Origin: a virus
Taxonomy: Duplodnaviria; Caudoviricetes
Strand: one strand, 5' to 3'
IMG/VR virus record: IMGVR_UViG_3300037067_015211
Span: 96,001-160,000 of that record
Length of the DNA: 64,000 nt
In this document: positions 1 through 64,000 of the stretch, one piece after another
How positions within the stretch are numbered: position 1 is the stretch's first letter
Layout: every line of letters begins with the position of its first letter
The notes under the pieces: generated by a model
Seen by the model: only the letters and a program-made list of their open reading frames with translations
Database searches by the model: none
Told to the model about the DNA's origin: nothing
Position numbers and translations under genes: made by a program

Positions 1-50
1 TCCACTTTAATTTTGTTTTCCATGTTTTTTCTCCCTTAAGCTTCAAATAT

Positions 51-78
51 ATTATATATATATTTTTCCATTTGTCAA
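51..78 (-). promoter_or_regulatory. sigma70-like promoter for a gene starting at 23 (MENKIKV..., runs off the window)
   Basis: Minus strand TTGACA-16 nt-TATAAT, followed by GGGAG RBS and ATG at 23. Confidence 0.6.
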
Positions 79-1964
79 ATACTTTTATATTTTTTATACA
101 CAAAATTTGCAATTTCTTTAAACTGGGGCGAAAAGTCATTTTCATAAAAATTATCGAATTTAATAATATCTTCCATAAATCGTTCAATTTCATCGAGTTG
201 TGCCGCATTTATTGTTAAAATATTGTTATTAAATTCATTAAATTTATTATCAATATTTGTCATTTTATTGTCAAAATTAGATAAAATTGGTGCATATTTT
301 TCATTTTCATAAATATAATCAGATGTTTTTGTGTGTTTGGCCGCATAATCACCATATACATAATCAAAAGGATCATCTCCCGCTATTTTTATTGTACGAT
401 ATTTTGAAAAAATTTGATTTAATTTAAAAATTTTATCTCCATCTTTTTTATCATCATTTTTCAACAATTGTATTGATTCCTTAATTTCTAAAATTTGCTT
501 ATCAACAATAGCAATAAATTCATCTACTCCAATTACGGGTTTTTTTGTTTTAAGCAATCGGTCAAATACCCTCTTTTTTTTACCATCCTGTACAGCATCT
601 AAAAGTTCAATGGCTCTATGTTCGTCCCACTTGGCAATTTTACCATATGTTATCATCAAATTGCCAACAATACGTCTCAAATTATTTAATAATATCTGTT
701 TTTGTTCCTCATAATCCAAGCCTTTTGCCCTTATTTTATTAGAAAAAATAAAAGCCTTACTAGCCGCCACCTTCTTTTCTTCAAAATCTAAGTCTACAAA
801 CAAATCGTCCAGTTCCTCTCCCATAAACAACAACTCATAGTAAAGGGCATCCACGGCCTCATACAACTCATCGGCGGATTGCAAATATTTGTTGTTCTCC
901 TGACCGTACCGGGTTAGCTGAAACTGTGTTTCGGGTGTATAGCCCAAATTAAGATCCTTTATGTCCCCGCTATATACCACGCCCCATACTTGAATGAACT
1001 TCCTAAATGCTTGTTTTAATCTTTCCTCGTTCTTTTTCATCAACTGATGTCTCTGTTGCATCTTGTCCTGATTGCCCATGAACTGCTTCCAGAACAAAAC
1101 GTCTTTAGCTTCCACTCCTTCAGGACTTCCCGCTTGTTCTTGCGTAAATGGGCTATAAATCAACTTAGACGGCAGTTCTTCCAGCCTATATAGTTTATTC
1201 CTTACCTCAATAGCCAATAAGCCACAGTCATGCATACGTGCAGCAATTTGTACGACTCGCCTATGGATTTGATCCACCAAACTAATTTGATCCCCTTTAT
1301 AGTCCACCAAAATTTTGCTCATATCGGACAACTGCAATACTTTTCTTACCTTTTGCTCACCATCATTGAGAATATCTATCATTTCGTCTAGGTCGCCCTG
1401 CGCGTTCTTTATGTATCTCTTTAAGATTTCCTTACCAACTTCCACATCCTGCTTGTGGGTTCTCCAATTACTGGGAATATTCGGCTTTCTCCGCATGTCT
1501 AGTCTTTCGGCCTCGTATTGTTCTGGCTTTTTCTCGACCAACTTAAGAGTCTGGGGAGATAGAATAGGAGTCTTGACAGGCATACTGTGATATAACTCTT
1601 GTAATTCGGCTTGATCTTGGGCCGTTACTGGCAACCATTCCCTATTTTTAAAAATAGGTGTAATGATATTTTGCTTGAGTATGCCATTTAATTTGGCGTA
1701 CTTTTCTTCCTTAGGAATATCCTGTTTGTAGAGGTTCAATAGCTTTGCCAATTCTATCTGTAGGTTAAGGTCGGCTATTTCGGGCGATTCCTTTTCTATC
1801 TGTTGCAAAGCATTTTTTGTCTTTAGCAAGTCTTCTTGGAAATAATCTGATTTACCCGACAATAGAATATCCGCCAAATCACTGTTGAGATTGATTAGGC
1901 TTGTGGTAAACACCCTTGAACTGGAAATTTGGGCAATTCTATTGTTGTCAAATATTTGTCCCAT
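75..1964 (-). CDS. hypothetical alpha-helical protein (629 aa)
   Basis: Long ORF, GGAG RBS, no recognisable catalytic motif; N-terminus GQIFDNNRIAQ loosely resembles the shared leader. Confidence 0.8.
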   Translation of the reverse strand: MGQIFDNNRIAQISSSRVFTTSLINLNSDLADILLSGKSDYFQEDLLKTKNALQQIEKESPEIADLNLQIELAKLLNLYKQDIPKEEKYAKLNGILKQNIITPIFKNREWLPVTAQDQAELQELYHSMPVKTPILSPQTLKLVEKKPEQYEAERLDMRRKPNIPSNWRTHKQDVEVGKEILKRYIKNAQGDLDEMIDILNDGEQKVRKVLQLSDMSKILVDYKGDQISLVDQIHRRVVQIAARMHDCGLLAIEVRNKLYRLEELPSKLIYSPFTQEQAGSPEGVEAKDVLFWKQFMGNQDKMQQRHQLMKKNEERLKQAFRKFIQVWGVVYSGDIKDLNLGYTPETQFQLTRYGQENNKYLQSADELYEAVDALYYELLFMGEELDDLFVDLDFEEKKVAASKAFIFSNKIRAKGLDYEEQKQILLNNLRRIVGNLMITYGKIAKWDEHRAIELLDAVQDGKKKRVFDRLLKTKKPVIGVDEFIAIVDKQILEIKESIQLLKNDDKKDGDKIFKLNQIFSKYRTIKIAGDDPFDYVYGDYAAKHTKTSDYIYENEKYAPILSNFDNKMTNIDNKFNEFNNNILTINAAQLDEIERFMEDIIKFDNFYENDFSPQFKEIANFVYKKYKSI

Positions 1965-1965
1965 T

Positions 1966-3381
1966 TTAATACTCCATAAATTTATGCCACCATTTTATAA
2001 TATATTGTTTGACGTCTTCATTTTGCACCCAATTAATTATTTTTTTTGCGTCAGTTGTTCCAGTAAACCACTTTGTCATAGCCTTTAAATATTGAGGCTT
2101 ATTAACATCTAAATATTGAATTAATAATTTATCTACCCGCTCGTCATAGTCATTAAATAAAAATCTTGAAAAATCATAGGCATTTTCAGGAGACCCCGCT
2201 TCAACTATCCAATTAATTGTTTTGTTTATTTGATCTATATCTTCCCCACGACGCCAATAATTTTTATGCAAATAAAATATATCATTAAAATTTCCGTTTT
2301 CATATGCCTTATCAAACAATGCTTTTATATATTTATTGCTTCTTTCAAAAAAATAACCGCCAAAAATATCAGACGCAAATATATTATCAAAAACAATTTT
2401 TATTGGCATCCATTCAATAATGTTTTTAAACAAAATATCAAAGTCTATTATTTTCCTTAGATAATCTGTATAATAATTTTCCGATAAATTTTTTAGTATC
2501 AAAACTGTTTTGCCAATATTCCTTTTTTCTAAAACACTATTTAACATATTTTGTATTATTCTAGCATTAACTATTTGCTTTTCATCCTTTGAAAAATCTT
2601 GAATAGAAAATTGTGTTGGAAAAACGTCTGGATACCCCCCTTCAATATCTTTATATTTTTCTCCCCATTCATCGACTGTTTTTTCATTACTTTCATCAAT
2701 TTTATTTTGTACAAACTCTACAAAATTTTTATCTTTAACCCCATAGCATACATCGCTTGCCAAAAAAATAAAATCGCCCTTTTTATCTACATACCTCCTA
2801 ATAGAAACTCTTGCCAATGGATTTTCAATATTCTTGTCGCCCTCTTTAATCAAATAAGCCACCAATCCCCCCCTTTTTATTTTGTTAAAAACTTGCCTAT
2901 AATATTGATAAGAAAAATTTTCTCCCTCATCCCTTAAATTCATGCATGAAGTCCAATTTCGATCCGTACTCATTCCAGCAATATCTTCTGGTCTATAAGA
3001 AAAACAAACATATAGGTCTTCATTAGCACCCTTCATTTCTCCCTTTAATCTCTCGTCAAATACTTTCTTTAATCCAAATTCATTTGCCCTATTCAAAACC
3101 TTACCAATTCCTATCTTTTGCCCACTATCTTTTTTGACCGCAATACCATTTCTATAATCAATAATTTCATATCCTAGCTTACCCAACACATCAATAATTC
3201 TCTTATTAGGCTTTAATGCCTGTTCTTCAGCACCAGCCTTCTTGTACAAAAAATAAGTTCTTTCCTGTGGGAATAGTGGCCCCCAACTTAACTCTTTATT
3301 GCGCTTTTCAGCCGCCTTTTCCGCCATAGCCAATTCTTTTTCGGATAGCTTGGCATTTCTTAGCCATGTCTTGTATATCAT
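1966..3381 (-). CDS. conserved phage protein with DIAGMSTDRxWTSCM motif, N-terminal leader and degenerate C-terminal helical repeats
   Basis: Start moved to ATG 3381 (MIYKTWLRNA; GAGG RBS, just after the upstream stop at 3386); central motifs SYRPEDIAGMSTDRNWTSCMNL and LVAYLIKEGDKNIENPLAR. Confidence 0.7.
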   Translation of the reverse strand: MIYKTWLRNAKLSEKELAMAEKAAEKRNKELSWGPLFPQERTYFLYKKAGAEEQALKPNKRIIDVLGKLGYEIIDYRNGIAVKKDSGQKIGIGKVLNRANEFGLKKVFDERLKGEMKGANEDLYVCFSYRPEDIAGMSTDRNWTSCMNLRDEGENFSYQYYRQVFNKIKRGGLVAYLIKEGDKNIENPLARVSIRRYVDKKGDFIFLASDVCYGVKDKNFVEFVQNKIDESNEKTVDEWGEKYKDIEGGYPDVFPTQFSIQDFSKDEKQIVNARIIQNMLNSVLEKRNIGKTVLILKNLSENYYTDYLRKIIDFDILFKNIIEWMPIKIVFDNIFASDIFGGYFFERSNKYIKALFDKAYENGNFNDIFYLHKNYWRRGEDIDQINKTINWIVEAGSPENAYDFSRFLFNDYDERVDKLLIQYLDVNKPQYLKAMTKWFTGTTDAKKIINWVQNEDVKQYIIKWWHKFMEY

Positions 3382-3385
3382 GTTA

Positions 3386-3799
3386 TTATGTCCTCTCATA
3401 TATCCATTCCTCATGAGAACCATTATAAATAGCCTCATCTATGATAGCCTGCGCCCACTGCCACATCTTCTGCGAACCATTATTTCCAAATGCGTCAAAG
3501 AACTTCTCCGCCACATCCTGATCCACCTTTACCGTAGCCTTGGTACAAAATGTTTTGTAGTTGTTCTTTTCCCTATATTCTTTTTCAGTATCAAGCTTTT
3601 TCTTTAATGCCAGCACATCTTGTTTATCGAAATACAGACGTTCATGGGTGCCGGTGGTAAAGAATTCAGATTTATTTTTGTTGGTATATTTGGCCTGTAG
3701 AAAGCCTCTCTCAACATACTTGGCTACATGCCAAGTATCTGTGTCTAGCATTAGGGCCGCTTCTCTGCTGGATATGATGTCTACGTTTTTTTTGAACAT
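3386..3799 (-). CDS. excisionase/MerR-like HTH DNA-binding protein, possible C-terminal RHH
   Basis: ISSREAALML..HVAKYVERGFL..RLYFDKQDV pattern typical of HTH_17-type proteins. Confidence 0.6.
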   Translation of the reverse strand: MFKKNVDIISSREAALMLDTDTWHVAKYVERGFLQAKYTNKNKSEFFTTGTHERLYFDKQDVLALKKKLDTEKEYREKNNYKTFCTKATVKVDQDVAEKFFDAFGNNGSQKMWQWAQAIIDEAIYNGSHEEWIYERT

Positions 3800-5808
3800 T
3801 ATATTGCGCTTAATCTATTAAATTCATTGATGCCATTTTGCCTATTGCCAAATATTTTGTTTGTAATTTCTTCGTTAGAAATGCCAGCCTTTAAGGCAAT
3901 ATGAATTAAATTTTTTAATCCATTATGAGAAAGTAAAGCATTACCTACTTCGTTAAAATCATTTGTTGCCGACCCATGTTGTATTGCTTGCCATATTTTC
4001 ATAAGATCGTCATGTGATATTAATTTGCCATTTACCCAGATCATATCTTTTAAAAAAATATTGCCAAATTCAGATTCAATTTCACGCAATGTCTGGTCAA
4101 TTTGCTTATCTCTCATAAGCCCAACCACAAACTCATTGTATTTATTGGCCGCATTTTCTAAAAATGAAAGTAATTCTTGCCCAACGGCACCAGTGATTGC
4201 AGTTTTAGGAGTATTGCCAATCTTTTGAGAAACCTCTTTTACAAATTTATCCATAGGCAATTGAATGTCTTTATAATGCACAATTATTTTTTCCGCATTT
4301 ACACCATATTGTATCGCCCTTGTAAATGCCTGAACATATTCTGGAATGTCCTCTTCATGGTAAATATAATCATTGCCATCTCTACACCATACAGAAATAT
4401 AATTATTTGAATTTATTTTTCCACTATTTTCAAGATGTTCTAACAACTCATATCCTATATGATGTTCGTCGCTTCTAGCAACCGGAACAATGTAATTATT
4501 GTCAAGCGAGATTAACACATAGCCAACATCATCCCATTTGCCTTCTTCGCCCCCAGAGTTAGCCAGCAATACCTTTGCTTTCCAATTTTTTATATTGGAT
4601 AAATCTCCTGAAATCTTATAATTTCTTCGTATTTTTGTTGGAATAGAAAATGATTGTTGTGCTTTTCTTTTCCAAGTATCGTATATTAATGATCCTTGTT
4701 TTTTGTTTGTTAATTCATTGTATTTTTTCATTAGCAATTCTTTGTCCGCGCCTTTAACATTTAGGGCAAACTCATAAATCCACCCTGCATTACCAGACTC
4801 AGACTTAATCACAGCCTCTTGCAATCTAGGTATATCCGCACCTTTAATATCTTGGGCAAACGTATAAATCCAATATGCACCACCAGACTTAATCACTTCT
4901 TCTTGTAATCTAGGTATGTCCGCGCCTTTAACATCTTTGGTAAACAGATAAATCACCCGTGCATTACCAGACTTAATCAATGCCTCTTGCAATCTAGGTA
5001 TATCCGCACCTTTAATATCTCTAGCAAACGTATAAATCCAATATGCATCACCAGACTTAATCACTATATTTTGAAGATTATTTATCTGCTCTGGCGATAA
5101 ATTATTAATCGTATCATAATCATAATTTTTAAATTCTTCAAACAACTTATTATAATCCACATCATAACCTCTTTCAGTGGGCAAAATACCTCTGTATTTT
5201 TTCATTATTTTCTTAACATCAGGGCTTAATTCATCATAATAAGAATAAGGAGTTTTAGCAGAATACTTTTTATCTAGCACATCTTTAATCCACGCAGATT
5301 CACCCTTTTCAAACTTGGTAAAAATTGATCCCGTATTGTGCTCGATATCATTGATTCTATCAATAATATACATTAGCTTTTTATGATCCGTCACAGGAGT
5401 ATTTTTAAGGTCAATCAAATATTGGGTAATGGCCGCCCATCTAGGTCCACCATATTGATGTGCCCAAGGAAGTTCATTAAATACCCTATATACCAGTTCA
5501 AGAGGAACATATTCTCTCTCACCATTCAAAATATGATCCGCTTGTTCTTTCGAAATATTTAATCTTAAAGCTAATTGATAAGGATCTTCAATGCCAGTTC
5601 TATTGCCTACATATCCGGAATACATGTGCTCATCATATACCGCCTTGGTAAGATTCTTCACATATTCATCTTTAACTTCTTGAAGAATCTGATAAGCCAC
5701 TTGTTTATCTTCATCATCTAACTGATCCATCACAGTAGATAGAGCATAAAAATCGTATACTTGTGATGGTTGTAAAGCTAGTCTTTTGCGCCACGTATTG
5801 AATATCAT
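3799..5808 (-). CDS. modular protein: leader + YGGPxW/DxxHNTG domain + 28-aa repeats + internal leader + second domain
   Basis: Start at ATG 5808 (GGAG RBS, ATGA overlap with upstream stop); N-terminal ~215 aa paralogous to 15750..16811. Confidence 0.8.
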   Translation of the reverse strand: MIFNTWRKRLALQPSQVYDFYALSTVMDQLDDEDKQVAYQILQEVKDEYVKNLTKAVYDEHMYSGYVGNRTGIEDPYQLALRLNISKEQADHILNGEREYVPLELVYRVFNELPWAHQYGGPRWAAITQYLIDLKNTPVTDHKKLMYIIDRINDIEHNTGSIFTKFEKGESAWIKDVLDKKYSAKTPYSYYDELSPDVKKIMKKYRGILPTERGYDVDYNKLFEEFKNYDYDTINNLSPEQINNLQNIVIKSGDAYWIYTFARDIKGADIPRLQEALIKSGNARVIYLFTKDVKGADIPRLQEEVIKSGGAYWIYTFAQDIKGADIPRLQEAVIKSESGNAGWIYEFALNVKGADKELLMKKYNELTNKKQGSLIYDTWKRKAQQSFSIPTKIRRNYKISGDLSNIKNWKAKVLLANSGGEEGKWDDVGYVLISLDNNYIVPVARSDEHHIGYELLEHLENSGKINSNNYISVWCRDGNDYIYHEEDIPEYVQAFTRAIQYGVNAEKIIVHYKDIQLPMDKFVKEVSQKIGNTPKTAITGAVGQELLSFLENAANKYNEFVVGLMRDKQIDQTLREIESEFGNIFLKDMIWVNGKLISHDDLMKIWQAIQHGSATNDFNEVGNALLSHNGLKNLIHIALKAGISNEEITNKIFGNRQNGINEFNRLSAI
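4745..5065 (-). repeat. intragenic tandem repeat, ~84 nt / 28 aa, ~4 copies
   Basis: KSGDAYWIYTFARDIKGADIPRLQEALI / KSGNARVIYLFTKDVKGADIPRLQEEVI / KSGGAYWIYTFAQDIKGADIPRLQEAVI / KSESGNAGWIYEFALNVKGADK; DNA copies highly similar. Confidence 0.95.
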
Positions 5809-6614
5809 ACCACTCTCCCACGCCACTTTATTTCTACAGGCCATACCGAGTCCTTCCCACTCGTATACTTCTCGGGAATGATCTGTACAGCCTTTATGTT
5901 TGCCACAGCAAAAGACTTTATTGTATCGTCAAGATCGTCAAAAGCAAACAAATATTTCCTTCTAGTGCCCATCCTCTTAACCAGCTTTACACGATACGAG
6001 AATGGCTCTACCACATATATCTTTATCATGCCCTGTTCAATATCTCCCGTATCTGGCAATCTCTGGTATTGGAATTTGACCTTCAACCTATTTTCAGCCG
6101 CAAACGCAATCGCCTGAGCAGGAGATAGCTTCCCACCCTTGACGCGCCAAATCTCTTGCCACTCTTCATCTGTAAGGGGCAAAAAGTCTTCTGATATAGG
6201 CAATTTTTCTTTAGGCTGTACTTGTTTTACAGGCACTTCCATCGTAACGGGCGCAGTAGGCGGCTTAGGCACATCAACATCTTCCAGCTTTTCAGCCGGT
6301 CCACGAGGTCTGATCTGGGCCACACGTAACCCATTAATGATTTTGTCGGCATTGTTTACATGACACTCAATTACCTTCCGAGTCCCTGTGGGAAGCGCAA
6401 TACTCTTTCTCTCCCTATCCACTACCTTTACCGCAATATGTTTACCATGACCATCGAAACAAATCATTGCAAACGGCAATGGACAATTCATAGAATGAAA
6501 TGTAGCCCCATCGCCTAAATCATCGAATATAAGAGCAACATCCTCCGGAACATCAGAATATTTGGTTAATCCAGCGGATCGCTCTTGAGGGGTTTCTAAA
6601 TATAGGTACTGCAT
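5805..6614 (-). CDS. DUF192-like + WYL domain fusion protein
   Basis: Start at ATG 6614 (GGAG RBS); N-term ETPQERSAGL..LIF..FHSMNCPLPFAMICFD (DUF192-like); C-term AIAFAAENRLKVKFQY..VVEPFSY..YLFAFD..IKSFAVANI (WYL). Confidence 0.65.
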   Translation of the reverse strand: MQYLYLETPQERSAGLTKYSDVPEDVALIFDDLGDGATFHSMNCPLPFAMICFDGHGKHIAVKVVDRERKSIALPTGTRKVIECHVNNADKIINGLRVAQIRPRGPAEKLEDVDVPKPPTAPVTMEVPVKQVQPKEKLPISEDFLPLTDEEWQEIWRVKGGKLSPAQAIAFAAENRLKVKFQYQRLPDTGDIEQGMIKIYVVEPFSYRVKLVKRMGTRRKYLFAFDDLDDTIKSFAVANIKAVQIIPEKYTSGKDSVWPVEIKWRGRVV

Positions 6615-6689
6615 ACTATCTCCGATAATATTTCTAGTATCATAGGGAAAATTATTGCCTTTATAGAATTTTTCCTGTTCAGATTTTTC

Positions 6690-6717
6690 TTGTCTTTTCT
6701 GCCAAATATGGTACAAT
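6690..6717 (+). promoter_or_regulatory. sigma70-like extended -10 promoter of the FkbH operon (probably leaderless)
   Basis: TTGTCT-16 nt-TACAAT preceded by TGn; ATG 6724 only 6 nt downstream; no RBS. Confidence 0.5.
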
Positions 6718-6723
6718 TCAATT

Positions 6724-7095
6724 ATGGAAAAACGATTACACCATGTAGGCTATAAGTGTTCCAAAAATATAGACAGTGTATTGGAATTTCTCAAACACGG
6801 ATATACAATAGCAAAGATGGGATACGAACCTGAGTTTAGAACAAAAAATGTGGTGTTTGAAGTGCCTGAACAACACATTTATTTAGAATTGGTAGATTTT
6901 CAGGAAGAGAACTCGCTAAAGGAAGGCCACTATCACAACTGTTACGAGGTAGAAAACATCGAAAAAGCGTTGCCACATTTCTATGAACTGGGCTATAAAA
7001 AAATCTCGAATATTGTTGACTCTATGGTGTGGGGTGCTAGAATAATATATATGTTCTCTAAGGAAAATGGTTTTTTAGAACTCATAGAAAGGTAA
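6724..7095 (+). CDS. VOC (glyoxalase/methylmalonyl-CoA epimerase-like) family protein
   Basis: LHHVGY..YLELVD..HYHNCYEVENIE..LELIE metal-binding pattern. Confidence 0.8.
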   Translation: MEKRLHHVGYKCSKNIDSVLEFLKHGYTIAKMGYEPEFRTKNVVFEVPEQHIYLELVDFQEENSLKEGHYHNCYEVENIEKALPHFYELGYKKISNIVDSMVWGARIIYMFSKENGFLELIER

Positions 7096-7099
7096 AACT

Positions 7100-7534
7100 A
7101 TGAACAAAGAAGAAAAGAACAAGGAATTAATTAAAAAAATCAAAAAATTTCAAAAAAGATACATGGTTAAAAATAAAAAAGAGAAAATGCCTGCATCTAT
7201 ATACTCTCTTTTGGACTGCATCAAAAAACACAAAGCATTTTTTCCAGAAATATACAACAAAGCTAAATTAACTTCAGGTATAGGAAAAATGCTTTGCAAA
7301 GATGCAGGATATATCGATGAACAATTTAAGATCATTAAGTATGCATACAATTTAGGCGAAATTGATTTGACAGAACTCATCGACAATATTCAAAATTCGC
7401 TGGAAGATAAAATAGAAAACGAACAAGAAAAAATTAATGCGGCTGTAAATACAGATATGGTGTTAAACAATAAACCACTTGTGTGCCCAAGAGCAGATCC
7501 AAAAATTGAAAAAGAAATCAAATCATTGCAATGA
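7100..7534 (+). CDS. hypothetical protein
   Basis: 144-aa ORF in the operon, ATGA overlap with fkbH. Confidence 0.6.
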   Translation: MNKEEKNKELIKKIKKFQKRYMVKNKKEKMPASIYSLLDCIKKHKAFFPEIYNKAKLTSGIGKMLCKDAGYIDEQFKIIKYAYNLGEIDLTELIDNIQNSLEDKIENEQEKINAAVNTDMVLNNKPLVCPRADPKIEKEIKSLQ

Positions 7535-8859
7535 TATTTGTCTCTAACTACAACAGTTCCACAATGGCCTCGAACCCCATCATGTATGAGGCTATTTTCT
7601 CGCTAAATAAAATAGATGATTCCGAGTGCGTAATCTCCATATACAACCCCACCGAGCACACAAATCATTTGTACTACGCCAGCACACTAGATTTCATAAC
7701 TAAATTAGTAACGAATAACACAAACACCCATTTTTACATCACAAACTACATTTTAGACACAAACAATTCTTTGCTCTCCAACAACGATGAAATACAACGA
7801 TACAATGAAGCCCTAAGAGAAATTGGTACTCAAAACTATACCATTGTAGATATTAACAAAATTGCCTTAAAATATGGCAGAGAAAACATAGTTTCCAATA
7901 AATTCTGGTATTCCTACTCGTGTCCGTTCACCAAGAAGGGCCAGAAACGCGCCATAGAGGCCATAGAAACCGCTAGGACGGTCAACAATGGGGGCGGCAT
8001 CAAATGTATTGCACTAGACGGCGACAACACGCTCTGGAGGGGAATTATCCTAGAAGGCACAGCCGAACTTACCGCCGAATACGAACATGTGCAAAATATT
8101 TTGCTCCAATATCGCAATAATGGTATTTTTCTAGCCCTTTGTTCTAAAAATAGAGAGCAAGATGTTTGGCGTTTTTTAGAAGAATGTCCGCTAAAACAGA
8201 AGCATTTCAGTGCCAGTAAAATCAACTTTATGCCCAAGGCCGACAATGTAATAGCGGTCGCCAAAGAACTGAACATATCACCCAAACATATCCTATTTAT
8301 CGACGACGACGATTACAATCTGATTTCCGTCAAAGAAACTTGTGGTGCTTATACACTATCTTCTTTACCGGCAGAAAATTTGGCAGAAAATATACTGTCT
8401 TATCCTTTACTCGATTACAAATTTTTGACCCTAGAGGATGAAAGACGAATAGAATCTTTCGACTATGTGGCTAAAAACAATATTGCCCCTACATTTACCA
8501 TAACAACCGATCCAAATAGTCACCGCATTGCCCAGATGAGCGTCAAAACAAATCAGTTTAATCTCAATAAATATCCCCTAACCGCAGAGCAAGTAAAAAT
8601 TCTTACCGAAAAAAACAAATTGTTTGCATGTGAAATGTTTTATGATATAATATCCTATGGTGTTGTAGCATACGCTATACTTGAGGAAGATACAATACAA
8701 CAATTTGTGGTGTCGTGCAGAGTGTTTGGAATGGGCGTAGAAAATATATTGTTGAACGAACTAAAAAAGAATGGTGCAACCAAGGGCAAAATAAACAAGA
8801 CAGAAAAGAACAAAATGTTTCATGACTTTTATCTTAATAATAGGATCGAAGAATGTTAG
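7531..8859 (+). CDS. fkbH: FkbH-like HAD-IIIC phosphatase / glyceryl-ACP transferase
   Basis: KCIALDGDNTLWRG, LALCSKN, LFIDDD, RIAQMSVKTNQFNL, SCRVFG motifs. Confidence 0.9.
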   Translation: MIFVSNYNSSTMASNPIMYEAIFSLNKIDDSECVISIYNPTEHTNHLYYASTLDFITKLVTNNTNTHFYITNYILDTNNSLLSNNDEIQRYNEALREIGTQNYTIVDINKIALKYGRENIVSNKFWYSYSCPFTKKGQKRAIEAIETARTVNNGGGIKCIALDGDNTLWRGIILEGTAELTAEYEHVQNILLQYRNNGIFLALCSKNREQDVWRFLEECPLKQKHFSASKINFMPKADNVIAVAKELNISPKHILFIDDDDYNLISVKETCGAYTLSSLPAENLAENILSYPLLDYKFLTLEDERRIESFDYVAKNNIAPTFTITTDPNSHRIAQMSVKTNQFNLNKYPLTAEQVKILTEKNKLFACEMFYDIISYGVVAYAILEEDTIQQFVVSCRVFGMGVENILLNELKKNGATKGKINKTEKNKMFHDFYLNNRIEEC

Positions 8860-9074
8860 ATAGAGTGATTGCCATATTGACATCTATTCTTAAAATAAAA
8901 ATAGATGAAAAATCGGAAAGAAAAAACATACTCCAATAGGACTCGATGCAAAACCTAAATATTATCATGACGCTAGAAGAAGAGTTTAAAATTGACATCC
9001 CTATGGATTGTTTTAAAGAATTATCGTCCGTAAAAACAATTGTAAAATATTTGGAAAATCAAAAATGTACTTGA
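8853..9074 (+). pseudogene. acyl carrier protein interrupted by an in-frame TAG (8937-8939); absent from ORF track
   Basis: MLDRVIAILTSILKIKIDEKSERKNILQ*DSMQNLNIIMTLEEEFKIDIPMDCFKELSSVKTIVKYLENQKCT; the TAG sits at the W of the WDS phosphopantetheine motif; overlaps both neighbours like an operon gene. Confidence 0.85.
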
Positions 9075-9580
9075 TAAACGCAAATCCATCTGATGCTGAC
9101 GATGTTCAATTTTGCATGTCTATCCGCAATAATCCGGATAACCACAAATTTTTTCACCAGAATATGCATATCACGGAAGAAATGCAAACTGCATTTATGG
9201 CAAGAGAAAAATATTTTTACATCATCATCGATAATGAAAAACGTGTGGGCACCATAAGCTTATACAATATAAATGGCGATACTGGCGTACTCGGAAGATT
9301 CTTTGTCGTCCCAGAACAACGATTTTCTGTAGTTGCAACACTATCGGAAGTGTTGATTGTAACAAAGGGATTTGAAGACCTTGGGCTGAACACACTGCTT
9401 TGTGATATCGTACAAAACAACATGACCATTATCAATATGCACGATAACTTTGGATTCAAAACATACGAAGAAAAAGATGGAATAGTCTATATGAGGCTAA
9501 ATAAAAATGGCATTACTCCATTTTACCACAAAATGCATAAACGATTTATTGGCAACAAATATCATGACTTTTGGAGATAG
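9065..9580 (+). CDS. GNAT N-acyltransferase (PseH/RimJ-like)
   Basis: IRNNPD..RVGTISLY..GFEDLGLNTL..V..NN..I.MH..FGF pattern. Confidence 0.8.
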   Translation: MYLINANPSDADDVQFCMSIRNNPDNHKFFHQNMHITEEMQTAFMAREKYFYIIIDNEKRVGTISLYNINGDTGVLGRFFVVPEQRFSVVATLSEVLIVTKGFEDLGLNTLLCDIVQNNMTIINMHDNFGFKTYEEKDGIVYMRLNKNGITPFYHKMHKRFIGNKYHDFWR

Positions 9581-9582
9581 AC

Positions 9583-10296
9583 ATGAATGAACTAGATGAA
9601 ATTGCACCAAACTACAACACCGTCCTCAACAACAAGATTAACAGGAAAATTAATGAATGTACATATAGAACTCTGAAAAGATACTTGGATGAATTCGATT
9701 CTGGAAATGTTTTGGAAATTGGTTGCGCCGATGGTAGAGTAACCCAACATTTAATCACACACAATATCAATCTAACATGTGTGGATGGGAGCGAAAAACT
9801 CCTACAGCTAACAAAAGAAAAGTTTCCATCAATCACTGCGGTTAATTCCATGCTTGAAGATTGGGAAACAGAGCAAAAATTTGATTTTATCATATGCTCA
9901 TTTGTATTAGAACATGTGGATAATGTTGGAAAGTTTCTCGGAAAAATAAAATCGCTTTGCCATGAAAAAACGCAAATATTTGTTGCCGTGCCCAATGCAT
10001 GGTCATTTCACAGAAAGGCCGCACTTGCCGCTGGCATGATAACAAAAATAGATGAATTCAGTGAACTAGATAAAAAAATGGGACATAAAAGATATTACAA
10101 TCCCATGACATTTAGGACTGACATGCTTCTAGCAGGATTTTATTTACTCGCTGGAGGTGGAATACTTTTTAAGCCACTCCCAGAATCCGATATGGCTAAT
10201 TTACGAGATGAAACCCTAGAAGCTTTTTATCTGCTAGGAAAAGACTATCCAGAACATTGCAATATTACATATGTCGTGGCAAAAGCAGGAGACTAA
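9583..10296 (+). CDS. class I SAM-dependent methyltransferase
   Basis: VLEIGCADG, VDGS, FDFIICSFVLEHV, VAVPNA; start at ATG 9583 after GGAG. Confidence 0.9.
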   Translation: MNELDEIAPNYNTVLNNKINRKINECTYRTLKRYLDEFDSGNVLEIGCADGRVTQHLITHNINLTCVDGSEKLLQLTKEKFPSITAVNSMLEDWETEQKFDFIICSFVLEHVDNVGKFLGKIKSLCHEKTQIFVAVPNAWSFHRKAALAAGMITKIDEFSELDKKMGHKRYYNPMTFRTDMLLAGFYLLAGGGILFKPLPESDMANLRDETLEAFYLLGKDYPEHCNITYVVAKAGD

Positions 10297-10298
10297 CC

Positions 10299-11426
10299 AT
10301 GTATCAAGTATTCAGACCATACATGACAGAAGCGGAAGAAAAAGCCGTAATCGAAGTGCTTCGTTCTCGATGGATCGGGCTGGGGCCAAAGACAAAAGAA
10401 TTAGAAGATAAATTTGCCGAATATACGGAATCAAAATACTGCGTTACTCTAAACTCGTGTACAGCCGCGCTAGACATGGCACTACGACTATGTAATGTTA
10501 GACAACATGATAAAGTGCTGGTGCCGACAATGACATTCGTATCCACAGCACATGCAGTTTGTTACAATGATGCAATGCCAATATTTGTAGACTGTGACGA
10601 AACCCTTCAGATGGATATTATAGACCTTGAAAGAAAAATAGATAAATTTGTAAAGGCAATCATTGTCGTTCACTATGGAGGAAGAATTAATTCTCATATC
10701 AAACAAATTGCAGAAATTTGCAAAGAAAAAGGAATTTACTTAATCGAAGATTGCGCTCATGCGGCTGGCTCTTGGCTAAACGATAAGCATGCTGGTACAT
10801 TCGGGGATATTGGGTGTTTTTCCTTCCATGCGGTAAAAAATCTTGCTATGGGCGACGGCGGGGCAATTATTACGGCCAATGAAGAGATGGCGACTAGGGC
10901 AAAGAAGGTGCGCTGGCTTGGAATCGATAGGGGCACTTGGGATAGAACGGCCAACAACAAGGAATATTGGTGGGAATACATTGTCGATGAAATCGGATAT
11001 AAGAATCATCCATGCGATATTCTATCCGCCATTGGCGTAGAACAGCTAAAAAAACTGGAAGCAATGAACAACATGAGATATTTTATCTACAACACATATA
11101 GAGAAAACCTTAAGACACTGATAGAACAAGGTCTAATAGAAATTATGCCAGACGATACCACATCAAGCCTTTCCTCATGGCATTTGATGGTAATAAAGGT
11201 AAGCGAATTGGACAGAAATGATTTGTCTTTATGCCTAAAAGAAAAGGGAGTAAATACTGGCGTACACTACAGGCCAATTCATATGTATCCGTGCTATGGC
11301 AATACCCCGCATCTTCCAATAGCAGAGGAAATATTTAAAAAGATTCTTTCACTCCCAATGTATTACGATTTAACGGCGGAAGATGTCAAAATAATTTGCA
11401 ATCATATTAAAGAATTTTATGAATGA
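10299..11426 (+). CDS. DegT/DnrJ/EryC1/StrS NDP-sugar aminotransferase
   Basis: NSCTAAL, PTMTFVST, VHYGG, EDCAHAAG, GCFSFHAVKNLAMGDGG (PLP Lys), GVHY, ILSLPMY; start ATG 10299. Confidence 0.95.
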   Translation: MYQVFRPYMTEAEEKAVIEVLRSRWIGLGPKTKELEDKFAEYTESKYCVTLNSCTAALDMALRLCNVRQHDKVLVPTMTFVSTAHAVCYNDAMPIFVDCDETLQMDIIDLERKIDKFVKAIIVVHYGGRINSHIKQIAEICKEKGIYLIEDCAHAAGSWLNDKHAGTFGDIGCFSFHAVKNLAMGDGGAIITANEEMATRAKKVRWLGIDRGTWDRTANNKEYWWEYIVDEIGYKNHPCDILSAIGVEQLKKLEAMNNMRYFIYNTYRENLKTLIEQGLIEIMPDDTTSSLSSWHLMVIKVSELDRNDLSLCLKEKGVNTGVHYRPIHMYPCYGNTPHLPIAEEIFKKILSLPMYYDLTAEDVKIICNHIKEFYE

Positions 11427-12820
11427 CAACAAAGTTTTTTATGCGAGAACAATTATGCTTCGCCGAACTATCGGGCGACCATAATCCGATTCATACAGAC
11501 CCAATAGCCGCTAGACGCTTAATTTTTGGCAATCCCATAGTACACGGCGTCCATCTATTATTGTGGGCAATGGCACAGTGGGGTGGCGATAAAAAAAATA
11601 TATGGATCAATTCCCTAACAGTTACATTTAATACTCCATGTTATCTTGAAAAAGAAGTAACATATTTACTAAAAAAGGATGATGGCCAACACGTTATAAT
11701 AGAATTGTTTTCAGAAAACAAACCTATTGTCTCAATAGAATTTTTTTGGTCTATTCGTGTACAAGAAGAAACCACGCTGGCCGAAAAACCATTAACTAGC
11801 CAAAAATGCAATGATTTGTCAATCGATGACATAGACAATGCAAAGGGTAAAATACCGCTCTACCTCGATATGCAAAGATTTGAAGCATTCTTTCCAAATC
11901 TATTTGCATTTTCCAAACTACAAATTGCACAAATCATTGCCACAACAAGGCTCGTTGGCATGGAATGTCCCGGCCTAAACTCAATTTTTTCGTCATTAAA
12001 CATCAAGTTTTCACAGCACATAAACAATGACGACATTGCATATGAAACAACAAAAATAGACAAACGATTTGGGCTGGCAACAATTAAAATATCTTCCGAT
12101 GGGATGAGCGGAATTATACACTCTATCATTAGGCAGAAACCACAAAAGCAAATTTCATTTTGTCAAGCAAAAGAAATGGTTGGAGCAAATGAATTTGCAT
12201 CTCAAAGAGCACTCATTATAGGCGGTTCTCGTGGCCTCGGAGAAATAACCACAAAGCTTTTAGCCGCCGGTGAGGCCAGTGTAAGGTTTACATACAACCA
12301 AGGCAAGGACGATGCCAATTTAATACTAGATGAAATACAACTCGATACCATTAATGCACTTCAATACAATATTTTTGACGATAACCTTCCCCTTCCGCTA
12401 GAAATATATGGCTGGAGGCCGACTCACTTATATTATTTTCCAACACCATTTATCTTGACGGGAGAAAACGGAAGATTTTCAAATGAATTGTTCAAAAAAT
12501 TCTATGACTATTATGTGCTTGGAATCAACAAAATATTTTATACCCTTGTAGATAGCGGGTTAAAGTCAGTCTTTTATCCATCATCTATTTTTGTGCAAGA
12601 GATACCGTGCAATATGTCTGAATATGCCATAGCCAAATCTGCTGGGGAACAACTATGTAATTTTTGGCAACAAACATGGCCCAACATCACAATATATACT
12701 CCCAGACTTCCAAGAATAAATACTGACCAAACGGCAAATATTTTTGCGCCCGACAAACAAAGTGGAGAACACGTTCTCTTAAAACACATTAGAATATTAA
12801 ATAGTTTAGTGTTGCATTAA
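11423..12820 (+). CDS. MaoC-like hot-dog dehydratase fused to SDR/ketoreductase
   Basis: FAELSGDHNPIH..IVHG and LVGMECPGLNSIF (double hot-dog); ALIIGGSRGLG and YAIAK (SDR). Confidence 0.85.
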   Translation: MTTKFFMREQLCFAELSGDHNPIHTDPIAARRLIFGNPIVHGVHLLLWAMAQWGGDKKNIWINSLTVTFNTPCYLEKEVTYLLKKDDGQHVIIELFSENKPIVSIEFFWSIRVQEETTLAEKPLTSQKCNDLSIDDIDNAKGKIPLYLDMQRFEAFFPNLFAFSKLQIAQIIATTRLVGMECPGLNSIFSSLNIKFSQHINNDDIAYETTKIDKRFGLATIKISSDGMSGIIHSIIRQKPQKQISFCQAKEMVGANEFASQRALIIGGSRGLGEITTKLLAAGEASVRFTYNQGKDDANLILDEIQLDTINALQYNIFDDNLPLPLEIYGWRPTHLYYFPTPFILTGENGRFSNELFKKFYDYYVLGINKIFYTLVDSGLKSVFYPSSIFVQEIPCNMSEYAIAKSAGEQLCNFWQQTWPNITIYTPRLPRINTDQTANIFAPDKQSGEHVLLKHIRILNSLVLH

Positions 12821-12839
12821 CAAACAATTTTGCTATACT
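12812..12839 (+). promoter_or_regulatory. sigma70-like promoter
   Basis: TTGCAT-16 nt-TATACT with TGn extension; AAGGAG RBS before 12860. Confidence 0.55.
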
Positions 12840-12859
12840 AGAAGAAAAGGAGAAAAGAA

Positions 12860-13315
12860 ATGAAAAAGCTACTCGCATCAATCTTGTTGGTCTTCGCCTC
12901 GTGTCAGTACATTCAACCCCAGCCTACAACACAGGAACAAACACAACAAGCCAAAACGCCCCCATTCGACGAAGCAGAAGGATATCAAACAAACTTTGTT
13001 ACTGACACTATGGCCAGCACGATCCAACAATGGATTGACTGGACAAAGCAAGAGCTAGAAAAAGTCGGACAACTAGACAATGACGCCAGAGAAAAGATTC
13101 TCAACAATCTCAAGGAACGTCTCGTAGCACACGGCAATATATCCGATACGGAAGCAAATGAATTTGTAGAAAAAATCAGCCCACGAGTAGAGAGACTTAT
13201 CAGGGCATTTGTTTCTGGCAATAAGATTGAAATCGGTCTGGCCACTATTAGTGTTCTGACAGTGCTCATTCCGTTCATCATTGTGATTATCCGTCGTCGT
13301 AGGAACAAAAAATGA
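12860..13315 (+). CDS. lipoprotein with C-terminal transmembrane helix (u-spanin-like architecture)
   Basis: MKKLLASILLVFASC lipobox; C-term IGLATISVLTVLIPFIIVII followed by RRRRNKK. Confidence 0.6.
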   Translation: MKKLLASILLVFASCQYIQPQPTTQEQTQQAKTPPFDEAEGYQTNFVTDTMASTIQQWIDWTKQELEKVGQLDNDAREKILNNLKERLVAHGNISDTEANEFVEKISPRVERLIRAFVSGNKIEIGLATISVLTVLIPFIIVIIRRRRNKK

Positions 13316-13959
13316 CAAAGTTTGACAAACAGTATTATGAAGAACAGGCCAAACAAATACCCAAAGAGGTTACACTTTACAAGCTAGGTATATCTCGATA
13401 TCGATGGCTTATTGAACACCTATTACGCATATACAAGAACCCTACTGCCGTTAATATCTTAGATATAGGCATACAGGATGGACAGTTTGCAACCGGCACA
13501 GCGGCATTTGACTTCAACGTAATAGGAGTCGATATAGCCGATGAATATGTAAGAATAGCAAAATTGCTAAGAAAAAACGTTCTCCCAGAGGACAAAAACA
13601 TAAGCTTTCAACAAGCAGATATTTGTGACTGCGAAGAGTTTGTGGCTGGCAAAAAAGACTTCTTCGACTGCGCATATTCATTTGAAGTCTTGGAACATGT
13701 ACCCGACTTGCCAAAAGCGTTGCAAAATATCCATACAATGCTAAAAGAAAATGGATTGCTGTTTATCTGTGTACCCAACGAAAATAGCTGGGCACATGAT
13801 GAATCTCATATTAGAAAGTTTTCGGCGTACAATAAAGAGGGGCATATTCATCTGTATCGTGGACTTGAGATTGAACGGTTTGAAGTCTGTAAAATTGAGG
13901 TTGCACAGTACGATGAAGCAAATAGCTGGTTATACGCGAGCCTACAAAAGTTAAAATAA
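13312..13959 (+). CDS. class I SAM-dependent methyltransferase
   Basis: ILDIGIQDG, GVDIA, FDCAYSFEVLEHV, LFICVPN. Confidence 0.9.
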   Translation: MTKFDKQYYEEQAKQIPKEVTLYKLGISRYRWLIEHLLRIYKNPTAVNILDIGIQDGQFATGTAAFDFNVIGVDIADEYVRIAKLLRKNVLPEDKNISFQQADICDCEEFVAGKKDFFDCAYSFEVLEHVPDLPKALQNIHTMLKENGLLFICVPNENSWAHDESHIRKFSAYNKEGHIHLYRGLEIERFEVCKIEVAQYDEANSWLYASLQKLK

Positions 13960-14671
13960 AAAATAAGACAATAATTTTAGCCCAATTGATAAATGGAGCA
14001 AGCCATTCCGTTTCTCCATGAGTAGCCATTGAGGGTATTGGTGAAACCAATGTCTTGCCCTTTCTACCAACTACAGTAAAATAAGCCTTGCTATTTGTGT
14101 GCGTATCATTATTGTTTCGTATAATAGCGTCAAACATATCTGCATCGTCTATTAGCGTTTTTACCTTGGCGGCAAATGTCATTGGCGTACTGGGCACGAA
14201 CACCCAGTGGCTATTGTCTGTCGTATAGCACTTGGTGGGCCAAGAGTCTCTATTTTCTTTCATGTATTTATCTGGATGATCGTATAGCGTAACATAATCT
14301 GCTATTGCAATGCCTTCCATTAGTATCTGGGCAGAACCAGCGCAATGTATGTAATCGTTTTCAACAAAATAAATGACATCTTCTGGATTGTTGTTTTTAA
14401 CCGCGTGATCGTAGGCAAATATAAAACTTTTTCTATTGGCCACTGAAGTTCTGAATATTTCCGTTATTTTATCGCCATGCCTATCTTTTAGTATGTTGTA
14501 GGTTTCGTCAGTTACGTTGTCTGCCACAACATATAGTTTGTCATATTTGAAATTTTTTAAAAAATTGTTGAAACAATTTTTATTACATATGTATTCTGGC
14601 TTTACTTTGCAAAACCCTTTATCACTTAGGCGATAATAAACAATTATTTGTCCAGACAAACTTTTGCCCAA
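13811..14671 (-). CDS. GT-A fold glycosyltransferase-like protein (paralog of 14644..15339)
   Basis: VADN, IYFVENDYIH, YVTLYDHPDKY, STPMTFAAKV, ATHGE; 3' end overlaps the convergent methyltransferase. Confidence 0.75.
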   Translation of the reverse strand: MGKSLSGQIIVYYRLSDKGFCKVKPEYICNKNCFNNFLKNFKYDKLYVVADNVTDETYNILKDRHGDKITEIFRTSVANRKSFIFAYDHAVKNNNPEDVIYFVENDYIHCAGSAQILMEGIAIADYVTLYDHPDKYMKENRDSWPTKCYTTDNSHWVFVPSTPMTFAAKVKTLIDDADMFDAIIRNNNDTHTNSKAYFTVVGRKGKTLVSPIPSMATHGETEWLAPFINWAKIIVLFFILTFVGSRITSYLLHRTVQPQFYRLQTVQSQVHDTDEYAPLYCTPKTF

Positions 14672-15339
14672 TCAATACGAGTGGCTAACCAATCGACCTC
14701 TCCATGTGTTGAATAAGAATGAATCGGAGTAATCAGCCTTCTATTGTTACATCGTGAGCCAGTCAACACACTAAATATTCCGGCATCGTTAGGGTGATTA
14801 TATGGTGATTCGTCAATAATGGCATCAAATACCCATTTGTCCTGCTTCAGCGTCGATACCTTAGCCGCAAATGTCATTGTAGTTGAACCCACTTTTGCCC
14901 AATGCGTAGACTTTGTGTGATAAAGATATGTGGGAACTTTATCTTTATGCTCGGGCAAATATTTGTCAGGATGGTCATACAGGCTTACATAATCTGCTAT
15001 TTCTATCCCCTCTTCCAATATCTCTCTTGAATGGGGAAGGTGGATGTAATCGTTTTCCACAAAATAAGCAATCGTATCGTCTGGCAATACAACTGACAAA
15101 TTCAGTGCATGCTTAAAGCTAGTCTTGTTCCCAAGCTTTGTTCTTCGTAATGTTTTGTATGGAAAATACGCCAACCACTCATACGTCGAATCACACACAT
15201 TGTCCGCCATGATATGAAGTTCATCATATCTGAAATTTTTAACAAAATTGTGCAAACAATTTTGTGGTGTTACAAAATATGGTTTTCTCTTGTCAGCACT
15301 TACATCGCTAGTACGGTAAAATACAACTACATTGGCCAT
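14644..15339 (-). CDS. GT-A fold glycosyltransferase-like protein
   Basis: MADN, AYFVENDYIH, YVSLYDHPDKY, STTMTFAAKV, STHGE. Confidence 0.75.
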   Translation of the reverse strand: MANVVVFYRTSDVSADKRKPYFVTPQNCLHNFVKNFRYDELHIMADNVCDSTYEWLAYFPYKTLRRTKLGNKTSFKHALNLSVVLPDDTIAYFVENDYIHLPHSREILEEGIEIADYVSLYDHPDKYLPEHKDKVPTYLYHTKSTHWAKVGSTTMTFAAKVSTLKQDKWVFDAIIDESPYNHPNDAGIFSVLTGSRCNNRRLITPIHSYSTHGEVDWLATRIDWAKVCLDK

Positions 15340-15376
15340 ATAATTCCTTATCTAAATTGTAAAAATAAGTATACCG

Positions 15377-15760
15377 TTAAAATTCAAAGAATGCAAGTGG
15401 TTTCCGATATAATTCTTTAGGCTTATTGTCCGGTGCTTTAGGCTTATTCTTTACCTTCTGCAAATACCAATTAGAGTCTTCTACCACATTCTCATTCCAA
15501 CTATGATAATCGGTTAAATGGCCGAAAACAAGATGGTGGGTTTTGCAAAGAGACACTAAATTTGTGGGTTCTAGTTCTAGCTCTGGATGAATCTGATATG
15601 GCTTGACATGGTGCACTTCGATATTTCTTGTCGTCCCACAGGCTATGCAAAATGGATGTTTTTTGACATGCTCTTTTCTGATCGTAGGCCAATCTGAAGA
15701 ACGAAGCTTATAGCCAAATATGGAGTTTATGCCGACTGATTTTAAAAAGTTAAACACCAT
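15377..15760 (-). CDS. HNH endonuclease
   Basis: CIACG..EVHHVKP..NLVSLCKTHH. Confidence 0.85.
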   Translation of the reverse strand: MVFNFLKSVGINSIFGYKLRSSDWPTIRKEHVKKHPFCIACGTTRNIEVHHVKPYQIHPELELEPTNLVSLCKTHHLVFGHLTDYHSWNENVVEDSNWYLQKVKNKPKAPDNKPKELYRKPLAFFEF

Positions 15761-16811
15761 ATGTCTTTTCCAAATAGCCTAAAGAATCTTCTGCCTGTTT
15801 GCCGTATTCTCGTAATTTTTTTATAATATATCGCAATGAAGATTTAGACAAATAATTTATCATATTGTATAGCCCTTTACCAAACTGCAAAAAATCAACA
15901 ATTTGTTTACCACTTTTGTCTTCTAGCAAAAGATCAATGATTTGTTTTTGTTGGGCAGTCGATGCAAAAAAATAAACCGCCGCTAACCAATCAATTTTTT
16001 TTGAGTTAATCACAAATTCATAAAATTTAGCAAAAATTGGTTGTGGCAAACGTCTAATATAATCGAAATATTCATTTTCAAGATCATTTTCAAGATCATT
16101 GTCAACAATATTAGAAATAATTGATAATGGAGTATTTGCAATTTTGTCCAGTACATCACTCCACTTTTTTGTATCTTCAATGTATCCATGCTCTTTCGTG
16201 GTCAACCCACGATACTTGGACATGATTCTTTTTACTTCAGGGCTTAGCATGTTGTAATATGTGTATGGGGAGCGAGCCGCGTACTTCAAATCAAGAACTT
16301 GTTCAATCCATTTGTATTCCTGATGCTTTTTGAATTTAGTAAATATTGAACCAGTATTGTGCTCTATGTCATTAATTCTATCTACAATAACCATAAAATT
16401 CTTGTAATCCTCTACCGGCGTATTGGCAAGATCAATCAATAATTTGGTAATCTCTGCCCATTTAGGACCACCATATTCATCTTCCCAGTCCAGTTCATTA
16501 AATGCTCTATACATAGTCTCCAAGTCAAGCGGTTGGCCCAAACTTATTTGCTTTGCTATATTATCCGAAACATTCAAAGTTTTTTGTATGTATCTCCACT
16601 CACCCTCTACATAATCTTTCGCATGTCTAAATTCATCGTTTACGGCCTTTGTCAAGGATTCTATATAATCTTTTTTCACTTCCTGTAACACTTGAAATGC
16701 AATTGTCTTGTCCTGTTCATCTAACAAATCAAGCACAGTAGAAAGTGCATAGAAGTCATATATTTGGCTTTGTGTAAGAGCCAATCTTTTACGCCATGTA
16801 TTGTATATCAT
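15750..16811 (-). CDS. leader + YGGPxW/DxxHNTG domain protein (paralog of 3799..5808)
   Basis: MIYNTWRKRLAL..YDFYALSTV..YGGPKW..DRINDIEHNTGSIFTKF shared with the paralog. Confidence 0.85.
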   Translation of the reverse strand: MIYNTWRKRLALTQSQIYDFYALSTVLDLLDEQDKTIAFQVLQEVKKDYIESLTKAVNDEFRHAKDYVEGEWRYIQKTLNVSDNIAKQISLGQPLDLETMYRAFNELDWEDEYGGPKWAEITKLLIDLANTPVEDYKNFMVIVDRINDIEHNTGSIFTKFKKHQEYKWIEQVLDLKYAARSPYTYYNMLSPEVKRIMSKYRGLTTKEHGYIEDTKKWSDVLDKIANTPLSIISNIVDNDLENDLENEYFDYIRRLPQPIFAKFYEFVINSKKIDWLAAVYFFASTAQQKQIIDLLLEDKSGKQIVDFLQFGKGLYNMINYLSKSSLRYIIKKLREYGKQAEDSLGYLEKTYGV

Positions 16812-17056
16812 TTTATTATCTCCAGCATCTTCTCATGTAAACACCATATCCCTAACTGCCCAAAATCCACATAAACCTCTTTCCCATAAATAGCTTTTAT
16901 GATTCCAGCCTTCCCGATTATCTTTAATGACATCCAAACATCTTGCACATCCACCCTCTTCATGTCACAATCACACCATAACTGCTTCACAACAGCCATA
17001 GGGTTGTTTTTCTGATGCAACAAAACAGTTTGCCCAACTTGCATCAACACCCTCAC
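16808..17056 (-). CDS. hypothetical small beta-barrel-like protein
   Basis: 82-aa ORF with 4-nt overlaps at both ends. Confidence 0.6.
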   Translation of the reverse strand: MRVLMQVGQTVLLHQKNNPMAVVKQLWCDCDMKRVDVQDVWMSLKIIGKAGIIKAIYGKEVYVDFGQLGIWCLHEKMLEIIK

Positions 17057-17478
17057 TTAGTCAAAAGCCCTGTCGTGGCGTATATCCAGCCACCCAATAT
17101 CGCCAGCCATGCCCGTCCATAACGATCTACAAGGATTTCATCGCCATGATAACACACAGCGTCCTCACAGCCTCCATTATAACAGGGCAGGGCAATTGAC
17201 GTATCAAAAATTTGGAAGCCGCCTTGGGCATCCCTGACGTATCTACGCAAAATTACGGTGGACTTCGCGTCATCCTTTAGTCCACCAGCGATAGAAATCA
17301 TCTGCGCTACGGTCGTCCCCTCGTCCACGGTATATCTGCCGGGTTTATCAACCTCTCCATGCAGCCAAATCACCGTCTTTCCCGGCACTTCTCGCTCTGT
17401 AACGGGCGGTATGGCGGCAAATGGTTTGTTACTTAATACACAAGAAGTTAAGATGAGTATAAACAAAAGCTTTTTCAT
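17053..17478 (-). CDS. SLBB-domain lipoprotein (Wza-like fragment)
   Basis: MKKLLFILILTSC lipobox; LHGEVDKPGRY..GTTVAQMISIAGGL..VILRR..GDEILV. Confidence 0.75.
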   Translation of the reverse strand: MKKLLFILILTSCVLSNKPFAAIPPVTEREVPGKTVIWLHGEVDKPGRYTVDEGTTVAQMISIAGGLKDDAKSTVILRRYVRDAQGGFQIFDTSIALPCYNGGCEDAVCYHGDEILVDRYGRAWLAILGGWIYATTGLLTK

Positions 17479-17521
17479 GCCATTTTCCTACACTATTAAA
17501 TCATAGGAAAATAGATGGATA

Positions 17522-17818
17522 TTAAATAATTTCAATTTTCCAATCGTTTCTGGGCTGATAATCAACATCAGAAACTTCAGTGTACAATATTCCGTCCATC
17601 GTATTCTCGGGAGACAAATAAAAGCACTTAATCTTCCCCGTATTAACATCAAATGCATACAAGGCTTTCCCACCCTTCGTTTCCTTCAAGGAATATGGCT
17701 CTACGGTATATTGCTTTACCTGCCCGTTTCTCTTGCGATAAGAAAAATTTAGAAGCTTTTTCTTACGCGCAGATGCAACAATGTCAACAAATGTTTTGTC
17801 GGCAACATTTTCACTCAT
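17522..17818 (-). CDS. stand-alone WYL domain protein
   Basis: LNFSYRKRNG..YTVEPYSL..LYAFDVNTGKIKCF. Confidence 0.75.
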   Translation of the reverse strand: MSENVADKTFVDIVASARKKKLLNFSYRKRNGQVKQYTVEPYSLKETKGGKALYAFDVNTGKIKCFYLSPENTMDGILYTEVSDVDYQPRNDWKIEII

Positions 17819-18302
17819 AAATTTTAACCTTTCCTGAACTAGATATTTTAATGTCCTTTACGGAACTGTCTGACAAAATATTCATTATCTTCGTGTTGTC
17901 CTTCGCCCAATCCAAAAAATTAACCGTCAAACTCATGATCTGAGAAAATTCCTCGATATCATGATCCGCTATCGACAAATAATTTGCACTCTTGGGGTCA
18001 GTCCCACCCTTTGGGATGTGCATCAACTCATGCAGAAGGAGTACAAATATTTGATCCCTGTTGAACTTCTTGGAATTTGGCAAACATATTTCCAAGATAT
18101 AATCAATGTCTTCTTTCATAAAGACCTTGACCGCTGGATGAAAGTATCTCACAATTGCATAAAATTCATATTGTTTGGAGTAAACGGCGGTAACGATTCG
18201 TATTTTACTCAAATCAATATGGCCAATGTATTTCCTGTATTTCTTTTTTAAACCTAACATTACTGGAAACAACTCTTGCGTAACATCAGTGTATTTTACC
18301 AT
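17811..18302 (-). CDS. putative phage metallopeptidase (HEXXH)
   Basis: LLLHELMHI..DHDIEEF. Confidence 0.8.
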   Translation of the reverse strand: MVKYTDVTQELFPVMLGLKKKYRKYIGHIDLSKIRIVTAVYSKQYEFYAIVRYFHPAVKVFMKEDIDYILEICLPNSKKFNRDQIFVLLLHELMHIPKGGTDPKSANYLSIADHDIEEFSQIMSLTVNFLDWAKDNTKIMNILSDSSVKDIKISSSGKVKIYE

Positions 18303-18305
18303 TTT

Positions 18306-18728
18306 TTACTCTTCTAGGATTTTTCCAGCCATATTCCAGTCCAGCCCGTATTTTCTTAATATGAAAATAAAGTCTTCTCTATCGTGTTTACGCATCTTCA
18401 TAAACGCCTTATCGTCTGGGTCCGTCCCGCCCTCGGCTATGTGCATTAACTCATGAAACGTAATAATCTCCATCTGTTTTGGAGTCATCTCTTCGCAATT
18501 AGGCCATATATATTCTAACACATAATAACAATTGGTAAAATAACAAAGTGGAACGCCAACCATATGACATCGAGCATCGTATTTTCTTCTATAGTCGGCA
18601 ATCGTATTTACAAACCTAACCCTCTCCAAATCAATGTGCCCCAAATACAAATCAAATTGTTGCACTAATTTTCGTGCAATTGGTTTGTATTGTTCAGTAA
18701 CTTCAATAATTTCTGGCAATAACGGCAT
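18306..18728 (-). CDS. putative phage metallopeptidase (HEXXH), tandem paralog
   Basis: TFHELMHIAEGGTDP..HDREDF; shares GHIDL and HELMHI.xGGTDP with its neighbour. Confidence 0.8.
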   Translation of the reverse strand: MPLLPEIIEVTEQYKPIARKLVQQFDLYLGHIDLERVRFVNTIADYRRKYDARCHMVGVPLCYFTNCYYVLEYIWPNCEEMTPKQMEIITFHELMHIAEGGTDPDDKAFMKMRKHDREDFIFILRKYGLDWNMAGKILEE

Positions 18729-19153
18729 TATAGATATTTTCGTTTCAATGATTTTTTGATTGTTTCTCTCTGTTCTTCCGCCTTCTTCTTTAGCGTTTCT
18801 TTTGTGTTTTTATCCTTGGGTGCCGTATGGTCTACATCGCCAGCACCTAATTTTGCCTTACGTTCTTTTTCCCGCTCTTGTACTAATTCACCAGCGGCCT
18901 TCATTTCTTCCTTGTCCTTAAACCCCTCGTTGTAGATAGCCATCTGCTCATTATAAACTCTCTTGGCCTTTACATCTTTACTGGGAGACGGCCCCTTGAT
19001 ATCGAAAGATATGTTGTCATAGCATGGCCCCATCTCGTTACCACATTCCTGACAAAAATATGGCGTCAAACAATCGTGCTTTTCGTCCCACTCAATATAT
19101 ACTCTCTCTTCGTCGTGCCCACATTTGGTGCAAAGCATATGATGAAACGGCAT
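18728..19153 (-). CDS. FmdB-like zinc-ribbon protein
   Basis: MP..CTKCGH..CQECG..F.IKG. Confidence 0.65.
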   Translation of the reverse strand: MPFHHMLCTKCGHDEERVYIEWDEKHDCLTPYFCQECGNEMGPCYDNISFDIKGPSPSKDVKAKRVYNEQMAIYNEGFKDKEEMKAAGELVQEREKERKAKLGAGDVDHTAPKDKNTKETLKKKAEEQRETIKKSLKRKYL

Positions 19154-19156
19154 CTC

Positions 19157-19738
19157 TTACCTTTCTGAAAAATACTCTTTTATTTTGCCAGCTATATATG
19201 CCACTTTTATGTTAACCGGACATTGTGTCATGCCAAATATCGTGCTCATTTGATCCTGCGTATAACAAAGCACGTAATAGCACACGAACATGTCCAGTTC
19301 TTCCGCATTCAAATAACTGTGTAGATAATCTATAATATCCACTATGTTTGGATGTGTAAAAAAATCCCCACCTTTATTTTTGTAAATATTCTCGTCACAA
19401 TATTCCACGGAACAATTTTCCATATTCCTATGCATCAACCCAGTTTGTTCATAATCGAATATCAAAAACTCTTTTACTCTAAAATATAACTTGCCTACAA
19501 TGTAGTTTGTGAAGTTATCATTAACCTTTGGGTCGTACTCAAAAACAAGCTGTAAAAAAAAGACTTCTACATTTTCCTTTATTTCCTCGTATTGCATAAA
19601 CCGAAATGTTCTACGAAGTTTCAGAACAATCTTATGAATAAGTCGAGCATATAAATCCATAAGGGCTTTTATGGACTCCTGTTTTTCCTGCTTAACGCCC
19701 TCGATGTGAGTGTAAATTTCTTCGTATTGTACGCTCAT
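19157..19738 (-). CDS. sigma-70 family RNA polymerase sigma factor-like protein
   Basis: Region 2-like LMDLYARLI..EYDPKVNDNFTNY; region 4-like LNAEELDMF..YTQDQMSTIFGMTQ. Confidence 0.7.
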   Translation of the reverse strand: MSVQYEEIYTHIEGVKQEKQESIKALMDLYARLIHKIVLKLRRTFRFMQYEEIKENVEVFFLQLVFEYDPKVNDNFTNYIVGKLYFRVKEFLIFDYEQTGLMHRNMENCSVEYCDENIYKNKGGDFFTHPNIVDIIDYLHSYLNAEELDMFVCYYVLCYTQDQMSTIFGMTQCPVNIKVAYIAGKIKEYFSER

Positions 19739-20088
19739 ATGATTTCCGCCACTTCTTTATCGGTATCGTGTAATACCATGCTGTATTCTCCGACCAAATT
19801 TTCGTAAATAGATTCTATGATAAACTGTCTTCTTGCATGTTTATCTTCTTCTTCTTTGCCATAAACATTAATGTAAAGAAAATCCTTGTTGTTCTCTTCC
19901 ACCAAGCCCATTATTTCCTTATCAAACGTAACCTTCAAATACTGACCAGCCTTACTGTTGTCACAAAATACGACACAACTCGCCGTCTTATCGTTCAGCA
20001 ATCTTTTCAAATGAGCAAAATCATTTGCATTAAAATCATCTCTTGAATGAAGCAGGATAAGTGCAATTTTATTTTCCTTATCAATCAT
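19735..20088 (-). CDS. hypothetical protein
   Basis: 117-aa ORF in operon. Confidence 0.6.
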   Translation of the reverse strand: MIDKENKIALILLHSRDDFNANDFAHLKRLLNDKTASCVVFCDNSKAGQYLKVTFDKEIMGLVEENNKDFLYINVYGKEEEDKHARRQFIIESIYENLVGEYSMVLHDTDKEVAEII

Positions 20089-20093
20089 GGCAA

Positions 20094-20705
20094 TCAGGAC
20101 TCCTTGAAATATGTTTTTACCATGTCTTCAGTCATTTGCTCCACGCTGACTTTAAAATCTTCTAAAGTGCCAGAGTTAAAAATAACTCTCTTAAAATCAT
20201 AATCGTCTAAAGAAACTTCCGAAGAGTGCAAATCATTTGCATCCTCGATAGCCCTGTTGATCCTAATTGCCTCAATTACAGGACAGACAATTTCTGCGCT
20301 TAATGGAGAATAGCATTTAAACCCATCCCAGTCCATTTCGTTGGGATATCGGCAGTCCGTAATCATAGCCACATCGAATTGTTGCTTGTACATCAAGCGA
20401 GTAAGTTTTTCTTTCAGAATGTTGACCCAATAATTTGGCTCTACAGTTCTATAAAACTCGCCTACGAATTGCATTACTTCCCTACAAGTCTTTTTATATT
20501 CTGGAATGAGCACTTCTTTCTTATCGCCGTAAAGATGTTCGTAGGTGAAATATCTAAAATCTCTGGCCACCACATCCTTGACAGAGTCCGCAAATGCAAA
20601 CTGTTCTGCCGTTATGTTATGTTTTTTAAATGCTTCTTTGAAAAAAATTGCCGCTTGATTTTTGCCGTGTCGTTTTTTTCCGCTTATCAGTAAAACCATT
20701 TTCAT
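20094..20705 (-). CDS. deoxynucleoside monophosphate kinase (phage type)
   Basis: ISGKKRHGK, FAFADSVK, REVMQFVG, YWV, ITDCRYPNE, HSSE, IFNSGTLEDF. Confidence 0.85.
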   Translation of the reverse strand: MKMVLLISGKKRHGKNQAAIFFKEAFKKHNITAEQFAFADSVKDVVARDFRYFTYEHLYGDKKEVLIPEYKKTCREVMQFVGEFYRTVEPNYWVNILKEKLTRLMYKQQFDVAMITDCRYPNEMDWDGFKCYSPLSAEIVCPVIEAIRINRAIEDANDLHSSEVSLDDYDFKRVIFNSGTLEDFKVSVEQMTEDMVKTYFKES

Positions 20706-20717
20706 TAACGAATATCC

Positions 20718-21398
20718 TTAATATAAAACATTGTCTTTCCACTTCTCGTGATATTTTGTGGCGTTTTTGCAATCTTGTAGATGTGTATCGTATCGACTTC
20801 TATTGCCGCCTCTTTTGTGCCACACCTTGCTGTCAGCACATGTCCATACCTCAAATCCATGCTTCAAAAGCCTACGATTCATATCGATATCCGCCCATAG
20901 CCCAACGCCAATAAATTCTTCATCCCAAAAATAGCCGTCTTTTTCCATCAGTGTATCATATACCTTTGCGCTGAACATATCCGGAGAAAACCCAGACCCC
21001 TTTACATTTTCCGTTAAATCCTTATGATTCCAATTACAGGCAGATGCCCTGCCAATTTTCTGATTTTGTTCCATAAAACAATGTAGTTTGTCTAACCAAT
21101 CTGGATATTTGTCAAATCTCATATCGCCATGTAAGAGTAAAAAATATTCGCAGCCATTCTCAAATATCTTTTTTGCCGCCCAATTACATGTCGGTATTGC
21201 ATGCTCTCCGTTAACATGCTGGCAAAATACTGCATTATCATAACACCATTTTTTTAAAGACAAATCCTCTTGCTCGTTTTTGTCGATACACAAAACAAAA
21301 TGTTCTTCGAAATTAATGCACATTTTCAATGTGCCAAACATTTCACAAACATCTTCTGTATCGTTAAATGCCAAAGAAACAATGCCTATCTTTTTCAA
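20718..21398 (-). CDS. GT2-like glycosyltransferase
   Basis: YFLLLHGDM, FWDEEF..LWADIDMNRR..VWHK. Confidence 0.8.
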   Translation of the reverse strand: MKKIGIVSLAFNDTEDVCEMFGTLKMCINFEEHFVLCIDKNEQEDLSLKKWCYDNAVFCQHVNGEHAIPTCNWAAKKIFENGCEYFLLLHGDMRFDKYPDWLDKLHCFMEQNQKIGRASACNWNHKDLTENVKGSGFSPDMFSAKVYDTLMEKDGYFWDEEFIGVGLWADIDMNRRLLKHGFEVWTCADSKVWHKRGGNRSRYDTHLQDCKNATKYHEKWKDNVLY

Positions 21399-22231
21399 AC
21401 CGCGATTCCTCTATAAAATTGTTCGTACTTAAGGGCATGCCATTCCTTCATCTTGGCTCTCCAGCTTTCGGCCTCGTCCCAAGAACAATTCCATTTTTCC
21501 ATAAACTTCTTGCGATTATTCTCATTATACTGCATACCAGTATTACTGTAGTCTGTCATCATGCCAATAATTTGAGGATTGTTACGTGTAACGGCCCCAT
21601 AGTGCATAATGCAACTGCGGCCTGTAACGAGGCATTTCTTGCCACTATCGTAAACACGCTTGTAAAAATCCACATCTTCCCAACAAGCTGGATAGAAACG
21701 TTCATCAAAACCGCCGGTAGATGCAAGGTAATTTCTGTCTATTAAAAAACATGTTCCGTGGAAGCCATCTACGGTTTTATCGTAAAACAGCTTTTCCTTT
21801 TCATACACATTTTTCCATTCTTTTATTCCAATCTCAGGCAAACACATTGCAACACATCCATCTTTTTGATTCTCAAGGTACGCATCTCTCATAATAACAT
21901 CGTAATCTTCTGTAACCAGCGTATCTGAATTCAAATAAATAAGATATTTTTCATCAAATGAATTGTAGTTAATAATACGGTTTGCAAATTCAGAGCAACT
22001 TAATGGCCGCTTTTTATTCGTGTCAAACATATATTCATATACAAGCTTTCGGTCCATTCTACTAACCATCTCTCCAATATCGTCCTTTATAATTTCTGCT
22101 ATTGGAGGGGTGCCGTTGTCTACAAATACAATTGTTCTTGCTTGTCCATATTTTAAACAAGACAAAACACAATTTTTTGTCATTTCGTAGTTCGTAACAT
22201 GCGCTATAATAATTGCAGTATCCGTAATCAT
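21395..22231 (-). CDS. GT2 glycosyltransferase
   Basis: VFVDNG, YLNSDT, GTCFLI, GGFDERFYPACWEDVDF, IMHYG. Confidence 0.9.
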   Translation of the reverse strand: MITDTAIIIAHVTNYEMTKNCVLSCLKYGQARTIVFVDNGTPPIAEIIKDDIGEMVSRMDRKLVYEYMFDTNKKRPLSCSEFANRIINYNSFDEKYLIYLNSDTLVTEDYDVIMRDAYLENQKDGCVAMCLPEIGIKEWKNVYEKEKLFYDKTVDGFHGTCFLIDRNYLASTGGFDERFYPACWEDVDFYKRVYDSGKKCLVTGRSCIMHYGAVTRNNPQIIGMMTDYSNTGMQYNENNRKKFMEKWNCSWDEAESWRAKMKEWHALKYEQFYRGIAV

Positions 22232-22243
22232 TTTTTTCTCCCG

Positions 22244-22927
22244 TTAAACTATCATTCCTCTAGTTTTCCATTTATTTTGATGATAGGCCGTATTTTTAAA
22301 CTCCCATTCCTTTCTTGGAATCCGTCCCCGCGTTCCCATTCCCTTATGCCAAACCGTGCTTCTAGGCGTTACAATAATGTCGTAGCCAAGGGCAACGATT
22401 TTCCTATTGATATCGTCGTCATCCCAACAACAAGCCCCAAGGTAATTTTCGTCGTAAAATTCGCCATATTTTTCTACCACCTTATCCACCACTTCCTTGC
22501 GGATAATCGTAGGACATCCATTGCCCGGTCGATCCTTTGTACAATTATCCAAATTCCAATTTCTGGGAGTTGCCTTTCCGGTCTTTGGAGTCTCATCCAT
22601 ATACTGAACAAGTTGTTCTATCCAAAGAGGATTGTCGAAAATCATATCGGTATGCACCCAAAGTACATATGTACAATCCAATTCGTTGCATAGCTTAAAT
22701 GTCCCCATGTTTAACGCCGTAGTCAAATTACCAGCAGTTCCCAAATATGTGATGCCATTATTTTTGCAAAACACTTCAAGATTAAATGGTCTTATGCCCT
22801 CAAGAATCCCATCAATCAATACTATGGGGCACTCCTGAATATTTTTGCAACCCCTTAAGGTGGCAAACATTTTTACAAGTTCTTCGTAATCATTCAAGGT
22901 AGTTAAAATGATGCCTGTCTTAGTCAC
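22244..22927 (-). CDS. GT2 glycosyltransferase
   Basis: VLIDG, VLWVHTDM, YDENY..WDDDD, VWHKG; probable GTG start at 22927 overlapping the upstream TGA. Confidence 0.85.
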   Translation of the reverse strand: MTKTGIILTTLNDYEELVKMFATLRGCKNIQECPIVLIDGILEGIRPFNLEVFCKNNGITYLGTAGNLTTALNMGTFKLCNELDCTYVLWVHTDMIFDNPLWIEQLVQYMDETPKTGKATPRNWNLDNCTKDRPGNGCPTIIRKEVVDKVVEKYGEFYDENYLGACCWDDDDINRKIVALGYDIIVTPRSTVWHKGMGTRGRIPRKEWEFKNTAYHQNKWKTRGMIV

Positions 22928-23877
22928 TTGCCTTCTCCTACAAATCGTTGAACCGCCCAATCATACGTATCGTACCAGTTTCCACACTCTTCTTTTTTCG
23001 CCTGCCATTCTATCCAAAGTGGATCATTATTTGTTTCTATGATCCACTTTTGAAACTCTCGAACATTGTCAACCACATTGTTCTGTATCATTTTACCATC
23101 TTTAAAATATTCATCAAATATAATCCGACATGCTTCTGGATATACTCCAATAAATGGAATTACCACATTGTCCTTGACTCTGCTTTCAATAACCCCAGCA
23201 GGATTTCCATGATCCAAATTCCACTCTACGCCCTCTTTGGCCTCCTTATATCGCTTCAAATTACCGTCTGAAATCATGTCATACTTCAGCCAGCGCAAAA
23301 ACACTTCATAAGACGCCTTTAGCCCATAACCAAAATGAAAGTATGCCATGTCCTTGGATAAGAAATTTTTGCCCTTGGGGATGCCCACCACAGCCTCATG
23401 CACTCCGCCACCCCATTTTGTATCTTTCGTGATTCTAAAAATATTATTTTTTATGTGATAAGACCGCTCAATCTGAATACAAAACGGAGACCCCATAAAG
23501 TGATAAAATCTTTGCGTTATCCTAGCGTATTCCTTATCCGTCATTATGTATTTCTTCAGATGCTCATAATCGTTACGATTAATCACATCGTCACAATCAT
23601 GCCACACCACCCAGTCTATTCCACTGTTTACACTGTGCTCTAACGCCTTGTTTCTAAGCGCATCAAACCCCTGATTGCCATAAAACTCAATATACTTCCA
23701 GTCAGAATTTCCTCTATTCTTGTACTTTTCAACAATAGCCCTAACATTATCGCTACAACCATTATCGACAAATACAATTTGGTCAAACACATTGTCGATG
23801 GAATTCATAAACATTTCCACCATCAATTCTTCAACTTTTCCAGATTCCTTAGCTATGATATTTAATGCTACAGACAT
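22924..23877 (-). CDS. GT2 glycosyltransferase of the SunS/flagellin-GT (protein-glycosylating) type
   Basis: VFVDNGCSD, FDALRNKAL, DWVVWHDCDD, WGGGVHE, FHFGY; start at ATG 23877 after AGGAG. Confidence 0.75.
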   Translation of the reverse strand: MSVALNIIAKESGKVEELMVEMFMNSIDNVFDQIVFVDNGCSDNVRAIVEKYKNRGNSDWKYIEFYGNQGFDALRNKALEHSVNSGIDWVVWHDCDDVINRNDYEHLKKYIMTDKEYARITQRFYHFMGSPFCIQIERSYHIKNNIFRITKDTKWGGGVHEAVVGIPKGKNFLSKDMAYFHFGYGLKASYEVFLRWLKYDMISDGNLKRYKEAKEGVEWNLDHGNPAGVIESRVKDNVVIPFIGVYPEACRIIFDEYFKDGKMIQNNVVDNVREFQKWIIETNNDPLWIEWQAKKEECGNWYDTYDWAVQRFVGEGK

Positions 23878-23878
23878 A

Positions 23879-26080
23879 TTATAAACTCCTGCAAAGATCA
23901 AGCACTTGTTGAGTAAAATTATCGATGTGGTATTTATTTATTAGCTCTTTTCTCATCTCCGTACAATCAAAAAACACGCCTCCAGTAAACCAATTTAGCA
24001 ATTCATTGATGTCATCGTAAAACTCAATACCTATTTCATTGCCCATTTCTTCTTTTATTACCTTTACATCATCAAAAAACGGGCTGTCATTTCTAAGAAA
24101 GATGGGCGGCTTTTTAGTATTTAAAAGTGTGCGTAAAGCCGCAGATGCACCCATACCACCATAATTATAATAATTCAAAACAATGGCACTTGCCTTTCTA
24201 AGAGTTGCAATAACTTTTTCTTCCGGAGTATGTTCTTTAATCCAAGTAACATTATTTTGCAAATCGCAAGACACTATCAACTGTTCAATCTGCTCCTTAT
24301 ACTTTGCATTATCTCTCTCAGTCGTCGTACAGGCCATAAGCAGATGTGTCGGCAAACCCATTGAATTTAGTTTCTTAGTCAAAATAATTAATTCGTTCAA
24401 CCCCTTGTGAAAAAAGGTAAAACCAAACGTGCCGATTACAAATTTATAGTCATTAGGAATTTCTTCTGCAATACACTCTTGCGGATTATATTCTAATTCA
24501 CGACATGGATAATGCATGAACTTTACCTTCTTGCCATCATGCCCAAGTCGTTTAAACTCATCCACAACTTTAGGATTATGCGTTATAATGGCATCTGAAT
24601 ATTCATAGATGAGGTCGTTCATCAAAAAGCAATCACGCACAAATGTATGCATTATGTTTATAATCTTAATATTTCTTGCCTTTAACCCCTTAAAAAATAT
24701 TTTCAACCTCTCGCTATGATAAAAGAAATCATATTGCATCTGATTAATAACATATTTAACGTCGTATCGTTCAGCCACCTTTAAAAGAGAAAATGGTGGG
24801 CCTCCAACAGACACCAAGTTAGCACCATTTTTCATCAATGACTGCGCCATATGCGTATTATAGTCGGCTATTCCACAAACTTGTCTGGCCGAATTACAAT
24901 ACAGCATTATATTTTCTTTATCTGTTTTGGGAGAATAAATAACCGGCTTTTTTATGTCCAATGCATCTATCAATTTATCCGTCGTAACTGTTACATTAAA
25001 ATTCTTTACCACATAATCTGATACCTTTGGCTTCAATTCATCAATCTTAGTCAAGACATCAGCAACTTGGCTTTCATCAGGAGAATACCAAACTGAATTG
25101 CGGTAAATACGAGCCGTAGGCCCAGTAACCCCAATATCCTTTATCAAATTACAATCTATAAGGTGAGCATTGTCATCATTCAAATATTGAACATATGATG
25201 TAGACCGGGGGGCAATGATTTGCTTGTTCATACACGCCATCTTAGCACACGTAATATCCCAGCCTTCCCCATACGATGTTGTGAGATAGTGGGTAAAATT
25301 AGCCAAATAAAATTGTAGATCGCCCTCTGCCCAAAACTGTGTATAAATACAAACATTGGGAGAAATGCCATATTCCTTTTTTAGTTTCTTGTACTCATCC
25401 ATAAACCCTTCAAACTTATTGCCGCTATTGCTATTCACCTTCAAAAACAAACATGTCTCGTTACGAGTCTTTTCGCTCCAATTCATCCACGCCTTGAAGT
25501 AAGAGCGTATCGCGCACCAAATATTTTTTCTCGTTATCAATTCCTGAAGAATAAGAATCCTGTTCCTATAAATAGTCCGTATATCCGCCAGTTGCCCATT
25601 TTTTCTCGCAAACAACGGCTTACACGGTATCTCTGGATTAAACAATTTTGTATTCGTTCCAATAGGAACAATATCAATAAAATTACCGCCTATTCCAGAA
25701 TCCATCCAAACTTTTTTGCAGTGTTCGGAAGGCACAAGCGTCAGGTCCATATTGTCTGAAGCGGTAAGCCACTCCGCTGGCAGAATGCCACCACATTCAA
25801 TCATGGTGTAATTTATATTTCTTGTATTCGTATGTAAGTTTTGTTCCACTTGTTCGGGGAGGCAAAAATTCAAACTACAAATTGGTTTGAATGTGCTGTT
25901 TTTAATAGCACTTTCAAATATTTTGTCCCTTAATTTCGGTGTCCCCGCCCAATGCTCAAAATTCTTTAGTGCAATATTCCAACCCTTAATGAAAAGCCCA
26001 TAACAAAAATTTCTTACCACTTCGGAATATCCCGTAAGCGTATCGTAAGGCCCGTAGATTTCAATCTCTTTCCAATGCAT
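23879..26080 (-). CDS. double-domain GT4-like (GT-B) glycosyltransferase
   Basis: TGYSEV..YTMIE..LVPSEH..RKNI..SYGEGW; second unit CGIADY..IGTFGF..HKG..GASAA. Confidence 0.85.
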   Translation of the reverse strand: MHWKEIEIYGPYDTLTGYSEVVRNFCYGLFIKGWNIALKNFEHWAGTPKLRDKIFESAIKNSTFKPICSLNFCLPEQVEQNLHTNTRNINYTMIECGGILPAEWLTASDNMDLTLVPSEHCKKVWMDSGIGGNFIDIVPIGTNTKLFNPEIPCKPLFARKNGQLADIRTIYRNRILILQELITRKNIWCAIRSYFKAWMNWSEKTRNETCLFLKVNSNSGNKFEGFMDEYKKLKKEYGISPNVCIYTQFWAEGDLQFYLANFTHYLTTSYGEGWDITCAKMACMNKQIIAPRSTSYVQYLNDDNAHLIDCNLIKDIGVTGPTARIYRNSVWYSPDESQVADVLTKIDELKPKVSDYVVKNFNVTVTTDKLIDALDIKKPVIYSPKTDKENIMLYCNSARQVCGIADYNTHMAQSLMKNGANLVSVGGPPFSLLKVAERYDVKYVINQMQYDFFYHSERLKIFFKGLKARNIKIINIMHTFVRDCFLMNDLIYEYSDAIITHNPKVVDEFKRLGHDGKKVKFMHYPCRELEYNPQECIAEEIPNDYKFVIGTFGFTFFHKGLNELIILTKKLNSMGLPTHLLMACTTTERDNAKYKEQIEQLIVSCDLQNNVTWIKEHTPEEKVIATLRKASAIVLNYYNYGGMGASAALRTLLNTKKPPIFLRNDSPFFDDVKVIKEEMGNEIGIEFYDDINELLNWFTGGVFFDCTEMRKELINKYHIDNFTQQVLDLCRSL

Positions 26081-26095
26081 TTAACCTCTCCCAAA

Positions 26096-27349
26096 TTAAA
26101 TTGATGAGAAACAACAAATATTTGCATTTTTTATTTCATGGGCCGAAAACAATCCCCTTTGCATTGCCATAGCAGCATTATCCCATGTGTATTTTTGTGC
26201 TACTTGCAAACCATTTGCCTTTAATTCAGGCAAATACTCTTTGCCCGTCGCCTTACAAAGTTTCCACTCTTGATAAAGGTTTTCAAGTTTTTCGGTAATT
26301 TCTTGCGCACTAGGAAATGCATGATAACAATAATTTAGCACCCTATCGTAACTATTGTTAGTTAGCATAATAGAGTTATTGTCGTTACAAAAATCTGTTT
26401 GGCTACTCCAATTAGTTACAATGGGAGTACACTCGGTTGCGAGTGCTTCCAAACATGTAAGAGCAAATCCGTCACCATGAGTTGGATAAAGCAAGTGGTC
26501 TGCACAATGGTAAAAGGCAACTAAGTCTTCGTCGCTGAATACAATATTAAAGCACATAATTGACGGATGCTCAAACAATTCGAGTGGCATGGCATGAGTC
26601 GGAGACTTCTTGTCGCCAACTGTATGCATTATCATAATAAATCGGGCATCATTCTTGCCCTTGGCGAATTCTATCCATCCGTCTCTCGCCGCACTAACTC
26701 CTTTTCTCGTTTGATTGTGCCCAACATAGAGACAAATAAATTTGTTGTCCACGTCAATTCGAACCGGTGATTTTTCTGTTCGTTGTGTAATTAATGTTTT
26801 AATTTCTTCTCTTTTGCCAGTAGGGGGGACAAAATTTTCAGAAATGCCGTAGGGAACAACTTCAACCGTATAGCCGGGGTTATAGTTTAAAAACACATCT
26901 TTTGCCCAAATAGATGGCGTAAAGATAATATCACAGGTTTCCAAAACAGAACGCCATGCCTCATGGACTGGTTTTGTATCGAGGGTAAAATATCCTGCAT
27001 TCAAAATATGCGGGTATGCCGCCTTTAGCTTAGGCATAAAATCAAACAAAAAGCAATCATGCGAATATACAATAATGTCAGGCCGAATTGTTTCAATAAA
27101 ATTTTTAATACATTCTTCATCATTTCTGACGGCATTGTAGTGTTTAATGCCATCCCATTCATCTACAGTGCCTTTTTTACTATCTTCGTAGAAACCTATA
27201 ATATGCATATCAAATACTTTTTCTACACTTCCGTCATCTTTTCTAGCCGCCATATTATTAAATCGCCGACACATTTCCCGAGTAACCCTAGACTGACCCA
27301 CAAAATGAAGCTTTGGACTATCGGATATCCACGCCAATTTCAATGTCAT
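26096..27349 (-). CDS. GT4 glycosyltransferase
   Basis: WISDSP, TPSIWAK, VPYG, GHNQTRKG, FYHCAD..PTHGDGFALTCLEALA, YTWD. Confidence 0.9.
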   Translation of the reverse strand: MTLKLAWISDSPKLHFVGQSRVTREMCRRFNNMAARKDDGSVEKVFDMHIIGFYEDSKKGTVDEWDGIKHYNAVRNDEECIKNFIETIRPDIIVYSHDCFLFDFMPKLKAAYPHILNAGYFTLDTKPVHEAWRSVLETCDIIFTPSIWAKDVFLNYNPGYTVEVVPYGISENFVPPTGKREEIKTLITQRTEKSPVRIDVDNKFICLYVGHNQTRKGVSAARDGWIEFAKGKNDARFIMIMHTVGDKKSPTHAMPLELFEHPSIMCFNIVFSDEDLVAFYHCADHLLYPTHGDGFALTCLEALATECTPIVTNWSSQTDFCNDNNSIMLTNNSYDRVLNYCYHAFPSAQEITEKLENLYQEWKLCKATGKEYLPELKANGLQVAQKYTWDNAAMAMQRGLFSAHEIKNANICCFSSI

Positions 27350-27741
27350 TTTTTTACCGTCCTTAATGTTTGATAATTCTTCAAAAAATATTTAATCATA
27401 TTGAATAGTCTTAATGCGGCCTTCTGAGCAGATTTTTCTTCTATTGCCGTTCCCTTTACGTGACTATTTTGATATTCCTTGTTATATTTTCTAAATATAA
27501 TCCAAAAGCCATTCTTTTTTGCCTCATCGTATGAAAGATATGGACACAAAATACGCATCCAATCAAACACATACTCTACAATGAATGATCCGACACGAAT
27601 AGCATAAATATTTCTAGCCGTGTAATATCGTATACTACCGTTTTGTTTCTTGCCCTTTATCATTATGAACTCTTCCCCCAAAATTCTAGGGTAAGTTCCA
27701 AAGGGAGATTTGTATCTAATTTCTTTAGTGATTTCTAACAT
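27346..27741 (-). CDS. hypothetical protein
   Basis: 131-aa ORF overlapping both neighbours. Confidence 0.55.
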   Translation of the reverse strand: MLEITKEIRYKSPFGTYPRILGEEFIMIKGKKQNGSIRYYTARNIYAIRVGSFIVEYVFDWMRILCPYLSYDEAKKNGFWIIFRKYNKEYQNSHVKGTAIEEKSAQKAALRLFNMIKYFLKNYQTLRTVKK

Positions 27742-28297
27742 AGTTGTAAAACTCTTTTTCTTCTTTTAAGATTGCCTTTACGACTTCCAAATCTTTTGCA
27801 GTCATTTTTATTTTAACATCTTTGTCGTAGTTGTAAACATATTTCGCCATTTGTGCCATTGCAAATGCATCTGCCACGTTGTTATCATTGGAATCAAACC
27901 CCCACTTTTTGTACACTTCTTTAAGGATGATTGCCTTCTCCCCGCTCTTTCCGCTCCCCGTAGCCAACTTTTTGATCTGGGATGGTACGGCGGTAAAAAA
28001 GGGAATATTATTGGAATAAAAATTTCTTCGTATCGAAAACCCCAGTTCAATCAGACTGATTGATGTTTTGGCATTCTTCCCAAAGTGATAGTCTTCGATA
28101 CATGCAAGTGTGATTTGGGGCAGGCCGATTTCATTTAGAATGTGCGTAATGCGCTCAAACTTATTGCTGAAATGGGCCGGATCAGTCTTGATGGCCCTCT
28201 GGATGAGCACATTATCGTCTTGGTCGATAATCACCATACCCGTATCCGTATAGCTAGGATCTAAGCCCAAGAATTTATGTGTTTCTTTTTTAAACAA
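27725..28297 (-). CDS. ruvC: RuvC-like Holliday junction resolvase
   Basis: LGLDPSYTDTG, CIED, PSQIKKLATGSG..K, NVADAFAMA. Confidence 0.9.
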   Translation of the reverse strand: MFKKETHKFLGLDPSYTDTGMVIIDQDDNVLIQRAIKTDPAHFSNKFERITHILNEIGLPQITLACIEDYHFGKNAKTSISLIELGFSIRRNFYSNNIPFFTAVPSQIKKLATGSGKSGEKAIILKEVYKKWGFDSNDNNVADAFAMAQMAKYVYNYDKDVKIKMTAKDLEVVKAILKEEKEFYNYVRNH

Positions 28298-28324
28298 ATT
28301 TGTTCCACCACAATATATAGTGTT

Positions 28325-28407
28325 ATTATGCCATCTATGCCCCTACCTGTCAACAAAAAATATTATTTTTTTTTCTCACTTGACTTGGGGTGAAATATGC
28401 ATATAGT
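28325..28407. promoter_or_regulatory. divergent sigma70-like promoters
   Basis: Minus TTGACA(28353-48)-17-CATAAT(28330-25); plus TTGACT(28380-85)-16-TATAGT(28402-07); A/T tract between. Confidence 0.65.
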
Positions 28408-28439
28408 TTTAATGTAATAGGAAAGTATGGAGGTTTTAA

Positions 28440-28670
28440 ATGAAAAAAGAATTAACTGACGATGAAATTAAAGAAAAGGCAACCAAATATGTTGTTCAAA
28501 TGTATCGTGCCTTGTCCAGAATTCACGATGCCCTTAATAGCGAAACGGCAGAATACACCACATATGAAAGACCGATTGAACAAGAAACGAGATCAGCGGT
28601 CAAACAAATTGAACGAGAATATGACGGAAACTTTTGGACGCTAGGGGGACAAAATGTTTGTAACGAGTAA
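28440..28670 (+). CDS. hypothetical protein
   Basis: GGAGG RBS, 76 aa. Confidence 0.7.
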   Translation: MKKELTDDEIKEKATKYVVQMYRALSRIHDALNSETAEYTTYERPIEQETRSAVKQIEREYDGNFWTLGGQNVCNE

Positions 28671-29067
28671 AGAAGAAATTATTGACAATCTTTTTGTTCT
28701 GTATGGCAAGGCCATCATAGATGCATTTAATTTGCCGGAAGACCAAATTTTTGTTGCCGCAGATGCAATTGAAATCGTTGGGGTAGAACCAATTTTCCAA
28801 TTTATTTTTGACAGAACAAAAAAAGAATATGAAGAAGCACAAAATTATATTTACAAGGCAAATAAAATAGAAGGTCTTGACAGGCTTTCTGTGGCTAAAA
28901 AGAAGTTGCAATTACGCCAAGGGCAATTACTTACTGAACTATATTGGCCGCGCCTTATGGCCTGTTATCGTATAATGCATAATGACAATGGCATAAATTA
29001 CAATCTTGTTGAAGAGGCAAATAAAGACATTAGACTTTCGGGCGCAAAACTTGGCAATATTGAATAG
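28654..29067 (+). CDS. hypothetical protein
   Basis: GGGGGA RBS, 137 aa. Confidence 0.7.
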   Translation: MFVTSKEEIIDNLFVLYGKAIIDAFNLPEDQIFVAADAIEIVGVEPIFQFIFDRTKKEYEEAQNYIYKANKIEGLDRLSVAKKKLQLRQGQLLTELYWPRLMACYRIMHNDNGINYNLVEEANKDIRLSGAKLGNIE

Positions 29068-29119
29068 ATAATATAAAGGTCAAACCCTATTATTATTAAA
29101 AGATTTTAAAGGGTTTGCC

Positions 29120-30061
29120 ATGCTTTCTACGCTGAAAAAAAGAAAAATTGATGCCGCTTATCTAAAAATTATAACCGCAACAAAAAAAATCCTTTCGGTT
29201 AAAAGAATTATCCTAGCATGGCATACGGGCACTGGTGAAAAAACCAGAGCAGAACTAGAACAGGTTGCAAAACTCATCGAGAGTCTGTATGATGAGGAAG
29301 TGCAGAAGGTTTTATTTGACCGTGACAAAGTGACAGATCCCGAAGAAAAAGAATATCTCCAAATGAGATACAATGATTTGATTAGTCAATATGGCGTTTG
29401 GGGCGAGATGTACAAAATTGTTTCTGCTCTAGGCTCAAAAGGAATGACACTCCCGCAGATTAAAGACAACATTGATGCATGGCTGACCATTGGCCTTACA
29501 CACGACTACGGCAATACGCCTTTAGCTACAATGCTAGGCACAAAACCCCCGCAAGATTTACCCTTACAACAAAAGGGGACGGGCGGGAAAACAAAGGACG
29601 AACGAGATGTGGCCTTTAGAAAACATCAAAAAGAACTGGAAAACATACAAAGAATCAAACGAGAAAAAGGCGTTACTGGTATTCTCCTGTCCATAAACCC
29701 CAAAACCCCAAGAAGAAAAGCAGTTGACCTGAATACCATAGATAGTCAATTACAAGCTTATACTGAAGGGGTAAACGATATCGTTAGATTTTATACCGAT
29801 ATATTCAAACAATTTGAAGACAAACGCGCCGCCGCACTAGCTACGCCCGACACAGCCGAAGTGTTTAAACCTAAATATATCAAAACATTTAGGGGAGATG
29901 TAGTGCCTGAAATGAACTGGGACGCCATGAGCAATGAGCAAAAACAGTTTGAAATCAACCAAAAATACAACAATGATTATGAAAATCTCGTGGAGCACAT
30001 GCAACAAGAATTAACCAATGAAGTTGAAACATTGGGCAATTTAATATCTCGGACGAAGTAG
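29120..30061 (+). CDS. hypothetical protein
   Basis: 313-aa ORF; QYG..W..ID..H..G spacing weakly like the 3799/15750 domain. Confidence 0.75.
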   Translation: MLSTLKKRKIDAAYLKIITATKKILSVKRIILAWHTGTGEKTRAELEQVAKLIESLYDEEVQKVLFDRDKVTDPEEKEYLQMRYNDLISQYGVWGEMYKIVSALGSKGMTLPQIKDNIDAWLTIGLTHDYGNTPLATMLGTKPPQDLPLQQKGTGGKTKDERDVAFRKHQKELENIQRIKREKGVTGILLSINPKTPRRKAVDLNTIDSQLQAYTEGVNDIVRFYTDIFKQFEDKRAAALATPDTAEVFKPKYIKTFRGDVVPEMNWDAMSNEQKQFEINQKYNNDYENLVEHMQQELTNEVETLGNLISRTK

Positions 30062-30206
30062 AGAAACAATAAACTTAACAAACATCATTGCACCTATAAG
30101 CACAATGGCATAACATCCCCATATTGTGAGCATGGTATACCCGTACAACTTTTCCAATATCCGCAATGCATTTTCTCCCGCTTCTCCACAATAATAGCAA
30201 TTTTAT

Positions 30207-32354
30207 TTATAATTCTCTAATAACAGAATAATCTTCATGCCGCACAATCTTGATTTCGTTAGAGCCAATGTTCTTCAAATCATCTGTATGCGATATCATA
30301 AATATCTGACTAAAGCCCATTTCCTTCTGCAAAAAATTCATGATGAGCGATATAACAAGATTTCTGTTCACACTATCTAGTTGGCCAAATATCTCATCGA
30401 GTATCAAAAATTCACATCCACTTCCCAAATTTCTTCTCAACATTCTGGCTATGGCGATACGGAAACAAATCGCTATCAATGCCTTTCCACCGCCACTATC
30501 GGCATCAAAATCCTCTACGATACCAGCGGTATGTATTTTAATCGCCAGTTCATCCTTAGTGGCCCTCTGCCTCTTCTCCCCGCACACCTTACATACATGT
30601 GTTTTGGTACCCTTGTCAAATGGAGTATCACACACCAAGCACTTGTCTTCCCACTTTTGCAATTCTTTAAGGCACGAAAACTCGATATAACTGTTTAGAT
30701 TCAGCTTATCCGCCAAATAATTGATCTCGTTTTCAATATCCTTGAATGAATTTTCCATCTGATACGATACAATTCCGTTAGGGGAAAACATGTATCGTAA
30801 ATATCTCCATCTATCCAGCGATAACGTACATTCCGATTCCTGCTTTTCCAATACCATCAACAAACTTAATGTCTCTTCGTTTTTCTTCAAATTGTTTGCA
30901 ATTACCGCCAGTTCTCCGCCTACCCTTCGAAGTTCCGAGTTAGCATCCTCTATTGACCGCTCGTCTTCGGCAATCAATTTCATATATTTCTGGTGTTCAC
31001 TATCGTCAAATTCAGCTATTTTCTGACTAAATTCCTTTATTTTGCCCTCTGTTTCTTCCCTTTCTTCCACTATCTCTCTGACTTCAGCATTAACTGCCTC
31101 CAATTGGCCCAGAGAAGCCTCTGCTGACGCGATTTCCCGCTCATCCCCATTTATACTGGTAACCAATTCATCTCTCGCCTTACAGCCCCTCTTCAAGTCC
31201 TGTAGGTTTATAGATTCCTTATCAAATTCTTGCTTTAATTTATCAAGTTCTTCCTTCTTTTTCTTGCCAGATGCAATAATTTCCTGTGATTTCTTCTCTT
31301 TGTCTACCTTATCGCACTGTTCATTGGTGAATGGACATGTCCCGCCAAACTTTTTGACATTATTAAGGTCTTCTCTAAGCCTAGCAATCTCATTATCAAG
31401 CACAGCAATTTGTTTATTTAGCTCTTCCCTCTTAACTTCTACCTTTTCCACCAAATCAGATACATCTGGCATACCATTTAGGGTTTTTTTCTTCTGCTCG
31501 ATAGTCTTAACCATAGCATCGTATCGTTCTTTTAGCTTCCAGAGATGCTCTTGTTTAGTGGTAGCCGTCCGCCTACGTGTATCCAACTTAATGGAAGAAG
31601 TTTTTGCCTCATCTAATTTTTCTTTTAGTGTATCCACTTTAGGCAAATTATTGTAAGCGGTTTCATTTCTCTTTTTTCTCTCCGTACAATTAGCCAATGC
31701 ACCATTTATGTTTTTAATGGCCATTTTGCATTGTTTTTCTTTTTCCTTCAGTTCTTCCACATCATACAAATTATTGTTGTTGCTCTCTATTTTTGTAGCA
31801 AGAGAAGCCGCTTGTATTTCCAATGCCTTTACTTTTTCCTTGCAAATAGCTTCATATTGTTTGTACTGGGCTTTCTCTATCCAACGAGCGATATATTCTT
31901 TCTTTTTGGATTGTGTGGCGTCAAGGAAACCAAAAATATCACCCTGCTGGAAATGGCAAGTGTTTAGATAATCATCTGAGCAAAGGCCCAGTTGTTCATT
32001 AATGATTTCCTGTGAGCCAACTTTGCTCTCACCACCCGCATTTGATACTAAAAGGATACCATTATTTTTAATATCCCTGCCTCGTTTAATGGTAAATCCG
32101 TTATCAAATTTTGTTTGCACAAACATTTCTTTTTCTTGGCCGTGAATCAAATCTTTTTCTTTGAGCATGCCGCGACAAATTCCGTGTATACAATATAGAA
32201 TGGCGTCCACAAACGATGATTTACCACCCCTGTTGCTTCTCTCCTTATCGGATGCATATTCGCACACAACAGAATACACGGTAGGCTCTAGCTTGATTGT
32301 AACTTCACCCTTAAAGGGCATGAAATTGCAGATTGTTATTTCACTTATAAACAT
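30207..32354 (-). CDS. sbcC: SbcC/Rad50-like SMC ATPase
   Basis: ITICNFMPF, SNRGGKSS (Walker A), FQQG, long coiled coil, SGGG, LILDEIFGQLD, ISH. Confidence 0.9.
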   Translation of the reverse strand: MFISEITICNFMPFKGEVTIKLEPTVYSVVCEYASDKERSNRGGKSSFVDAILYCIHGICRGMLKEKDLIHGQEKEMFVQTKFDNGFTIKRGRDIKNNGILLVSNAGGESKVGSQEIINEQLGLCSDDYLNTCHFQQGDIFGFLDATQSKKKEYIARWIEKAQYKQYEAICKEKVKALEIQAASLATKIESNNNNLYDVEELKEKEKQCKMAIKNINGALANCTERKKRNETAYNNLPKVDTLKEKLDEAKTSSIKLDTRRRTATTKQEHLWKLKERYDAMVKTIEQKKKTLNGMPDVSDLVEKVEVKREELNKQIAVLDNEIARLREDLNNVKKFGGTCPFTNEQCDKVDKEKKSQEIIASGKKKKEELDKLKQEFDKESINLQDLKRGCKARDELVTSINGDEREIASAEASLGQLEAVNAEVREIVEEREETEGKIKEFSQKIAEFDDSEHQKYMKLIAEDERSIEDANSELRRVGGELAVIANNLKKNEETLSLLMVLEKQESECTLSLDRWRYLRYMFSPNGIVSYQMENSFKDIENEINYLADKLNLNSYIEFSCLKELQKWEDKCLVCDTPFDKGTKTHVCKVCGEKRQRATKDELAIKIHTAGIVEDFDADSGGGKALIAICFRIAIARMLRRNLGSGCEFLILDEIFGQLDSVNRNLVISLIMNFLQKEMGFSQIFMISHTDDLKNIGSNEIKIVRHEDYSVIREL

Positions 32355-32400
32355 TTATGCGCCTTTATTCAGTAGTATACGGTCATAACCGTATAAATGA

Positions 32401-33291
32401 CTATTTTACTCTATAAGTGGCATCAACAGTATTGCCGTCATCAAAATACTCTGAACTCTTTCTAAGGGCCACATTAATATCGTCCATCAAATCCTGCTTC
32501 TGCTGGCCCGACAAATACCCGCAATCCCGTATGACCTCAAGGATTATTATAAGGTGGGATTCAAGGGTTTGTACAGTAATAACCTGTTTTATTTCCTTGG
32601 TATATTTATGGTAAAGGTCTTCTGTTTTATTTAAAGTATCTACAGCCTTCATATATTGCGCAATTTTTCCCTCTGATTTTAACTTCTCGGCTAACCCATG
32701 TAGCTGGCCGATACGATGAATTACAAAAGAATATTTGTCCACCAACTCCTTTACCGCATCGACAACCTGATGTTTACTGGTAAACAATCTTTGTAGAGTT
32801 AAAGATGGTTGACGATATATGACAGTAAAAAAACTCTTGATATCCTCTTCTGTGATATATTCCGGATCCTCTTCGGACCACATTTTGTTTGGATCCATTT
32901 GCTTCTGGCGTTTTACCATTAGCTTTCGATATTCGGATACAGGAATGGACTCCCCGTACATCATCCAAGCATGCACCAAATATCTGCTTAGACCTTTCTT
33001 TTCCACATTTGTTACGCTACCCCTGCCATCCTTGTTGGCGAGTACGACTTCAGAAATGCCCTCCAATTCTTCTCCAGTCAAATCGCCTAGATTATTTTCT
33101 CGGATATATTGGAGGGCGATTTCCATCCTCTCCGTATCTTTTTCCTGTACCTTCTGTTCGTACTGTTCCTTCTTCTCCGGCTCTATCAAATCATATTTGC
33201 CGTCAGATTTTGGGGTGATGCCAAAATTGACTTTCTTTTTTTTGGCATTATCTATCTTGTCTAGCGCAGAAGGTTTTTTCTTTCCCATCAC
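32401..33291 (-). CDS. hypothetical protein
   Basis: 296-aa ORF, no motif recognised. Confidence 0.75.
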   Translation of the reverse strand: MMGKKKPSALDKIDNAKKKKVNFGITPKSDGKYDLIEPEKKEQYEQKVQEKDTERMEIALQYIRENNLGDLTGEELEGISEVVLANKDGRGSVTNVEKKGLSRYLVHAWMMYGESIPVSEYRKLMVKRQKQMDPNKMWSEEDPEYITEEDIKSFFTVIYRQPSLTLQRLFTSKHQVVDAVKELVDKYSFVIHRIGQLHGLAEKLKSEGKIAQYMKAVDTLNKTEDLYHKYTKEIKQVITVQTLESHLIIILEVIRDCGYLSGQQKQDLMDDINVALRKSSEYFDDGNTVDATYRVK

Positions 33292-33737
33292 TCTACCACT
33301 TGTTCCTTACTCTCTTCAAGTAACGGTGCGCAATCTGCTTCCACAAAAATTGCTCTAATTGCTTTTTCTATCGCATCATCCAGCGGAAAATGAGAAACAC
33401 AACTTTGAGCAACAACCAAAATATCTGTCCCCACTAAACTACCATCTTCAATTGCCTTACGAGCCTTTTGAACATCATTACCATAAATTACCGCCAATGA
33501 TGTTTCTCGGGCCGACCTTACTTTTGACATTTTTTCAAATTGTACATCAGTATCTTCTCTATCATATGGAGCATTTTCCGACTCGCCAGTTTCAAATCTT
33601 CCAACCTTCTTCGCCTTGACGCCATATGTTTTTACATATTCTTGATGCTTAAACTTTTTGCTTAGACTATTGAAAATGCCTTTCAAAAACGATTTGTTTT
33701 CTTTTTGAAATTTTTGAATTCTCTCAATGTTGTCCAT
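33288..33737 (-). CDS. hypothetical protein
   Basis: 149-aa ORF with AAGGA RBS. Confidence 0.7.
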   Translation of the reverse strand: MDNIERIQKFQKENKSFLKGIFNSLSKKFKHQEYVKTYGVKAKKVGRFETGESENAPYDREDTDVQFEKMSKVRSARETSLAVIYGNDVQKARKAIEDGSLVGTDILVVAQSCVSHFPLDDAIEKAIRAIFVEADCAPLLEESKEQVVE

Positions 33738-33763
33738 GACTTTTTCCTTATTCTACTACCTGT

Positions 33764-34111
33764 CTAGTCATTTAAAAATTCTTTTGTACGACCAGTCGCC
33801 ACCCCTTCCAATAATTCCACTACAGTAGAATCTACTTGGGCAACACAATGGGGGTGACAATTCTGATTAATCCACTGAATTAGTGGCTTGGCCGCCAAGA
33901 GCATAGAATCATGTTGTTTTTTTGTTAAACGTGTATCTTCTTGTTTTCCTTTTGTTTGACTCTCTAAATCCGCACAATGAAAACAAATAACGCCCTCTAA
34001 AATATCAATTGAAATAACTTCATGCATTTCCCCAGAATTATCTGGAAGCTGAAACCAAACTTCTTTGTTTGGTAATTTTTGTAAAATTGCTATTACATCT
34101 TCTTTGTCCAT
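33764..34111 (-). CDS. hypothetical protein flanked by a duplicated junction
   Basis: Start moved to ATG 34111 (AAGGAG RBS). Confidence 0.65.
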   Translation of the reverse strand: MDKEDVIAILQKLPNKEVWFQLPDNSGEMHEVISIDILEGVICFHCADLESQTKGKQEDTRLTKKQHDSMLLAAKPLIQWINQNCHPHCVAQVDSTVVELLEGVATGRTKEFLND

Positions 34112-34127
34112 GACTTTTCTCCTTATT

Positions 34128-34499
34128 CTACAATCCAAACCCTTGCAATACATCAATAAAACCCAACTCTTTTAATCTATCCTTAGATGCATTAATTTCT
34201 GGCTCAATAAGAGGAAAATGATTGTTTGTGGCAAGAATTCTCATTCCCCACAAATCACCCAAATAACCTTGTTCAAATGTTAAAACATCATTATTTTTTG
34301 CAAAATCATTTTCACCCCAATTGCTAAAAACAGCCTGATCTTCATCGCTTACAATAAAATTAATTGGTTTAATGTTTTTGTTCAATAGACAAACATACTT
34401 TTCTGCGATAAAATCTCTAATGCGCTTATTTCTCGTTTCGCCTTTTTCTAGTTCATTTTTTGTTTCTTCTTTTTGAAAAATTTCTTTTAACGTTGTCAT
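34128..34499 (-). CDS. small protein resembling a major-capsid fragment
   Basis: PINFIV..D..F.NWG.NDF..QGYLGDLWGMRI; paralogous to both halves of 46644..47513. Confidence 0.6.
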   Translation of the reverse strand: MTTLKEIFQKEETKNELEKGETRNKRIRDFIAEKYVCLLNKNIKPINFIVSDEDQAVFSNWGENDFAKNNDVLTFEQGYLGDLWGMRILATNNHFPLIEPEINASKDRLKELGFIDVLQGFGL

Positions 34500-34518
34500 T
34501 TTTTTCTCCTTTTTTATT

Positions 34519-34965
34519 TTATTCTACAATCCAAATACCTTCGGACTTGCAATTTTGTTTGAACGTTTCCTCAAAATGATCCGCAACAGAAAAGAAATCG
34601 CAACTCGTAATCGGCACATAAATAGTCCGAACATCCTCTCCCAATTCAGCGGTCGAATTATGTTTGATGTTTTCACATGTTTCAACAACAAACATTTTGC
34701 CCATAGCAGTAGGCTGGACAATAATAAGCGGGGGTGCCATGCGGATACATCGTACAGAGTCATTGTCCAGCGCGTTACGAACAGACGGAGATGTGGACCA
34801 TCCATAATACTGGAAGCTACGATTACGGATCATAACCACAAAAGCATTCTTGGGCTTTTTAACTATAATCCCGCCCATCTCCTTAAACTGTTCCATGTCA
34901 TTAATCGCAGAAAAGTCAATCTTCTCGTCCTGCTGGTCTTCCACGGCTTTCTTAAACTTAGGCAT
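34519..34965 (-). CDS. hypothetical protein
   Basis: AAGGAGG RBS, 148 aa. Confidence 0.7.
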   Translation of the reverse strand: MPKFKKAVEDQQDEKIDFSAINDMEQFKEMGGIIVKKPKNAFVVMIRNRSFQYYGWSTSPSVRNALDNDSVRCIRMAPPLIIVQPTAMGKMFVVETCENIKHNSTAELGEDVRTIYVPITSCDFFSVADHFEETFKQNCKSEGIWIVE

Positions 34966-35398
34966 TTAATACCTCCTTTAAAATAATTTCCATCAATTGT
35001 TGTTTGTCTTGTCTACCCGAAGATTCCAAAAACTTCTCTATCGCCTCTTTGTCCGATAGTTCAGCTTTTATTTCCTCATTTCTCTTCGGTCTCTCCTGTA
35101 CAACGATAGGCGTTATTTCATTGCAATGATATGACTCCTTAAAACAACTTTTCAAATAATCGAAATCAATTCCATGTAACTGTTCTCCACTTACCTTAAT
35201 GTTGCATTTTACTATTTTATCCTTAAAATTACCGGCTTTCAAGCTTTTATAGGTTTCTTTTGCTTTCTCGGGATCAATAATAAAATTCAAGTCTACAACT
35301 ACAAATTGTTTGTTCTGCACCGACAAATAAGAATAATCTTTAACTTCTTCAGGTGTTGCATTTCGTAGATTAATGTGTGTCGCCGCTTTTTTAAACAT
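34958..35398 (-). CDS. SbcD/Mre11 C-terminal part encoded separately
   Basis: FVVVDL..KDKIVK.NI..LSDKEAIEKFL directly after the nuclease domain; own GAGG RBS. Confidence 0.6.
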   Translation of the reverse strand: MFKKAATHINLRNATPEEVKDYSYLSVQNKQFVVVDLNFIIDPEKAKETYKSLKAGNFKDKIVKCNIKVSGEQLHGIDFDYLKSCFKESYHCNEITPIVVQERPKRNEEIKAELSDKEAIEKFLESSGRQDKQQLMEIILKEVLNA

Positions 35399-36128
35399 TT
35401 AAGACCTCTGCATATTCATACAATATTACACCCTTCTTATCATTCACTTCAGAGGCATCCACGTATACAGGAGCACCTACAATCGTCACCTTGCCAATGT
35501 CCTGATGCTTGTGAATATGGCCGCAAAATACTTTGACCACATTTTTATCGTTAATGATCGCCCTTGGCAATGTAAATCCATGATTTGCCAACATGGTATC
35601 TTCCGTACCGGCTACTGCGCCTTCTATTTCAGTGTGGGCAAATACAATGATTTGCTTGTTTTTATCTCGCTCTTGCCATTTTGCCAACGTTACGTCCGCT
35701 GGTTTTTGCCCATCATATTTGGCTTCGCTAATGTGTGGGACAAAAAAGAAATCACATGTTCTTGTGGGTAAAATCCCCGGTTCATCTACTATACAAACAT
35801 ACTCATACAAAATTTCTTGCACCACCGATAAAGTATGATTATGTTCTTCTTCTTCATCTTTTCTGGAAATCTCGTCATGATTCCCAACCAAGAAGAAAGA
35901 CTGTATTTTAGCATCATCTAATGTATTGCAAAGCGTAATAAACTCCTTCACTCTTTTCTGGTGTGTAATCACATTTCTATGATACACGTCTCCGCAATGA
36001 ATGAAGTAGTCCACTTTATTCTGAATGGCAATGTCTACGATATTATTGCATGTGTCAATAATATCGTTACGCTTCAAATTACCGCTAGTTAAATACCAAT
36101 GCCAGTCAGATGTTATTAGAAGTTTCAT
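35391..36128 (-). CDS. sbcD: SbcD/Mre11 metallophosphoesterase nuclease domain
   Basis: TSDWH, CGDVYH, VGNHD, FAH, CGHIH. Confidence 0.9.
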   Translation of the reverse strand: MKLLITSDWHWYLTSGNLKRNDIIDTCNNIVDIAIQNKVDYFIHCGDVYHRNVITHQKRVKEFITLCNTLDDAKIQSFFLVGNHDEISRKDEEEEHNHTLSVVQEILYEYVCIVDEPGILPTRTCDFFFVPHISEAKYDGQKPADVTLAKWQERDKNKQIIVFAHTEIEGAVAGTEDTMLANHGFTLPRAIINDKNVVKVFCGHIHKHQDIGKVTIVGAPVYVDASEVNDKKGVILYEYAEVLNV

Positions 36129-36143
36129 TTACTCTTTCTAATA

Positions 36144-36356
36144 TTATTTTTCAGAAAGCGACTCTTCTTTGAATCTACATTCTTCAAGTCTTAAAAAACA
36201 CATATGCCCATTTTTATTGGCATGCCTTTTCAAGTCTCGCCTAAACAATAAACACATATTATGTTGTCCAAGATTAAATTCACTGGGATAAAAAGTACAC
36301 TTTTTATCACACACAAAAAATTCTTCATTTCGATAATTTACCTTTGCCTCATACAT
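36144..36356 (-). CDS. hypothetical Cys-containing protein
   Basis: 70-aa ORF, overlapping start. Confidence 0.55.
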   Translation of the reverse strand: MYEAKVNYRNEEFFVCDKKCTFYPSEFNLGQHNMCLLFRRDLKRHANKNGHMCFLRLEECRFKEESLSEK

Positions 36357-36621
36357 CTTTTTTCCTTTCCCGATAATTCTTTTCCAAATTCATCCACATT
36401 TTAGCGGAAACATTTGTCAATTGTTCCAATCGTTCCGCAAATTCTTGCGTAATCAATAACTCGCCACTGACAAACTCGTTTAATTGTTTGCCAGATAAAC
36501 CCAAATATTTGCAAATATATTCTTTTAACCAACCGTATTCTTCCCATATTTCATAGAATGTTTCTCCCGGGGCAACTGCATAATCGGGTTTATATTCAAA
36601 CCTCTTTTTCTTCTTCGGCAT
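36349..36621 (-). CDS. HigA/VapI-like HTH antitoxin-type protein
   Basis: PDYAVAPGE..LGLS..LNEFVSG..IT.E.A.RLE..SAKMWMNLEKNY. Confidence 0.75.
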   Translation of the reverse strand: MPKKKKRFEYKPDYAVAPGETFYEIWEEYGWLKEYICKYLGLSGKQLNEFVSGELLITQEFAERLEQLTNVSAKMWMNLEKNYRERKKDV

Positions 36622-37840
36622 CCTTAGTCACTTTCGGCATTCTCTTCTTTTCCTTCAGCGTACCACTCTCGTCTTCTACCAAATCAGGAGGCAATTCATC
36701 GGGGCCAATATCCTTGCCATCGTCCTCTTGAGTATAGCAACTATTTGCGGTCGATTTTTCCCAATACTTTTCGATCTCTTCCGCTATCTTCTGCATAGCC
36801 TCTGGATTTTCGTTCAGCCATTTCCTAAGCCGCTTCTCGCCATCCCACTTTTGATCTTCCCCCAACAGCTTACAAAAATGAGCAGAACCAGAATTGGTAA
36901 TGATACCCTGAATCTTTGCCTCTCTTACAATCGTCCTAGCCGCATCGTAACCAGCTTTAGGCTCATCCTCACCACGACCAGTACAAGTATAGAAGTAGGC
37001 AACCTCATTGTCAACACCAATCTTGCTCTTCATCACAATCATTTGGTGCTCTTTGCCTAGCCGCACTTTATTATCATCACCCTGTTTAATATTGCCACTC
37101 CACGTTACTCGAATTCGCAAAGAATTATCAAACTGCAAAGAATTTCCACCAGCCAGTTTCCATTTAGGCTCGTATAGGCTGGCCCCAATATTTACCACTT
37201 CTTGTTGAAGAACAATAAAAGCAACATTATGTTTGCCAATAAATGGTGTTAGCTTGTCCAGCCATTGAGAAATGAGTCTGGCCTGATTGGCCATTCTCTC
37301 TTCTTTAATCTTCATGTCCCTATCAATACCCTTTTCACACTTTTTGCCAATCACAGACTCTTCTGGAATCAGCTTTTTTAGAGTATCGACAATAACACAA
37401 AGCCAATTGTTCTCCTGCCAATCCGCTGGCATTGCCGCATACTTATTAAATACCTTATCGACCTTTATTGCACAATCTTCTAGCGTATCTGGCCGAATTA
37501 CAAACAACTTCTCAATATCTACGCCAAGAGCAACAGGCCAATCCTGCTCCAAAGTGTGCTCGGCATCCACATAGGCAACCATATGGCCTTGTTGCTGAAA
37601 ATCCTTGGCCAGTATAAGGGCCAATGCAGACTTTCCAGCCGCATTAGGCCCATGAATACATGCCATACGACTAAGGGGAAATCCACACAACGGCCCCAAA
37701 GCCCTATTTAGAGAAGGAACAGAAGTTTTAAGCACCTTGAATTTTGGAATATCGTGCAAAAAGTTTGTGCCCTTAATCTCTTTTACACAATTTGCCAAAA
37801 AATCTACCGTACCAGCAATATCGCGCTTTCGCTTGCCCAT
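36596..37840 (-). CDS. recA: RecA/UvsX recombinase
   Basis: GPNAAGKS, YVDAEH, LGVDIEKL, VIVDT, QARLISQ, GGNSLQFDNSLRI, KSK. Confidence 0.9.
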   Translation of the reverse strand: MGKRKRDIAGTVDFLANCVKEIKGTNFLHDIPKFKVLKTSVPSLNRALGPLCGFPLSRMACIHGPNAAGKSALALILAKDFQQQGHMVAYVDAEHTLEQDWPVALGVDIEKLFVIRPDTLEDCAIKVDKVFNKYAAMPADWQENNWLCVIVDTLKKLIPEESVIGKKCEKGIDRDMKIKEERMANQARLISQWLDKLTPFIGKHNVAFIVLQQEVVNIGASLYEPKWKLAGGNSLQFDNSLRIRVTWSGNIKQGDDNKVRLGKEHQMIVMKSKIGVDNEVAYFYTCTGRGEDEPKAGYDAARTIVREAKIQGIITNSGSAHFCKLLGEDQKWDGEKRLRKWLNENPEAMQKIAEEIEKYWEKSTANSCYTQEDDGKDIGPDELPPDLVEDESGTLKEKKRMPKVTKDAEEEKEV

Positions 37841-37853
37841 TTATTTGCATCCT

Positions 37854-39440
37854 TTAGAATGGAATATCAGTAATTTCTGCACCACACGAAGAACACTCGG
37901 TGTCCGTAATCCGATTTTCGGCCCCACATTCTGAACATGTTACAATTTCATCATTTTCTTCTTTTTTCGGTGTTGCCTCAGCCTCTTTTTTCTTGCCAAA
38001 AAGCTTCTTTCCCTCTGCCTTGGCTTCTGTCTTAGCCTCTGGCTGTGCCGCTGCCGCTTCTTGCTTGGCTCCACATTCCGGACAAAACTTTGCGCCCTTT
38101 ACGTCTACTCCACACTTAATACACCCAGTTGCCTGAACTTGCTTTTCTACTCTCTTTGCCCCACACTCTGGACAAAACTTTGCCCCGCCCATGTCCTTAC
38201 CACACTGAACACAAGCATCATCGCTAGACCCCTGTACCGCCTGTTCCTTCTCTACGGCCTTCTCGGCGGGTTTCTCGGCAAACTCATCTGTGTCCTCATC
38301 ATAAGATGCACCACTATCCTTGGCATCTGCCTTAGGTCTCTTGGCAACGCCAATGGCAATTCTAAGTTCTTCGTCACCACCATCAAATACCGTTTTATCG
38401 GTAATGGCAAGAGCGTCCCAAATACCCTTGTCTACAAGAGCATCCTTTACCAGCCGATTCAAATATTTTGGCGCAATCGGACGAATAAACTTAATGGTTT
38501 CCAACTCTTCATCAATGGCTTGCAAAGCCGTAGCAGAAGGCTTTTCCTTTACACGACGTTCCACACCGTACTTCTTTTGTGGATTTCGTTCTGCTTCATT
38601 GTACTTCAAAATATAAAGATGTGGATTCTTATCCGGATCTCCTTCTTCTCCCAACTCGACCTTTCCCTTTTCCACCATCTCAAAAATATCACAGCCCAAC
38701 TTGTAAGGAAGCCTTACAAGTTTAAGCTTAGACTCTTCTCGCAAATCCACCACCGGGAAAAGCCATTCGTGTATTTTATACTCTTCTCCAGACGGTTTAC
38801 CAATATTATGCTTGTAGGAATTCTTCTTGTCATCAGGGTCTACCCATGTGCCAAGAATTTGAACCTTGGTATACCGTTGAAACAACTTCTTATCGCCACT
38901 GTAATAAGGCACTTGCAAAACAACTTCATCATCTGCAATTTCAGAAGAAGACGCCAAATATCTGTATAACTGTGTGTAAGCACAATTAGCACCATCAGGC
39001 ACGTTATACGTGTTTGTCAAATCAGTGCTGGGGTGACAAAATGTTTGCACCATTACGAAATCAAATGTGCCGCCGCCCTTTTCTTTCTTCTTCTCACCAA
39101 ATACACGTACTGGAAATTTTACCGTCCAATACTTTTGGATATCCGAATTTCTTCCAAAGTAAACTCGTAATTCACCCTTGGCCTTAAAATCCGTTATCAT
39201 TCTTCCACCAAGATTCGACTTCACATCATCCTGATAACCATCAACTGCTTGTCCAAACTTTCTGCCCATTACATTTTCTCCTTTATTTTGTTTAGTGTAT
39301 TCTACTATCCAATTTTTACTTTTGCAATAGTTAATTACTTTTTTTTCATCCCAACCAATCATATATTTTATGATCGGAGCCGCTATATTACTTTCTAAAT
39401 CTATCCCAGCTACAAAATGATTTGCAGTTATTCTAAGCAT
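37854..39440 (-). CDS. putative ssDNA-binding protein with three zinc ribbons and DIPF tail (main start likely 39269)
   Basis: C-terminal ITDIPF; three CxxC..CxxCG ribbons; AAGGAG RBS before ATG 39269; adjacent to recA. Confidence 0.65.
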   Translation of the reverse strand: MLRITANHFVAGIDLESNIAAPIIKYMIGWDEKKVINYCKSKNWIVEYTKQNKGENVMGRKFGQAVDGYQDDVKSNLGGRMITDFKAKGELRVYFGRNSDIQKYWTVKFPVRVFGEKKKEKGGGTFDFVMVQTFCHPSTDLTNTYNVPDGANCAYTQLYRYLASSSEIADDEVVLQVPYYSGDKKLFQRYTKVQILGTWVDPDDKKNSYKHNIGKPSGEEYKIHEWLFPVVDLREESKLKLVRLPYKLGCDIFEMVEKGKVELGEEGDPDKNPHLYILKYNEAERNPQKKYGVERRVKEKPSATALQAIDEELETIKFIRPIAPKYLNRLVKDALVDKGIWDALAITDKTVFDGGDEELRIAIGVAKRPKADAKDSGASYDEDTDEFAEKPAEKAVEKEQAVQGSSDDACVQCGKDMGGAKFCPECGAKRVEKQVQATGCIKCGVDVKGAKFCPECGAKQEAAAAQPEAKTEAKAEGKKLFGKKKEAEATPKKEENDEIVTCSECGAENRITDTECSSCGAEITDIPF

Positions 39441-39985
39441 TATTCAAAATTTCTGATTCGCTCTCGCAAATTAAATTCTCTTGCTGTTAAATTCTTCCAC
39501 AATTCCTCAAATAATCCACGATATTCCTTTAGCCGTATTGTCTTGTTTTCTATCTCCCAATACTCCGTACCCTTCTCCGCGCACAACCATTGAGTAAATT
39601 TTTCCTGATATGCACTCCAATTCTTGCTAGGACTCATGTGCGTTATCTCTTCAAACTCTTTGCCCCAATGCCAAAGCCTCTTATTACACTCGAATCTATG
39701 CTTTTCTCGCTCCCGACAAGCCACTATGTATATCTTGTATGCATCCTGTTTGGCCTTGCTAATATAGGACAATTGTGCCATTACTCCATGCTTATCCAAA
39801 TAAGCAAAATCTACTTCTAGCGCGGATTTTAAAGCCTCAAAATCCACTTGTAGCTGAGCCACTTGTAGTTCACGCTCAACCTGCTCATATGTACAGGAAA
39901 GAAACGGCTTATCCTCTACGGTTTCTTTCCTGACAACACTATCCTTTTCTTTTGAATAGTAGTTTGCCGCTTTTTTGAACTGCAT
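39440..39985 (-). CDS. hypothetical helical protein (possible recombination mediator)
   Basis: Start moved to ATG 39985 (MQFKK, AGGA RBS); function inferred only from position. Confidence 0.55.
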   Translation of the reverse strand: MQFKKAANYYSKEKDSVVRKETVEDKPFLSCTYEQVERELQVAQLQVDFEALKSALEVDFAYLDKHGVMAQLSYISKAKQDAYKIYIVACREREKHRFECNKRLWHWGKEFEEITHMSPSKNWSAYQEKFTQWLCAEKGTEYWEIENKTIRLKEYRGLFEELWKNLTAREFNLRERIRNFE

Positions 39986-40871
39986 TACTATTCCTATAAA
40001 TAAAATCGCCCCTAGCCTGACTGTAGGCTTTCTTGTCCTGCCAATCAATATCATCTCTTAAAAACTCGCTTGCCCTTGCCTCAATTTCATCTGCGTAGGA
40101 TACAATATCAGCTTCAAATGTCTTTGGCGTAGTAACCGCACCCCATTCTGGTTTGTGCATATGAGAAGCAATTACGTGCAACAACTCCAAATATTTGTAT
40201 TTCAATTTCATTTGATAGCTACCAATAATCATACACGCAAACAATGGATGCCCAATTAATTTCTCATGTTCATTGTAGTCTATTGTACCATCTTGGCAAT
40301 CGTATGTAAACATTTTTCCGATATCGTGCAATAAAGAACCCACAATAATCAGGTCCATGCTAAATTTATTGCCGTCCATCAAACCAAATTGTTGCGCCAA
40401 CGAAACAGAAAAGGCACAAACTCTAACAGAATGTTCAAACAACCCGCCTAAATATGCACCATGCATAACCTTTGATGCTGGCCAGTTCATGAATTTTTCG
40501 CCATGATCGGCAATAAAAGCAGACATCAAGTCCACATATTTTTTTACAGTAATTTGAGAAACAAAACCATCAAACATTCCTTTGTACATCACCCTCTTTT
40601 CTTCCGGTAATGAAGGAAGAAATAACGATCTGTCTATTTTTTCTTCGACCAACTTATAGTCAAGCACCACGTATGAAGGTCGTCCATTGTAATCGTCTGC
40701 GATTAAATTCACATCAATTATTTGATGATTTTTTACCGACAAGTCTTTTTTGTCCGTATCCCAAAGCTTTGCATTTATTTTCTTGCGCTCTTCGGTAAAT
40801 AGATCGAGCACCACGTATGGTTTACCATTCTTGGTAGTATTCGATAAAATATTATTAATGATTGCCAGCAT
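39939..40871 (-). CDS. YhaM/Cbf1-like OB-fold + HD-domain 3'-5' exonuclease
   Basis: TKNGKPY..AKLWD; PAS..MHGAYLGGLFEHS; LLHDIGK; LIGH; HVIASH; YADE. Confidence 0.9.
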   Translation of the reverse strand: MLAIINNILSNTTKNGKPYVVLDLFTEERKKINAKLWDTDKKDLSVKNHQIIDVNLIADDYNGRPSYVVLDYKLVEEKIDRSLFLPSLPEEKRVMYKGMFDGFVSQITVKKYVDLMSAFIADHGEKFMNWPASKVMHGAYLGGLFEHSVRVCAFSVSLAQQFGLMDGNKFSMDLIIVGSLLHDIGKMFTYDCQDGTIDYNEHEKLIGHPLFACMIIGSYQMKLKYKYLELLHVIASHMHKPEWGAVTTPKTFEADIVSYADEIEARASEFLRDDIDWQDKKAYSQARGDFIYRNSNAVQKSGKLLFKRKG

Positions 40872-40906
40872 GTCGTTCCTCGACTTATGTGTACAATTCT
40901 ACCAAA

Positions 40907-43900
40907 CTATTTTTGCACTTGCAACACTTTTTCGCCTTTATTTTCCCTATTCTTTTTCCAAATATTTGCCCAACCATTATCCTTTATTTCTACCTTGATT
41001 GCAACAATATTCCCGATTACTAAATCTTTTTCGTGTAATTTCATGCTGTCATTCCAAAGGGGAACCCGCATTGATTCTACACCATCGCCTATCGTAAGCC
41101 AAATAAAATCATCGCCTTTGGATGTTTTTGACCTTTTAATTTCCTCTATCTGGGCCAGCACATACCACTTACCGGCCTCGCCTTTTATTGTACTCGGCAA
41201 CTCCCATTGCTTTTCTGCCACAAGATGCATATATTTTTCTATTGGATGCGGTTTAAGACTATACTCGTATAGTTCTGTTTCAATCTGTCTTTTCTTTTCC
41301 TCCGAATAATCTTCTATTTCTTTTTTCTGAATATCCTTTTCAAAGGCATCTACAAATATTGGCAACATGTCAGATGAAACTGGGGCTTTCCCGCCGTCCT
41401 TAAATACTCTTTTAGCATTTGCCCTATTAATATAAAGGGATTCTAATGCCCCCACATCGATTAATGCTTCAATTACATCACTCGATATCCCAACGCCCCT
41501 TCTGTTTGTGCGCAATAAAAAATCACCAAATGATTTGAAAGGCCGTAGCTTTTCAATCGCATAAAAAGCCGTGTTAACGCCCTTCACAAACCCTAGCCCG
41601 AGTCGTATTTTTCCATCTTCTATTGTATGGCCAAAGCCACTTTTGTTTATATCCAGTGGCAAAAATTCTAGGCCCATCCTCTTGGCTTCAATAAAATATT
41701 TTGCATGATTTTTAATCTCGTTCATGCAACAAACTAAAAATTCCACAGGATAATGCACCTTCAGCCACATACAAAAATAGCTAATAATGGAATATGCCGT
41801 AGCATGAGATTTGTTGAAGATATAAAGACCGCAATTTTCTATACTATCCCAAATTTTTTGCACCAAATCGGGAGCAAATCCATTTGCCAACGCACCATTA
41901 ATAAAATCATTTTTCCTTTTAGATAGCACATTTCCCGCGCCAGTCTTTTTTGCAATATCTTTTCTAACTTGATCGGCCTGAGCCATTGTCATACCGGCAA
42001 TTTCACGGCACAATCTCATCACTTGCTCTTGATAAACTAGAATACCATGAGATTCTTTTAAGGTTTCTTCCGTATTAGGCAGACATTTCATATCGCCAGA
42101 GGTATAATTTTTTACAAATCCATCTACGTCTAATCCCGGACGAATAATACTGATTAGTACAGGGATATCTGTAAATGTTTCTAGCTTCCCTATTTTTTTC
42201 AGGATAGATGTAGTGTTGTGGTTTTCCATCTGAAATACGCCGATTGTATTGCCCTTGCCAAACTCTTCAAATATTTGCTCATCGGCCTCCATATCCAGCT
42301 TGTACAAATCAGTGTATTGTTTTCCAATCATATTGCATGTTTGAATAATGGCCGGTAAATTAGAAAGGCCCAGCACGTCTAGCTTTAAATACCCCATTTT
42401 TTCCAGCCAAGTTCCTTCATATGATGTAATGATTTCATTGGAAACTTTTGCTATGGGCACCGCATCCTTGTCGGGCAAAATAGCTATACCAGAAGCGTGG
42501 GTAGAGTTGCCTCGTATTTTACCACAAATAACCATTGCATAATCGTATGCTTTTTTGAATGTGGAGTCGTTATGATATTTTTTCTTTACCTCTTCGTTTT
42601 CATTTAACTCTTCTTGCAAAGAATCTGTAGAAAAAGACTTGGTAATATTCTGTTCCGACATGGGCAGACCGAAAAACCTAAATGAATCCTTTAGGGCCAT
42701 CCTTGCCGCACACTGAAGAAATGTACCAATTTTGACTACCTTATCGCCATATTTACTGGCCAACAACTCACAGGCTTTTGTTCTATCGGAATAGTCAATA
42801 TCGATATCGGGCAATGATACTCTATCTGGGTTGATAAACCGCTCGAAATAAAGCCCGTATTTAATGGGATCTACCCTTGTGATATCCAAACAATATGATA
42901 CTAAACACCCTACTGCTGACCCTCTGCCCGGCCCCGTCTCTACGCCATTCTCGTGCATATGTTTTACGACATCGGCAACGAGAAGAATATACTCTACAAA
43001 TCCATTTTTTTCGATAACCGACACTTCATTTTTTAGCCTATCTAAATACTGTGCAGATTTATTTTTGTCAATAAAACCATCTGCAATAAGTCTTCTGAAG
43101 CCCTGCATAGTACGACTTTTAAATTCATGCACCGTATCAGAATATTCCATTTGGAACATCTTCAGCTTTTTGTCAAAATCAAAGTTTTCCACCTTCTCGG
43201 CTATCTGGCTAGTGCTTGCAAATAATTTGTCGAGCGTCTTGGCGTCTACCTCGTAACCGTAAATTTTGCTATCTGCTCTAATTTGTCTTTCACCCTTTAC
43301 CCAAAGTTCTTTGCCGCCGTCCCCCATTGTCTCGCCAGTTTGCCGTAAAGCCTCTTCTGCTTTTTCCAAAGTCTTATATTTTCTCAAAGCATAGGTATAG
43401 GCGTAGGTATTAAAATCTTCCTTTGTCCTATAATGAATATCGTTCGTAACGACTGGTTCTATGCCCAACTTTTCTGCCAGCACAAGAAGGGCACGATTTA
43501 TTTTCTTTTGTCTTGGGATTTCGTTAAACTGCAATTCTAAATAGAAGTCGTCTCGAAAGATATTCTTAAACTTCATTGTCTCGGCCAATGCCAAATCAAT
43601 TTTGTCCTCACCTATTAATCTAGGGATATACCCTTGTACACAGGCCGAAAGGCAAATTAGTCCTTCAGAATACTCGGCAAGTTTTTCAAAGGTGACACGA
43701 GGGACATAATAAAAGTTTTCTCTGACCGCCCAGTTATTTAGCTTTACTAGATTCCGATACCCCTGCAAATTTTTGCACAATAGAACAAGGTGGTAGTTAT
43801 CTTTAACCTTATCTCCGCCTACGGTGAAATAAGTTTCTATCCCAAGGATAGGCTTTACGCCATTTTCTTTTGCCTTGGCATGAAATAGTGGTAGGCCGCT

Positions 43901-44032
43901 CATTGAGCCATGATCGGTCAATGCCATAGCGGTAGATTTAGCCAACATACAAGCTTCGATGTATGTTTCTGGCGGCATTAACCCATCAAAAAAGCTATAG
44001 ATTGAATGGGCATGTAATGGGGAAAACATCAC
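40907..44032 (-). CDS. dnaE: DNA polymerase III alpha subunit
   Basis: PHP HAHSIYS/TDHG/NDIHY; GPGRGSAVG; FERFINPDR..PDIDID; HASG; KLDVLGL; YQEQVM; FNKSHA. Confidence 0.97.
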   Translation of the reverse strand: MMFSPLHAHSIYSFFDGLMPPETYIEACMLAKSTAMALTDHGSMSGLPLFHAKAKENGVKPILGIETYFTVGGDKVKDNYHLVLLCKNLQGYRNLVKLNNWAVRENFYYVPRVTFEKLAEYSEGLICLSACVQGYIPRLIGEDKIDLALAETMKFKNIFRDDFYLELQFNEIPRQKKINRALLVLAEKLGIEPVVTNDIHYRTKEDFNTYAYTYALRKYKTLEKAEEALRQTGETMGDGGKELWVKGERQIRADSKIYGYEVDAKTLDKLFASTSQIAEKVENFDFDKKLKMFQMEYSDTVHEFKSRTMQGFRRLIADGFIDKNKSAQYLDRLKNEVSVIEKNGFVEYILLVADVVKHMHENGVETGPGRGSAVGCLVSYCLDITRVDPIKYGLYFERFINPDRVSLPDIDIDYSDRTKACELLASKYGDKVVKIGTFLQCAARMALKDSFRFFGLPMSEQNITKSFSTDSLQEELNENEEVKKKYHNDSTFKKAYDYAMVICGKIRGNSTHASGIAILPDKDAVPIAKVSNEIITSYEGTWLEKMGYLKLDVLGLSNLPAIIQTCNMIGKQYTDLYKLDMEADEQIFEEFGKGNTIGVFQMENHNTTSILKKIGKLETFTDIPVLISIIRPGLDVDGFVKNYTSGDMKCLPNTEETLKESHGILVYQEQVMRLCREIAGMTMAQADQVRKDIAKKTGAGNVLSKRKNDFINGALANGFAPDLVQKIWDSIENCGLYIFNKSHATAYSIISYFCMWLKVHYPVEFLVCCMNEIKNHAKYFIEAKRMGLEFLPLDINKSGFGHTIEDGKIRLGLGFVKGVNTAFYAIEKLRPFKSFGDFLLRTNRRGVGISSDVIEALIDVGALESLYINRANAKRVFKDGGKAPVSSDMLPIFVDAFEKDIQKKEIEDYSEEKKRQIETELYEYSLKPHPIEKYMHLVAEKQWELPSTIKGEAGKWYVLAQIEEIKRSKTSKGDDFIWLTIGDGVESMRVPLWNDSMKLHEKDLVIGNIVAIKVEIKDNGWANIWKKNRENKGEKVLQVQK

Positions 44033-44039
44033 TCTCCAG

Positions 44040-45143
44040 CTAGGTCAAACAAACACACACATTAAAACATTTTTCATCTTCCGACATAAACAAAATCTTT
44101 GTTCTGTCTTTTTTCACAAAAAATCTAACACTCTCTTCAGCCTTGTAGTTTCCCACAAGATAACTCAAATGATTTGCCACTACACCAATTTCTATTTCCT
44201 GTACATCGGACACGATGGAACAATCAACCAGTTCCACCACATCGCAGTTTGATTCCGCATTCGTAATTTCCATTTCAGTCGGAGTAATCTTGATTTTAAT
44301 CTTCGCCTTTCCCTCTCCGTCCTTTACTACCTCCAGCCTCGACAGCGCATCCAGTAGAACGTCAGGGGCCACACTTACTTCAATTGTGTTTGTCAATTCC
44401 TTATTAAACTTTACCGCATTTTCTAAATCAATGTATTTCTCGTATTGTGCGGCCAAGCGTATAGCACGTAGCACGAAGTTCCCATAATACACGTAAATGA
44501 ACTTCTCGTCAAGCCCAATCTTGTATGGCTTGACCTTATATTTCTTGATGAATTCAAATAATTGCTTATGAATAGTCAGTTCATCAAAAAATTTGTCATC
44601 CTTGGCGTCAAACTTATATTCAGAGATGATGTAAGTATTTGATGCGTATCCCTTACCGTTTTGCACTCGTATTCCAAGCAAAGATGGTTTGGATGCTTCA
44701 AACACACTTGACGCTCTGGCTCCGTCCAAAAAGTTCAGGCCCGTTATGAAGTCCTCGGGCACCAAACAAAATTGTTCTGGTTCTTTGTATGTCAGGATTG
44801 CCGTTGCTTCGTGCAATGAAAAGCGACTCCGTGTTTTTTCACATACAATTGTAAGGTTGTTCTCATTTAGGGCAAGCTTCATCTTCTCCGCGACCTTCAG
44901 CTTTTTTACCAAAGATGCAAGAAGTTTGCCGTCGATGGAGAAGTTTCTATCGAACAAATTATTTTGGAACGAGAAAATCGCACTAAACGAATCGTCCCCT
45001 GCGATTACTTTATTTTTGTCAAAAAATCGTAAACACTTGTACTCTTCCACATTCGTTCTGGATGGAATGAAAGAAGATAGAACTTCAATCATATTTGTAA
45101 ATTCAGACACAAACACTTCTTTTTCATTTATTTGCTTGAACAT
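44040..45143 (-). CDS. dnaN: DNA polymerase III beta sliding clamp
   Basis: 367 aa, three-domain pattern (L.G+....G..YASN..; LLDALSRL; EIGV..NHL), adjacent to dnaE. Confidence 0.75.
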   Translation of the reverse strand: MFKQINEKEVFVSEFTNMIEVLSSFIPSRTNVEEYKCLRFFDKNKVIAGDDSFSAIFSFQNNLFDRNFSIDGKLLASLVKKLKVAEKMKLALNENNLTIVCEKTRSRFSLHEATAILTYKEPEQFCLVPEDFITGLNFLDGARASSVFEASKPSLLGIRVQNGKGYASNTYIISEYKFDAKDDKFFDELTIHKQLFEFIKKYKVKPYKIGLDEKFIYVYYGNFVLRAIRLAAQYEKYIDLENAVKFNKELTNTIEVSVAPDVLLDALSRLEVVKDGEGKAKIKIKITPTEMEITNAESNCDVVELVDCSIVSDVQEIEIGVVANHLSYLVGNYKAEESVRFFVKKDRTKILFMSEDEKCFNVCVCLT

Positions 45144-45146
45144 GTT

Positions 45147-45551
45147 TTACACTTCCATAATCTTTTCGTCGTTATAAGTGCCGCTTTCATAAACACCATT
45201 TGTTGCATCTTCAAACTCAACTGTAATCGAAAAAGAAATCCCAGTCATAAAATTATTGATCCTAGTATAGAGCGTATTTGCCAACCTCTCGGGGGTGGGG
45301 TTGCCCATAATGGGCATGGCCACGCTCTTATCGGGCGGATTTTGATCCTTTGCATTATGAAGTGTTTTGCCATCCCAACCTCGAATGACGGGCGTTACCC
45401 TCTGCCAAACGTCCTCTTGGACAATTACATCGTTATGGGCCGGTGATGCCGCCTTGGCCGTAACAGAAATTACTGCAATACGAGAAACACCATCTTCATT
45501 GATCTTCTTCGTCTTGCAACTAACGCGAAACCTCTTTGTGCTCAGGTACAT
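45147..45551 (-). CDS. degenerate QueD/PTPS-like T-fold protein
   Basis: TKRF.., WDGKTL, NPTPERLANTLY, VEFED; catalytic His motif missing. Confidence 0.55.
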   Translation of the reverse strand: MYLSTKRFRVSCKTKKINEDGVSRIAVISVTAKAASPAHNDVIVQEDVWQRVTPVIRGWDGKTLHNAKDQNPPDKSVAMPIMGNPTPERLANTLYTRINNFMTGISFSITVEFEDATNGVYESGTYNDEKIMEV

Positions 45552-45901
45552 TTTAACAACCTCCTAGTTAATTGATTTTTTAAAATAAGATCGACAACCA
45601 CCTTCTTTTTACCGGCCAATGTCCTATCTCTTCGAACAACATCATTTACCAGCCTAAACGTCACACCGTCAACTTCAAATAAATTTGGTGGCGTATCCTT
45701 CAGCGGGGGAATCGCCATTATCATATGATCCTTTACGGATATATAGTACAATAGCGATTCCCAAAACCTAAGCCAGCCATTATTCTCGAACTCACCCATA
45801 ATGGCCCTACAAATATTCAGCCGTCGTTCATCCTTGGAGTTTTCGAGCAGTCCATTGAACGAACGAATAAACCGCCAAACCAGTTTGTTACTTTTCGACA
45901 T
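45542..45901 (-). CDS. hypothetical protein
   Basis: 119-aa ORF overlapping neighbours. Confidence 0.6.
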   Translation of the reverse strand: MSKSNKLVWRFIRSFNGLLENSKDERRLNICRAIMGEFENNGWLRFWESLLYYISVKDHMIMAIPPLKDTPPNLFEVDGVTFRLVNDVVRRDRTLAGKKKVVVDLILKNQLTRRLLKCT

Positions 45902-46622
45902 TCAAAAGACTCTTCAGTTGTGCAACCGTAAGCGTGATTGACATATCGTCCGTCAAAACATCCGACAGCCACAATGATTTTCCAGTTTTAACTTCTTCTT
46001 TATCCTCTTTTACCGCCTTTTCCTGCACAACTACTTTTGTGTCATTGGCAAGAACTTGCTTTGCTACATCCTCAGACACTCCAATTGGAGCAGATGATTT
46101 TACTTCCTTAGCAACAGGCTTTTCTGCCGCAAGTTCAGGGATGTCCTTTTGCTTTTCCTTCGCCAATTCCGCCGCCAACCTCTTCTGATCCTCAATGATC
46201 TGTTCCTTTGTGCGCCTTTTACGTCGTTTTTTGGGTTCTTCGGGCTTAGGCGCATCATCCAAATCACCCATAACCTCCATCTGTTCCTTCTGTACTTCTT
46301 CCACAGTAGGTTCTTTCACAGGCTCAGGCTTTTTGTTCATGTTGTTGCCACAAAACACACAAACTATTACTTCTTCCGCCTTGTTTTCTTTCTCTTCTTC
46401 CGGCTCTGGGGAAGGCATTTCTTCAAGACAATGCGGACATTGCACTATGTTGTAAACCTTCGGATCGTAATACGTAAGAGCATCGTGCAATAAAGATGCA
46501 ATATGTTTGTCGTCCATTTCTTCCGGCTTGACAATAATCGCACCCTTTGCCTTTACAAAATCCTCGTCTCCATTAAGATAATCAATTGCCGCCCTCATCT
46601 TTTCTCGGTCATACGTTGCCAT
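45888..46622 (-). CDS. hypothetical protein with zinc ribbon and KRRKRRTKEQ basic motif
   Basis: CPHC..CVFCG; low-complexity linker. Confidence 0.7.
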   Translation of the reverse strand: MATYDREKMRAAIDYLNGDEDFVKAKGAIIVKPEEMDDKHIASLLHDALTYYDPKVYNIVQCPHCLEEMPSPEPEEEKENKAEEVIVCVFCGNNMNKKPEPVKEPTVEEVQKEQMEVMGDLDDAPKPEEPKKRRKRRTKEQIIEDQKRLAAELAKEKQKDIPELAAEKPVAKEVKSSAPIGVSEDVAKQVLANDTKVVVQEKAVKEDKEEVKTGKSLWLSDVLTDDMSITLTVAQLKSLLNVEK

Positions 46623-46643
46623 AGTTCTTTTCTCCTTCTAAAA

Positions 46644-47513
46644 TTATTTTATACCCAACTGCTGAAGTCGTTCATCTGAAACATTAATTTCCGGCTCTGT
46701 AACCGCGTCATTACTGTAAACCTTCATGCCCCATAGCTCTCCCAAAAACCCTTGATTGTAATATTTTTCTTCGTTGCGGCCAAAATCACCTTCATCCCAA
46801 TTGTCAAACACAATACGGTCACTATCATTTACCACAAAATTATTCGGGGATATGTTTTTATCAATCACTTTAGTAACTTTTTCACAAATATATTCTCTAA
46901 CTCTTGTGTTACGAATTTTATCTTCTTGTTCTTTGGTTAAGCTATATTTTGAAATATATTTGTCAACATCTTCTTTGGAAACCTTAACCCTTTCATATTG
47001 TTCATGAATATCCTTCATTGGCGTTAAAAGCTTTTTATCTTCATCAAGCCTAACGCCCTTCATTCTTTGAGAAAATTCATTGTCACACTGCTCGGCCACC
47101 TCATCTGATGGGTCATCATTATCTATGAAACAACCAAAGCCAAGTTGTTTCATTCTTTCATCCGATGGATTTATTTCCATTTCTTTCATAAGTCTAGTTG
47201 GGACTTGAAAAACTCGTATATCACCAAACAATTTGCCCATATACCCACATCTGATTTGAGATGTTTTTAGGCATCTTTTAAAGTTTGTTAAACCAAAAAC
47301 AGTAAGAAGGTAAGAATAGTCTAACGATGGAATAAAAAGCCTAGTAGCCCTTTCCCCTGTTTTTTGAAAATATTCTTCAAGTTTACCAGAAAGATATTCA
47401 AGAACTTTTGTATCTTTTATATTTGCTGTTTCCCCCTCTAAAAGTGATCTAACATACCCAAACTTTTCTGCATCATTAATTTTTTTGTTGTATAAATCAG
47501 CTAAAATACCCAT
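46644..47513 (-). CDS. protein with two tandem capsid-fragment-like domains
   Basis: GYMGKLFGDIRV..EINPSDERMKQLGF and GFLGELWGMKVYSN..EPEINVSDERLQQLGI; start ATG 47513. Confidence 0.65.
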   Translation of the reverse strand: MGILADLYNKKINDAEKFGYVRSLLEGETANIKDTKVLEYLSGKLEEYFQKTGERATRLFIPSLDYSYLLTVFGLTNFKRCLKTSQIRCGYMGKLFGDIRVFQVPTRLMKEMEINPSDERMKQLGFGCFIDNDDPSDEVAEQCDNEFSQRMKGVRLDEDKKLLTPMKDIHEQYERVKVSKEDVDKYISKYSLTKEQEDKIRNTRVREYICEKVTKVIDKNISPNNFVVNDSDRIVFDNWDEGDFGRNEEKYYNQGFLGELWGMKVYSNDAVTEPEINVSDERLQQLGIK

Positions 47514-48108
47514 CTCTTTTCTCCTTCTGTTAATTTTGTGCAAACAACACTTCTTCTAAAACATTATCAACCAACTCGGCCAACAATTTTTCTTTTTGCA
47601 AAACAATAGAATATGGATAAACATAGGACAATTTTATCGCCAAATCAATCTGTTGTTTTGATGAGGCCGTTTTACAATGAAAAGGATCGCCCTTAACGAT
47701 AGTGCCCGTTAAGAAATCTTCCAATGTCCTTATAGCAAGACCCCAATTTGACGTTCTCTCTTCCTCTTCTTTTTCTTGGCCCAAAATAATTAGAGCCAAT
47801 TTATTTTTTGTTTCTCTACTAACCTCATCGGATAAAAAAATATTTTTAATTAACTTGTTAATCAATTCCGATATTATTTTAAATTTACTTAGTGTGCTCG
47901 GCGGGTAATTTTCACAAAGATATTTTACCAAATCAAAACTTGAGTCGTTCCCAGCAGACAATGTTTTTTCCAACACAGCCAATGTTTTTGTGGCAACTGG
48001 CCCATCTGCGCTTATTTTATCAAACGCAAGCCTATTGAAAAAATTTAACACAACAATCATTCCATCTGAATTATTGTTATCCATCTCTTTTCTCCTTCTG
48101 TTAATTTT
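47510..48108. repeat. 28-bp perfect direct repeat (47510-47537 and 48081-48108) containing RBS and ATG
   Basis: ccatctcttttctccttctgttaatttt at both positions. Confidence 0.95.
47530..48084 (-). CDS. hypothetical protein between the 28-bp repeats
   Basis: Start ATG 48084 after AAGGAG. Confidence 0.65.
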   Translation of the reverse strand: MDNNNSDGMIVVLNFFNRLAFDKISADGPVATKTLAVLEKTLSAGNDSSFDLVKYLCENYPPSTLSKFKIISELINKLIKNIFLSDEVSRETKNKLALIILGQEKEEEERTSNWGLAIRTLEDFLTGTIVKGDPFHCKTASSKQQIDLAIKLSYVYPYSIVLQKEKLLAELVDNVLEEVLFAQN

Positions 48109-48112
48109 ACCC

Positions 48113-48140
48113 ATCATACCACATCTAATTAAACTTGCAA
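48113..48140 (-). promoter_or_regulatory. sigma70-like promoter
   Basis: TTGCAA-16 nt-TATGAT with TGn extension. Confidence 0.55.
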
Positions 48141-48148
48141 CAACTTTC

Positions 48149-49234
48149 CTACTTTTTTACCGTCTTCACAAAATATCTTCTCCTTACAAACGTTCCCATT
48201 CTTCTACTCTCTATATATTTCCCAAGATTATCCGTCTCGGCAGGATCCTTACCATCAGGTATTTCAATCAAATAAATTTTCCTGTTCGCCCCCTTATCCT
48301 TTAACTCTTCCCACAAAGCATATCCACTCGCATCGTTCTTATCTGGAATAACCCACAATTCTGGAAAACTATAGTATTTTTTAATGTTAGCATCAGATAC
48401 ATGTGTGCCAAAATTAGCCACTACATTATCGTATCCAGCCCTCTTTACCGCCCAACAATCAAATACGCCCTCTACCACTATCAAAGGCTTGTCCCTATCC
48501 ACATTATCATAGTTATACAAATAATTTGTTACCGAAAACCCCCTCGGATAAAGCACCTTCTTATCTTTACCAGCATGTTCCTTATGCATCTTCTTTTCAT
48601 ATTCGGCTATCAAAGAATTAAAATACTCTCTTGCCTCCGGCCTCTTGTCGTCAAATATCCTTCGGGCTAAAAACCCAACAACACGATTGTTTGACTCCAC
48701 TGGAATAATTGCTCTGCCAGCATAATACCCAAAATCGCAATAGCCAAGCAGATAAAAATCAACCAACTTCTTTGTAAGCCCCCTAGCAGATAGATATTTC
48801 CAGTATAGGTTGTCATTGTCGTAATCTATAAGTTTGTATCCTTTGGGCAAATCTATTTTTATTTCCTGCTTTGGTTTAGGCTTATTTACTTTCTTGGCTA
48901 CATTAAACGTAACGCCATCCAAGTTTCCATCACATCGGGCAAACAATTCTGCAATGGCATCTCCGTATCTTAGTCCCTTTACATGAGCATAAATTTTAAT
49001 AAAACCCTTGCCAGTCTTTTTGCACGATGAACCCCAGCATTTATATATATGGGTGTCTAGTGAGTAAAAGAAGCTGGGCGTTTTCTCATTATGAAATGGG
49101 CAACAGCACAATAATTGCTCACCGTATGATGTGGTGGCGTTTTTGTATTGTATGCCCAGTTCAGAAAAAACATCTTCCACTTTTAACTGGGAGTGGATGA
49201 TATTCCACTTCTTTAAGAATTCTTCATTTACCAA
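48149..49234 (-). CDS. dnaG: DNA primase (CHC2 zinc finger + TOPRIM)
   Basis: CPFHNEKTPSF..CWG..C; YLSARGL; RAIIPV; VVEGVFD; IPDKND; GKDP. Confidence 0.92.
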   Translation of the reverse strand: MVNEEFLKKWNIIHSQLKVEDVFSELGIQYKNATTSYGEQLLCCCPFHNEKTPSFFYSLDTHIYKCWGSSCKKTGKGFIKIYAHVKGLRYGDAIAELFARCDGNLDGVTFNVAKKVNKPKPKQEIKIDLPKGYKLIDYDNDNLYWKYLSARGLTKKLVDFYLLGYCDFGYYAGRAIIPVESNNRVVGFLARRIFDDKRPEAREYFNSLIAEYEKKMHKEHAGKDKKVLYPRGFSVTNYLYNYDNVDRDKPLIVVEGVFDCWAVKRAGYDNVVANFGTHVSDANIKKYYSFPELWVIPDKNDASGYALWEELKDKGANRKIYLIEIPDGKDPAETDNLGKYIESRRMGTFVRRRYFVKTVKK

Positions 49235-49949
49235 CGTCTGCCAATCTCTTCAAAATAATGTCATAATACTTCTGTTCTTTTTCAATCAAAATAAATTGCC
49301 TATTCAAATTTTTGCATGCCACTCCAGTTGTGCCAGAACCAGCCGCATTGTCCAAAACGACATCACCTTCATTGGTATATGTCTTGATTAAATATTCAAA
49401 CAATGCCACTGGTTTTTGAGTAGGGTGTAAACCACCGGCTTCACATAAAATAAAGTCAATTATCAAACGAGGATAATTTGTAGCCTCTTGAAAGTTTTCT
49501 TTTCCAGAAGTGGAATAATTTTTTCCATTATGCCCCCTTCTTACAGTTTTATTATATGGCAAACAACCCTGTGGAAAATATTTATTACATCCGTTGGAAA
49601 ATATGACTATATCCTCATAATTTTTCATTGGCATTCTTTTGGCGTTTAAATGCCCGGTTGGTTTATTTTTTTTCCATACCCAAGAATATTTAAACATCTT
49701 TAAATTACTCATTACAAGCATGCTCGTAAATGGTTGCGATGCAGTTAATACTATCGCCGCCCCATCTTTTGTAACCCTCTTATATTGTTCCCACAATGGC
49801 TCAAATGGAACAATAATGTCCCATTCGCACTTGGTAATCTGATACGGCAAATCACAAAGAACCATATCAATAGATTTGTCTGGAATGTCCTTCATGACCT
49901 CCAGACAATCTCCCAATATTACTTTTTGTATTTTTTTTCTAAACATCAT
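49224..49949 (-). CDS. DNA amino-methyltransferase, beta class
   Basis: GDCLEVM, CDLPY, HPTQKP, VLDNAAGSGTT. Confidence 0.93.
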   Translation of the reverse strand: MMFRKKIQKVILGDCLEVMKDIPDKSIDMVLCDLPYQITKCEWDIIVPFEPLWEQYKRVTKDGAAIVLTASQPFTSMLVMSNLKMFKYSWVWKKNKPTGHLNAKRMPMKNYEDIVIFSNGCNKYFPQGCLPYNKTVRRGHNGKNYSTSGKENFQEATNYPRLIIDFILCEAGGLHPTQKPVALFEYLIKTYTNEGDVVLDNAAGSGTTGVACKNLNRQFILIEKEQKYYDIILKRLADVGK

Positions 49950-50383
49950 TTGCCACTCGACCCAAACCCCTTCTCGCCACGCACAGTTTCCGAAAGGGCG
50001 GATACTTCCACAACCTTAGTCGCCGGAATGGGAATGATTACCATCTGGGCAATCTTATCACCCTGAGCAATCTGAGGTAGACCACGATTGTTGGACGTTT
50101 GAAGGACAACACCAATCTCGCCCCTATAACCACAGTCCACTACGCCAGCAGTCACGTTAATACCCCATTTGGCCGACAGGGAAGAACGAGGCTTAATCAG
50201 CCCAAAATACCCCTCCGGTATCTCTACGGCAATGCCGGTCTTAATTGTAGCATGATCCAACGGTAAATCGCTAACCCCGCCAAATGACTCTGCCGCGTAC
50301 AAGTCCCATCCAGCATCCCCGTCATTGGCCCTTGTCGGCAATTTTGAATGGGGATACAGCTTTTTTACCTTGATTTCAATCAT
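49946..50383 (-). CDS. dut: trimeric dUTPase
   Basis: AGWDL, PRSS, GVVDCGYRGE, IAQMV, RGEKGFGSSG. Confidence 0.95.
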   Translation of the reverse strand: MIEIKVKKLYPHSKLPTRANDGDAGWDLYAAESFGGVSDLPLDHATIKTGIAVEIPEGYFGLIKPRSSLSAKWGINVTAGVVDCGYRGEIGVVLQTSNNRGLPQIAQGDKIAQMVIIPIPATKVVEVSALSETVRGEKGFGSSGK

Positions 50384-50582
50384 CTTTAATCCTTTCGTTA
50401 TATTTATCTACACATTTTTGATAAAGTTCCGAGAATCCAGCATCAAATAAAATATTTTGAATCTCTTCTCTTGTATAGGCATCACCATTAACATAATTAT
50501 CAATAATTTCTGCTTCTAGTTGATCCCACCTTGCAGTATACCTTATAGCATCTAGTTTAAAATTGGCCGCCCAATCTCTCAT
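50376..50582 (-). CDS. hypothetical protein
   Basis: 68-aa ORF with AGGA RBS. Confidence 0.55.
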   Translation of the reverse strand: MRDWAANFKLDAIRYTARWDQLEAEIIDNYVNGDAYTREEIQNILFDAGFSELYQKCVDKYNERIKDD

Positions 50583-50594
50583 TATTTTTTCCTA

Positions 50595-51050
50595 TTATAA
50601 ATTTTCGTATATTAATTTATAATCATTTTCTGGGCCGCTCTTCAAACCAACACTTCTTAAAATATGTGGCCACTCACTATCTTCATTAATATTAAAAAAA
50701 TTAATACTGTCACTCCATTTCCCGGTAATTTTTTCAATAAAGCATGGCCTACACTTGCTTTGTAAAATATTGTTTTTCATAATAATGTCCGCCTGTGTCA
50801 TAACATCAAATTCCCTTGCATTTTCACAATATGAAGTTGATGTTCCAAAATTAATTTTTATACCAAAAATTTCAAGCTTTTCTACAACATCAGGCGACAA
50901 AAAATCTCTAATATTAAACCAAATATCTTCTGCAATCCACAACTCTTCAACTTTAATATCGTTGCTATCATAAAATTTTATAATGTCTTTTATTGTTTCC
51001 AATATAAGATGTTTTGATAATTTAATTGATTGAAATTCTGATAACTTCAT
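50595..51050 (-). CDS. hypothetical protein
   Basis: 151 aa; ELWIAEDIW..LEIFGIKI weakly like the capsid-fragment family. Confidence 0.6.
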   Translation of the reverse strand: MKLSEFQSIKLSKHLILETIKDIIKFYDSNDIKVEELWIAEDIWFNIRDFLSPDVVEKLEIFGIKINFGTSTSYCENAREFDVMTQADIIMKNNILQSKCRPCFIEKITGKWSDSINFFNINEDSEWPHILRSVGLKSGPENDYKLIYENL

Positions 51051-51811
51051 TTTTGTTTTTCCTCAAATAACCTTCTATTCGCAAGATCGACATATTTCCT
51101 ATTTTTATCGCAACAAATAAATTTGCGCCCCAACTTATGGGCCGCTATGGCAGTTGTTCCTAGTCCACAAAAAGGATCGAATACCAAATCACCTTTGTAG
51201 CTAAACATCTGCATACAACGATAAGGTAATTCTACAGGAAACATAGCAGGATGTCCATACTTTTTCATGTTTGTTTCAGAACTAAATTGCCAAAGGGCCA
51301 TAGCATAACTCTGAAACTCCTTCCCATCTTCCGATAGAGTAATGTTTTCCTTCTCACCTTCCTTGTGCTTTTCCTTATTGTAAAACACAAGAATAAACTC
51401 AAACTGCGTAGGAAAAGACGGACAAGAAGGGCTGTTGTATGACCCCCACGAAAGTCTATTGCCCACCTGATACTTGTCCCATACTATTGTAGTATAGTAA
51501 TTATACCCAACTCTCAATAAATGTTGAGTTAGATGTATGTGAATAGGAATAGAGCCATTCTTGGAATCGGCTATGTTAATACAAATTCTTGCATCATCTT
51601 TAAGCGTAGGCTTAAATATTTCAAAACAACTGCCCAACCATTCGATATAATCGAATAGTTCCATACTGTCCTCGTGGCCATCATAGTCTTGACCGATATT
51701 GTACGGCGGAGAAGTTACAATCAAATCAACAGACTTCTCAGGCATTTTAAATGCAATGTCTTCGCACTGGGAGCAAATTATTTTGTTGGTATAGTCAGGG
51801 TTTTTGAACAT
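51047..51811 (-). CDS. DNA amino-methyltransferase (SPPY, probably N4-cytosine)
   Basis: VTSPPY, HPAMFP, VFDPFCGLGTT. Confidence 0.92.
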   Translation of the reverse strand: MFKNPDYTNKIICSQCEDIAFKMPEKSVDLIVTSPPYNIGQDYDGHEDSMELFDYIEWLGSCFEIFKPTLKDDARICINIADSKNGSIPIHIHLTQHLLRVGYNYYTTIVWDKYQVGNRLSWGSYNSPSCPSFPTQFEFILVFYNKEKHKEGEKENITLSEDGKEFQSYAMALWQFSSETNMKKYGHPAMFPVELPYRCMQMFSYKGDLVFDPFCGLGTTAIAAHKLGRKFICCDKNRKYVDLANRRLFEEKQK

Positions 51812-51814
51812 CTC

Positions 51815-51949
51815 TCACCACGTCACACAATAAGAAATCACGCCAGCCGCAAACCAGTATGTGGCCATGCGAAAATCCTTGTTAGGCAAATAAAATAAAG
51901 ACGCACAAATATTAAGTACAATTATAATGGTTGGAAAAACTTTTTCCAC
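51815..51949 (-). CDS. small two-TM membrane protein (44 aa; not in ORF track)
   Basis: GTG start after GGAG; MEKVFPTIIIVLNICASLFYLPNKDFRMATYWFAAGVISYCVTW fills the gap exactly. Confidence 0.7.
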   Translation of the reverse strand: MEKVFPTIIIVLNICASLFYLPNKDFRMATYWFAAGVISYCVTW

Positions 51950-51951
51950 AA

Positions 51952-52608
51952 CTAAATCTGATCTCCCCAAGAATCCCAACCAGATCGATTATTTCTAGCA
52001 AACAATTCGCAATAGGGGCCGTCAAACAATGCCTCTATCCTATCGTATTGCTCATCCGGCTTTTTGCTGTGTTCACGTATCCGTGAAAGTATAGCAACCG
52101 ATGAACACACATTTCCACTAAAGTATTCCAACTTATCGTTCAAATCAATTGCGCTCTCATCATGACTTATGATTGTCCGTCTTACATTTTTCTTTTTTCT
52201 AACCGGTGGTTTACCACCAACTGGTACACCAAGCAAACAAATTTCTGAATTGGCCCGAGTATAATATCCAAGTCCGATGTGCATGCTGTCTTTGTTTTTG
52301 CAAATCTTACTCCAGTGAAATGCAACCGTCTTGTACTCGAAACCCCATTTTTCCATCAGTTCTATTCCGTCTTTCAAATGCGGATCCGTTACCCAGAGAA
52401 ACAAAACAGCCCTATCTGAAGCCAGCGGCAATACAGGCAAGGACTGTAAATTGTTTGCATCGAGAACATTGTAGTGCTGTTGGGCAGACCTTCCCTTGCC
52501 CTTATTGCTGTACGTGGCAAAATCCCAAGGTGGATCGACCAAGATTACCTGATAATGATTTTTTTTAAGCCTATCAAAATCATTGATCGGATTGTTTTTT
52601 TTGAACAT
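51952..52608 (-). CDS. MT-A70 family adenine methyltransferase
   Basis: VDPPW, LFLWVT, WGFEYKT, GYYTRANSE, HSKKPD, ELFAR, WGDQ. Confidence 0.93.
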   Translation of the reverse strand: MFKKNNPINDFDRLKKNHYQVILVDPPWDFATYSNKGKGRSAQQHYNVLDANNLQSLPVLPLASDRAVLFLWVTDPHLKDGIELMEKWGFEYKTVAFHWSKICKNKDSMHIGLGYYTRANSEICLLGVPVGGKPPVRKKKNVRRTIISHDESAIDLNDKLEYFSGNVCSSVAILSRIREHSKKPDEQYDRIEALFDGPYCELFARNNRSGWDSWGDQI

Positions 52609-52899
52609 TTAGTTTTCCAAAGCCATTACCAAAATGGCCTCAACCTTTTTTTGCAAATTCTCATAACTACTAGAAATATAATACGCCACAGTATAAATAT
52701 CTCTGGCCAAATTAATTTGGCTATTATCTGGCCGTTCGCCGTCTTTCAAGGTTAGTGCATTTTCTAAAACCTTTACAGAACTTTGAAAAATCGGGCTATC
52801 TACCAATGCAGAACAATTACCACGAGACTTAAAAATCTCCAATGCCAAATTCACCTGATACGTGTCCACGGACTTCACAAACTTTGTTTCTTCTGACAT
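52609..52899 (-). CDS. hypothetical protein
   Basis: 96-aa ORF with AAGGA RBS. Confidence 0.65.
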   Translation of the reverse strand: MSEETKFVKSVDTYQVNLALEIFKSRGNCSALVDSPIFQSSVKVLENALTLKDGERPDNSQINLARDIYTVAYYISSSYENLQKKVEAILVMALEN

Positions 52900-52986
52900 T
52901 TTTATTTCCTTTCTAAAAGTTGTTTAATTGATTTTTCCTATGTTTTTTTTCATTTATTTTACCATAAATAATTTGCCAAGTCAAGA

Positions 52987-54360
52987 TTAAAATTCATTTC
53001 CTGCGCCTTGAAAGGTAGATTTTTCTTCTTCCTCTCCCCCGTCGTCCTGTGATACAAACTCTCCTACGCTCAACTTAGGGCCGTTAAACTCATACTTAAA
53101 AATCAAATTTGGTATACCCCGTCTCTGCTTCAAGATACTCATCTCTATCGTATCGTTCAACACAGCGGGGTTAAATATCTTTGGCCTAAACAATCCAATC
53201 ACTAGGTCGGCGACCTCCGCATATTTACCGCTATTCTTCAAATATTCTAGCTGGGGCTTCTTGGCCTTACCCTTAATGTTTCTGGTATCTTTCCTATTCA
53301 ACTGGGCAGTTATGGCAATGTGCGTATCAAACTCCTTTGCCATATCCTGCAATATATCCAAATTCATGGATATATTTTTCTGGTCCAAATCCCTTCTTAC
53401 TTCTTTCAGCTTTTCAAACAAATCCACCACAACAAAATCATAATGATTTTTACTCAATATCGTCCGCAAATCCCCTATTCCAAACCCCGGCCTGTCTACC
53501 AAAAATAATTTGTCGTTCTGTAATAGCTTGGCGACATTCCGATACACTTGTATTTTTCTTTCATGAGAAAGGTTTTTAAAATCCTTAATAACACTCTCGG
53601 CCAACATCTCACACTCAAGACATGCCATACTATCTAGGGCGGTTATCCTGTCCGTCTCTAGCACACAAAACAATATCGACATGTCATTTCTGCGCAACAT
53701 CCTAACAACCATGTTCGTGAGCAGAGTAGTTTTACCACAGCCTGAAAATCCAGCCCATACCGATATCTTCCTTGGTGCAACACCCTCCGTTAAATTCTCG
53801 TCCAATTCATAAAACCCGGTGGAATAAAATTTACGATTTCCCCTCTCCTTCAAATCTTTGTACCAATCCAATAGGGCCGCTTTAGAGTCAATTACACACT
53901 CTACTCCAGATTTTTCCAACAACTTATTAGACATCTTGGAAAGTTTTTCGGAGATAATCCGAATATCTTCCCCGTTGGCCAAAATTTGCTCTACTTCAGT
54001 TACTTCCCGTTCGTACATGTGCGCACGTATCGAATCCTCTTTCAAATCCTTTACATGCTTATCCATGTTCTCGTTATTCGGCACGTAATGAGATTCTATC
54101 TCTCGTAAAAATGCTATCCCTCCGTAATCATTTTCGGAAAAATGCAAATTATTTGCAGTCGTGTAAAAAGTATCTTCATTGTATTCTAAACCCTCTTCGA
54201 CCATTTTCTTGATTACACGAAAAAGGTTTTGATGTTTGGGTTTGAAAAAATCGATAACATCCAGTTCACAGACAAGTCTTTTTCTTAGTTCCTTGTCCAT
54301 GAGCATATTGGCAATTACTATTTGTTCGTTGGTCTGGTCGTAATAAATTTCTTTTTCCAT
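52987..54360 (-). CDS. dnaB: replicative DNA helicase
   Basis: EQIVIANML..DFF..H; AGFSGCGKTT; VVVD; AQLNR; LKNSG..EVAD; KQRRG. Confidence 0.92.
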   Translation of the reverse strand: MEKEIYYDQTNEQIVIANMLMDKELRKRLVCELDVIDFFKPKHQNLFRVIKKMVEEGLEYNEDTFYTTANNLHFSENDYGGIAFLREIESHYVPNNENMDKHVKDLKEDSIRAHMYEREVTEVEQILANGEDIRIISEKLSKMSNKLLEKSGVECVIDSKAALLDWYKDLKERGNRKFYSTGFYELDENLTEGVAPRKISVWAGFSGCGKTTLLTNMVVRMLRRNDMSILFCVLETDRITALDSMACLECEMLAESVIKDFKNLSHERKIQVYRNVAKLLQNDKLFLVDRPGFGIGDLRTILSKNHYDFVVVDLFEKLKEVRRDLDQKNISMNLDILQDMAKEFDTHIAITAQLNRKDTRNIKGKAKKPQLEYLKNSGKYAEVADLVIGLFRPKIFNPAVLNDTIEMSILKQRRGIPNLIFKYEFNGPKLSVGEFVSQDDGGEEEEKSTFQGAGNEF

Positions 54361-54361
54361 A

Positions 54362-54973
54362 TTACTCGCTTGTCATCTTAATGAAGATTGAGTTGGAAAG
54401 AAGCATCTTTTTAGTCTGCTCGGAAAATACAGGATGGTCAAATACTGTCTTAAAAATATTCATGTCGCCATCACCAGCGTCTATAACCGTAACCACATTA
54501 CTATTTTTTCTAAACGTCAAAAGATTTGACATAAGATACACATGATTTTTGTAGTGCAGAGCAAAGTCAATCAATGAATTCATATACACAAATCTAATTG
54601 ACTTCATCGTATCGTAATCTGGGTCTCGGTCAAACTTGGGAAACCATATCGGCGAGTCCACCCATTTTGCAAATGTTTGCACACTATATTCGTCTTCGTC
54701 GTACACATTTGCCGAATTTACGAAAAAGGTATTAAGCAAATAACAAACAATATCGTACTTCCATTGAATGTCGTTAGAGTCCAAGGCAACAAATATATTT
54801 TGCTTTTTCTTGAGCGCATCGATAGCTTCTAACATTGTCTGGGGGATTTCATCGTATCTGTCCAAAAATACTTGTTTATTTATCACAGTTCCGTTTAGGG
54901 GAAAACCTGCGATTTCGTATTGTTGGGACAAATATAATTTGTAGCTTTTTTCTATATCTTCATTCATCGTCAT
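54362..54973 (-). CDS. degenerate DnaC/IstB-like helicase loader
   Basis: Lies between the initiator and dnaB; NIFV..WK.DIVCYLL, LL.FR..N.VTVI resemble DnaC without the P-loop glycines. Confidence 0.4.
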   Translation of the reverse strand: MTMNEDIEKSYKLYLSQQYEIAGFPLNGTVINKQVFLDRYDEIPQTMLEAIDALKKKQNIFVALDSNDIQWKYDIVCYLLNTFFVNSANVYDEDEYSVQTFAKWVDSPIWFPKFDRDPDYDTMKSIRFVYMNSLIDFALHYKNHVYLMSNLLTFRKNSNVVTVIDAGDGDMNIFKTVFDHPVFSEQTKKMLLSNSIFIKMTSE

Positions 54974-55112
54974 CGACTGTCTTATCCCAAGAAATTTTTG
55001 TTTCTATTTTTTCTTCTTCCAATAAGAAAATACAATCTCTTAAAAACATTAAATCCAAAATAGTTTTATTGTCTTTTAAAAATTTCAAAAATTTTTCTTC
55101 AGTCGTCGTCAT
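54960..55112 (-). CDS. small hypothetical protein (50 aa; not in ORF track)
   Basis: MTTTEEKFLKFLKDNKTILDLMFLRDCIFLLEEEKIETKISWDKTVDDDE fills the gap with overlaps at both ends. Confidence 0.6.
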   Translation of the reverse strand: MTTTEEKFLKFLKDNKTILDLMFLRDCIFLLEEEKIETKISWDKTVDDDE

Positions 55113-55377
55113 TCAAGTTATCCCAAGCGGTTTTAATAACGACTTTGTACGGATTTTCTCCGCGATTTACAATTTCGGTTAGTTTTTCTCCATCCCCCAT
55201 AGCCTGATCCAATTCGATTTCATCTACCATTCCATGCCTTACAGCCCATTGTAGGGCACCGTATTTTCTTTGTACATCACCTAGATCGATTCCAAAATCG
55301 ACACATGTTGCAAGACCGGGCATGATATCCAGTGCAATACAATCCAACAAATCTTTTGTATTGGGCCTGATATTCAT
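55099..55377 (-). CDS. hypothetical protein
   Basis: 92-aa ORF. Confidence 0.65.
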   Translation of the reverse strand: MNIRPNTKDLLDCIALDIMPGLATCVDFGIDLGDVQRKYGALQWAVRHGMVDEIELDQAMGDGEKLTEIVNRGENPYKVVIKTAWDNLNDDD

Positions 55378-55394
55378 TTTCCAACATCCTTTAC

Positions 55395-55787
55395 TTAATT
55401 AACCATTCTTGGATTGAAACTATTATTTTTACTTGCCCACTCTTCCAAATCATGCAGAGTTTTCATTGGTTGTGGAAGCGTATAATATTTCCACCCATCA
55501 TCAAATACGGCAAGAGACACACCACCGGAAAAAGATAAAGCAATGGCTGGTTTATCATCAAACGTTCCACACCAATGTGCAGTTCCAAAAAGTTTACAAA
55601 TATTTTTCTTTTTATTTTTCACATCCGGAACCTTTATTTCATCCAATTCTTTTTTCAAACCAAGCAATGATTTTGCCGAAACAGTTATTTTCTCGCACTC
55701 TTCATTTTCGAGATGCAAAATTACACTGTTAACCATTTCGCCACAAAACGGACAACAGTGGTCTTCTGGTCTTGTATATTCATTCAT
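55395..55787 (-). CDS. hypothetical zinc-binding protein
   Basis: CPFCG..HL..C. Confidence 0.6.
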   Translation of the reverse strand: MNEYTRPEDHCCPFCGEMVNSVILHLENEECEKITVSAKSLLGLKKELDEIKVPDVKNKKKNICKLFGTAHWCGTFDDKPAIALSFSGGVSLAVFDDGWKYYTLPQPMKTLHDLEEWASKNNSFNPRMVN

Positions 55788-57157
55788 GCCTTTTCCTTTC
55801 GGATATACTTTTCAATTTCCTCGTCATGCAAATACGTGATCTTCTTTTTCTTCTTACTCGCCTCGGTAGCCTCATCTATTTCTTTTTGCAAATCGAATTG
55901 TTCCTCTTTTTTGTGATTCAAAAATTTGTTTATATTTTCCTCCGAAATTACTTTATCAAATTCCATTCCGTGTTTTTCGCACCAGTCAATATATTCTTTG
56001 GATTTTGTTTTTTTCGTACCAAACTTTTTGAACGCCCCCTTTCCTTTTGAATGAATCCAACACTTTAGTTTGAATGCATCCTCAACTGAAAGATGATTCA
56101 ATTTTACCATAAGATCGTGTTCTTTCCTAAACAATTCCCGATATTTGTAAAAATAATATCCAAGCATTTCCTTGGCGTTCCACTTTTCGGGTTCAGACAA
56201 TTTCCACTCATCCCAAGTGATATTTTCCATGTATTCTTTTTGCCGTTGCTGGGCATCGTATTTTTGCCTTTGTTTTTTATCGTCAGTGGAATAGTTAACC
56301 TCGTATTCCTCGTTGTCGATATTTTTATTCCCATCCCCTACCGATTTCCTGTAATCCCGAAATCTTCCGCCCATATCGGCCTTTCTAAAACCATCTATCA
56401 ACTCGGCGATAATCAGCTTGTTTTTTAGCTTGTCTTTTTTAGGCAGATAACGCTTTAGATGGTATAATCGCTTAAAATCACACGGCACTCCGTCAAACTT
56501 ATATTTTGAAAGTTTGTCTGAATCCGTCTCTTCCAAACAAAATTTGTCGTTTAAAACAGTAATTTTCAAAGATTTTTTAGACGTAATATTTTGAAGTGTA
56601 CCGCGATATGCCGATAAAGCCAGTTGTAAAAAATATCTTTCGTACTTGACGAACACCCCGTACTTACGGGAAAGTACGAAACAAAGGTCTAAAATTAAAA
56701 TCGCCGACAACGCGATAGAATGGCCTTCTAACGTCGTTTTAAGATCGGTATATGAAATCCCCCACAATTTCAAAAAGAATTGCTCTACGGTCAACTGTGG
56801 GTGGTAATTTGCCAATTTCATGGCTTGGTATAATCGCCGTTCGAGATCAATGATTTCGTGGAAATAAATGCTCTTACCCTTGGTTTTATCCCAAAATCCT
56901 AGTTCAATTCCATTGCCAAATCTACGTAACATGTTTATATTAGCCAAATAATCCAGAGTAGTATAAATTGTTTGACGACTAACTGACAAAACATCAGCTA
57001 GGTATTTTATCTTCTTCTCCCTAGAAAATATCCTCCCGGTTAGTCCGTCTGTGGAATAAATCGTGTGGTTAGACAACAAGTGCCCAATGATATCGGCTTC
57101 TGCCTTACCACAACAATTTGACAAGAAGAATGATTTTCGAGAAATATTGTTTTTCAT
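55784..57157 (-). CDS. putative replication initiator (N-terminal winged HTH)
   Basis: IKYLADVLSVSRQTIYTTLDYLANINML HTH; upstream of the loader and dnaB; next to the palindrome cluster. Confidence 0.55.
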   Translation of the reverse strand: MKNNISRKSFFLSNCCGKAEADIIGHLLSNHTIYSTDGLTGRIFSREKKIKYLADVLSVSRQTIYTTLDYLANINMLRRFGNGIELGFWDKTKGKSIYFHEIIDLERRLYQAMKLANYHPQLTVEQFFLKLWGISYTDLKTTLEGHSIALSAILILDLCFVLSRKYGVFVKYERYFLQLALSAYRGTLQNITSKKSLKITVLNDKFCLEETDSDKLSKYKFDGVPCDFKRLYHLKRYLPKKDKLKNKLIIAELIDGFRKADMGGRFRDYRKSVGDGNKNIDNEEYEVNYSTDDKKQRQKYDAQQRQKEYMENITWDEWKLSEPEKWNAKEMLGYYFYKYRELFRKEHDLMVKLNHLSVEDAFKLKCWIHSKGKGAFKKFGTKKTKSKEYIDWCEKHGMEFDKVISEENINKFLNHKKEEQFDLQKEIDEATEASKKKKKITYLHDEEIEKYIRKEKA

Positions 57158-57164
57158 ACAGCCT

Positions 57165-57193
57165 AGTATAAGTCAGTTTAAGAATCGAATCAA
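57165..57193 (-). promoter_or_regulatory. sigma70-like promoter giving a probably leaderless initiator mRNA
   Basis: TTGATT-17 nt-TATACT, 7 nt before ATG 57157, no RBS. Confidence 0.55.
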
Positions 57194-57313
57194 GTGTTTT
57201 CTTATTTTATCTTAGCCCGGGCCGGTTTTATCTTCCGGGGGTTAACTTTTTGTCCCCTTTTCTCGGAAAAAAGACTCTTTAATAGTGTTTGTCTATTCTA
57301 ATATAAACTCAAG

Positions 57314-57426
57314 AAGTTCATATATAATATACTATGAACTTTAAACATGGTCAAAGTACTTTGACACTTTCGACCCTTTTTGTAAGAATGAGTTTACAAA
57401 AAGTGTCAAAGTACTTTGACACTTTT
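57314..57426. repeat. cluster of palindromes and direct repeats (candidate origin/operator)
   Basis: 28-bp perfect palindrome 57399-57426; 16-bp palindrome 57350-57365; 21-bp direct repeat 57350/57405; 9-bp stems 57314/57333 and 57377/57394. Confidence 0.85.
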
Positions 57427-57733
57427 ACAACCCTTTTTTAACAGAAAGATAAGTAACTCTGGCTTCGGCTACCGCATTTTCGACCAGCATTTTATCTTTA
57501 TCGGAAAGATCGGCCTCAAACTGGGCGTCGTTATCACCCCAGTAGCAGGATACGTAATCACGACCATTAAACTCGGGAGTTACAAATCCGTGTCCACAAT
57601 CTCGGGTAAACCAACGAGAGATTTGAGTGATACCCATGCCCACAAGATGTTCAGCCAGAGCACTAAAATCCTGCCCAAACTCCTCATAGGTGCCGTTTTC
57701 GCCCAGCCTAATCCAAATATATTTGTTGCTCAT
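57425..57733 (-). CDS. hypothetical protein
   Basis: 102-aa ORF, ATGA overlap. Confidence 0.65.
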   Translation of the reverse strand: MSNKYIWIRLGENGTYEEFGQDFSALAEHLVGMGITQISRWFTRDCGHGFVTPEFNGRDYVSCYWGDNDAQFEADLSDKDKMLVENAVAEARVTYLSVKKGL

Positions 57734-58092
57734 GATCCAATTTCCTTTTTAAAATGTTGGTTAAAAATCCGATATGTTTTGTCCGAGTCGAGCAACCTAT
57801 CCAATTCGCCGTGAAAGCATTGTGCTCGCACACCGTATGGGGTCAGATAATTGTCTCTCCAATATTCCATAAACTGTACGCGGTTTAGGCTGTCCGGTTC
57901 ACTCAAAACTTCAATTACAGCATCATCGCCAAACTCATTGAGTAGTTGCAACACCTTAAAAGAAAGGTTTCTATTAGCCATATATTTTTTATTTTCTTTC
58001 GGACGTTCTTTCAAATAATTATCACAATCTTTGCAACGATGATTTGAAAGAGGTTTAATTTCGGCGGCAATGCCGCATTTTTCGCAAATCAT
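57730..58092 (-). CDS. hypothetical zinc-ribbon protein
   Basis: Start ATG 58092 after GGAGG; CEKCG..CKDC. Confidence 0.65.
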   Translation of the reverse strand: MICEKCGIAAEIKPLSNHRCKDCDNYLKERPKENKKYMANRNLSFKVLQLLNEFGDDAVIEVLSEPDSLNRVQFMEYWRDNYLTPYGVRAQCFHGELDRLLDSDKTYRIFNQHFKKEIGS

Positions 58093-58094
58093 TG

Positions 58095-58184
58095 TCAGCA
58101 CCCTCCAAGCATACAAAGAATGACATAAATCACAATCCAGACCAACACGTTAGAGCAACCATTACCATTTGCATTTTCAGACAT
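58095..58184 (-). CDS. 29-aa single-TM peptide (not in ORF track)
   Basis: AAGGAG RBS; MSENANGNGCSNVLVWIVIYVILCMLGGC. Confidence 0.55.
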   Translation of the reverse strand: MSENANGNGCSNVLVWIVIYVILCMLGGC

Positions 58185-58488
58185 TTTGTTCTCCTTCCCA
58201 AGTAAAAGGTGCATCAGTTTCACACTTAAACGCATATTCTTCACTCTTGGGATAATCATCATCCCAATAACACACTACCTCATAATACCCATAAACAGAA
58301 AAGTCATGAGCAAATTGTTTGACGGCCAGTTCAGCCCCCTTTGGTTCTGGGCCTACGGTTTCTCGGATCAACTCAATAAATCGTTTGCATTCTAGGGGTA
58401 CCCGTTCGTAGTAATCGGCATCGCCAACCTGAGCACAATCTTCATCAGCCGGGACAGGCCCGAGACATACATAATCGTATCTGTTCAT
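58177..58488 (-). CDS. conserved-looking phage hypothetical protein
   Basis: GPVPADEDCAQVG..EC..HDF..YYEV; GGAG RBS. Confidence 0.7.
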   Translation of the reverse strand: MNRYDYVCLGPVPADEDCAQVGDADYYERVPLECKRFIELIRETVGPEPKGAELAVKQFAHDFSVYGYYEVVCYWDDDYPKSEEYAFKCETDAPFTWEGEQNV

Positions 58489-58628
58489 GATTTAATCTCC
58501 TTACACGAATCGAGATATTCTTTAGAAAATGGCCAAACAGGACTAAACTTAGGATATTTCTGTTCATATTTCCTTGCACACTCATAACAAGGGAACTCCC
58601 AATATCCATTAAAATCTAGTTCTCCGTT
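58485..58628 (-). pseudogene. 3' part of a small gene split by IS607 (5' part ATGAAAAGG at 60717-60709)
   Basis: Open frame NGELDFNGYWEFPCYECARK...CKEIKS* ends with an ATGA overlap on the next gene; rejoins in frame across GG. Confidence 0.6.
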
Positions 58629-58637
58629 CCACAAAAC

Positions 58638-59852
58638 TTATAGAAATCTTAGCTTCTTGTTTGTTTCCTGCTTCTCAGAGACAACTTGCTTAGACTCTTT
58701 CAAACCTAAGTATTGGTTATTCTCTCCACAGGCTTTAATTCCCGTAGAACTTACGGTACTGTATTTTTCTAGGTTAATAGCCGCGCTTAAATCCCGGTCT
58801 ATTTCTAATCCACACGATTCACACTTGTAGATTCTATCAGCTAGTGTTAGCCCCTTTTTTATATTGCCACATCTGCTACACTTCTTGCTAGATGGATAGA
58901 ATCTATCTACTACGACAATCTTACAATTATACCACTCAGCCTTGTATTCAAGCTGTCTCCTAAATTCAGCCCACCCCACATCAGAAATAGCCTGAGCTAG
59001 GCAGTGGTTTTTCATCATATTAGAAGGAGATAAATCTTCTATGACAACTCTTGACTTGGTTTTCGTCAAATATGTTGTTAGTTTATGAAGAGTATCTTTT
59101 CTAATACACGATATCTTATAGTGTAACTTGGCCAATCGTTTTCTAAATTTTTCTTTATTCTTGCTTCCTTTCTGTTTCTTACTATGTTTTTTTTGCAGTC
59201 TCTTTAGCTTTTTCAAATTCTTTTTAAGAGGTCTAGGATTTTCCACCACCACGCCGTCTGAACAAACCGCTAGTTCTTTTAACCCCAAGTCAACTCCTAC
59301 TGTGCCTTCTCTTGATTTAAAAGAAATTCTCTTGGATATATCGAACGAAATTGCAATAAACCACCTACCAGCCCTTTCTGATATAGTGGCTTGGGTTATT
59401 CTTAGATTAGTTGGTATGTATGACTTTTCTTTTAATCTTACTCTGCCAATTCTAGGTAGCTGAATATACTTGTTATAGGCATATATTGAACCATCTAGTG
59501 TAAAACTTCCTAGTGCATTTTTCCGAGATTTAAATCTCGGAAAGCCCTTTTTACCCTTCTTTTTCTTCTTACAATTTCTAAAGAAATTCTTATAGGCTTT
59601 TTCAAGATTTATTAAAGCAATTTGAGGGGCACATTTTGAAGCTTCATACATCCACGGAAAGTCTGTTTTCTTAAGTTTAACTAACTCTTTATGTAGATCA
59701 TAGGCAGTTAGAAACTTATTGCCATTCTTTTTATTTTCTACTTGTCTACCTAATCCCCAATTGTAAGCAAACCTAGCTATCCCACTGTGCTTGACCAGAA
59801 GTGTTCTTTGCTTATTGTTAGGCTTTAGCTCTATCTTAAAACTTTTTCTCAT
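58638..59852 (-). CDS. tnpB: RNA-guided endonuclease TnpB
   Basis: ARFAYNWGL, GFPRFK, VGVDLGL, VVIEDL, FYPSSKKCSRCG, CESCGLEIDRDLSAAINL. Confidence 0.95.
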   Translation of the reverse strand: MRKSFKIELKPNNKQRTLLVKHSGIARFAYNWGLGRQVENKKNGNKFLTAYDLHKELVKLKKTDFPWMYEASKCAPQIALINLEKAYKNFFRNCKKKKKGKKGFPRFKSRKNALGSFTLDGSIYAYNKYIQLPRIGRVRLKEKSYIPTNLRITQATISERAGRWFIAISFDISKRISFKSREGTVGVDLGLKELAVCSDGVVVENPRPLKKNLKKLKRLQKKHSKKQKGSKNKEKFRKRLAKLHYKISCIRKDTLHKLTTYLTKTKSRVVIEDLSPSNMMKNHCLAQAISDVGWAEFRRQLEYKAEWYNCKIVVVDRFYPSSKKCSRCGNIKKGLTLADRIYKCESCGLEIDRDLSAAINLEKYSTVSSTGIKACGENNQYLGLKESKQVVSEKQETNKKLRFL

Positions 59853-60460
59853 GTTTTGGCTTTTCGCCTATTTTCTGCACCACGTCTTCCATATATTCTA
59901 GCCGAAAATGATGTCATTAATGAAATCATATCTTGTGTCAATTCCTCTTCATACGATTTAGGGAAAGTCTCTTCTACAATTTCCACAACCACACCGTATG
60001 AATTAAAGAAAAATTCAAATATTTTGAACATAAATCTACATAGCCTATCTTTGTGTTCTATAACAACTCTATTTATCTTTTTATCAATAATAAGAAAAAA
60101 AAGTTTATTTAGTTTTGGTCTAACATCCAACATACCAGAAGATATTTCTTCCAAAATATATTCAACTTGATATTTATTCTTAATACAATATTCAAAAATT
60201 CTTGCTTTTTGTCTATCTAGGTCGCCCTTTTGTTTTTGGTCATGACTAGACACACGACAATAAATTGCCGTGAGGTTATTTTCTGTTTTATCTAATTGTT
60301 TTTCTCCACAAAAATTTGCTAAATCGTCGATCTTAAAGCGTCTATGTCCGCCGACAGTTCTAATGGAAAATATTTTATTGGCATTACACCATTCGCGTAA
60401 TGTAGTTGTGCTAATACCAAGAATTTCTGCTGCTTTTTTTATGTTTATAAGTTTATCCAT
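59849..60460 (-). CDS. tnpA: IS607 serine transposase TnpA
   Basis: N-terminal HTH (AAEILGIS..LREW..RTVGGHRRF); IYCRVSS..QK.DL.RQ; KDRL.RF; SFSARIYG. Confidence 0.95.
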   Translation of the reverse strand: MDKLINIKKAAEILGISTTTLREWCNANKIFSIRTVGGHRRFKIDDLANFCGEKQLDKTENNLTAIYCRVSSHDQKQKGDLDRQKARIFEYCIKNKYQVEYILEEISSGMLDVRPKLNKLFFLIIDKKINRVVIEHKDRLCRFMFKIFEFFFNSYGVVVEIVEETFPKSYEEELTQDMISLMTSFSARIYGRRGAENRRKAKT

Positions 60461-60653
60461 CTTTTTTAACCAACATGTTAAACCACTTGTCGTATATTTC
60501 TTGAAATTCTTCTAACGAAGGAATATCTTTTAGTGGTATGGTGTGTTTATAAATATTGCCATCCTCCGTCTCAAATTCATCTGCTGTAATTCTAACTATT
60601 TTCATTTTTTTCACATATTCCCTTCTAATACTATAAACACTGATTTTTAGCAC
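60453..60653 (-). CDS. small ORF inside the IS607 left end
   Basis: MKIVRITADEFETEDG...; overlaps the tnpA start; exact start uncertain. Confidence 0.5.
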   Translation of the reverse strand: MLKISVYSIRREYVKKMKIVRITADEFETEDGNIYKHTIPLKDIPSLEEFQEIYDKWFNMLVKKDG

Positions 60654-60718
60654 AAGTTTCTATAAAAATCAATAAATTTTTATAATTTTTTTATCAACTA
60701 TTCAAAACCCTTTTCATT

Positions 60719-60988
60719 TTATTTCTCCCAAACTGCCCAAATCTGATAACCGCTGCCTTTACCATCCGTGCTTGTCGAGCCAATGCGCTCACACCGACCT
60801 TTACGACATTGCCTGTTTCCATATCGATAACCAGTTATTTCATTTTTGCAACATTCGAGTTTTGCGCCGGGGTGATTGGACAATACATCAGACAATCGGC
60901 TAACTCTATGGTGCCAATTTTCCGTATACCGATATCCATACGGTTGCAACTCGGTCAACATTTTTTTAGCGATTTCTTTGGTGTTCAT
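60719..60988 (-). CDS. hypothetical protein
   Basis: Start moved to ATG 60988 (AAGGA RBS). Confidence 0.6.
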   Translation of the reverse strand: MNTKEIAKKMLTELQPYGYRYTENWHHRVSRLSDVLSNHPGAKLECCKNEITGYRYGNRQCRKGRCERIGSTSTDGKGSGYQIWAVWEK

Positions 60989-60998
60989 GATTTTTTCC

Positions 60999-61376
60999 TT
61001 AACCAACAAGTTCTTTGATACGGTTAATCTTTTTGATTTCATAATTCCTGTGATTAATTATGGCATCTTTGCTTTGAACGGTCATGGGCCACTTGGTGCA
61101 AAAAGAGCCAAATCCACTTGCCCCACAAACCGTGCAACGATAATCACGGCTACACCCAGTGTTTTTATTGATGGCAATAATTTCTTCGGCACGGGATTTG
61201 GGATTAGCCACACGATAGAGAATATGTGCCATTCTCTCAGGGTCCAAATTAAACAAATGGCAAAAGTGGGCGGCAAGAATCCTGTGGTCCTGCACAGATT
61301 CCAAAACTGCATCACACATGTCCTTAGTAAGTGCTCTTTTGAGATAATTGGCAATTTCTCGTTCTTTTCTGTTCAT
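60999..61376 (-). CDS. hypothetical protein
   Basis: 125 aa, AAGGAG RBS, CTVCG. Confidence 0.65.
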   Translation of the reverse strand: MNRKEREIANYLKRALTKDMCDAVLESVQDHRILAAHFCHLFNLDPERMAHILYRVANPKSRAEEIIAINKNTGCSRDYRCTVCGASGFGSFCTKWPMTVQSKDAIINHRNYEIKKINRIKELVG

Positions 61377-61380
61377 GATT

Positions 61381-61566
61381 TTACTCCTTCACCGGCATAT
61401 TGGTAATCTCAACCGTTTCATTAGTAAACCGACCATCACGGCCATACAATAATACCTGCACAAACGCACAACAATCATTGTCTGGCCCCACACGATCCCA
61501 CGCGCCAACCTCTGCGCGTCCCTCATCAACTTTTTTCATGAGGGTTTTATGCGTCATTCTTTTCAT
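61381..61566 (-). CDS. hypothetical protein
   Basis: 61 aa, GGGGGA RBS. Confidence 0.6.
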   Translation of the reverse strand: MKRMTHKTLMKKVDEGRAEVGAWDRVGPDNDCCAFVQVLLYGRDGRFTNETVEITNMPVKE

Positions 61567-61578
61567 GGTTTCCCCCTT

Positions 61579-61797
61579 TCAATTGTTGTTGATGTTTTGG
61601 TAGTGCTGGGAAATTTCAAATCTCATTGTTTTGGCGGCATCCCAGTTGTTTAGAATTGCATAAGGAAGCCCAACCACATTGTTTACAACCACAAATCTTC
61701 CATCAGTGGTGGTTTCAATAGAGGCATAAGGGGATTCTTGATAATAGACCTTTTTTACTGCATAACCAACTTCAACCTCTTCAAATCCTACTCTCAT
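61579..61797 (-). CDS. hypothetical protein
   Basis: 72 aa, AAGGAG RBS. Confidence 0.65.
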   Translation of the reverse strand: MRVGFEEVEVGYAVKKVYYQESPYASIETTTDGRFVVVNNVVGLPYAILNNWDAAKTMRFEISQHYQNINNN

Positions 61798-61823
61798 GAT
61801 CTTCTCCTTTCACAGTTATTGAG

Positions 61824-61905
61824 ATTGTATGGATAATTCTCGATTTGTCAAGGGACGAAATAAAAATTATTTTTCTCTTCCATAATGCAATGAGTTTGTT
61901 ATAAT
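61824..61905. promoter_or_regulatory. divergent sigma70-like promoters
   Basis: Minus TTGACA(61851-46)-16-TACAAT(61829-24); plus TGnTATAAT (61897-61905) 8 nt before helicase ATG. Confidence 0.6.
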
Positions 61906-61913
61906 AAACAATC

Positions 61914-63347
61914 ATGTTTAGCAAAAAAATAACGGGATATATCTCGGATCGGGTTTACTTAAACTTAAGCCAGATTCCACAAGATGTCCATAAACAACTG
62001 CATATGTTGTTTGAGCGGTCAAATCCAGACTTTTTTAATAACAAAAGGCTAGGTTTTTCCAACTATAATACCCCGGCGAAGCTTGTCTTCCACTTTTCTG
62101 AATATATGGACCTTAAATTCACAGGAGATACGTTTTGCTTCCCCGTAGGCGCATTGGAAGATGTAAGAGATACTCTGGCAGGGTATACGCTAAAACTTGA
62201 CGACAGAAGGCTTTCTATCGCCGCTCAGCTAAAGGACAACATTAATCTATTGTCTCACCAAATTGGTGCCGTCAACGAAATGGTCAAACATGATACCGGC
62301 ATATTGGTGGCCCGATGTGGCAGTGGAAAAAGTATATTAGCACTTAAATTGGCCACTATCAAGCAACAAAGAACACTAATTTGTGTGCATACAAAGAAAT
62401 TATTAGAACAATGGATGGAGCGGGTGGAAGAGTTTGTGGGCGTGGTGCCCGGCCAATATGGGGCGGGAAAGAAGGAAATAAAAGACATCACAATAGGAAT
62501 GATACAGACGATCACGAGGAATATAGATAGCTTAAAAGATAAGTTTGGTATGGTCGTGTTCGACGAGTGCCATCACGTATCGGCGAATACATTTTACGAT
62601 ATTGCCACTAAAATGCAGTGTAAATATCGGTATGGAATATCCGCGACTCCTTCTCGGAAGGACCAGAAACAGTTTCTTTTCAAGGCCGCTCTCGGGCCAG
62701 TAAGGCACAAAATACAAAAGGCAGAAGTCGAAAAGGCGGGAATTATTATTCCGGCCAGCATTAAAATAGTGAAAACAAATTTCGAATGCCCCGAATATTT
62801 GGACGAGCAAGGAGACTATTTCAAAAACTACCATTATTTACTAGATAAACTGATAAAGGATGTGGAAAGAATAAAGCTTATTTTCAAACACCTTGAGCCA
62901 GAGTTAAAGGCAGGGCACAAGGTACTAATGTTGTTTGACCGCTTCAATATCAAGTTAAAAGACAAATTTGGGGAAGTAATCGCCGTTAGCAATATTGTCA
63001 AGAAGTGGGAAAAATGGCTTTGTGACAAAGGATACAAGGCTCTGGCGTGTACTGGTGGAAGCAAGGACAACCTAAACGATATTGATGCTATGTTCAAGGA
63101 TGGTAGACTCCAAATATTAATTGCATCTACCGTGGCCGATGAGGGGCTAGATATCAAGATCATCGACAGGCTTTTTATGTGCCTACCCTGTAAAAATAAT
63201 GAAGGCTTGTTGGAACAAAGAGTGGGGAGAATAGAGAGAAAATATCCCGACAAGGAAGATGCCATAGCCTATTATTTTTTAGATACAAATATATTTGGCG
63301 AGAATATCTATCGGCTTAAGAAAAAATACAAGGTGGAAGAAACATGA
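61914..63347 (+). CDS. superfamily 2 DExH helicase (UvsW/XPB-like)
   Basis: ARCGSGKS, DECHH, SATPSR, EGLDI, QRVGRIER. Confidence 0.92.
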   Translation: MFSKKITGYISDRVYLNLSQIPQDVHKQLHMLFERSNPDFFNNKRLGFSNYNTPAKLVFHFSEYMDLKFTGDTFCFPVGALEDVRDTLAGYTLKLDDRRLSIAAQLKDNINLLSHQIGAVNEMVKHDTGILVARCGSGKSILALKLATIKQQRTLICVHTKKLLEQWMERVEEFVGVVPGQYGAGKKEIKDITIGMIQTITRNIDSLKDKFGMVVFDECHHVSANTFYDIATKMQCKYRYGISATPSRKDQKQFLFKAALGPVRHKIQKAEVEKAGIIIPASIKIVKTNFECPEYLDEQGDYFKNYHYLLDKLIKDVERIKLIFKHLEPELKAGHKVLMLFDRFNIKLKDKFGEVIAVSNIVKKWEKWLCDKGYKALACTGGSKDNLNDIDAMFKDGRLQILIASTVADEGLDIKIIDRLFMCLPCKNNEGLLEQRVGRIERKYPDKEDAIAYYFLDTNIFGENIYRLKKKYKVEET

Positions 63348-63649
63348 AGCTTCGATATTCAGATAGAGTATGTCTTGAGTGTGGGAAGGCGTTAGAAACA
63401 CTGGATTGGCTATATATTGACGCTGTTTATTCTTTTTGTTCCATGAAGTGCAAGAATGTTTTTTATAAGTGTGATGGTGAAAAGACAAAAGAATTTATTG
63501 CTAAATCATTGGAGAACAAAATGGCTAACGACAAACATGTTTGGATTGTTCGAGGCAAGTTGATTGTGTGTAAGAAGTGTGGTGTTGTTCGCCGTGAGGA
63601 CGGGCAGAATGGGCCGTGTAGGGGAAAGGCCAAAATATCGCTTAGATAG
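63344..63649 (+). CDS. Cys-rich zinc-finger hypothetical protein
   Basis: CLECG..FCSMKC; H.W..CKKCG..C. Confidence 0.65.
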   Translation: MKLRYSDRVCLECGKALETLDWLYIDAVYSFCSMKCKNVFYKCDGEKTKEFIAKSLENKMANDKHVWIVRGKLIVCKKCGVVRREDGQNGPCRGKAKISLR

Positions 63650-63947
63650 GTTTGTTTTCCACAATGACCCTGTGGCCAGCATCATAAACTATTTGTTCGT
63701 TGTTTTCAGAAAGAACATATAGTTTTTCTTTCAACATTCTGATAAAATCTTTTATTGACATAACGCTATTATTGTCCAAAAGTACGGCCGGTAATTTTTT
63801 TGATAGAATGGGAGAAATTTTTTTACCATAATAATTTGTGATTGTTATGGTTCTGTCATAGTCTTTTAAAAACTTTATCCCCTCAATATTTTCCAAACAA
63901 CATTTTTCATTGGCCAATATTTTTTTTATTTTTATATGTCTGGCCAT
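63642..63947 (-). CDS. hypothetical protein
   Basis: 101-aa ORF. Confidence 0.55.
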   Translation of the reverse strand: MARHIKIKKILANEKCCLENIEGIKFLKDYDRTITITNYYGKKISPILSKKLPAVLLDNNSVMSIKDFIRMLKEKLYVLSENNEQIVYDAGHRVIVENKPI

Positions 63948-64000
63948 ATATAATCTTTCTGGTTGCCATCGGTATCGTCTCTCATATCTGGGAAAGGTTT

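Follow-up and report, generated by a model that had tools for sequence, protein, structure and literature searches.

It is tentatively proposed, at a little less than even confidence, that an uncultured jumbo phage possesses a cassette of bacterial type, which would make an N-acylated amino-deoxy sugar, together with the glycosyltransferases (GTs) that would use it, and that the acceptor is most likely phage-encoded proteins. All steps of this pathway were assigned by homology and gene linkage.

Genomic context and overall layout

The window, a stretch of 64,000 nt, originated from the genome of an uncultured jumbo phage of 212,568 bp, which was 95% complete according to CheckV. The genome encoded a DnaE-type polymerase, UvsX, a clamp, SbcC, DnaB, and a major head protein, which bore out the phage origin previously assumed for the contig. 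The acyl-amino-sugar genes formed an operon on the + strand (6724–13959), and the eight GT genes, with nine domains, were located in two blocks at 13811–15339 and 20718–27349 (Table 1). Unrelated phage genes lay between the two blocks (15377–20705), encoding an HNH nuclease, a leader-tagged 353-aa protein, SLBB and WYL proteins, two metallopeptidases, a sigma-like protein, and a dNMP kinase. The sequence-only reading had described positions 6724–27349 as a single 21-kb glycosylation cluster; the genes stood, but the single cluster did not, being interrupted by this region. All of its domain calls were reproduced, and its list of operon genes was correct as far as it went but had omitted the 144-aa gene and the 151-aa lipoprotein gene. 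In a comparison with an 85%-identical relative (L007), every gene of the operon and both GT-A genes next to it had a pN far below a nearly saturated pS, which indicates that these genes are real and selected.

Table 1. Genes of the operon and of the two GT blocks, with the main evidence for each assignment
Position	Strand	Product	Evidence or remark
6724–7095	+	VOC/glyoxalase-fold protein, methylmalonyl-CoA-epimerase-like	First operon gene; weak matches
7100–7534	+	144-aa Lys/Glu-rich protein, no assigned function	Conserved in L007
7531–8859	+	FkbH-type HAD-IIIC phosphatase/glyceryl transferase	TIGR01686 164.8 bits
8853–9074	+	Acyl carrier protein (ACP) with in-frame TAG	PF00550 30.4 bits
9065–9580	+	GNAT N-acyltransferase	Acetyltransf_3 32.8 bits
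9571–10296	+	MT1, class I SAM methyltransferase	Methyltransf_23 67.8 bits
10257–11426	+	DegT/DnrJ/EryC1-type PLP sugar aminotransferase	PF01041 342.6 bits
11423–12820	+	MaoC double-hot-dog dehydratase–SDR ketoreductase fusion	Motifs, fold model
12860–13315	+	151-aa lipoprotein	Lipobox Cys and C-terminal transmembrane anchor
13312–13959	+	MT2, class I SAM methyltransferase	Methyltransf_23 80.1 bits
13811–14671	-	GT-A-fold glycosyltransferase	Paralog of 14644–15339, 46–47% identity
14644–15339	-	GT-A-fold glycosyltransferase, invariant ExD motif	AF2 pLDDT 95.8
20718–21398	-	GT2-like glycosyltransferase	GT2 motif, language-model features
21395–22231	-	GT2-like glycosyltransferase, borderline	Glyco_tranf_2_2 E 3.9e-5, below cut-off
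22244–22960	-	GT2-like glycosyltransferase	Paralog of 20718–21398: shared motif, 32% identity
22924–23901	-	GT2 glycosyltransferase	PF00535 54.6 bits, above family cut-off
23879–26080	-	733-aa protein, two GT-B (GT1/GT4) halves	PF00534 in C-terminal half, above cut-off
26096–27349	-	GT-B (GT1/GT4) glycosyltransferase	PF00534 and PF13692, above cut-off

The acyl-amino-sugar operon

The VOC protein matched four Pfam glyoxalase/VOC families, each below the cut-off, and its best NCBIfam match was methylmalonyl-CoA epimerase (29.6 bits); it shared 79% identity with its L007 counterpart, with a pN/pS far below 1. The 144-aa protein had no match in Pfam and only Csx31, far below the cut-off, in NCBIfam, and was 75% identical to its L007 counterpart with a dN/dS of 0.09. 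FkbH scored above the TIGR01686 cut-off of 146.65 bits. Its residues D163/D165, S205-K-N207, D258/D259, and S395-C396-R397 were present, and the DxD, SKN, DD, and SCR motifs were invariant across 23 homologs. The nearest solved relatives of the GNAT were the sugar N-acyltransferases PseH and FdhC, and its score against the PseH model (45.9 bits) was below the cut-off. Likewise, the PseC equivalog score of DegT was below the cut-off, and its best PDB relatives were TlmJ and ArnB. The MaoC-SDR protein conserved the hydratase-2 motif and the Ser/Tyr/Lys residues of SDR enzymes, and its model (pLDDT 83.6) was composed of a double hot-dog and an SDR fold, which Foldseek matched with MaoC dehydratases, an SDR, and the DH-KR regions of PKS. 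The lipoprotein, conserved in L007, had a u-spanin-like topology as read from its sequence, and its gene separated MT2 from the operon core.

Linkage of FkbH and MaoC-SDR

Of 80 bacterial loci, drawn from many phyla, 56 had the MaoC-SDR gene and an FkbH gene as neighbours, and the ORFs neighbouring bacterial MaoC-SDR were enriched in PP-binding proteins (14), GNATs (12), methyltransferases (8), and other acyltransferases. In an O-antigen-type locus of a Ca. Dormiibacterota MAG (L075), the genes were arranged in the order FkbH-ACP-GNAT-MaoC/SDR, adjoining DegT, FdtA, a GT2, a methyltransferase 35% identical to MT1, and a Wzt exporter. On giant-virus-like contigs, MaoC-SDR-FkbH was a single protein of 1505 aa with a DegT gene adjacent; in L001, the adjacent gene was an FdtA-DegT fusion, and a sugar O-methyltransferase and a 4,6-dehydratase were encoded nearby. 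The bacterial linkage, the giant-virus-like fusion, and the gene order of L075 supported the earlier proposal of a coherent ACP-dependent N-acyl-amino-sugar module. MaoC-SDR was linked most tightly to FkbH, or even fused with it, which argues for its action on the FkbH product. The FR901464 starter module is a known case in which a DH and a KR convert glyceryl-ACP to lactyl-ACP. The loading of glyceryl onto an ACP by FkbH is established (Sun et al. 2008, as cited in PMC4552970). No biochemical characterisation of the widespread bacterial FkbH-ACP-GNAT-MaoC/SDR cassettes was found in the literature.

Nonsense codon of the ACP

The in-frame TAG of the ACP gene (8937–8939) directly preceded the D-S motif containing the phosphopantetheine attachment serine, and the PF00550 score required readthrough of this codon. 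The codon was TGG in L007 and in L008, a near-identical strain from the same metagenome as L007, and was TAG in this assembly alone among those compared. Neither a suppressor tRNA for TAG in the phage genome nor a genome-wide sign of TAG recoding was found. As a result of the nonsense codon, the acyl branch is probably inactive or leaky in this assembly, though it is intact in close relatives. Since L008 contained TGG, the TAG could have arisen very recently or reflect an error in the reads. The position and uniqueness of the TAG, together with the lack of a suppressor tRNA or recoding, would also suit a decaying auxiliary cassette that was switched off by the mutation, so that the GTs alone would still matter, acting with ordinary sugars of the host. 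However, the remaining operon genes were intact and under purifying selection, and the TGG of L008 likewise speaks against decay, which is considered highly improbable.

Proposed pathway and acyl product

In the proposed pathway, the ACP would have to be activated by a host PPTase before loading. FkbH would dephosphorylate glycolytic 1,3-bisphosphoglycerate, hold the glycerate on Cys396, and pass it to the small ACP. The MaoC dehydratase would then remove the C3 hydroxyl to give pyruvoyl-ACP, which the fused SDR would convert to lactyl-ACP, the VOC protein possibly fixing the configuration at C2. One or both methyltransferases may O-methylate the acyl group, the sugar, or both. DegT would aminate a host-made NDP-4-keto-6-deoxyhexose, and the PseH/FdhC-like GNAT would transfer the acyl group to the amine installed by DegT. 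The eight soluble GTs would finally assemble an oligosaccharide on phage-encoded, probably virion, proteins. No PPTase, nucleotidyltransferase, or 4,6-dehydratase was found genome-wide, which extended an absence previously noted in the window to the whole genome; thus, the host must supply all three.

For the acyl product, we infer a lactyl or an O-methyl-glyceroyl group, and the two methyltransferases are equally compatible with a di-O-methylglyceroyl and a lactyl product. A natural glycerate-derived N-acyl sugar is 2,3-di-O-methylglyceroyl-pseudaminic acid on C. jejuni flagellin (PMC3068675), the locus of which includes the FkbH-domain gene cj1302 (PMC7099621). Accordingly modelled, the phage acyl group would be glyceroyl or 2,3-di-O-methylglyceroyl, with the two methyltransferases capping the hydroxyls of glyceryl-ACP and MaoC-SDR acting elsewhere or trimming a side product. 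The pair of class I methyltransferases in the operon, the demonstrated C. jejuni sugar with its FkbH-domain gene (PMC7099621, PMC3068675, bioRxiv 10.64898/2026.04.20.719630), and PseH and PseC as the best-scoring models for GNAT and DegT are consistent with this product. It is nevertheless considered rather doubtful, as MaoC-SDR was the gene most tightly linked or fused to FkbH, the lipoprotein gene lay between MT2 and the core, and the NeuB, PseI, and CMP-transferase genes for a nonulosonate were not found.

Glycosyltransferases

Pfam, structure, motif, and language-model evidence agreed with the eight GT genes and about nine GT domains counted earlier. The GTs were soluble, five of GT-A type and three of GT-B type. 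The 13811–14671 protein matched no Pfam GT family model. The best structural matches of its paralog at 14644–15339 were POMGnT1, GnT-I, LH3, and SpsA, and viral relatives of this paralog were also found. In a paralog alignment, the 20718–21398 protein contained the GT2 motif FDExF...WxDxD; its language-model features gave an Atlas score of 0.98 to viral GT2 clusters, and it matched SpsA weakly. The borderline protein at 21395–22231 matched a PHROG galactosyltransferase (E 1.8e-4). For the 733-aa protein, the Atlas score of the N-terminal half to GT1/GT4 clusters was 0.99, and the same half matched a PHROG GT weakly.

Acceptor of the glycan

Glycosylation of virion proteins is the leading guess. 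In the ORFs adjoining the capsid gene, the SG[ILV] motif was enriched 6- to 11-fold; it was partly periodic and may belong to a fibre repeat instead of marking a glycosylation site. Leader-tagged genes, putatively for virion cargo, flanked and interrupted the cluster, and together with the SG[ILV] enrichment they point weakly to the virion. The GT blocks were surrounded by replication and nucleotide-metabolism genes and were not adjacent to structural genes, which counts against a virion acceptor. The GT genes of actinophages tend to be located closer to the structural genes.

The cluster could instead act on the infected host and remodel one of its surface glycans (O-antigen, capsule, flagellin, or S-layer), so that, for example, superinfection is blocked or a receptor is changed; a host keto-sugar nucleotide would be diverted and the acylated sugar added by the phage GTs. 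The bacterial counterparts in surface-polysaccharide loci with Wzt exporters, the dependence on the host for sugar nucleotides, and the membrane-anchored lipoprotein gene within the operon would agree with such a role. However, no initiating phosphoglycosyltransferase, flippase, or polymerase family was matched by Pfam among the cluster genes, which argues against a lipid-linked route, and neither a Gtr-type membrane GT nor a ligase was matched in the same search. Eight soluble GTs are also many for serotype conversion, and lysogeny genes were not seen in the scanned part of the genome. A host-surface acceptor is therefore regarded as unlikely.

Phage DNA might also be the target, glycosylated by the GTs as an anti-restriction hypermodification, whether or not the modified sugar is used. 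The GT blocks were located among replication genes, adjoining a T4 gp1-like dNMP kinase and a RuvC-like resolvase, and phage DNA GTs come from ordinary GT-A/GT-B families and can add di- or trisaccharides (bioRxiv 10.1101/2023.12.21.572611). Because the DNA GTs derive from LPS/teichoic-acid GT families (same source), the acceptor is not readable from GT family membership. Known DNA glycosylation, as described in PMC13326640 and bioRxiv 10.1101/2023.12.21.572611, begins from enzymes that make hydroxylated pyrimidines. The 95%-complete genome contained neither a thymidylate-synthase homolog, such as an hm/ho-pyrimidine synthase, nor a C5 DNA methyltransferase; a TET/JBP search gave no match, its control being silent as well; and the phage encoded a normal ThyX. 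No known hydroxylated-pyrimidine route was thus found in the genome, which argues against DNA glycosylation, and an acylated amino sugar on DNA is not mentioned in the abstract or outline of either source. DNA was judged a very improbable acceptor.

Comparison with known systems

The bacterial cassettes, such as L075, encoded similar proteins in largely the same order as the phage, with a sugar aminotransferase, a methyltransferase, and a GT2 nearby. However, their loci contained 3,4-ketoisomerase and Wzt export genes, whereas the phage had no isomerase, exporter, dehydratase, or nucleotidyltransferase and had added the VOC protein, a second methyltransferase, and the eight GTs. The giant-virus glycan clusters (IMG/VR GVMAG-type contigs L001–L005) shared DegT, MaoC-SDR, FkbH, and a sugar methyltransferase with the phage, but their acyl enzymes were fused, identities to the phage proteins were 27–33%, and L001 had its own 4,6-dehydratase and isomerase.

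The C. jejuni flagellin glycosylation locus presumably also contains ACPs and methyltransferases. The phage set resembled this island in FkbH and the PseC/PseH-like enzymes (PMC7099621, PMC3068675). In C. jejuni, a glycerate-derived N-acyl amino sugar is O-linked on protein, and a similar product is predicted for the phage. However, the phage encoded no nonulosonate synthase or CMP-transferase, its DegT and GNAT were below the PseC and PseH cut-offs, and MaoC-SDR was a feature of the phage cassette. FkbH and ACP were also common to tetronate glyceryl-ACP loading and to the lactyl starters of trans-AT PKS (FR901464 and bryostatin type), the latter further sharing a dehydratase and a ketoreductase, and the phage MaoC-SDR model aligned with the reducing DH-KR regions of PKS. 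In contrast to PKS, the phage enzymes were stand-alone, the cluster had no ketosynthase, the dehydratase was of the MaoC/hydratase-2 type, and the acyl product is predicted to pass to a sugar amine via the GNAT.

Among actinobacteriophages, the 26096–27349 protein had distant matches to Streptomyces phage GTs. In mycobacteriophages of the Che8 type, capsid or tail proteins are the presumed targets of the soluble phage GTs; to our knowledge, such phages have only a few GTs, located near structural genes, and no sugar-tailoring pathway, whereas eight GTs and a tailoring operon were found here in the replication region. The habit of GT annotation in actinobacteriophages is described in PMC11256854. 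The systems of phage DNA glycosylation (T4 hmC glucosylation, RB69/DLP3 arabinosyl-5hoC, and MT/5mYOX/GT clusters) likewise combine several GTs with nearby genes of nucleotide metabolism, a dNMP kinase among them, but the enzymes that make their acceptor bases were not found here, with the TET/JBP control silent. FkbH was nearly absent among 50,697 deposited phage records, and an FkbH/acyl-amino-sugar set combined with eight GTs is very rare in phages.

Genome context and operon layout

The source record was a single 212,568-bp IMG/VR virus genome with a completeness of 95% (CheckV), of which the window covers bases 96001–160000. Its viral rather than cellular origin was upheld by PHROG profiles, which matched phage replication genes in the window (DnaE-type DNA polymerase, clamp, UvsX, SbcC-like nuclease, and DnaB helicase) and a major head protein elsewhere. 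A RuvC-like resolvase was also found in the genome. The polymerase shared only about 32% identity with those of the nearest deposited phages.

The operon (6724–13959) was composed of ten plus-strand genes, the ends of which overlapped or abutted, in an orientation opposite to that of the surrounding genes. Predicted promoters and terminators were no more frequent in the operon than in shuffled sequence. When the window was compared with L007, a 103,938-bp contig of a related phage (FkbH 85% identical), the non-synonymous divergence was far below the nearly saturated synonymous divergence in all operon genes except the ACP gene, and in the two adjacent GT-A genes. The cassette has therefore been kept by selection in this lineage.

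An FdtA-type ketoisomerase was ruled out for the 144-aa gene, which had no cupin signal and encoded a Lys/Glu-rich, helical protein. The 151-aa protein resembled a unimolecular spanin or a membrane-tethered lipoprotein in topology, and its L007 counterpart was 40–47% identical. Such a lipoprotein, anchored in a membrane by its C-terminus, may suggest a diderm host. In L007, an N6/N4 DNA methyltransferase gene that is absent from the window lay between the MaoC-SDR and lipoprotein genes.

Features of the gene cluster, of the wider phage genome and of related loci (window positions unless a genome or contig is named)
Feature	Position	Strand	Evidence
VOC-fold protein (operon gene 1)		+	Weak profile matches, best methylmalonyl-CoA epimerase
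144-aa protein (operon)		+	No family assigned
FkbH	7531–8859	+	TIGR01686, above cut-off
ACP	8853–9074	+	PF00550
In-frame TAG of ACP	8937–8939	+	TGG in L007 and L008
GNAT	9065–9580	+	Best NCBIfam model PseH, below its cut-off; loop RFSVVA
Methyltransferase MT1 (operon)		+	Profile search
DegT aminotransferase (operon)		+	PF01041; best NCBIfam model PseC, below its cut-off
MaoC-SDR, 465 aa	11423–12820	+	Profile search
151-aa protein	12860–13315	+	Lipobox VFASC, Q/P/T-rich linker, helical domain, C-terminal transmembrane helix, RRRRNKK tail
Methyltransferase MT2 (last operon gene)		+	Profile search
GT-A paralog 1	13811–14671	-	No family match
GT-A paralog 2	14644–15339	-	No family match
353-aa leader-tagged protein	15750–16811	-	N-terminus MIYNTWRKRLA
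Two tandem metallopeptidase paralogs	17811–18728	-	PF18894, putative phage metallopeptidase
GT2-motif paralog 1	20718–21398	-	FDExF...WxDxD; groups with viral GT2 clusters (language model)
GT	21395–22231	-	Borderline GT2
GT2-motif paralog 2	22244–22960	-	FDExF...WxDxD
GT	22924–23901	-	GT2, above Pfam cut-off
733-aa GT	23879–26080	-	C-terminal half GT1, above Pfam cut-off; N-terminal half groups with GT1/GT4 (language model)
GT	26096–27349	-	GT1, above Pfam cut-off
ThyX	genome 48610–49203 (L100)		168.8 bits
Eight S-G-[I/L/V]-rich ORFs	genome 164598–197403 (L101, L102; outside window)		No PHROG match in any
Major head protein	genome 197512–198396 (outside window)		PHROG profile
GNAT of related phage	L007:11559–12068		Loop RFSSMS
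DNA methyltransferase of related phage	L007:15285–16100		PF01555, 152 bits
151-aa protein counterpart	L007:16160–16627		
GNAT of bacterial locus	L075:6916–7524		Loop RGSMAA
Giant-virus-like cluster	L001:5725–16876		MaoC-SDR, FkbH, DegT

FkbH and the interrupted ACP

The window FkbH scored 164.8 bits against the TIGR01686 cut-off of 146.65 and thus belonged to the family. An alignment of 23 homologs, among them the window protein, showed D163 and D165 of the HAD DxDxT nucleophile motif and the S395-C396-R397 motif to be invariant. The cysteine of the latter is predicted to carry the glycerate, by which glyceryl from 1,3-bisphosphoglycerate would be loaded onto the ACP. The loading of glyceryl onto an ACP by FkbH enzymes is established (Sun et al. 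2008, as cited in PMC4552970).

The reading frame of the ACP was interrupted by a TAG immediately ahead of the Asp-Ser attachment motif. When the stop was read through, the PP-binding domain scored 30.4 bits, and the attachment serine was present. L007 and L008, both from one metagenome, had TGG at this position and an open frame; the intact ACP gene of L007 lies at 11326–11547, and L008 is only 1.2 kb long and almost identical to the window. Recoding or suppression was rejected, since no suppressor tRNA was found among the 8 tRNAs of the genome, and TAG was an ordinary stop that ended 47 of the 255 ORFs, with read-through lengths resembling those after TAA. The interruption thus stems from one G-to-A nonsense mutation, or from a read error, confined to this assembly. 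The domains named in the sequence-only reading were recovered by HMM for FkbH, the ACP domain, and DegT, and also by structure prediction for MaoC and SDR, with the ACP frame itself broken.

The MaoC-SDR fusion and its relatives

The MaoC part of the fusion contained the hydratase-2 motif [YF]-x(1,2)-[LVIG]-[STGC]-G-D-x-N-P-[LIV]-H as FAELSGDHNPIH, residues of which were invariant in the family. The SDR part contained the Gly-rich NAD(P) loop GGSRGLG and the conserved residues S387, Y401, and K405. The AlphaFold model (pLDDT 83.6) was composed of a double hot-dog followed by an SDR domain; the dehydratase part matched 5i7n, 4v12, and the hydratase 2 of MFE-2, and the SDR part matched 8ij8. Over its whole length the model aligned with the DH-KR reducing regions of modular PKSs. 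In the PKS loading module (FkbH-DH-KR-ACP), however, the domains lie in the PKS polypeptide with a downstream ketosynthase, whereas the phage genes stand alone, and a Pfam scan of the cluster genes matched no ketosynthase family. The likeness is functional and structural only.

Relatives of the MaoC-SDR protein numbered 1,268 at E ≤ 1e-5 (those listed were 39–50% identical), and at least 385 matching stretches were found in reference genomes. An FkbH homolog lay within a few kb in 56 of the 80 genome loci examined, across many phyla. The neighbours were tallied by Pfam, as all-versus-all BLAST clustering was too noisy in high-GC genomes. The families most often matched by the 150 ORFs around bacterial MaoC-SDR genes were PP-binding (14), GNAT (12), polysaccharide deacetylase (9), methyltransferase (8), hexapeptide acyltransferase (5), and KAS III (4). 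In L075, a locus of a Ca. Dormiibacterota MAG, GT2, DegT, and FdtA genes were on one strand and FkbH, ACP, GNAT, and MaoC-SDR genes on the other, followed by a Methyltransf_23 enzyme and a Wzt ABC exporter. Judged by gene content, this locus is the phage cassette within a predicted O-antigen-type locus.

The same gene set on other viral contigs was recovered in part. On giant-virus-like IMG/VR contigs (L001, with matching stretches in L002–L005 and L009–L013), the MaoC-SDR and FkbH matches abutted each other and adjoined a DegT gene. The 50,697 deposited phage records gave only two weak FkbH matches. The one of these two that was examined had no other operon gene nearby. In L001, a single 1505-aa MaoC-SDR-FkbH protein was encoded beside an FdtA-DegT fusion, together with a TylF-type O-methyltransferase, a 4,6-dehydratase/2OG-oxygenase fusion, and Kdo-type genes. 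From these genes, such contigs look like carriers of an undescribed viral acyl-amino-sugar cluster. The fusion of MaoC-SDR to FkbH argues strongly for the FkbH product as the substrate of the dehydratase-reductase.

The aminotransferase, the acyltransferase and the proposed pathway

The DegT protein was a full-length match to its family (342.6 bits, profile positions 3–359 of 360). Its solved relatives numbered 52 at E < 1e-20, with TlmJ and ArnB nearest, ahead of QdtB and PseC, which points to C4 amination of an NDP-4-keto sugar and does not by itself name the sugar. The nearest solved relatives of the GNAT were two sugar N-acyltransferases, PseH and FdhC, the second of which moves a 3-hydroxybutanoyl group. 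The cassette GNATs had no central glycine in the usual Q/R-x-x-G-x-G/A CoA-binding loop (CoA-pyrophosphate loop). This change could reflect a non-CoA donor such as acyl-ACP, as a weak hint.

In the proposed pathway, FkbH would make glyceryl-ACP and MaoC-SDR would turn it into lactyl-ACP. A dehydratase and a ketoreductase carry out the corresponding steps in the FR901464 starter module, from glyceryl-ACP via pyruvoyl-ACP to lactyl-ACP. Epimerisation by the VOC protein and O-methylation are possible further steps on the acyl group. The GNAT would hand this group to the DegT product, and the GTs would use the resulting N-acyl sugar. The main chemical alternative to lactyl is a (di-)O-methylglyceroyl group. 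C. jejuni pseudaminic acid bears this group (PMC3068675; bioRxiv 10.64898/2026.04.20.719630), and its locus holds the FkbH-domain gene cj1302 (PMC7099621).

A pseudaminic or legionaminic acid pathway was itself rejected, because the genome encoded no NeuB or CMP-transferase and the subfamily scores were below their cut-offs (PseC, TIGR03588, 284.3 against 423.5 bits for DegT; PseH, TIGR03585, 45.9 against 93.1 for GNAT). The whole genome also contained no NTP-transferase, NAD-dependent epimerase/dehydratase, or PPTase, so the absence of PPTase, nucleotidyltransferase, and 4,6-dehydratase first noted for the window extended genome-wide. The NDP-keto sugar and the activation of the ACP must therefore come from the host. 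On this predicted gene complement, a nonulosonic acid synthesised by phage enzymes alone is not the product.

Glycosyltransferases

Pfam, structure, motif, and language-model evidence combined confirmed the original count of eight GT genes with nine domains, and all GT1 and GT2 matches of the whole genome lay within the cluster. The view of one glycosylation operon over 21 kb stood as to the presence of the GT genes and failed as to their continuity, with two blocks split by 5.4 kb of unrelated genes. These encoded an HNH nuclease, the leader-tagged 353-aa protein, SLBB and WYL proteins that adjoined two phage metallopeptidases, a sigma-like protein, and a dNMP kinase. The 353-aa gene was rejected as a GT, as it had no GT signal and began with a leader tag.

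Sequence-only PDB searches gave nothing significant for the two unassigned GT pairs. A profile search placed the paralogs at 13811–15339 in a family of more than 1,500 representatives (at 50% identity) that had no Pfam model, and elsewhere the domain was fused to GT1, GT2, DUF5672, TOD1/MUCI70, and CmcI-type (sugar) methyltransferase domains. The domain model, built from 73 sequences (pLDDT 95.8), had a GT-A fold, for which POMGnT1, GnT-I, the LH3 GT domain, and SpsA were the closest matches. The TMq values were 0.56–0.61 to POMGnT1, GnT-I, and LH3, and nucleotidyltransferases also matched with lower TM. Residues E95 and D97 of the Glu-x-Asp motif, in 'VE(D/N)DY', were invariant in the 73 sequences. 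From this model, the pair was classed as GT-A glycosyltransferases of predicted activity. The pair is less likely to be the missing nucleotidyltransferase, as it had no Gly-rich NTP loop, contained the ExD motif, and belonged to a domain fused to GT domains elsewhere. The nearest viral models were from cyanophage S-SRM01 and uncultured phages.

The first paralog had a hydrophobic C-terminal extension of ~50 residues, absent from the second and probably from the 258-aa L007 ortholog. Its coding sequence shares 149 bp (13811–13959) with the 3′ end of the MT2 gene, which is convergent. The extension may result from a lost stop codon and not be a real tail.

Glycan acceptor

The GT families do not tell the acceptor, and the GT blocks lie amid replication genes and next to the dNMP kinase, as would suit DNA as the target. 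In known systems, glycosylated phage DNA derives from hydroxymethyl- or hydroxy-pyrimidines, the products of thymidylate-synthase homologs (PMC13326640), or from 5hmC made by a C5 methyltransferase and a TET-like oxygenase (bioRxiv 10.1101/2023.12.21.572611). Unlike such systems, which have an enzyme that makes a hydroxylated pyrimidine, the phage genome matched neither PF00303 (thymidylate-synthase homolog) nor PF00145 (C5 methyltransferase), with working controls; PF12851 (TET/JBP) also gave no match, but its control was silent too. An ordinary ThyX (flavin-dependent thymidylate synthase), encoded far from the GT cluster, was consistent with ordinary thymidine in the phage DNA. DNA thus becomes an unlikely target. 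The explanation that a host lipid-linked glycan is remodelled was weakened by Pfam scans of the cluster genes, in which initiating phosphoglycosyltransferases, flippases, and Gtr-type membrane enzymes had no match.

Protein glycosylation, most plausibly of virion proteins, is the best remaining guess, weakly backed as it is. Giant-virus and actinophage particles are glycosylated, and the same module on giant-virus contigs may, by analogy, lend slight weight to protein glycosylation. Leader-tagged, putatively packaged proteins encoded around and inside the cluster likewise argue faintly for a virion target. A distance of at least ~37 kb separated the GT genes from the structural block. The tripeptide S-G-[I/L/V] was 6- to 11-fold over-represented (e.g. 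13 against 1.2 expected) in eight ORFs of the structural region adjoining the capsid gene, with counts of 13, 12, 11, and 8 against about 1 expected. Its spacing was partly periodic (13 and 24 residues), so the tripeptide could equally be a fibre repeat and is only a lead for a modification site.

Novelty and implications

It is possible, though doubtful, that this jumbo phage makes an oligosaccharide coat for its particle or for other proteins of its own, and that the coat includes an amino-deoxy sugar with an N-lactyl or O-methyl-glyceroyl group. This group would be drawn from a glycolytic intermediate via stand-alone FkbH, ACP, and dehydratase-reductase proteins, an uncharacterised module that many bacterial surface-polysaccharide loci and giant viruses would share. 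Glycan synthesis encoded by viruses, FkbH/ACP chemistry, and N-acyl amino sugars are all known kinds of component. Their combination in a phage appears undescribed, as does the module of stand-alone FkbH and MaoC-SDR proteins, and a full-text literature search returned no mention of an FkbH encoded by a phage or a giant virus.

Should the proposed pathway operate, it would be among the most elaborate sugar-tailoring systems seen in bacteriophages, and a glycan coat on the particle would matter for host recognition, for immune recognition, and for the stability of the phage. The comparative data give a testable job to a large, apparently uncharacterised bacterial family, the MaoC-SDR proteins of roughly 470 aa, which would turn FkbH-loaded glyceryl-ACP into the acyl donor for the N-acyl amino sugars of surface glycans. 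If true, this 'glycerate-to-acyl-sugar' module would be a new, widespread route to N-acyl sugars.

Follow-up and report, generated by a model that had tools for sequence, protein, structure and literature searches.

The 64,000-nucleotide stretch of DNA analysed here, referred to as the window, comes from the 212-kb genome of an uncultured phage in which two genes of one family, P0001 and P0002, sit amid DNA-replication genes (table 1). Their neighbours encode a primase, a clamp (phrog_947), Pol III alpha, RecA and an SbcC-like protein, and P0002 leads the replisome operon, preceded by a conserved sigma-70-like promoter. Both reading frames are intact and are preceded by strong ribosome-binding sites (RBSs). 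A first, sequence-only reading of the window had described a domain of about 90 aa that occurs once in P0001 and twice in P0002, and pairwise comparisons bear this out for a unit of ~90-110 aa. P0001 and the C-terminal part of P0002 share 46% identity over 91 residues (E 2e-28), and a third, weaker copy occupies the N-terminal part of P0002, matching both P0001 (E 7e-7) and the C-terminal copy (E 5e-8); its domain i-E of 3e-49 against the family profile follows from the construction of that profile. A distant fourth copy had been suspected in the ORF at 50595-51050, which proves to be unrelated, as both its BLASTP match (E 1.4) and its family-profile score (5.3 bits, E 1.3) are at the level of noise.

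Table 1. Coordinates of the two family genes and of associated features in the window.
Feature	Position	Strand	Description
P0001	34128..34499	-	123 aa, one unit: N-terminal helix, MCP A-domain-like core and family motif
P0001 MCP-like core	34197..34424	-	residues 26-101
17-nt direct repeat	34519..34535		3' end of a 148-aa gene, just upstream of P0001
17-nt direct repeat, second copy	34123..34139		P0001 3' end; gives the last codons and the stop
115-aa ORF	33764..34111	-	phrog_16206, unknown function; second cassette inserted with P0001
P0002	46644..47513	-	289 aa, two units; co-directional with the replisome genes
P0002 N-terminal unit	47109..47426	-	residues ~30-135; most diverged copy
P0002 C-terminal unit	46647..46961	-	residues ~185-289; copy nearest to P0001 and the MCP
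31-nt stop/RBS/start junction, copy 1	47507..47537		directly 5' of the P0002 start
31-nt stop/RBS/start junction, copy 2	48078..48108		5' of the inserted 184-aa ORF
184-aa ORF	47530..48084	-	no known family; inserted between promoter and P0002
Sigma-70-like promoter	48113..48140	-	TTGCAA, 16 nt, extended -10 TG-n-TATGAT

Several comparisons establish that the family unit is homologous to a segment of the axial (A) domain, residues ~163-250, of this lineage's HK97-fold major capsid protein (MCP); the earlier reading had likened the core pattern to the axial/C-terminal segment of HK97-fold capsid proteins in general. The MCP is a 294-aa ORF (G000:C1:197512-198396) that lies outside the window, 54 kb from the family genes, and is of the phage G gp27 type (phrog_2522, E 5e-26; gp27, PDB 6wkk_A, E 1e-22). 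When a hidden Markov model built from the small proteins only was searched against all ORFs of the genome, the MCP was the only other ORF that it matched (E 8e-11; next ORF 0.56). Profile-profile alignment with hhalign placed fragment residues 27-100 on MCP residues 163-235 (96.8% probability, E 2.7e-10), BLASTP of the family proteins against the MCP gave E values of 2e-12 and 5e-11, the latter for the C-terminal unit of P0002 on MCP residues 164-224, and a reciprocal phmmer search agreed. Identity to the MCP is only ~33%, and the MCP features retained differ from copy to copy; the stretch Q-[VI]-P-T-R-[LI], for example, is kept in the N-terminal unit of P0002. The matched span, ~163-235(-250) of 294 residues or about 30% of the MCP, covers an A-domain helix, strand and helix together with the strand G-x-[LM]-G-x-L-W-G, which is conserved. 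Nothing in the family unit corresponds to the N-arm, E-loop, spine helix, P-domain sheet or C-terminal A-domain strands; the unit cannot be a lattice subunit, because the first four of these elements are missing.

The family proteins differ from gp27-type capsid proteins in having one more helix at the N terminus and a new, invariant motif at the C terminus, and in being encoded in a replication operon rather than in the head-morphogenesis module. They also do not reach the known gp27-type families unaided: P0001 and P0002 have no match to phrog_2522 at E<=1 and hit no capsid family in Pfam, searches of Pfam and PHROGs with P0001, P0002 and P0003 returned nothing at E<0.05, and the fragment-only profile found no capsid in the PDB and did not reach 6wkk at E<=10. 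The top PDB rows for that profile, stathmin and AFG3L2, have E>0.2 and were treated as noise.

Structural similarity to HK97-fold capsids, which the sequence-only reading had predicted, was found with an AlphaFold2 model of P0001 that consists of one helix and a small alpha/beta core and is of moderate confidence (pLDDT 72.5), its input alignment having included MCP rows. The model aligns to residues 250-331 of HK97 gp5 and, in many other capsids, to the region of the A-domain, and on this basis residues ~163-235 of the MCP correspond to the axial domain. HK97 capsids or encapsulins make up ~35 of the best 50 VIA-align rows, headed by T4 gp24 (1yue_A, Z 4.9). The Foldseek and Atlas lists are likewise rich in capsid families; no Foldseek row against PDB or BFVD had E<0.1, and only the capsid enrichment was used. 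Other modelling was uninformative: the single-sequence Atlas model was poor, an ESM Atlas feature search gave scores <=0.85, and the AlphaFold2 model of P0002 (pLDDT 50) was unusable. A predicted complex of the MCP with P0001 scored 0.00 with a poorly folded partner and counts neither way.

The C-terminal motif, E-x-E-I-N-x-S-x-x-R-x-x-x-L-G, is invariant in five of five aligned units and absent from the MCP, and it occurs outside the family in none of the 1362 ORFs of the genome. It falls within the last 32 codons, which are almost frozen: 8 synonymous changes were counted there and not one that is non-synonymous. Constraint is also among the strongest in G-x-[LM]-G-x-L-[WF]-G, the block that the family has in common with the MCP. 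The position of the motif and its L-G-[FVI] end correspond to the strand that comes after the A-domain in the MCP, so the motif may be merely a diverged MCP segment. A sliding-clamp-binding peptide (QL[SD]LF type) was considered and rejected, since it matches the motif poorly and since the segment corresponds to this MCP strand.

P0001 and P0002 are under purifying selection and are working accessory genes. Across family orthologues dN/dS is 0.17, 0.09 and 0.23 (Fisher p 1e-20), the first two values belonging to the P0002 orthologues in the relatives L005 (80% identity) and L014 (92% identity); the range of 0.09-0.23 holds over all parts of the genes and compares with 0.07 for the MCP. Presence and copy number vary among close relatives: P0001 is missing in L012, where gene order is otherwise near-identical, and L014 carries two family genes in tandem. 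This tandem is unlikely to be an assembly chimera, as its two copies are not identical even in their common 3' part, the sole common joint being ~20 nt; the junction with the upstream-specific variant is also present in a second assembly, although both assemblies may share reads. The family grew by duplication, giving a fused pair of units (P0002), a dispersed single unit (P0001) and, in one relative, an additional gene in tandem. It was seen solely in this phage and its close relatives, which form one small clade. GenBank phages yielded no match by DNA search or tblastn, IMG/VR scans with P0001, P0002, the MCP and the family alignment returned no relatives, and phmmer with P0001 against 1.8 billion representatives recovered only P0001 itself and the cluster of P0002 orthologues.

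The duplicated RBS junctions that had been noticed beside both genes are real. The family moves or duplicates through recombination at conserved junctions of this stop/RBS type, which are short. P0001 is bracketed by a perfect 17-nt direct repeat (coding strand, TTTGGATTGTAGAATAA), of which the empty site in L012 holds a single copy; a third copy of this junction, at 33741-33756, comes after the 115-aa ORF. Upstream of P0002, two copies of a 31-nt junction that are 97% identical bracket the 184-aa ORF, which is missing in L005; there the promoter lies directly beside the P0002 orthologue.

The sigma-70-type promoter noted in the first reading lies between the primase stop and the P0002-headed operon. 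A span of 36 nt across it is identical in L005, while the flanking coding DNA has a dS of ~0.6. The site fits just 9 of 12 consensus positions, however, and sites of this quality abound in such AT-rich DNA, where 57 would be expected and 74 were found; TTGCA/TGnTA-like sites also lie 5' of other genes. The putative early expression of the family is suggested only by this promoter-like motif and the position of the genes.

Diverged duplicates of capsid proteins that have been kept for a separate job are known. T4 gp24, the vertex protein (PDB 1YUE) and a paralogue of gp23, is such a case, but it is a full-length HK97-fold shell subunit encoded in the head module, whereas the family proteins are isolated A-domains, single or in tandem. 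A short internal piece of a capsid protein can by itself engage a host defence protein, as the Gol peptide of T4 gp23 does in Lit/EF-Tu exclusion. Gol is a trigger and part of the MCP gene, however, whereas the pieces described here are separate, selected genes.

We tentatively favor the hypothesis that P0001 and P0002 are soluble A-domain mimics that compete for a protein binding the A-domain, most likely a host capsid sensor; we regard this as a possibility to be held with reserve. The earlier reading had raised both early decoys for capsid sensors and dominant-negative capsid poisons as candidate roles. The family proteins would be made before or apart from head assembly, would mimic the capsomer-forming A-domain of unassembled capsid protein and would occupy a protein that otherwise binds the A-domain face. 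The likeliest partner would be a capsid-sensing immune receptor of the host, either Avs7/8/10-like or a functional analogue. The receptors Avs7/8/10 bind the A-domain face of the capsid protein (PMC13581612). The mimics would act as competitive decoys because they would bind the sensor without the remainder of the MCP that drives activation, and the two units of P0002 may add avidity toward an oligomeric sensor. A precedent for this logic is DSAD1, a phage inhibitor that is reported to compete with the tail-tube trigger for DSR2 (PMC11087589); such occupation of a sensor of a structural protein is putative for P0001 and P0002. DSAD1 is not known to derive from the tail tube protein. An isolated A-domain could equally trigger a sensor as block it. 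In addition, the selected function may not need likeness to the MCP at all, because identity is so low and the block under the strongest constraint contains a motif missing from the MCP.

A doubtful but conceivable alternative is exaptation, in which the A-domain core is a folding scaffold only and the invariant C-terminal motif docks a partner in replication, recombination or host takeover. The constancy of the motif in all five units, with no amino-acid change despite synonymous changes, and its absence from the MCP speak for this reading, and P0002 runs in the same direction as the genes for primase, clamp, Pol III alpha and RecA. Against it, the motif is found in no other protein of the genome, Pfam, PHROG, PDB and Atlas offered no lead from it to a known binding module, and it may be the diverged MCP segment described above.

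It is also unlikely, in our estimation, that the fragments bind the capsid protein itself, whether as a holdase or regulator that covers the A-domain face of newly synthesised MCP while scaffold and portal are awaited, or as a dominant-negative poison of capsomers belonging to a relative or satellite in the same cell. The unit does stem from a domain that makes intra-capsomer contacts, two units per chain could mimic two neighboring subunits, and the MCP-shared block is one of those under the tightest constraint. These points are countered by the location of the genes in a replication operon 54 kb from the head module, by the dispensability of P0001 in a relative with near-identical gene order and by the divergence of the surfaces to ~33% identity with the phage's own MCP.

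A role as a minor virion protein, that is, an MCP-derived decoration or inner-shell piece on or under the capsomer centers whose gene lies outside the head module, as in some large phages, appears improbable. MCP paralogues with special capsid roles exist, and one of them, T4 gp24, is the top structural match, but the family lacks every capsomer-linking element, varies in gene presence and copy number, and is located in a replication operon behind a sigma-70-like promoter. Finally, functionless debris from partial duplications of the capsid gene, which the short direct repeats bounding the cassettes and the restriction of the family to a small clade might favor, is strongly disfavored by the selection data and scarcely credible given intact frames, strong RBSs, dN/dS values of 0.09-0.23 (0.07 for the MCP) and an invariant family motif.

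If the proteins are decoys for capsid sensors, as we tentatively prefer, they may be one case of a wider habit of huge phages, which would copy their own A-domain into early soluble mini-proteins that jam Avs7/8/10-type or analogous receptors and would keep these copies current by RBS-junction duplication and cassette exchange; this extension is speculative and we would not presume it. Decoys of this kind would represent a counter-defence that copies a host-recognised epitope, directed at sensors whose structural definition dates only from 2026, and would provide an immediate reagent for asking how A-domain sensors tell "bound" from "activated". Recombination at stop/RBS junctions is a simple route by which a large phage can insert and multiply gene cassettes. 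Whatever the function of the family, a domain of the most conserved virion protein has here been excised, duplicated and given a new selected use.

The small proteins encoded by P0001 (123 aa) and P0002 (289 aa) share one unit, present once in the former and twice in the latter as the sequence-only reading had proposed. P0001 and the C-terminal third of P0002 (the C-unit) are 46% identical (E 2e-28), and the third, more diverged copy, the N-terminal part of P0002 (the N-unit), matches P0001 at E 7e-7 and the C-unit at E 5e-8. A suspected distant fourth copy at 50595-51050 is noise (BLASTP E 1.4; family-profile score 5.3 bits, E 1.3). Five units were aligned, three of the window's phage and two of an orthologue; of the 16 invariant columns, eight make up the C-terminal motif E-x-E-I-N-x-S-x-x-R-x-x-x-L-G, a motif absent from every other ORF of the genome.

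When P0001 was searched in six frames against the whole genome, a further match was found outside the window, in a 294-aa ORF that is the phage's own major capsid protein (MCP; phrog_2522 'major head protein', E 5e-26; PDB 6wkk_A 'Gp27 major capsid protein', E 1e-22, residues 13-256 aligned). By BLASTP the MCP matches P0001 with 33% identity across 81 residues (E 2e-12), the C-unit at E 5e-11 and the N-unit at E 5e-4. An HMM of the five small-protein units only, run against 1362 genome ORFs, recovered the MCP at E 8e-11 with the runner-up ORF at 0.56, and the converse search with the MCP as query returned the two small genes only. With hhalign, the fragment profile and a four-member MCP profile aligned at a probability of 96.8% (E 2.7e-10), fragment 27-100 corresponding to MCP 163-235. 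The capsid resemblance first recognized from the sequence alone is thus borne out as homology. C-type units share a V-V-N ... F-x-x-W-x-x-x-D-F-G-R stretch with the MCP, N-type units share Q-[VI]-P-T-R-[LI], and the G-x-[LM]-G-x-L-[WF]-G of the MCP is retained in all units, a mosaic expected from common descent. Descent ran from MCP to fragment, because even in the distant phage G protein this segment is integral to the fold. The fragment profile alone reached neither 6wkk nor phrog_2522, and therefore the similarity is specific to the MCP of this lineage, whose match to phage G gp27 suggests a large-T-number capsid lineage thinly covered by profiles. In the head module (locus L003), 149-aa and 132-aa ORFs lie upstream of the MCP gene and a 379-aa ORF downstream, none with a PHROG match; the 132-aa ORF, Lys/Glu-rich in translation, might at a guess be a scaffold.

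The AF2 model of P0001 (pLDDT 72.5, pTM 0.63), computed from a 9-row alignment with MCP segments among the rows, has a long helix at the N terminus and then a small alpha/beta core. In an exhaustive structural comparison, HK97-fold capsid or encapsulin chains account for about 35 of the best 50 matches, T4 gp24 coming first, and the model aligns to residues 250-331 of HK97 gp5, which is the A (axial) domain. An Atlas shape search returned the capsid families PF25209 and PF07068 together with some small, functionally uncharacterized viral proteins. Z-scores are modest (at most 4.9) and Foldseek E-values below significance; therefore the structure is supportive and not independent proof of an A-domain origin, an assignment carried by the sequence statistics. 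The unit is without N-arm, E-loop, spine helix, P-domain sheet and C-terminal A-domain strands, and therefore cannot be a shell subunit. Neither protein matches an MCP-family profile, contains a complete MCP fold or is encoded in the head module; they descend from a single MCP domain but are not members of the MCP family. Among described systems, the closest analogue is the T4 gp24-type MCP paralogue, which is full-length, whereas the family here is an MCP paralogue cut down to its A-domain and redeployed. In literature searches spanning part of the journals, we found no published account of MCP domains encoded as stand-alone genes or of decoys derived from capsids.

P0001 and P0002 are working genes. 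P0002 orthologues occur on short metagenome contigs at 80% (L005/L006) and 92% (L014/L015) identity, and Nei-Gojobori dN/dS is 0.17 for window versus L005, 0.09 for window versus L014 and 0.23 for L014 versus L005, alike across N-unit, linker and C-unit (synonymous excess, Fisher p 1e-20). For the MCP the ratio is 0.07, in comparison with an MCP of 93% identity from the same samples. Among C-unit paralogues, omega is 0.23-0.47 over the first 65 codons, and the last 32, comprising the glycine-rich strand and family motif, carry 0-1 non-synonymous versus 4-8 synonymous changes.

Comparison with relatives points to turnover of these genes. In L012, whose RecA is 87% identical to that of the window, a 148-aa gene is directly followed by a homologue of a 149-aa gene, with neither P0001 nor the 115-aa ORF beside it present. 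The 17-nt junction TTTGGATTGTAGAATAA has a single copy at this empty site; in the window it stands at both ends of P0001, with a third, partial copy after the 115-aa ORF. The window has a cassette hot spot in which P0001 and the 115-aa ORF are each followed by a junction copy. In L005, the primase stop and promoter adjoin the P0002 orthologue directly, where the window has a 184-aa ORF, without Pfam or PHROG match, wedged between promoter and P0002. The duplicated RBS junctions reported earlier beside both genes correspond to the 17-nt repeat around P0001 and a 31-nt repeat around the 184-aa ORF. In L014, another family gene precedes the P0002 orthologue, its visible 97 C-terminal residues sharing 72-77% identity with the C-unit. 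The two genes are joined within the shared RBS, AGAAGGAGAAAAGA, and a second assembly shows the same joint. The last ~110 nt of the upstream copy are ~96% identical to the downstream gene and the remainder ~75%. This tandem suggests duplication at the RBS, then divergence or 3' gene conversion. From the L012, L005 and L014 comparisons, short conserved stop/RBS/start junctions serve as recombination joints at which cassettes, family members included, are inserted, deleted and duplicated, and this seems to be a general route of gene gain and loss in this phage group. Searches of 1.8 billion representative proteins, IMG/VR and GenBank phages revealed no family members outside these relatives.

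The IMG/VR virus record (212,568 bp; estimated completeness 95%), of which the window covers bases 96001-160000, has a replication/recombination module at 30-52 kb of the window, where G+C is ~37% and the minus strand holds nearly all genes of the region. From translations alone, further ORFs of the module look like two methyltransferases and one dUTPase. A 528-aa protein, its gene flanked by the RecA gene and a 204-aa ORF, has three zinc ribbons in the C-terminal part, two of them from an imperfect tandem repeat, and otherwise belongs to no known family. Directly after P0002, a position kept in both L005 and L014, a 244-aa gene encodes a CxxC...CxxC zinc ribbon with a long Lys/Glu-rich tail. 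Four copies of an IS605 OrfB/TnpB (Cas12f-like) gene, one apparently split, are dispersed through the genome, three with 84-87% mutual identity. The sigma70-type promoter proposed upstream of P0002 is unremarkable by score, and what supports it is a surrounding 36-nt block identical in L005, the flanking coding DNA having a dS of ~0.6. Given this conservation and comparable TTGCA/extended -10 sites ahead of other genes, it is plausible as a predicted host-RNAP promoter of an operon that would start at P0002 (or the inserted ORF) and continue into the zinc-ribbon, clamp and polymerase genes.

Coordinates of the features (window positions unless a locus or G000:C1, the whole genome, is named)
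Feature	Position	Remark
P0001	34128-34499 (-)	one unit
P0002	46644-47513 (-)	two units
MCP	G000:C1:197512-198396 (-)	294 aa
Head module (L003)	G000:C1:196225-199413	
Cassette hot spot	33741-34535	
17-nt junction	34519-34535; 34123-34139	ends of P0001
Empty site	L012:3040-3130	
115-aa ORF adjoining P0001		phrog_16206, function unknown
184-aa ORF	47530-48084 (-)	
31-nt duplicated RBS/start junction	47507-47537; 48078-48108	bounds 184-aa ORF
Tandem family genes of relative	L014:1-1183; L015:1-915	L014: JGI Ga0265297_10103131
Promoter-like site	48140-48113	TTGCAA, 16 nt, TG-n-TATGAT
SbcC-like ATPase, RecA, calcineurin-like phosphoesterase, HD-domain protein, Pol III alpha	within 30-52 kb module	
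Processivity factor (clamp)	within 30-52 kb module	phrog_947, E 1e-20
DnaG-type primase	within 30-52 kb module	
528-aa protein	37854-39440 (-)	
67-nt imperfect tandem repeat	38057-38213	in 528-aa gene
204-aa ORF	39440-40054	
244-aa zinc-ribbon gene	45888-46622 (-)	
IS605 OrfB/TnpB copies	58638-59852 (-); G000:C1:10535-11797, 3056-4295, 51472-52710	

Three bacterial sensors that differ in structure, Avs7, Avs8 and Avs10, bind the capsomer-forming face of the A-domain (PMC13581612). The family genes behave like accessory conflict genes in that they vary in presence, change in copy number and lie in cassettes, and their operon is likely read before the head genes. From the copying of a sensor-bound domain, this accessory behavior and the operon position, we tentatively favor a soluble A-domain mimic that would compete for a protein binding the A-domain, with a host capsid sensor as the likeliest candidate, although we place this well short of an even chance. 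DSAD1 versus DSR2 offers a precedent in logic (PMC11087589). Against such a mimic, the units share only ~33% identity with the MCP, a motif missing from the MCP forms part of the most constrained block, and a free A-domain might trigger the sensor instead of blocking it. Exaptation, in which the fold would be a scaffold for this new motif and the partner would lie in replication or host takeover, is possible but doubtful. It is rather unlikely that capsid protein is what the fragments bind, whether to act as a holdase or to poison the capsomers of a competitor, and a role as minor virion protein is improbable. That the units are debris is hardly credible, being contradicted by the selection data. 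The descriptive findings on the family are solid, and its function is directly testable.
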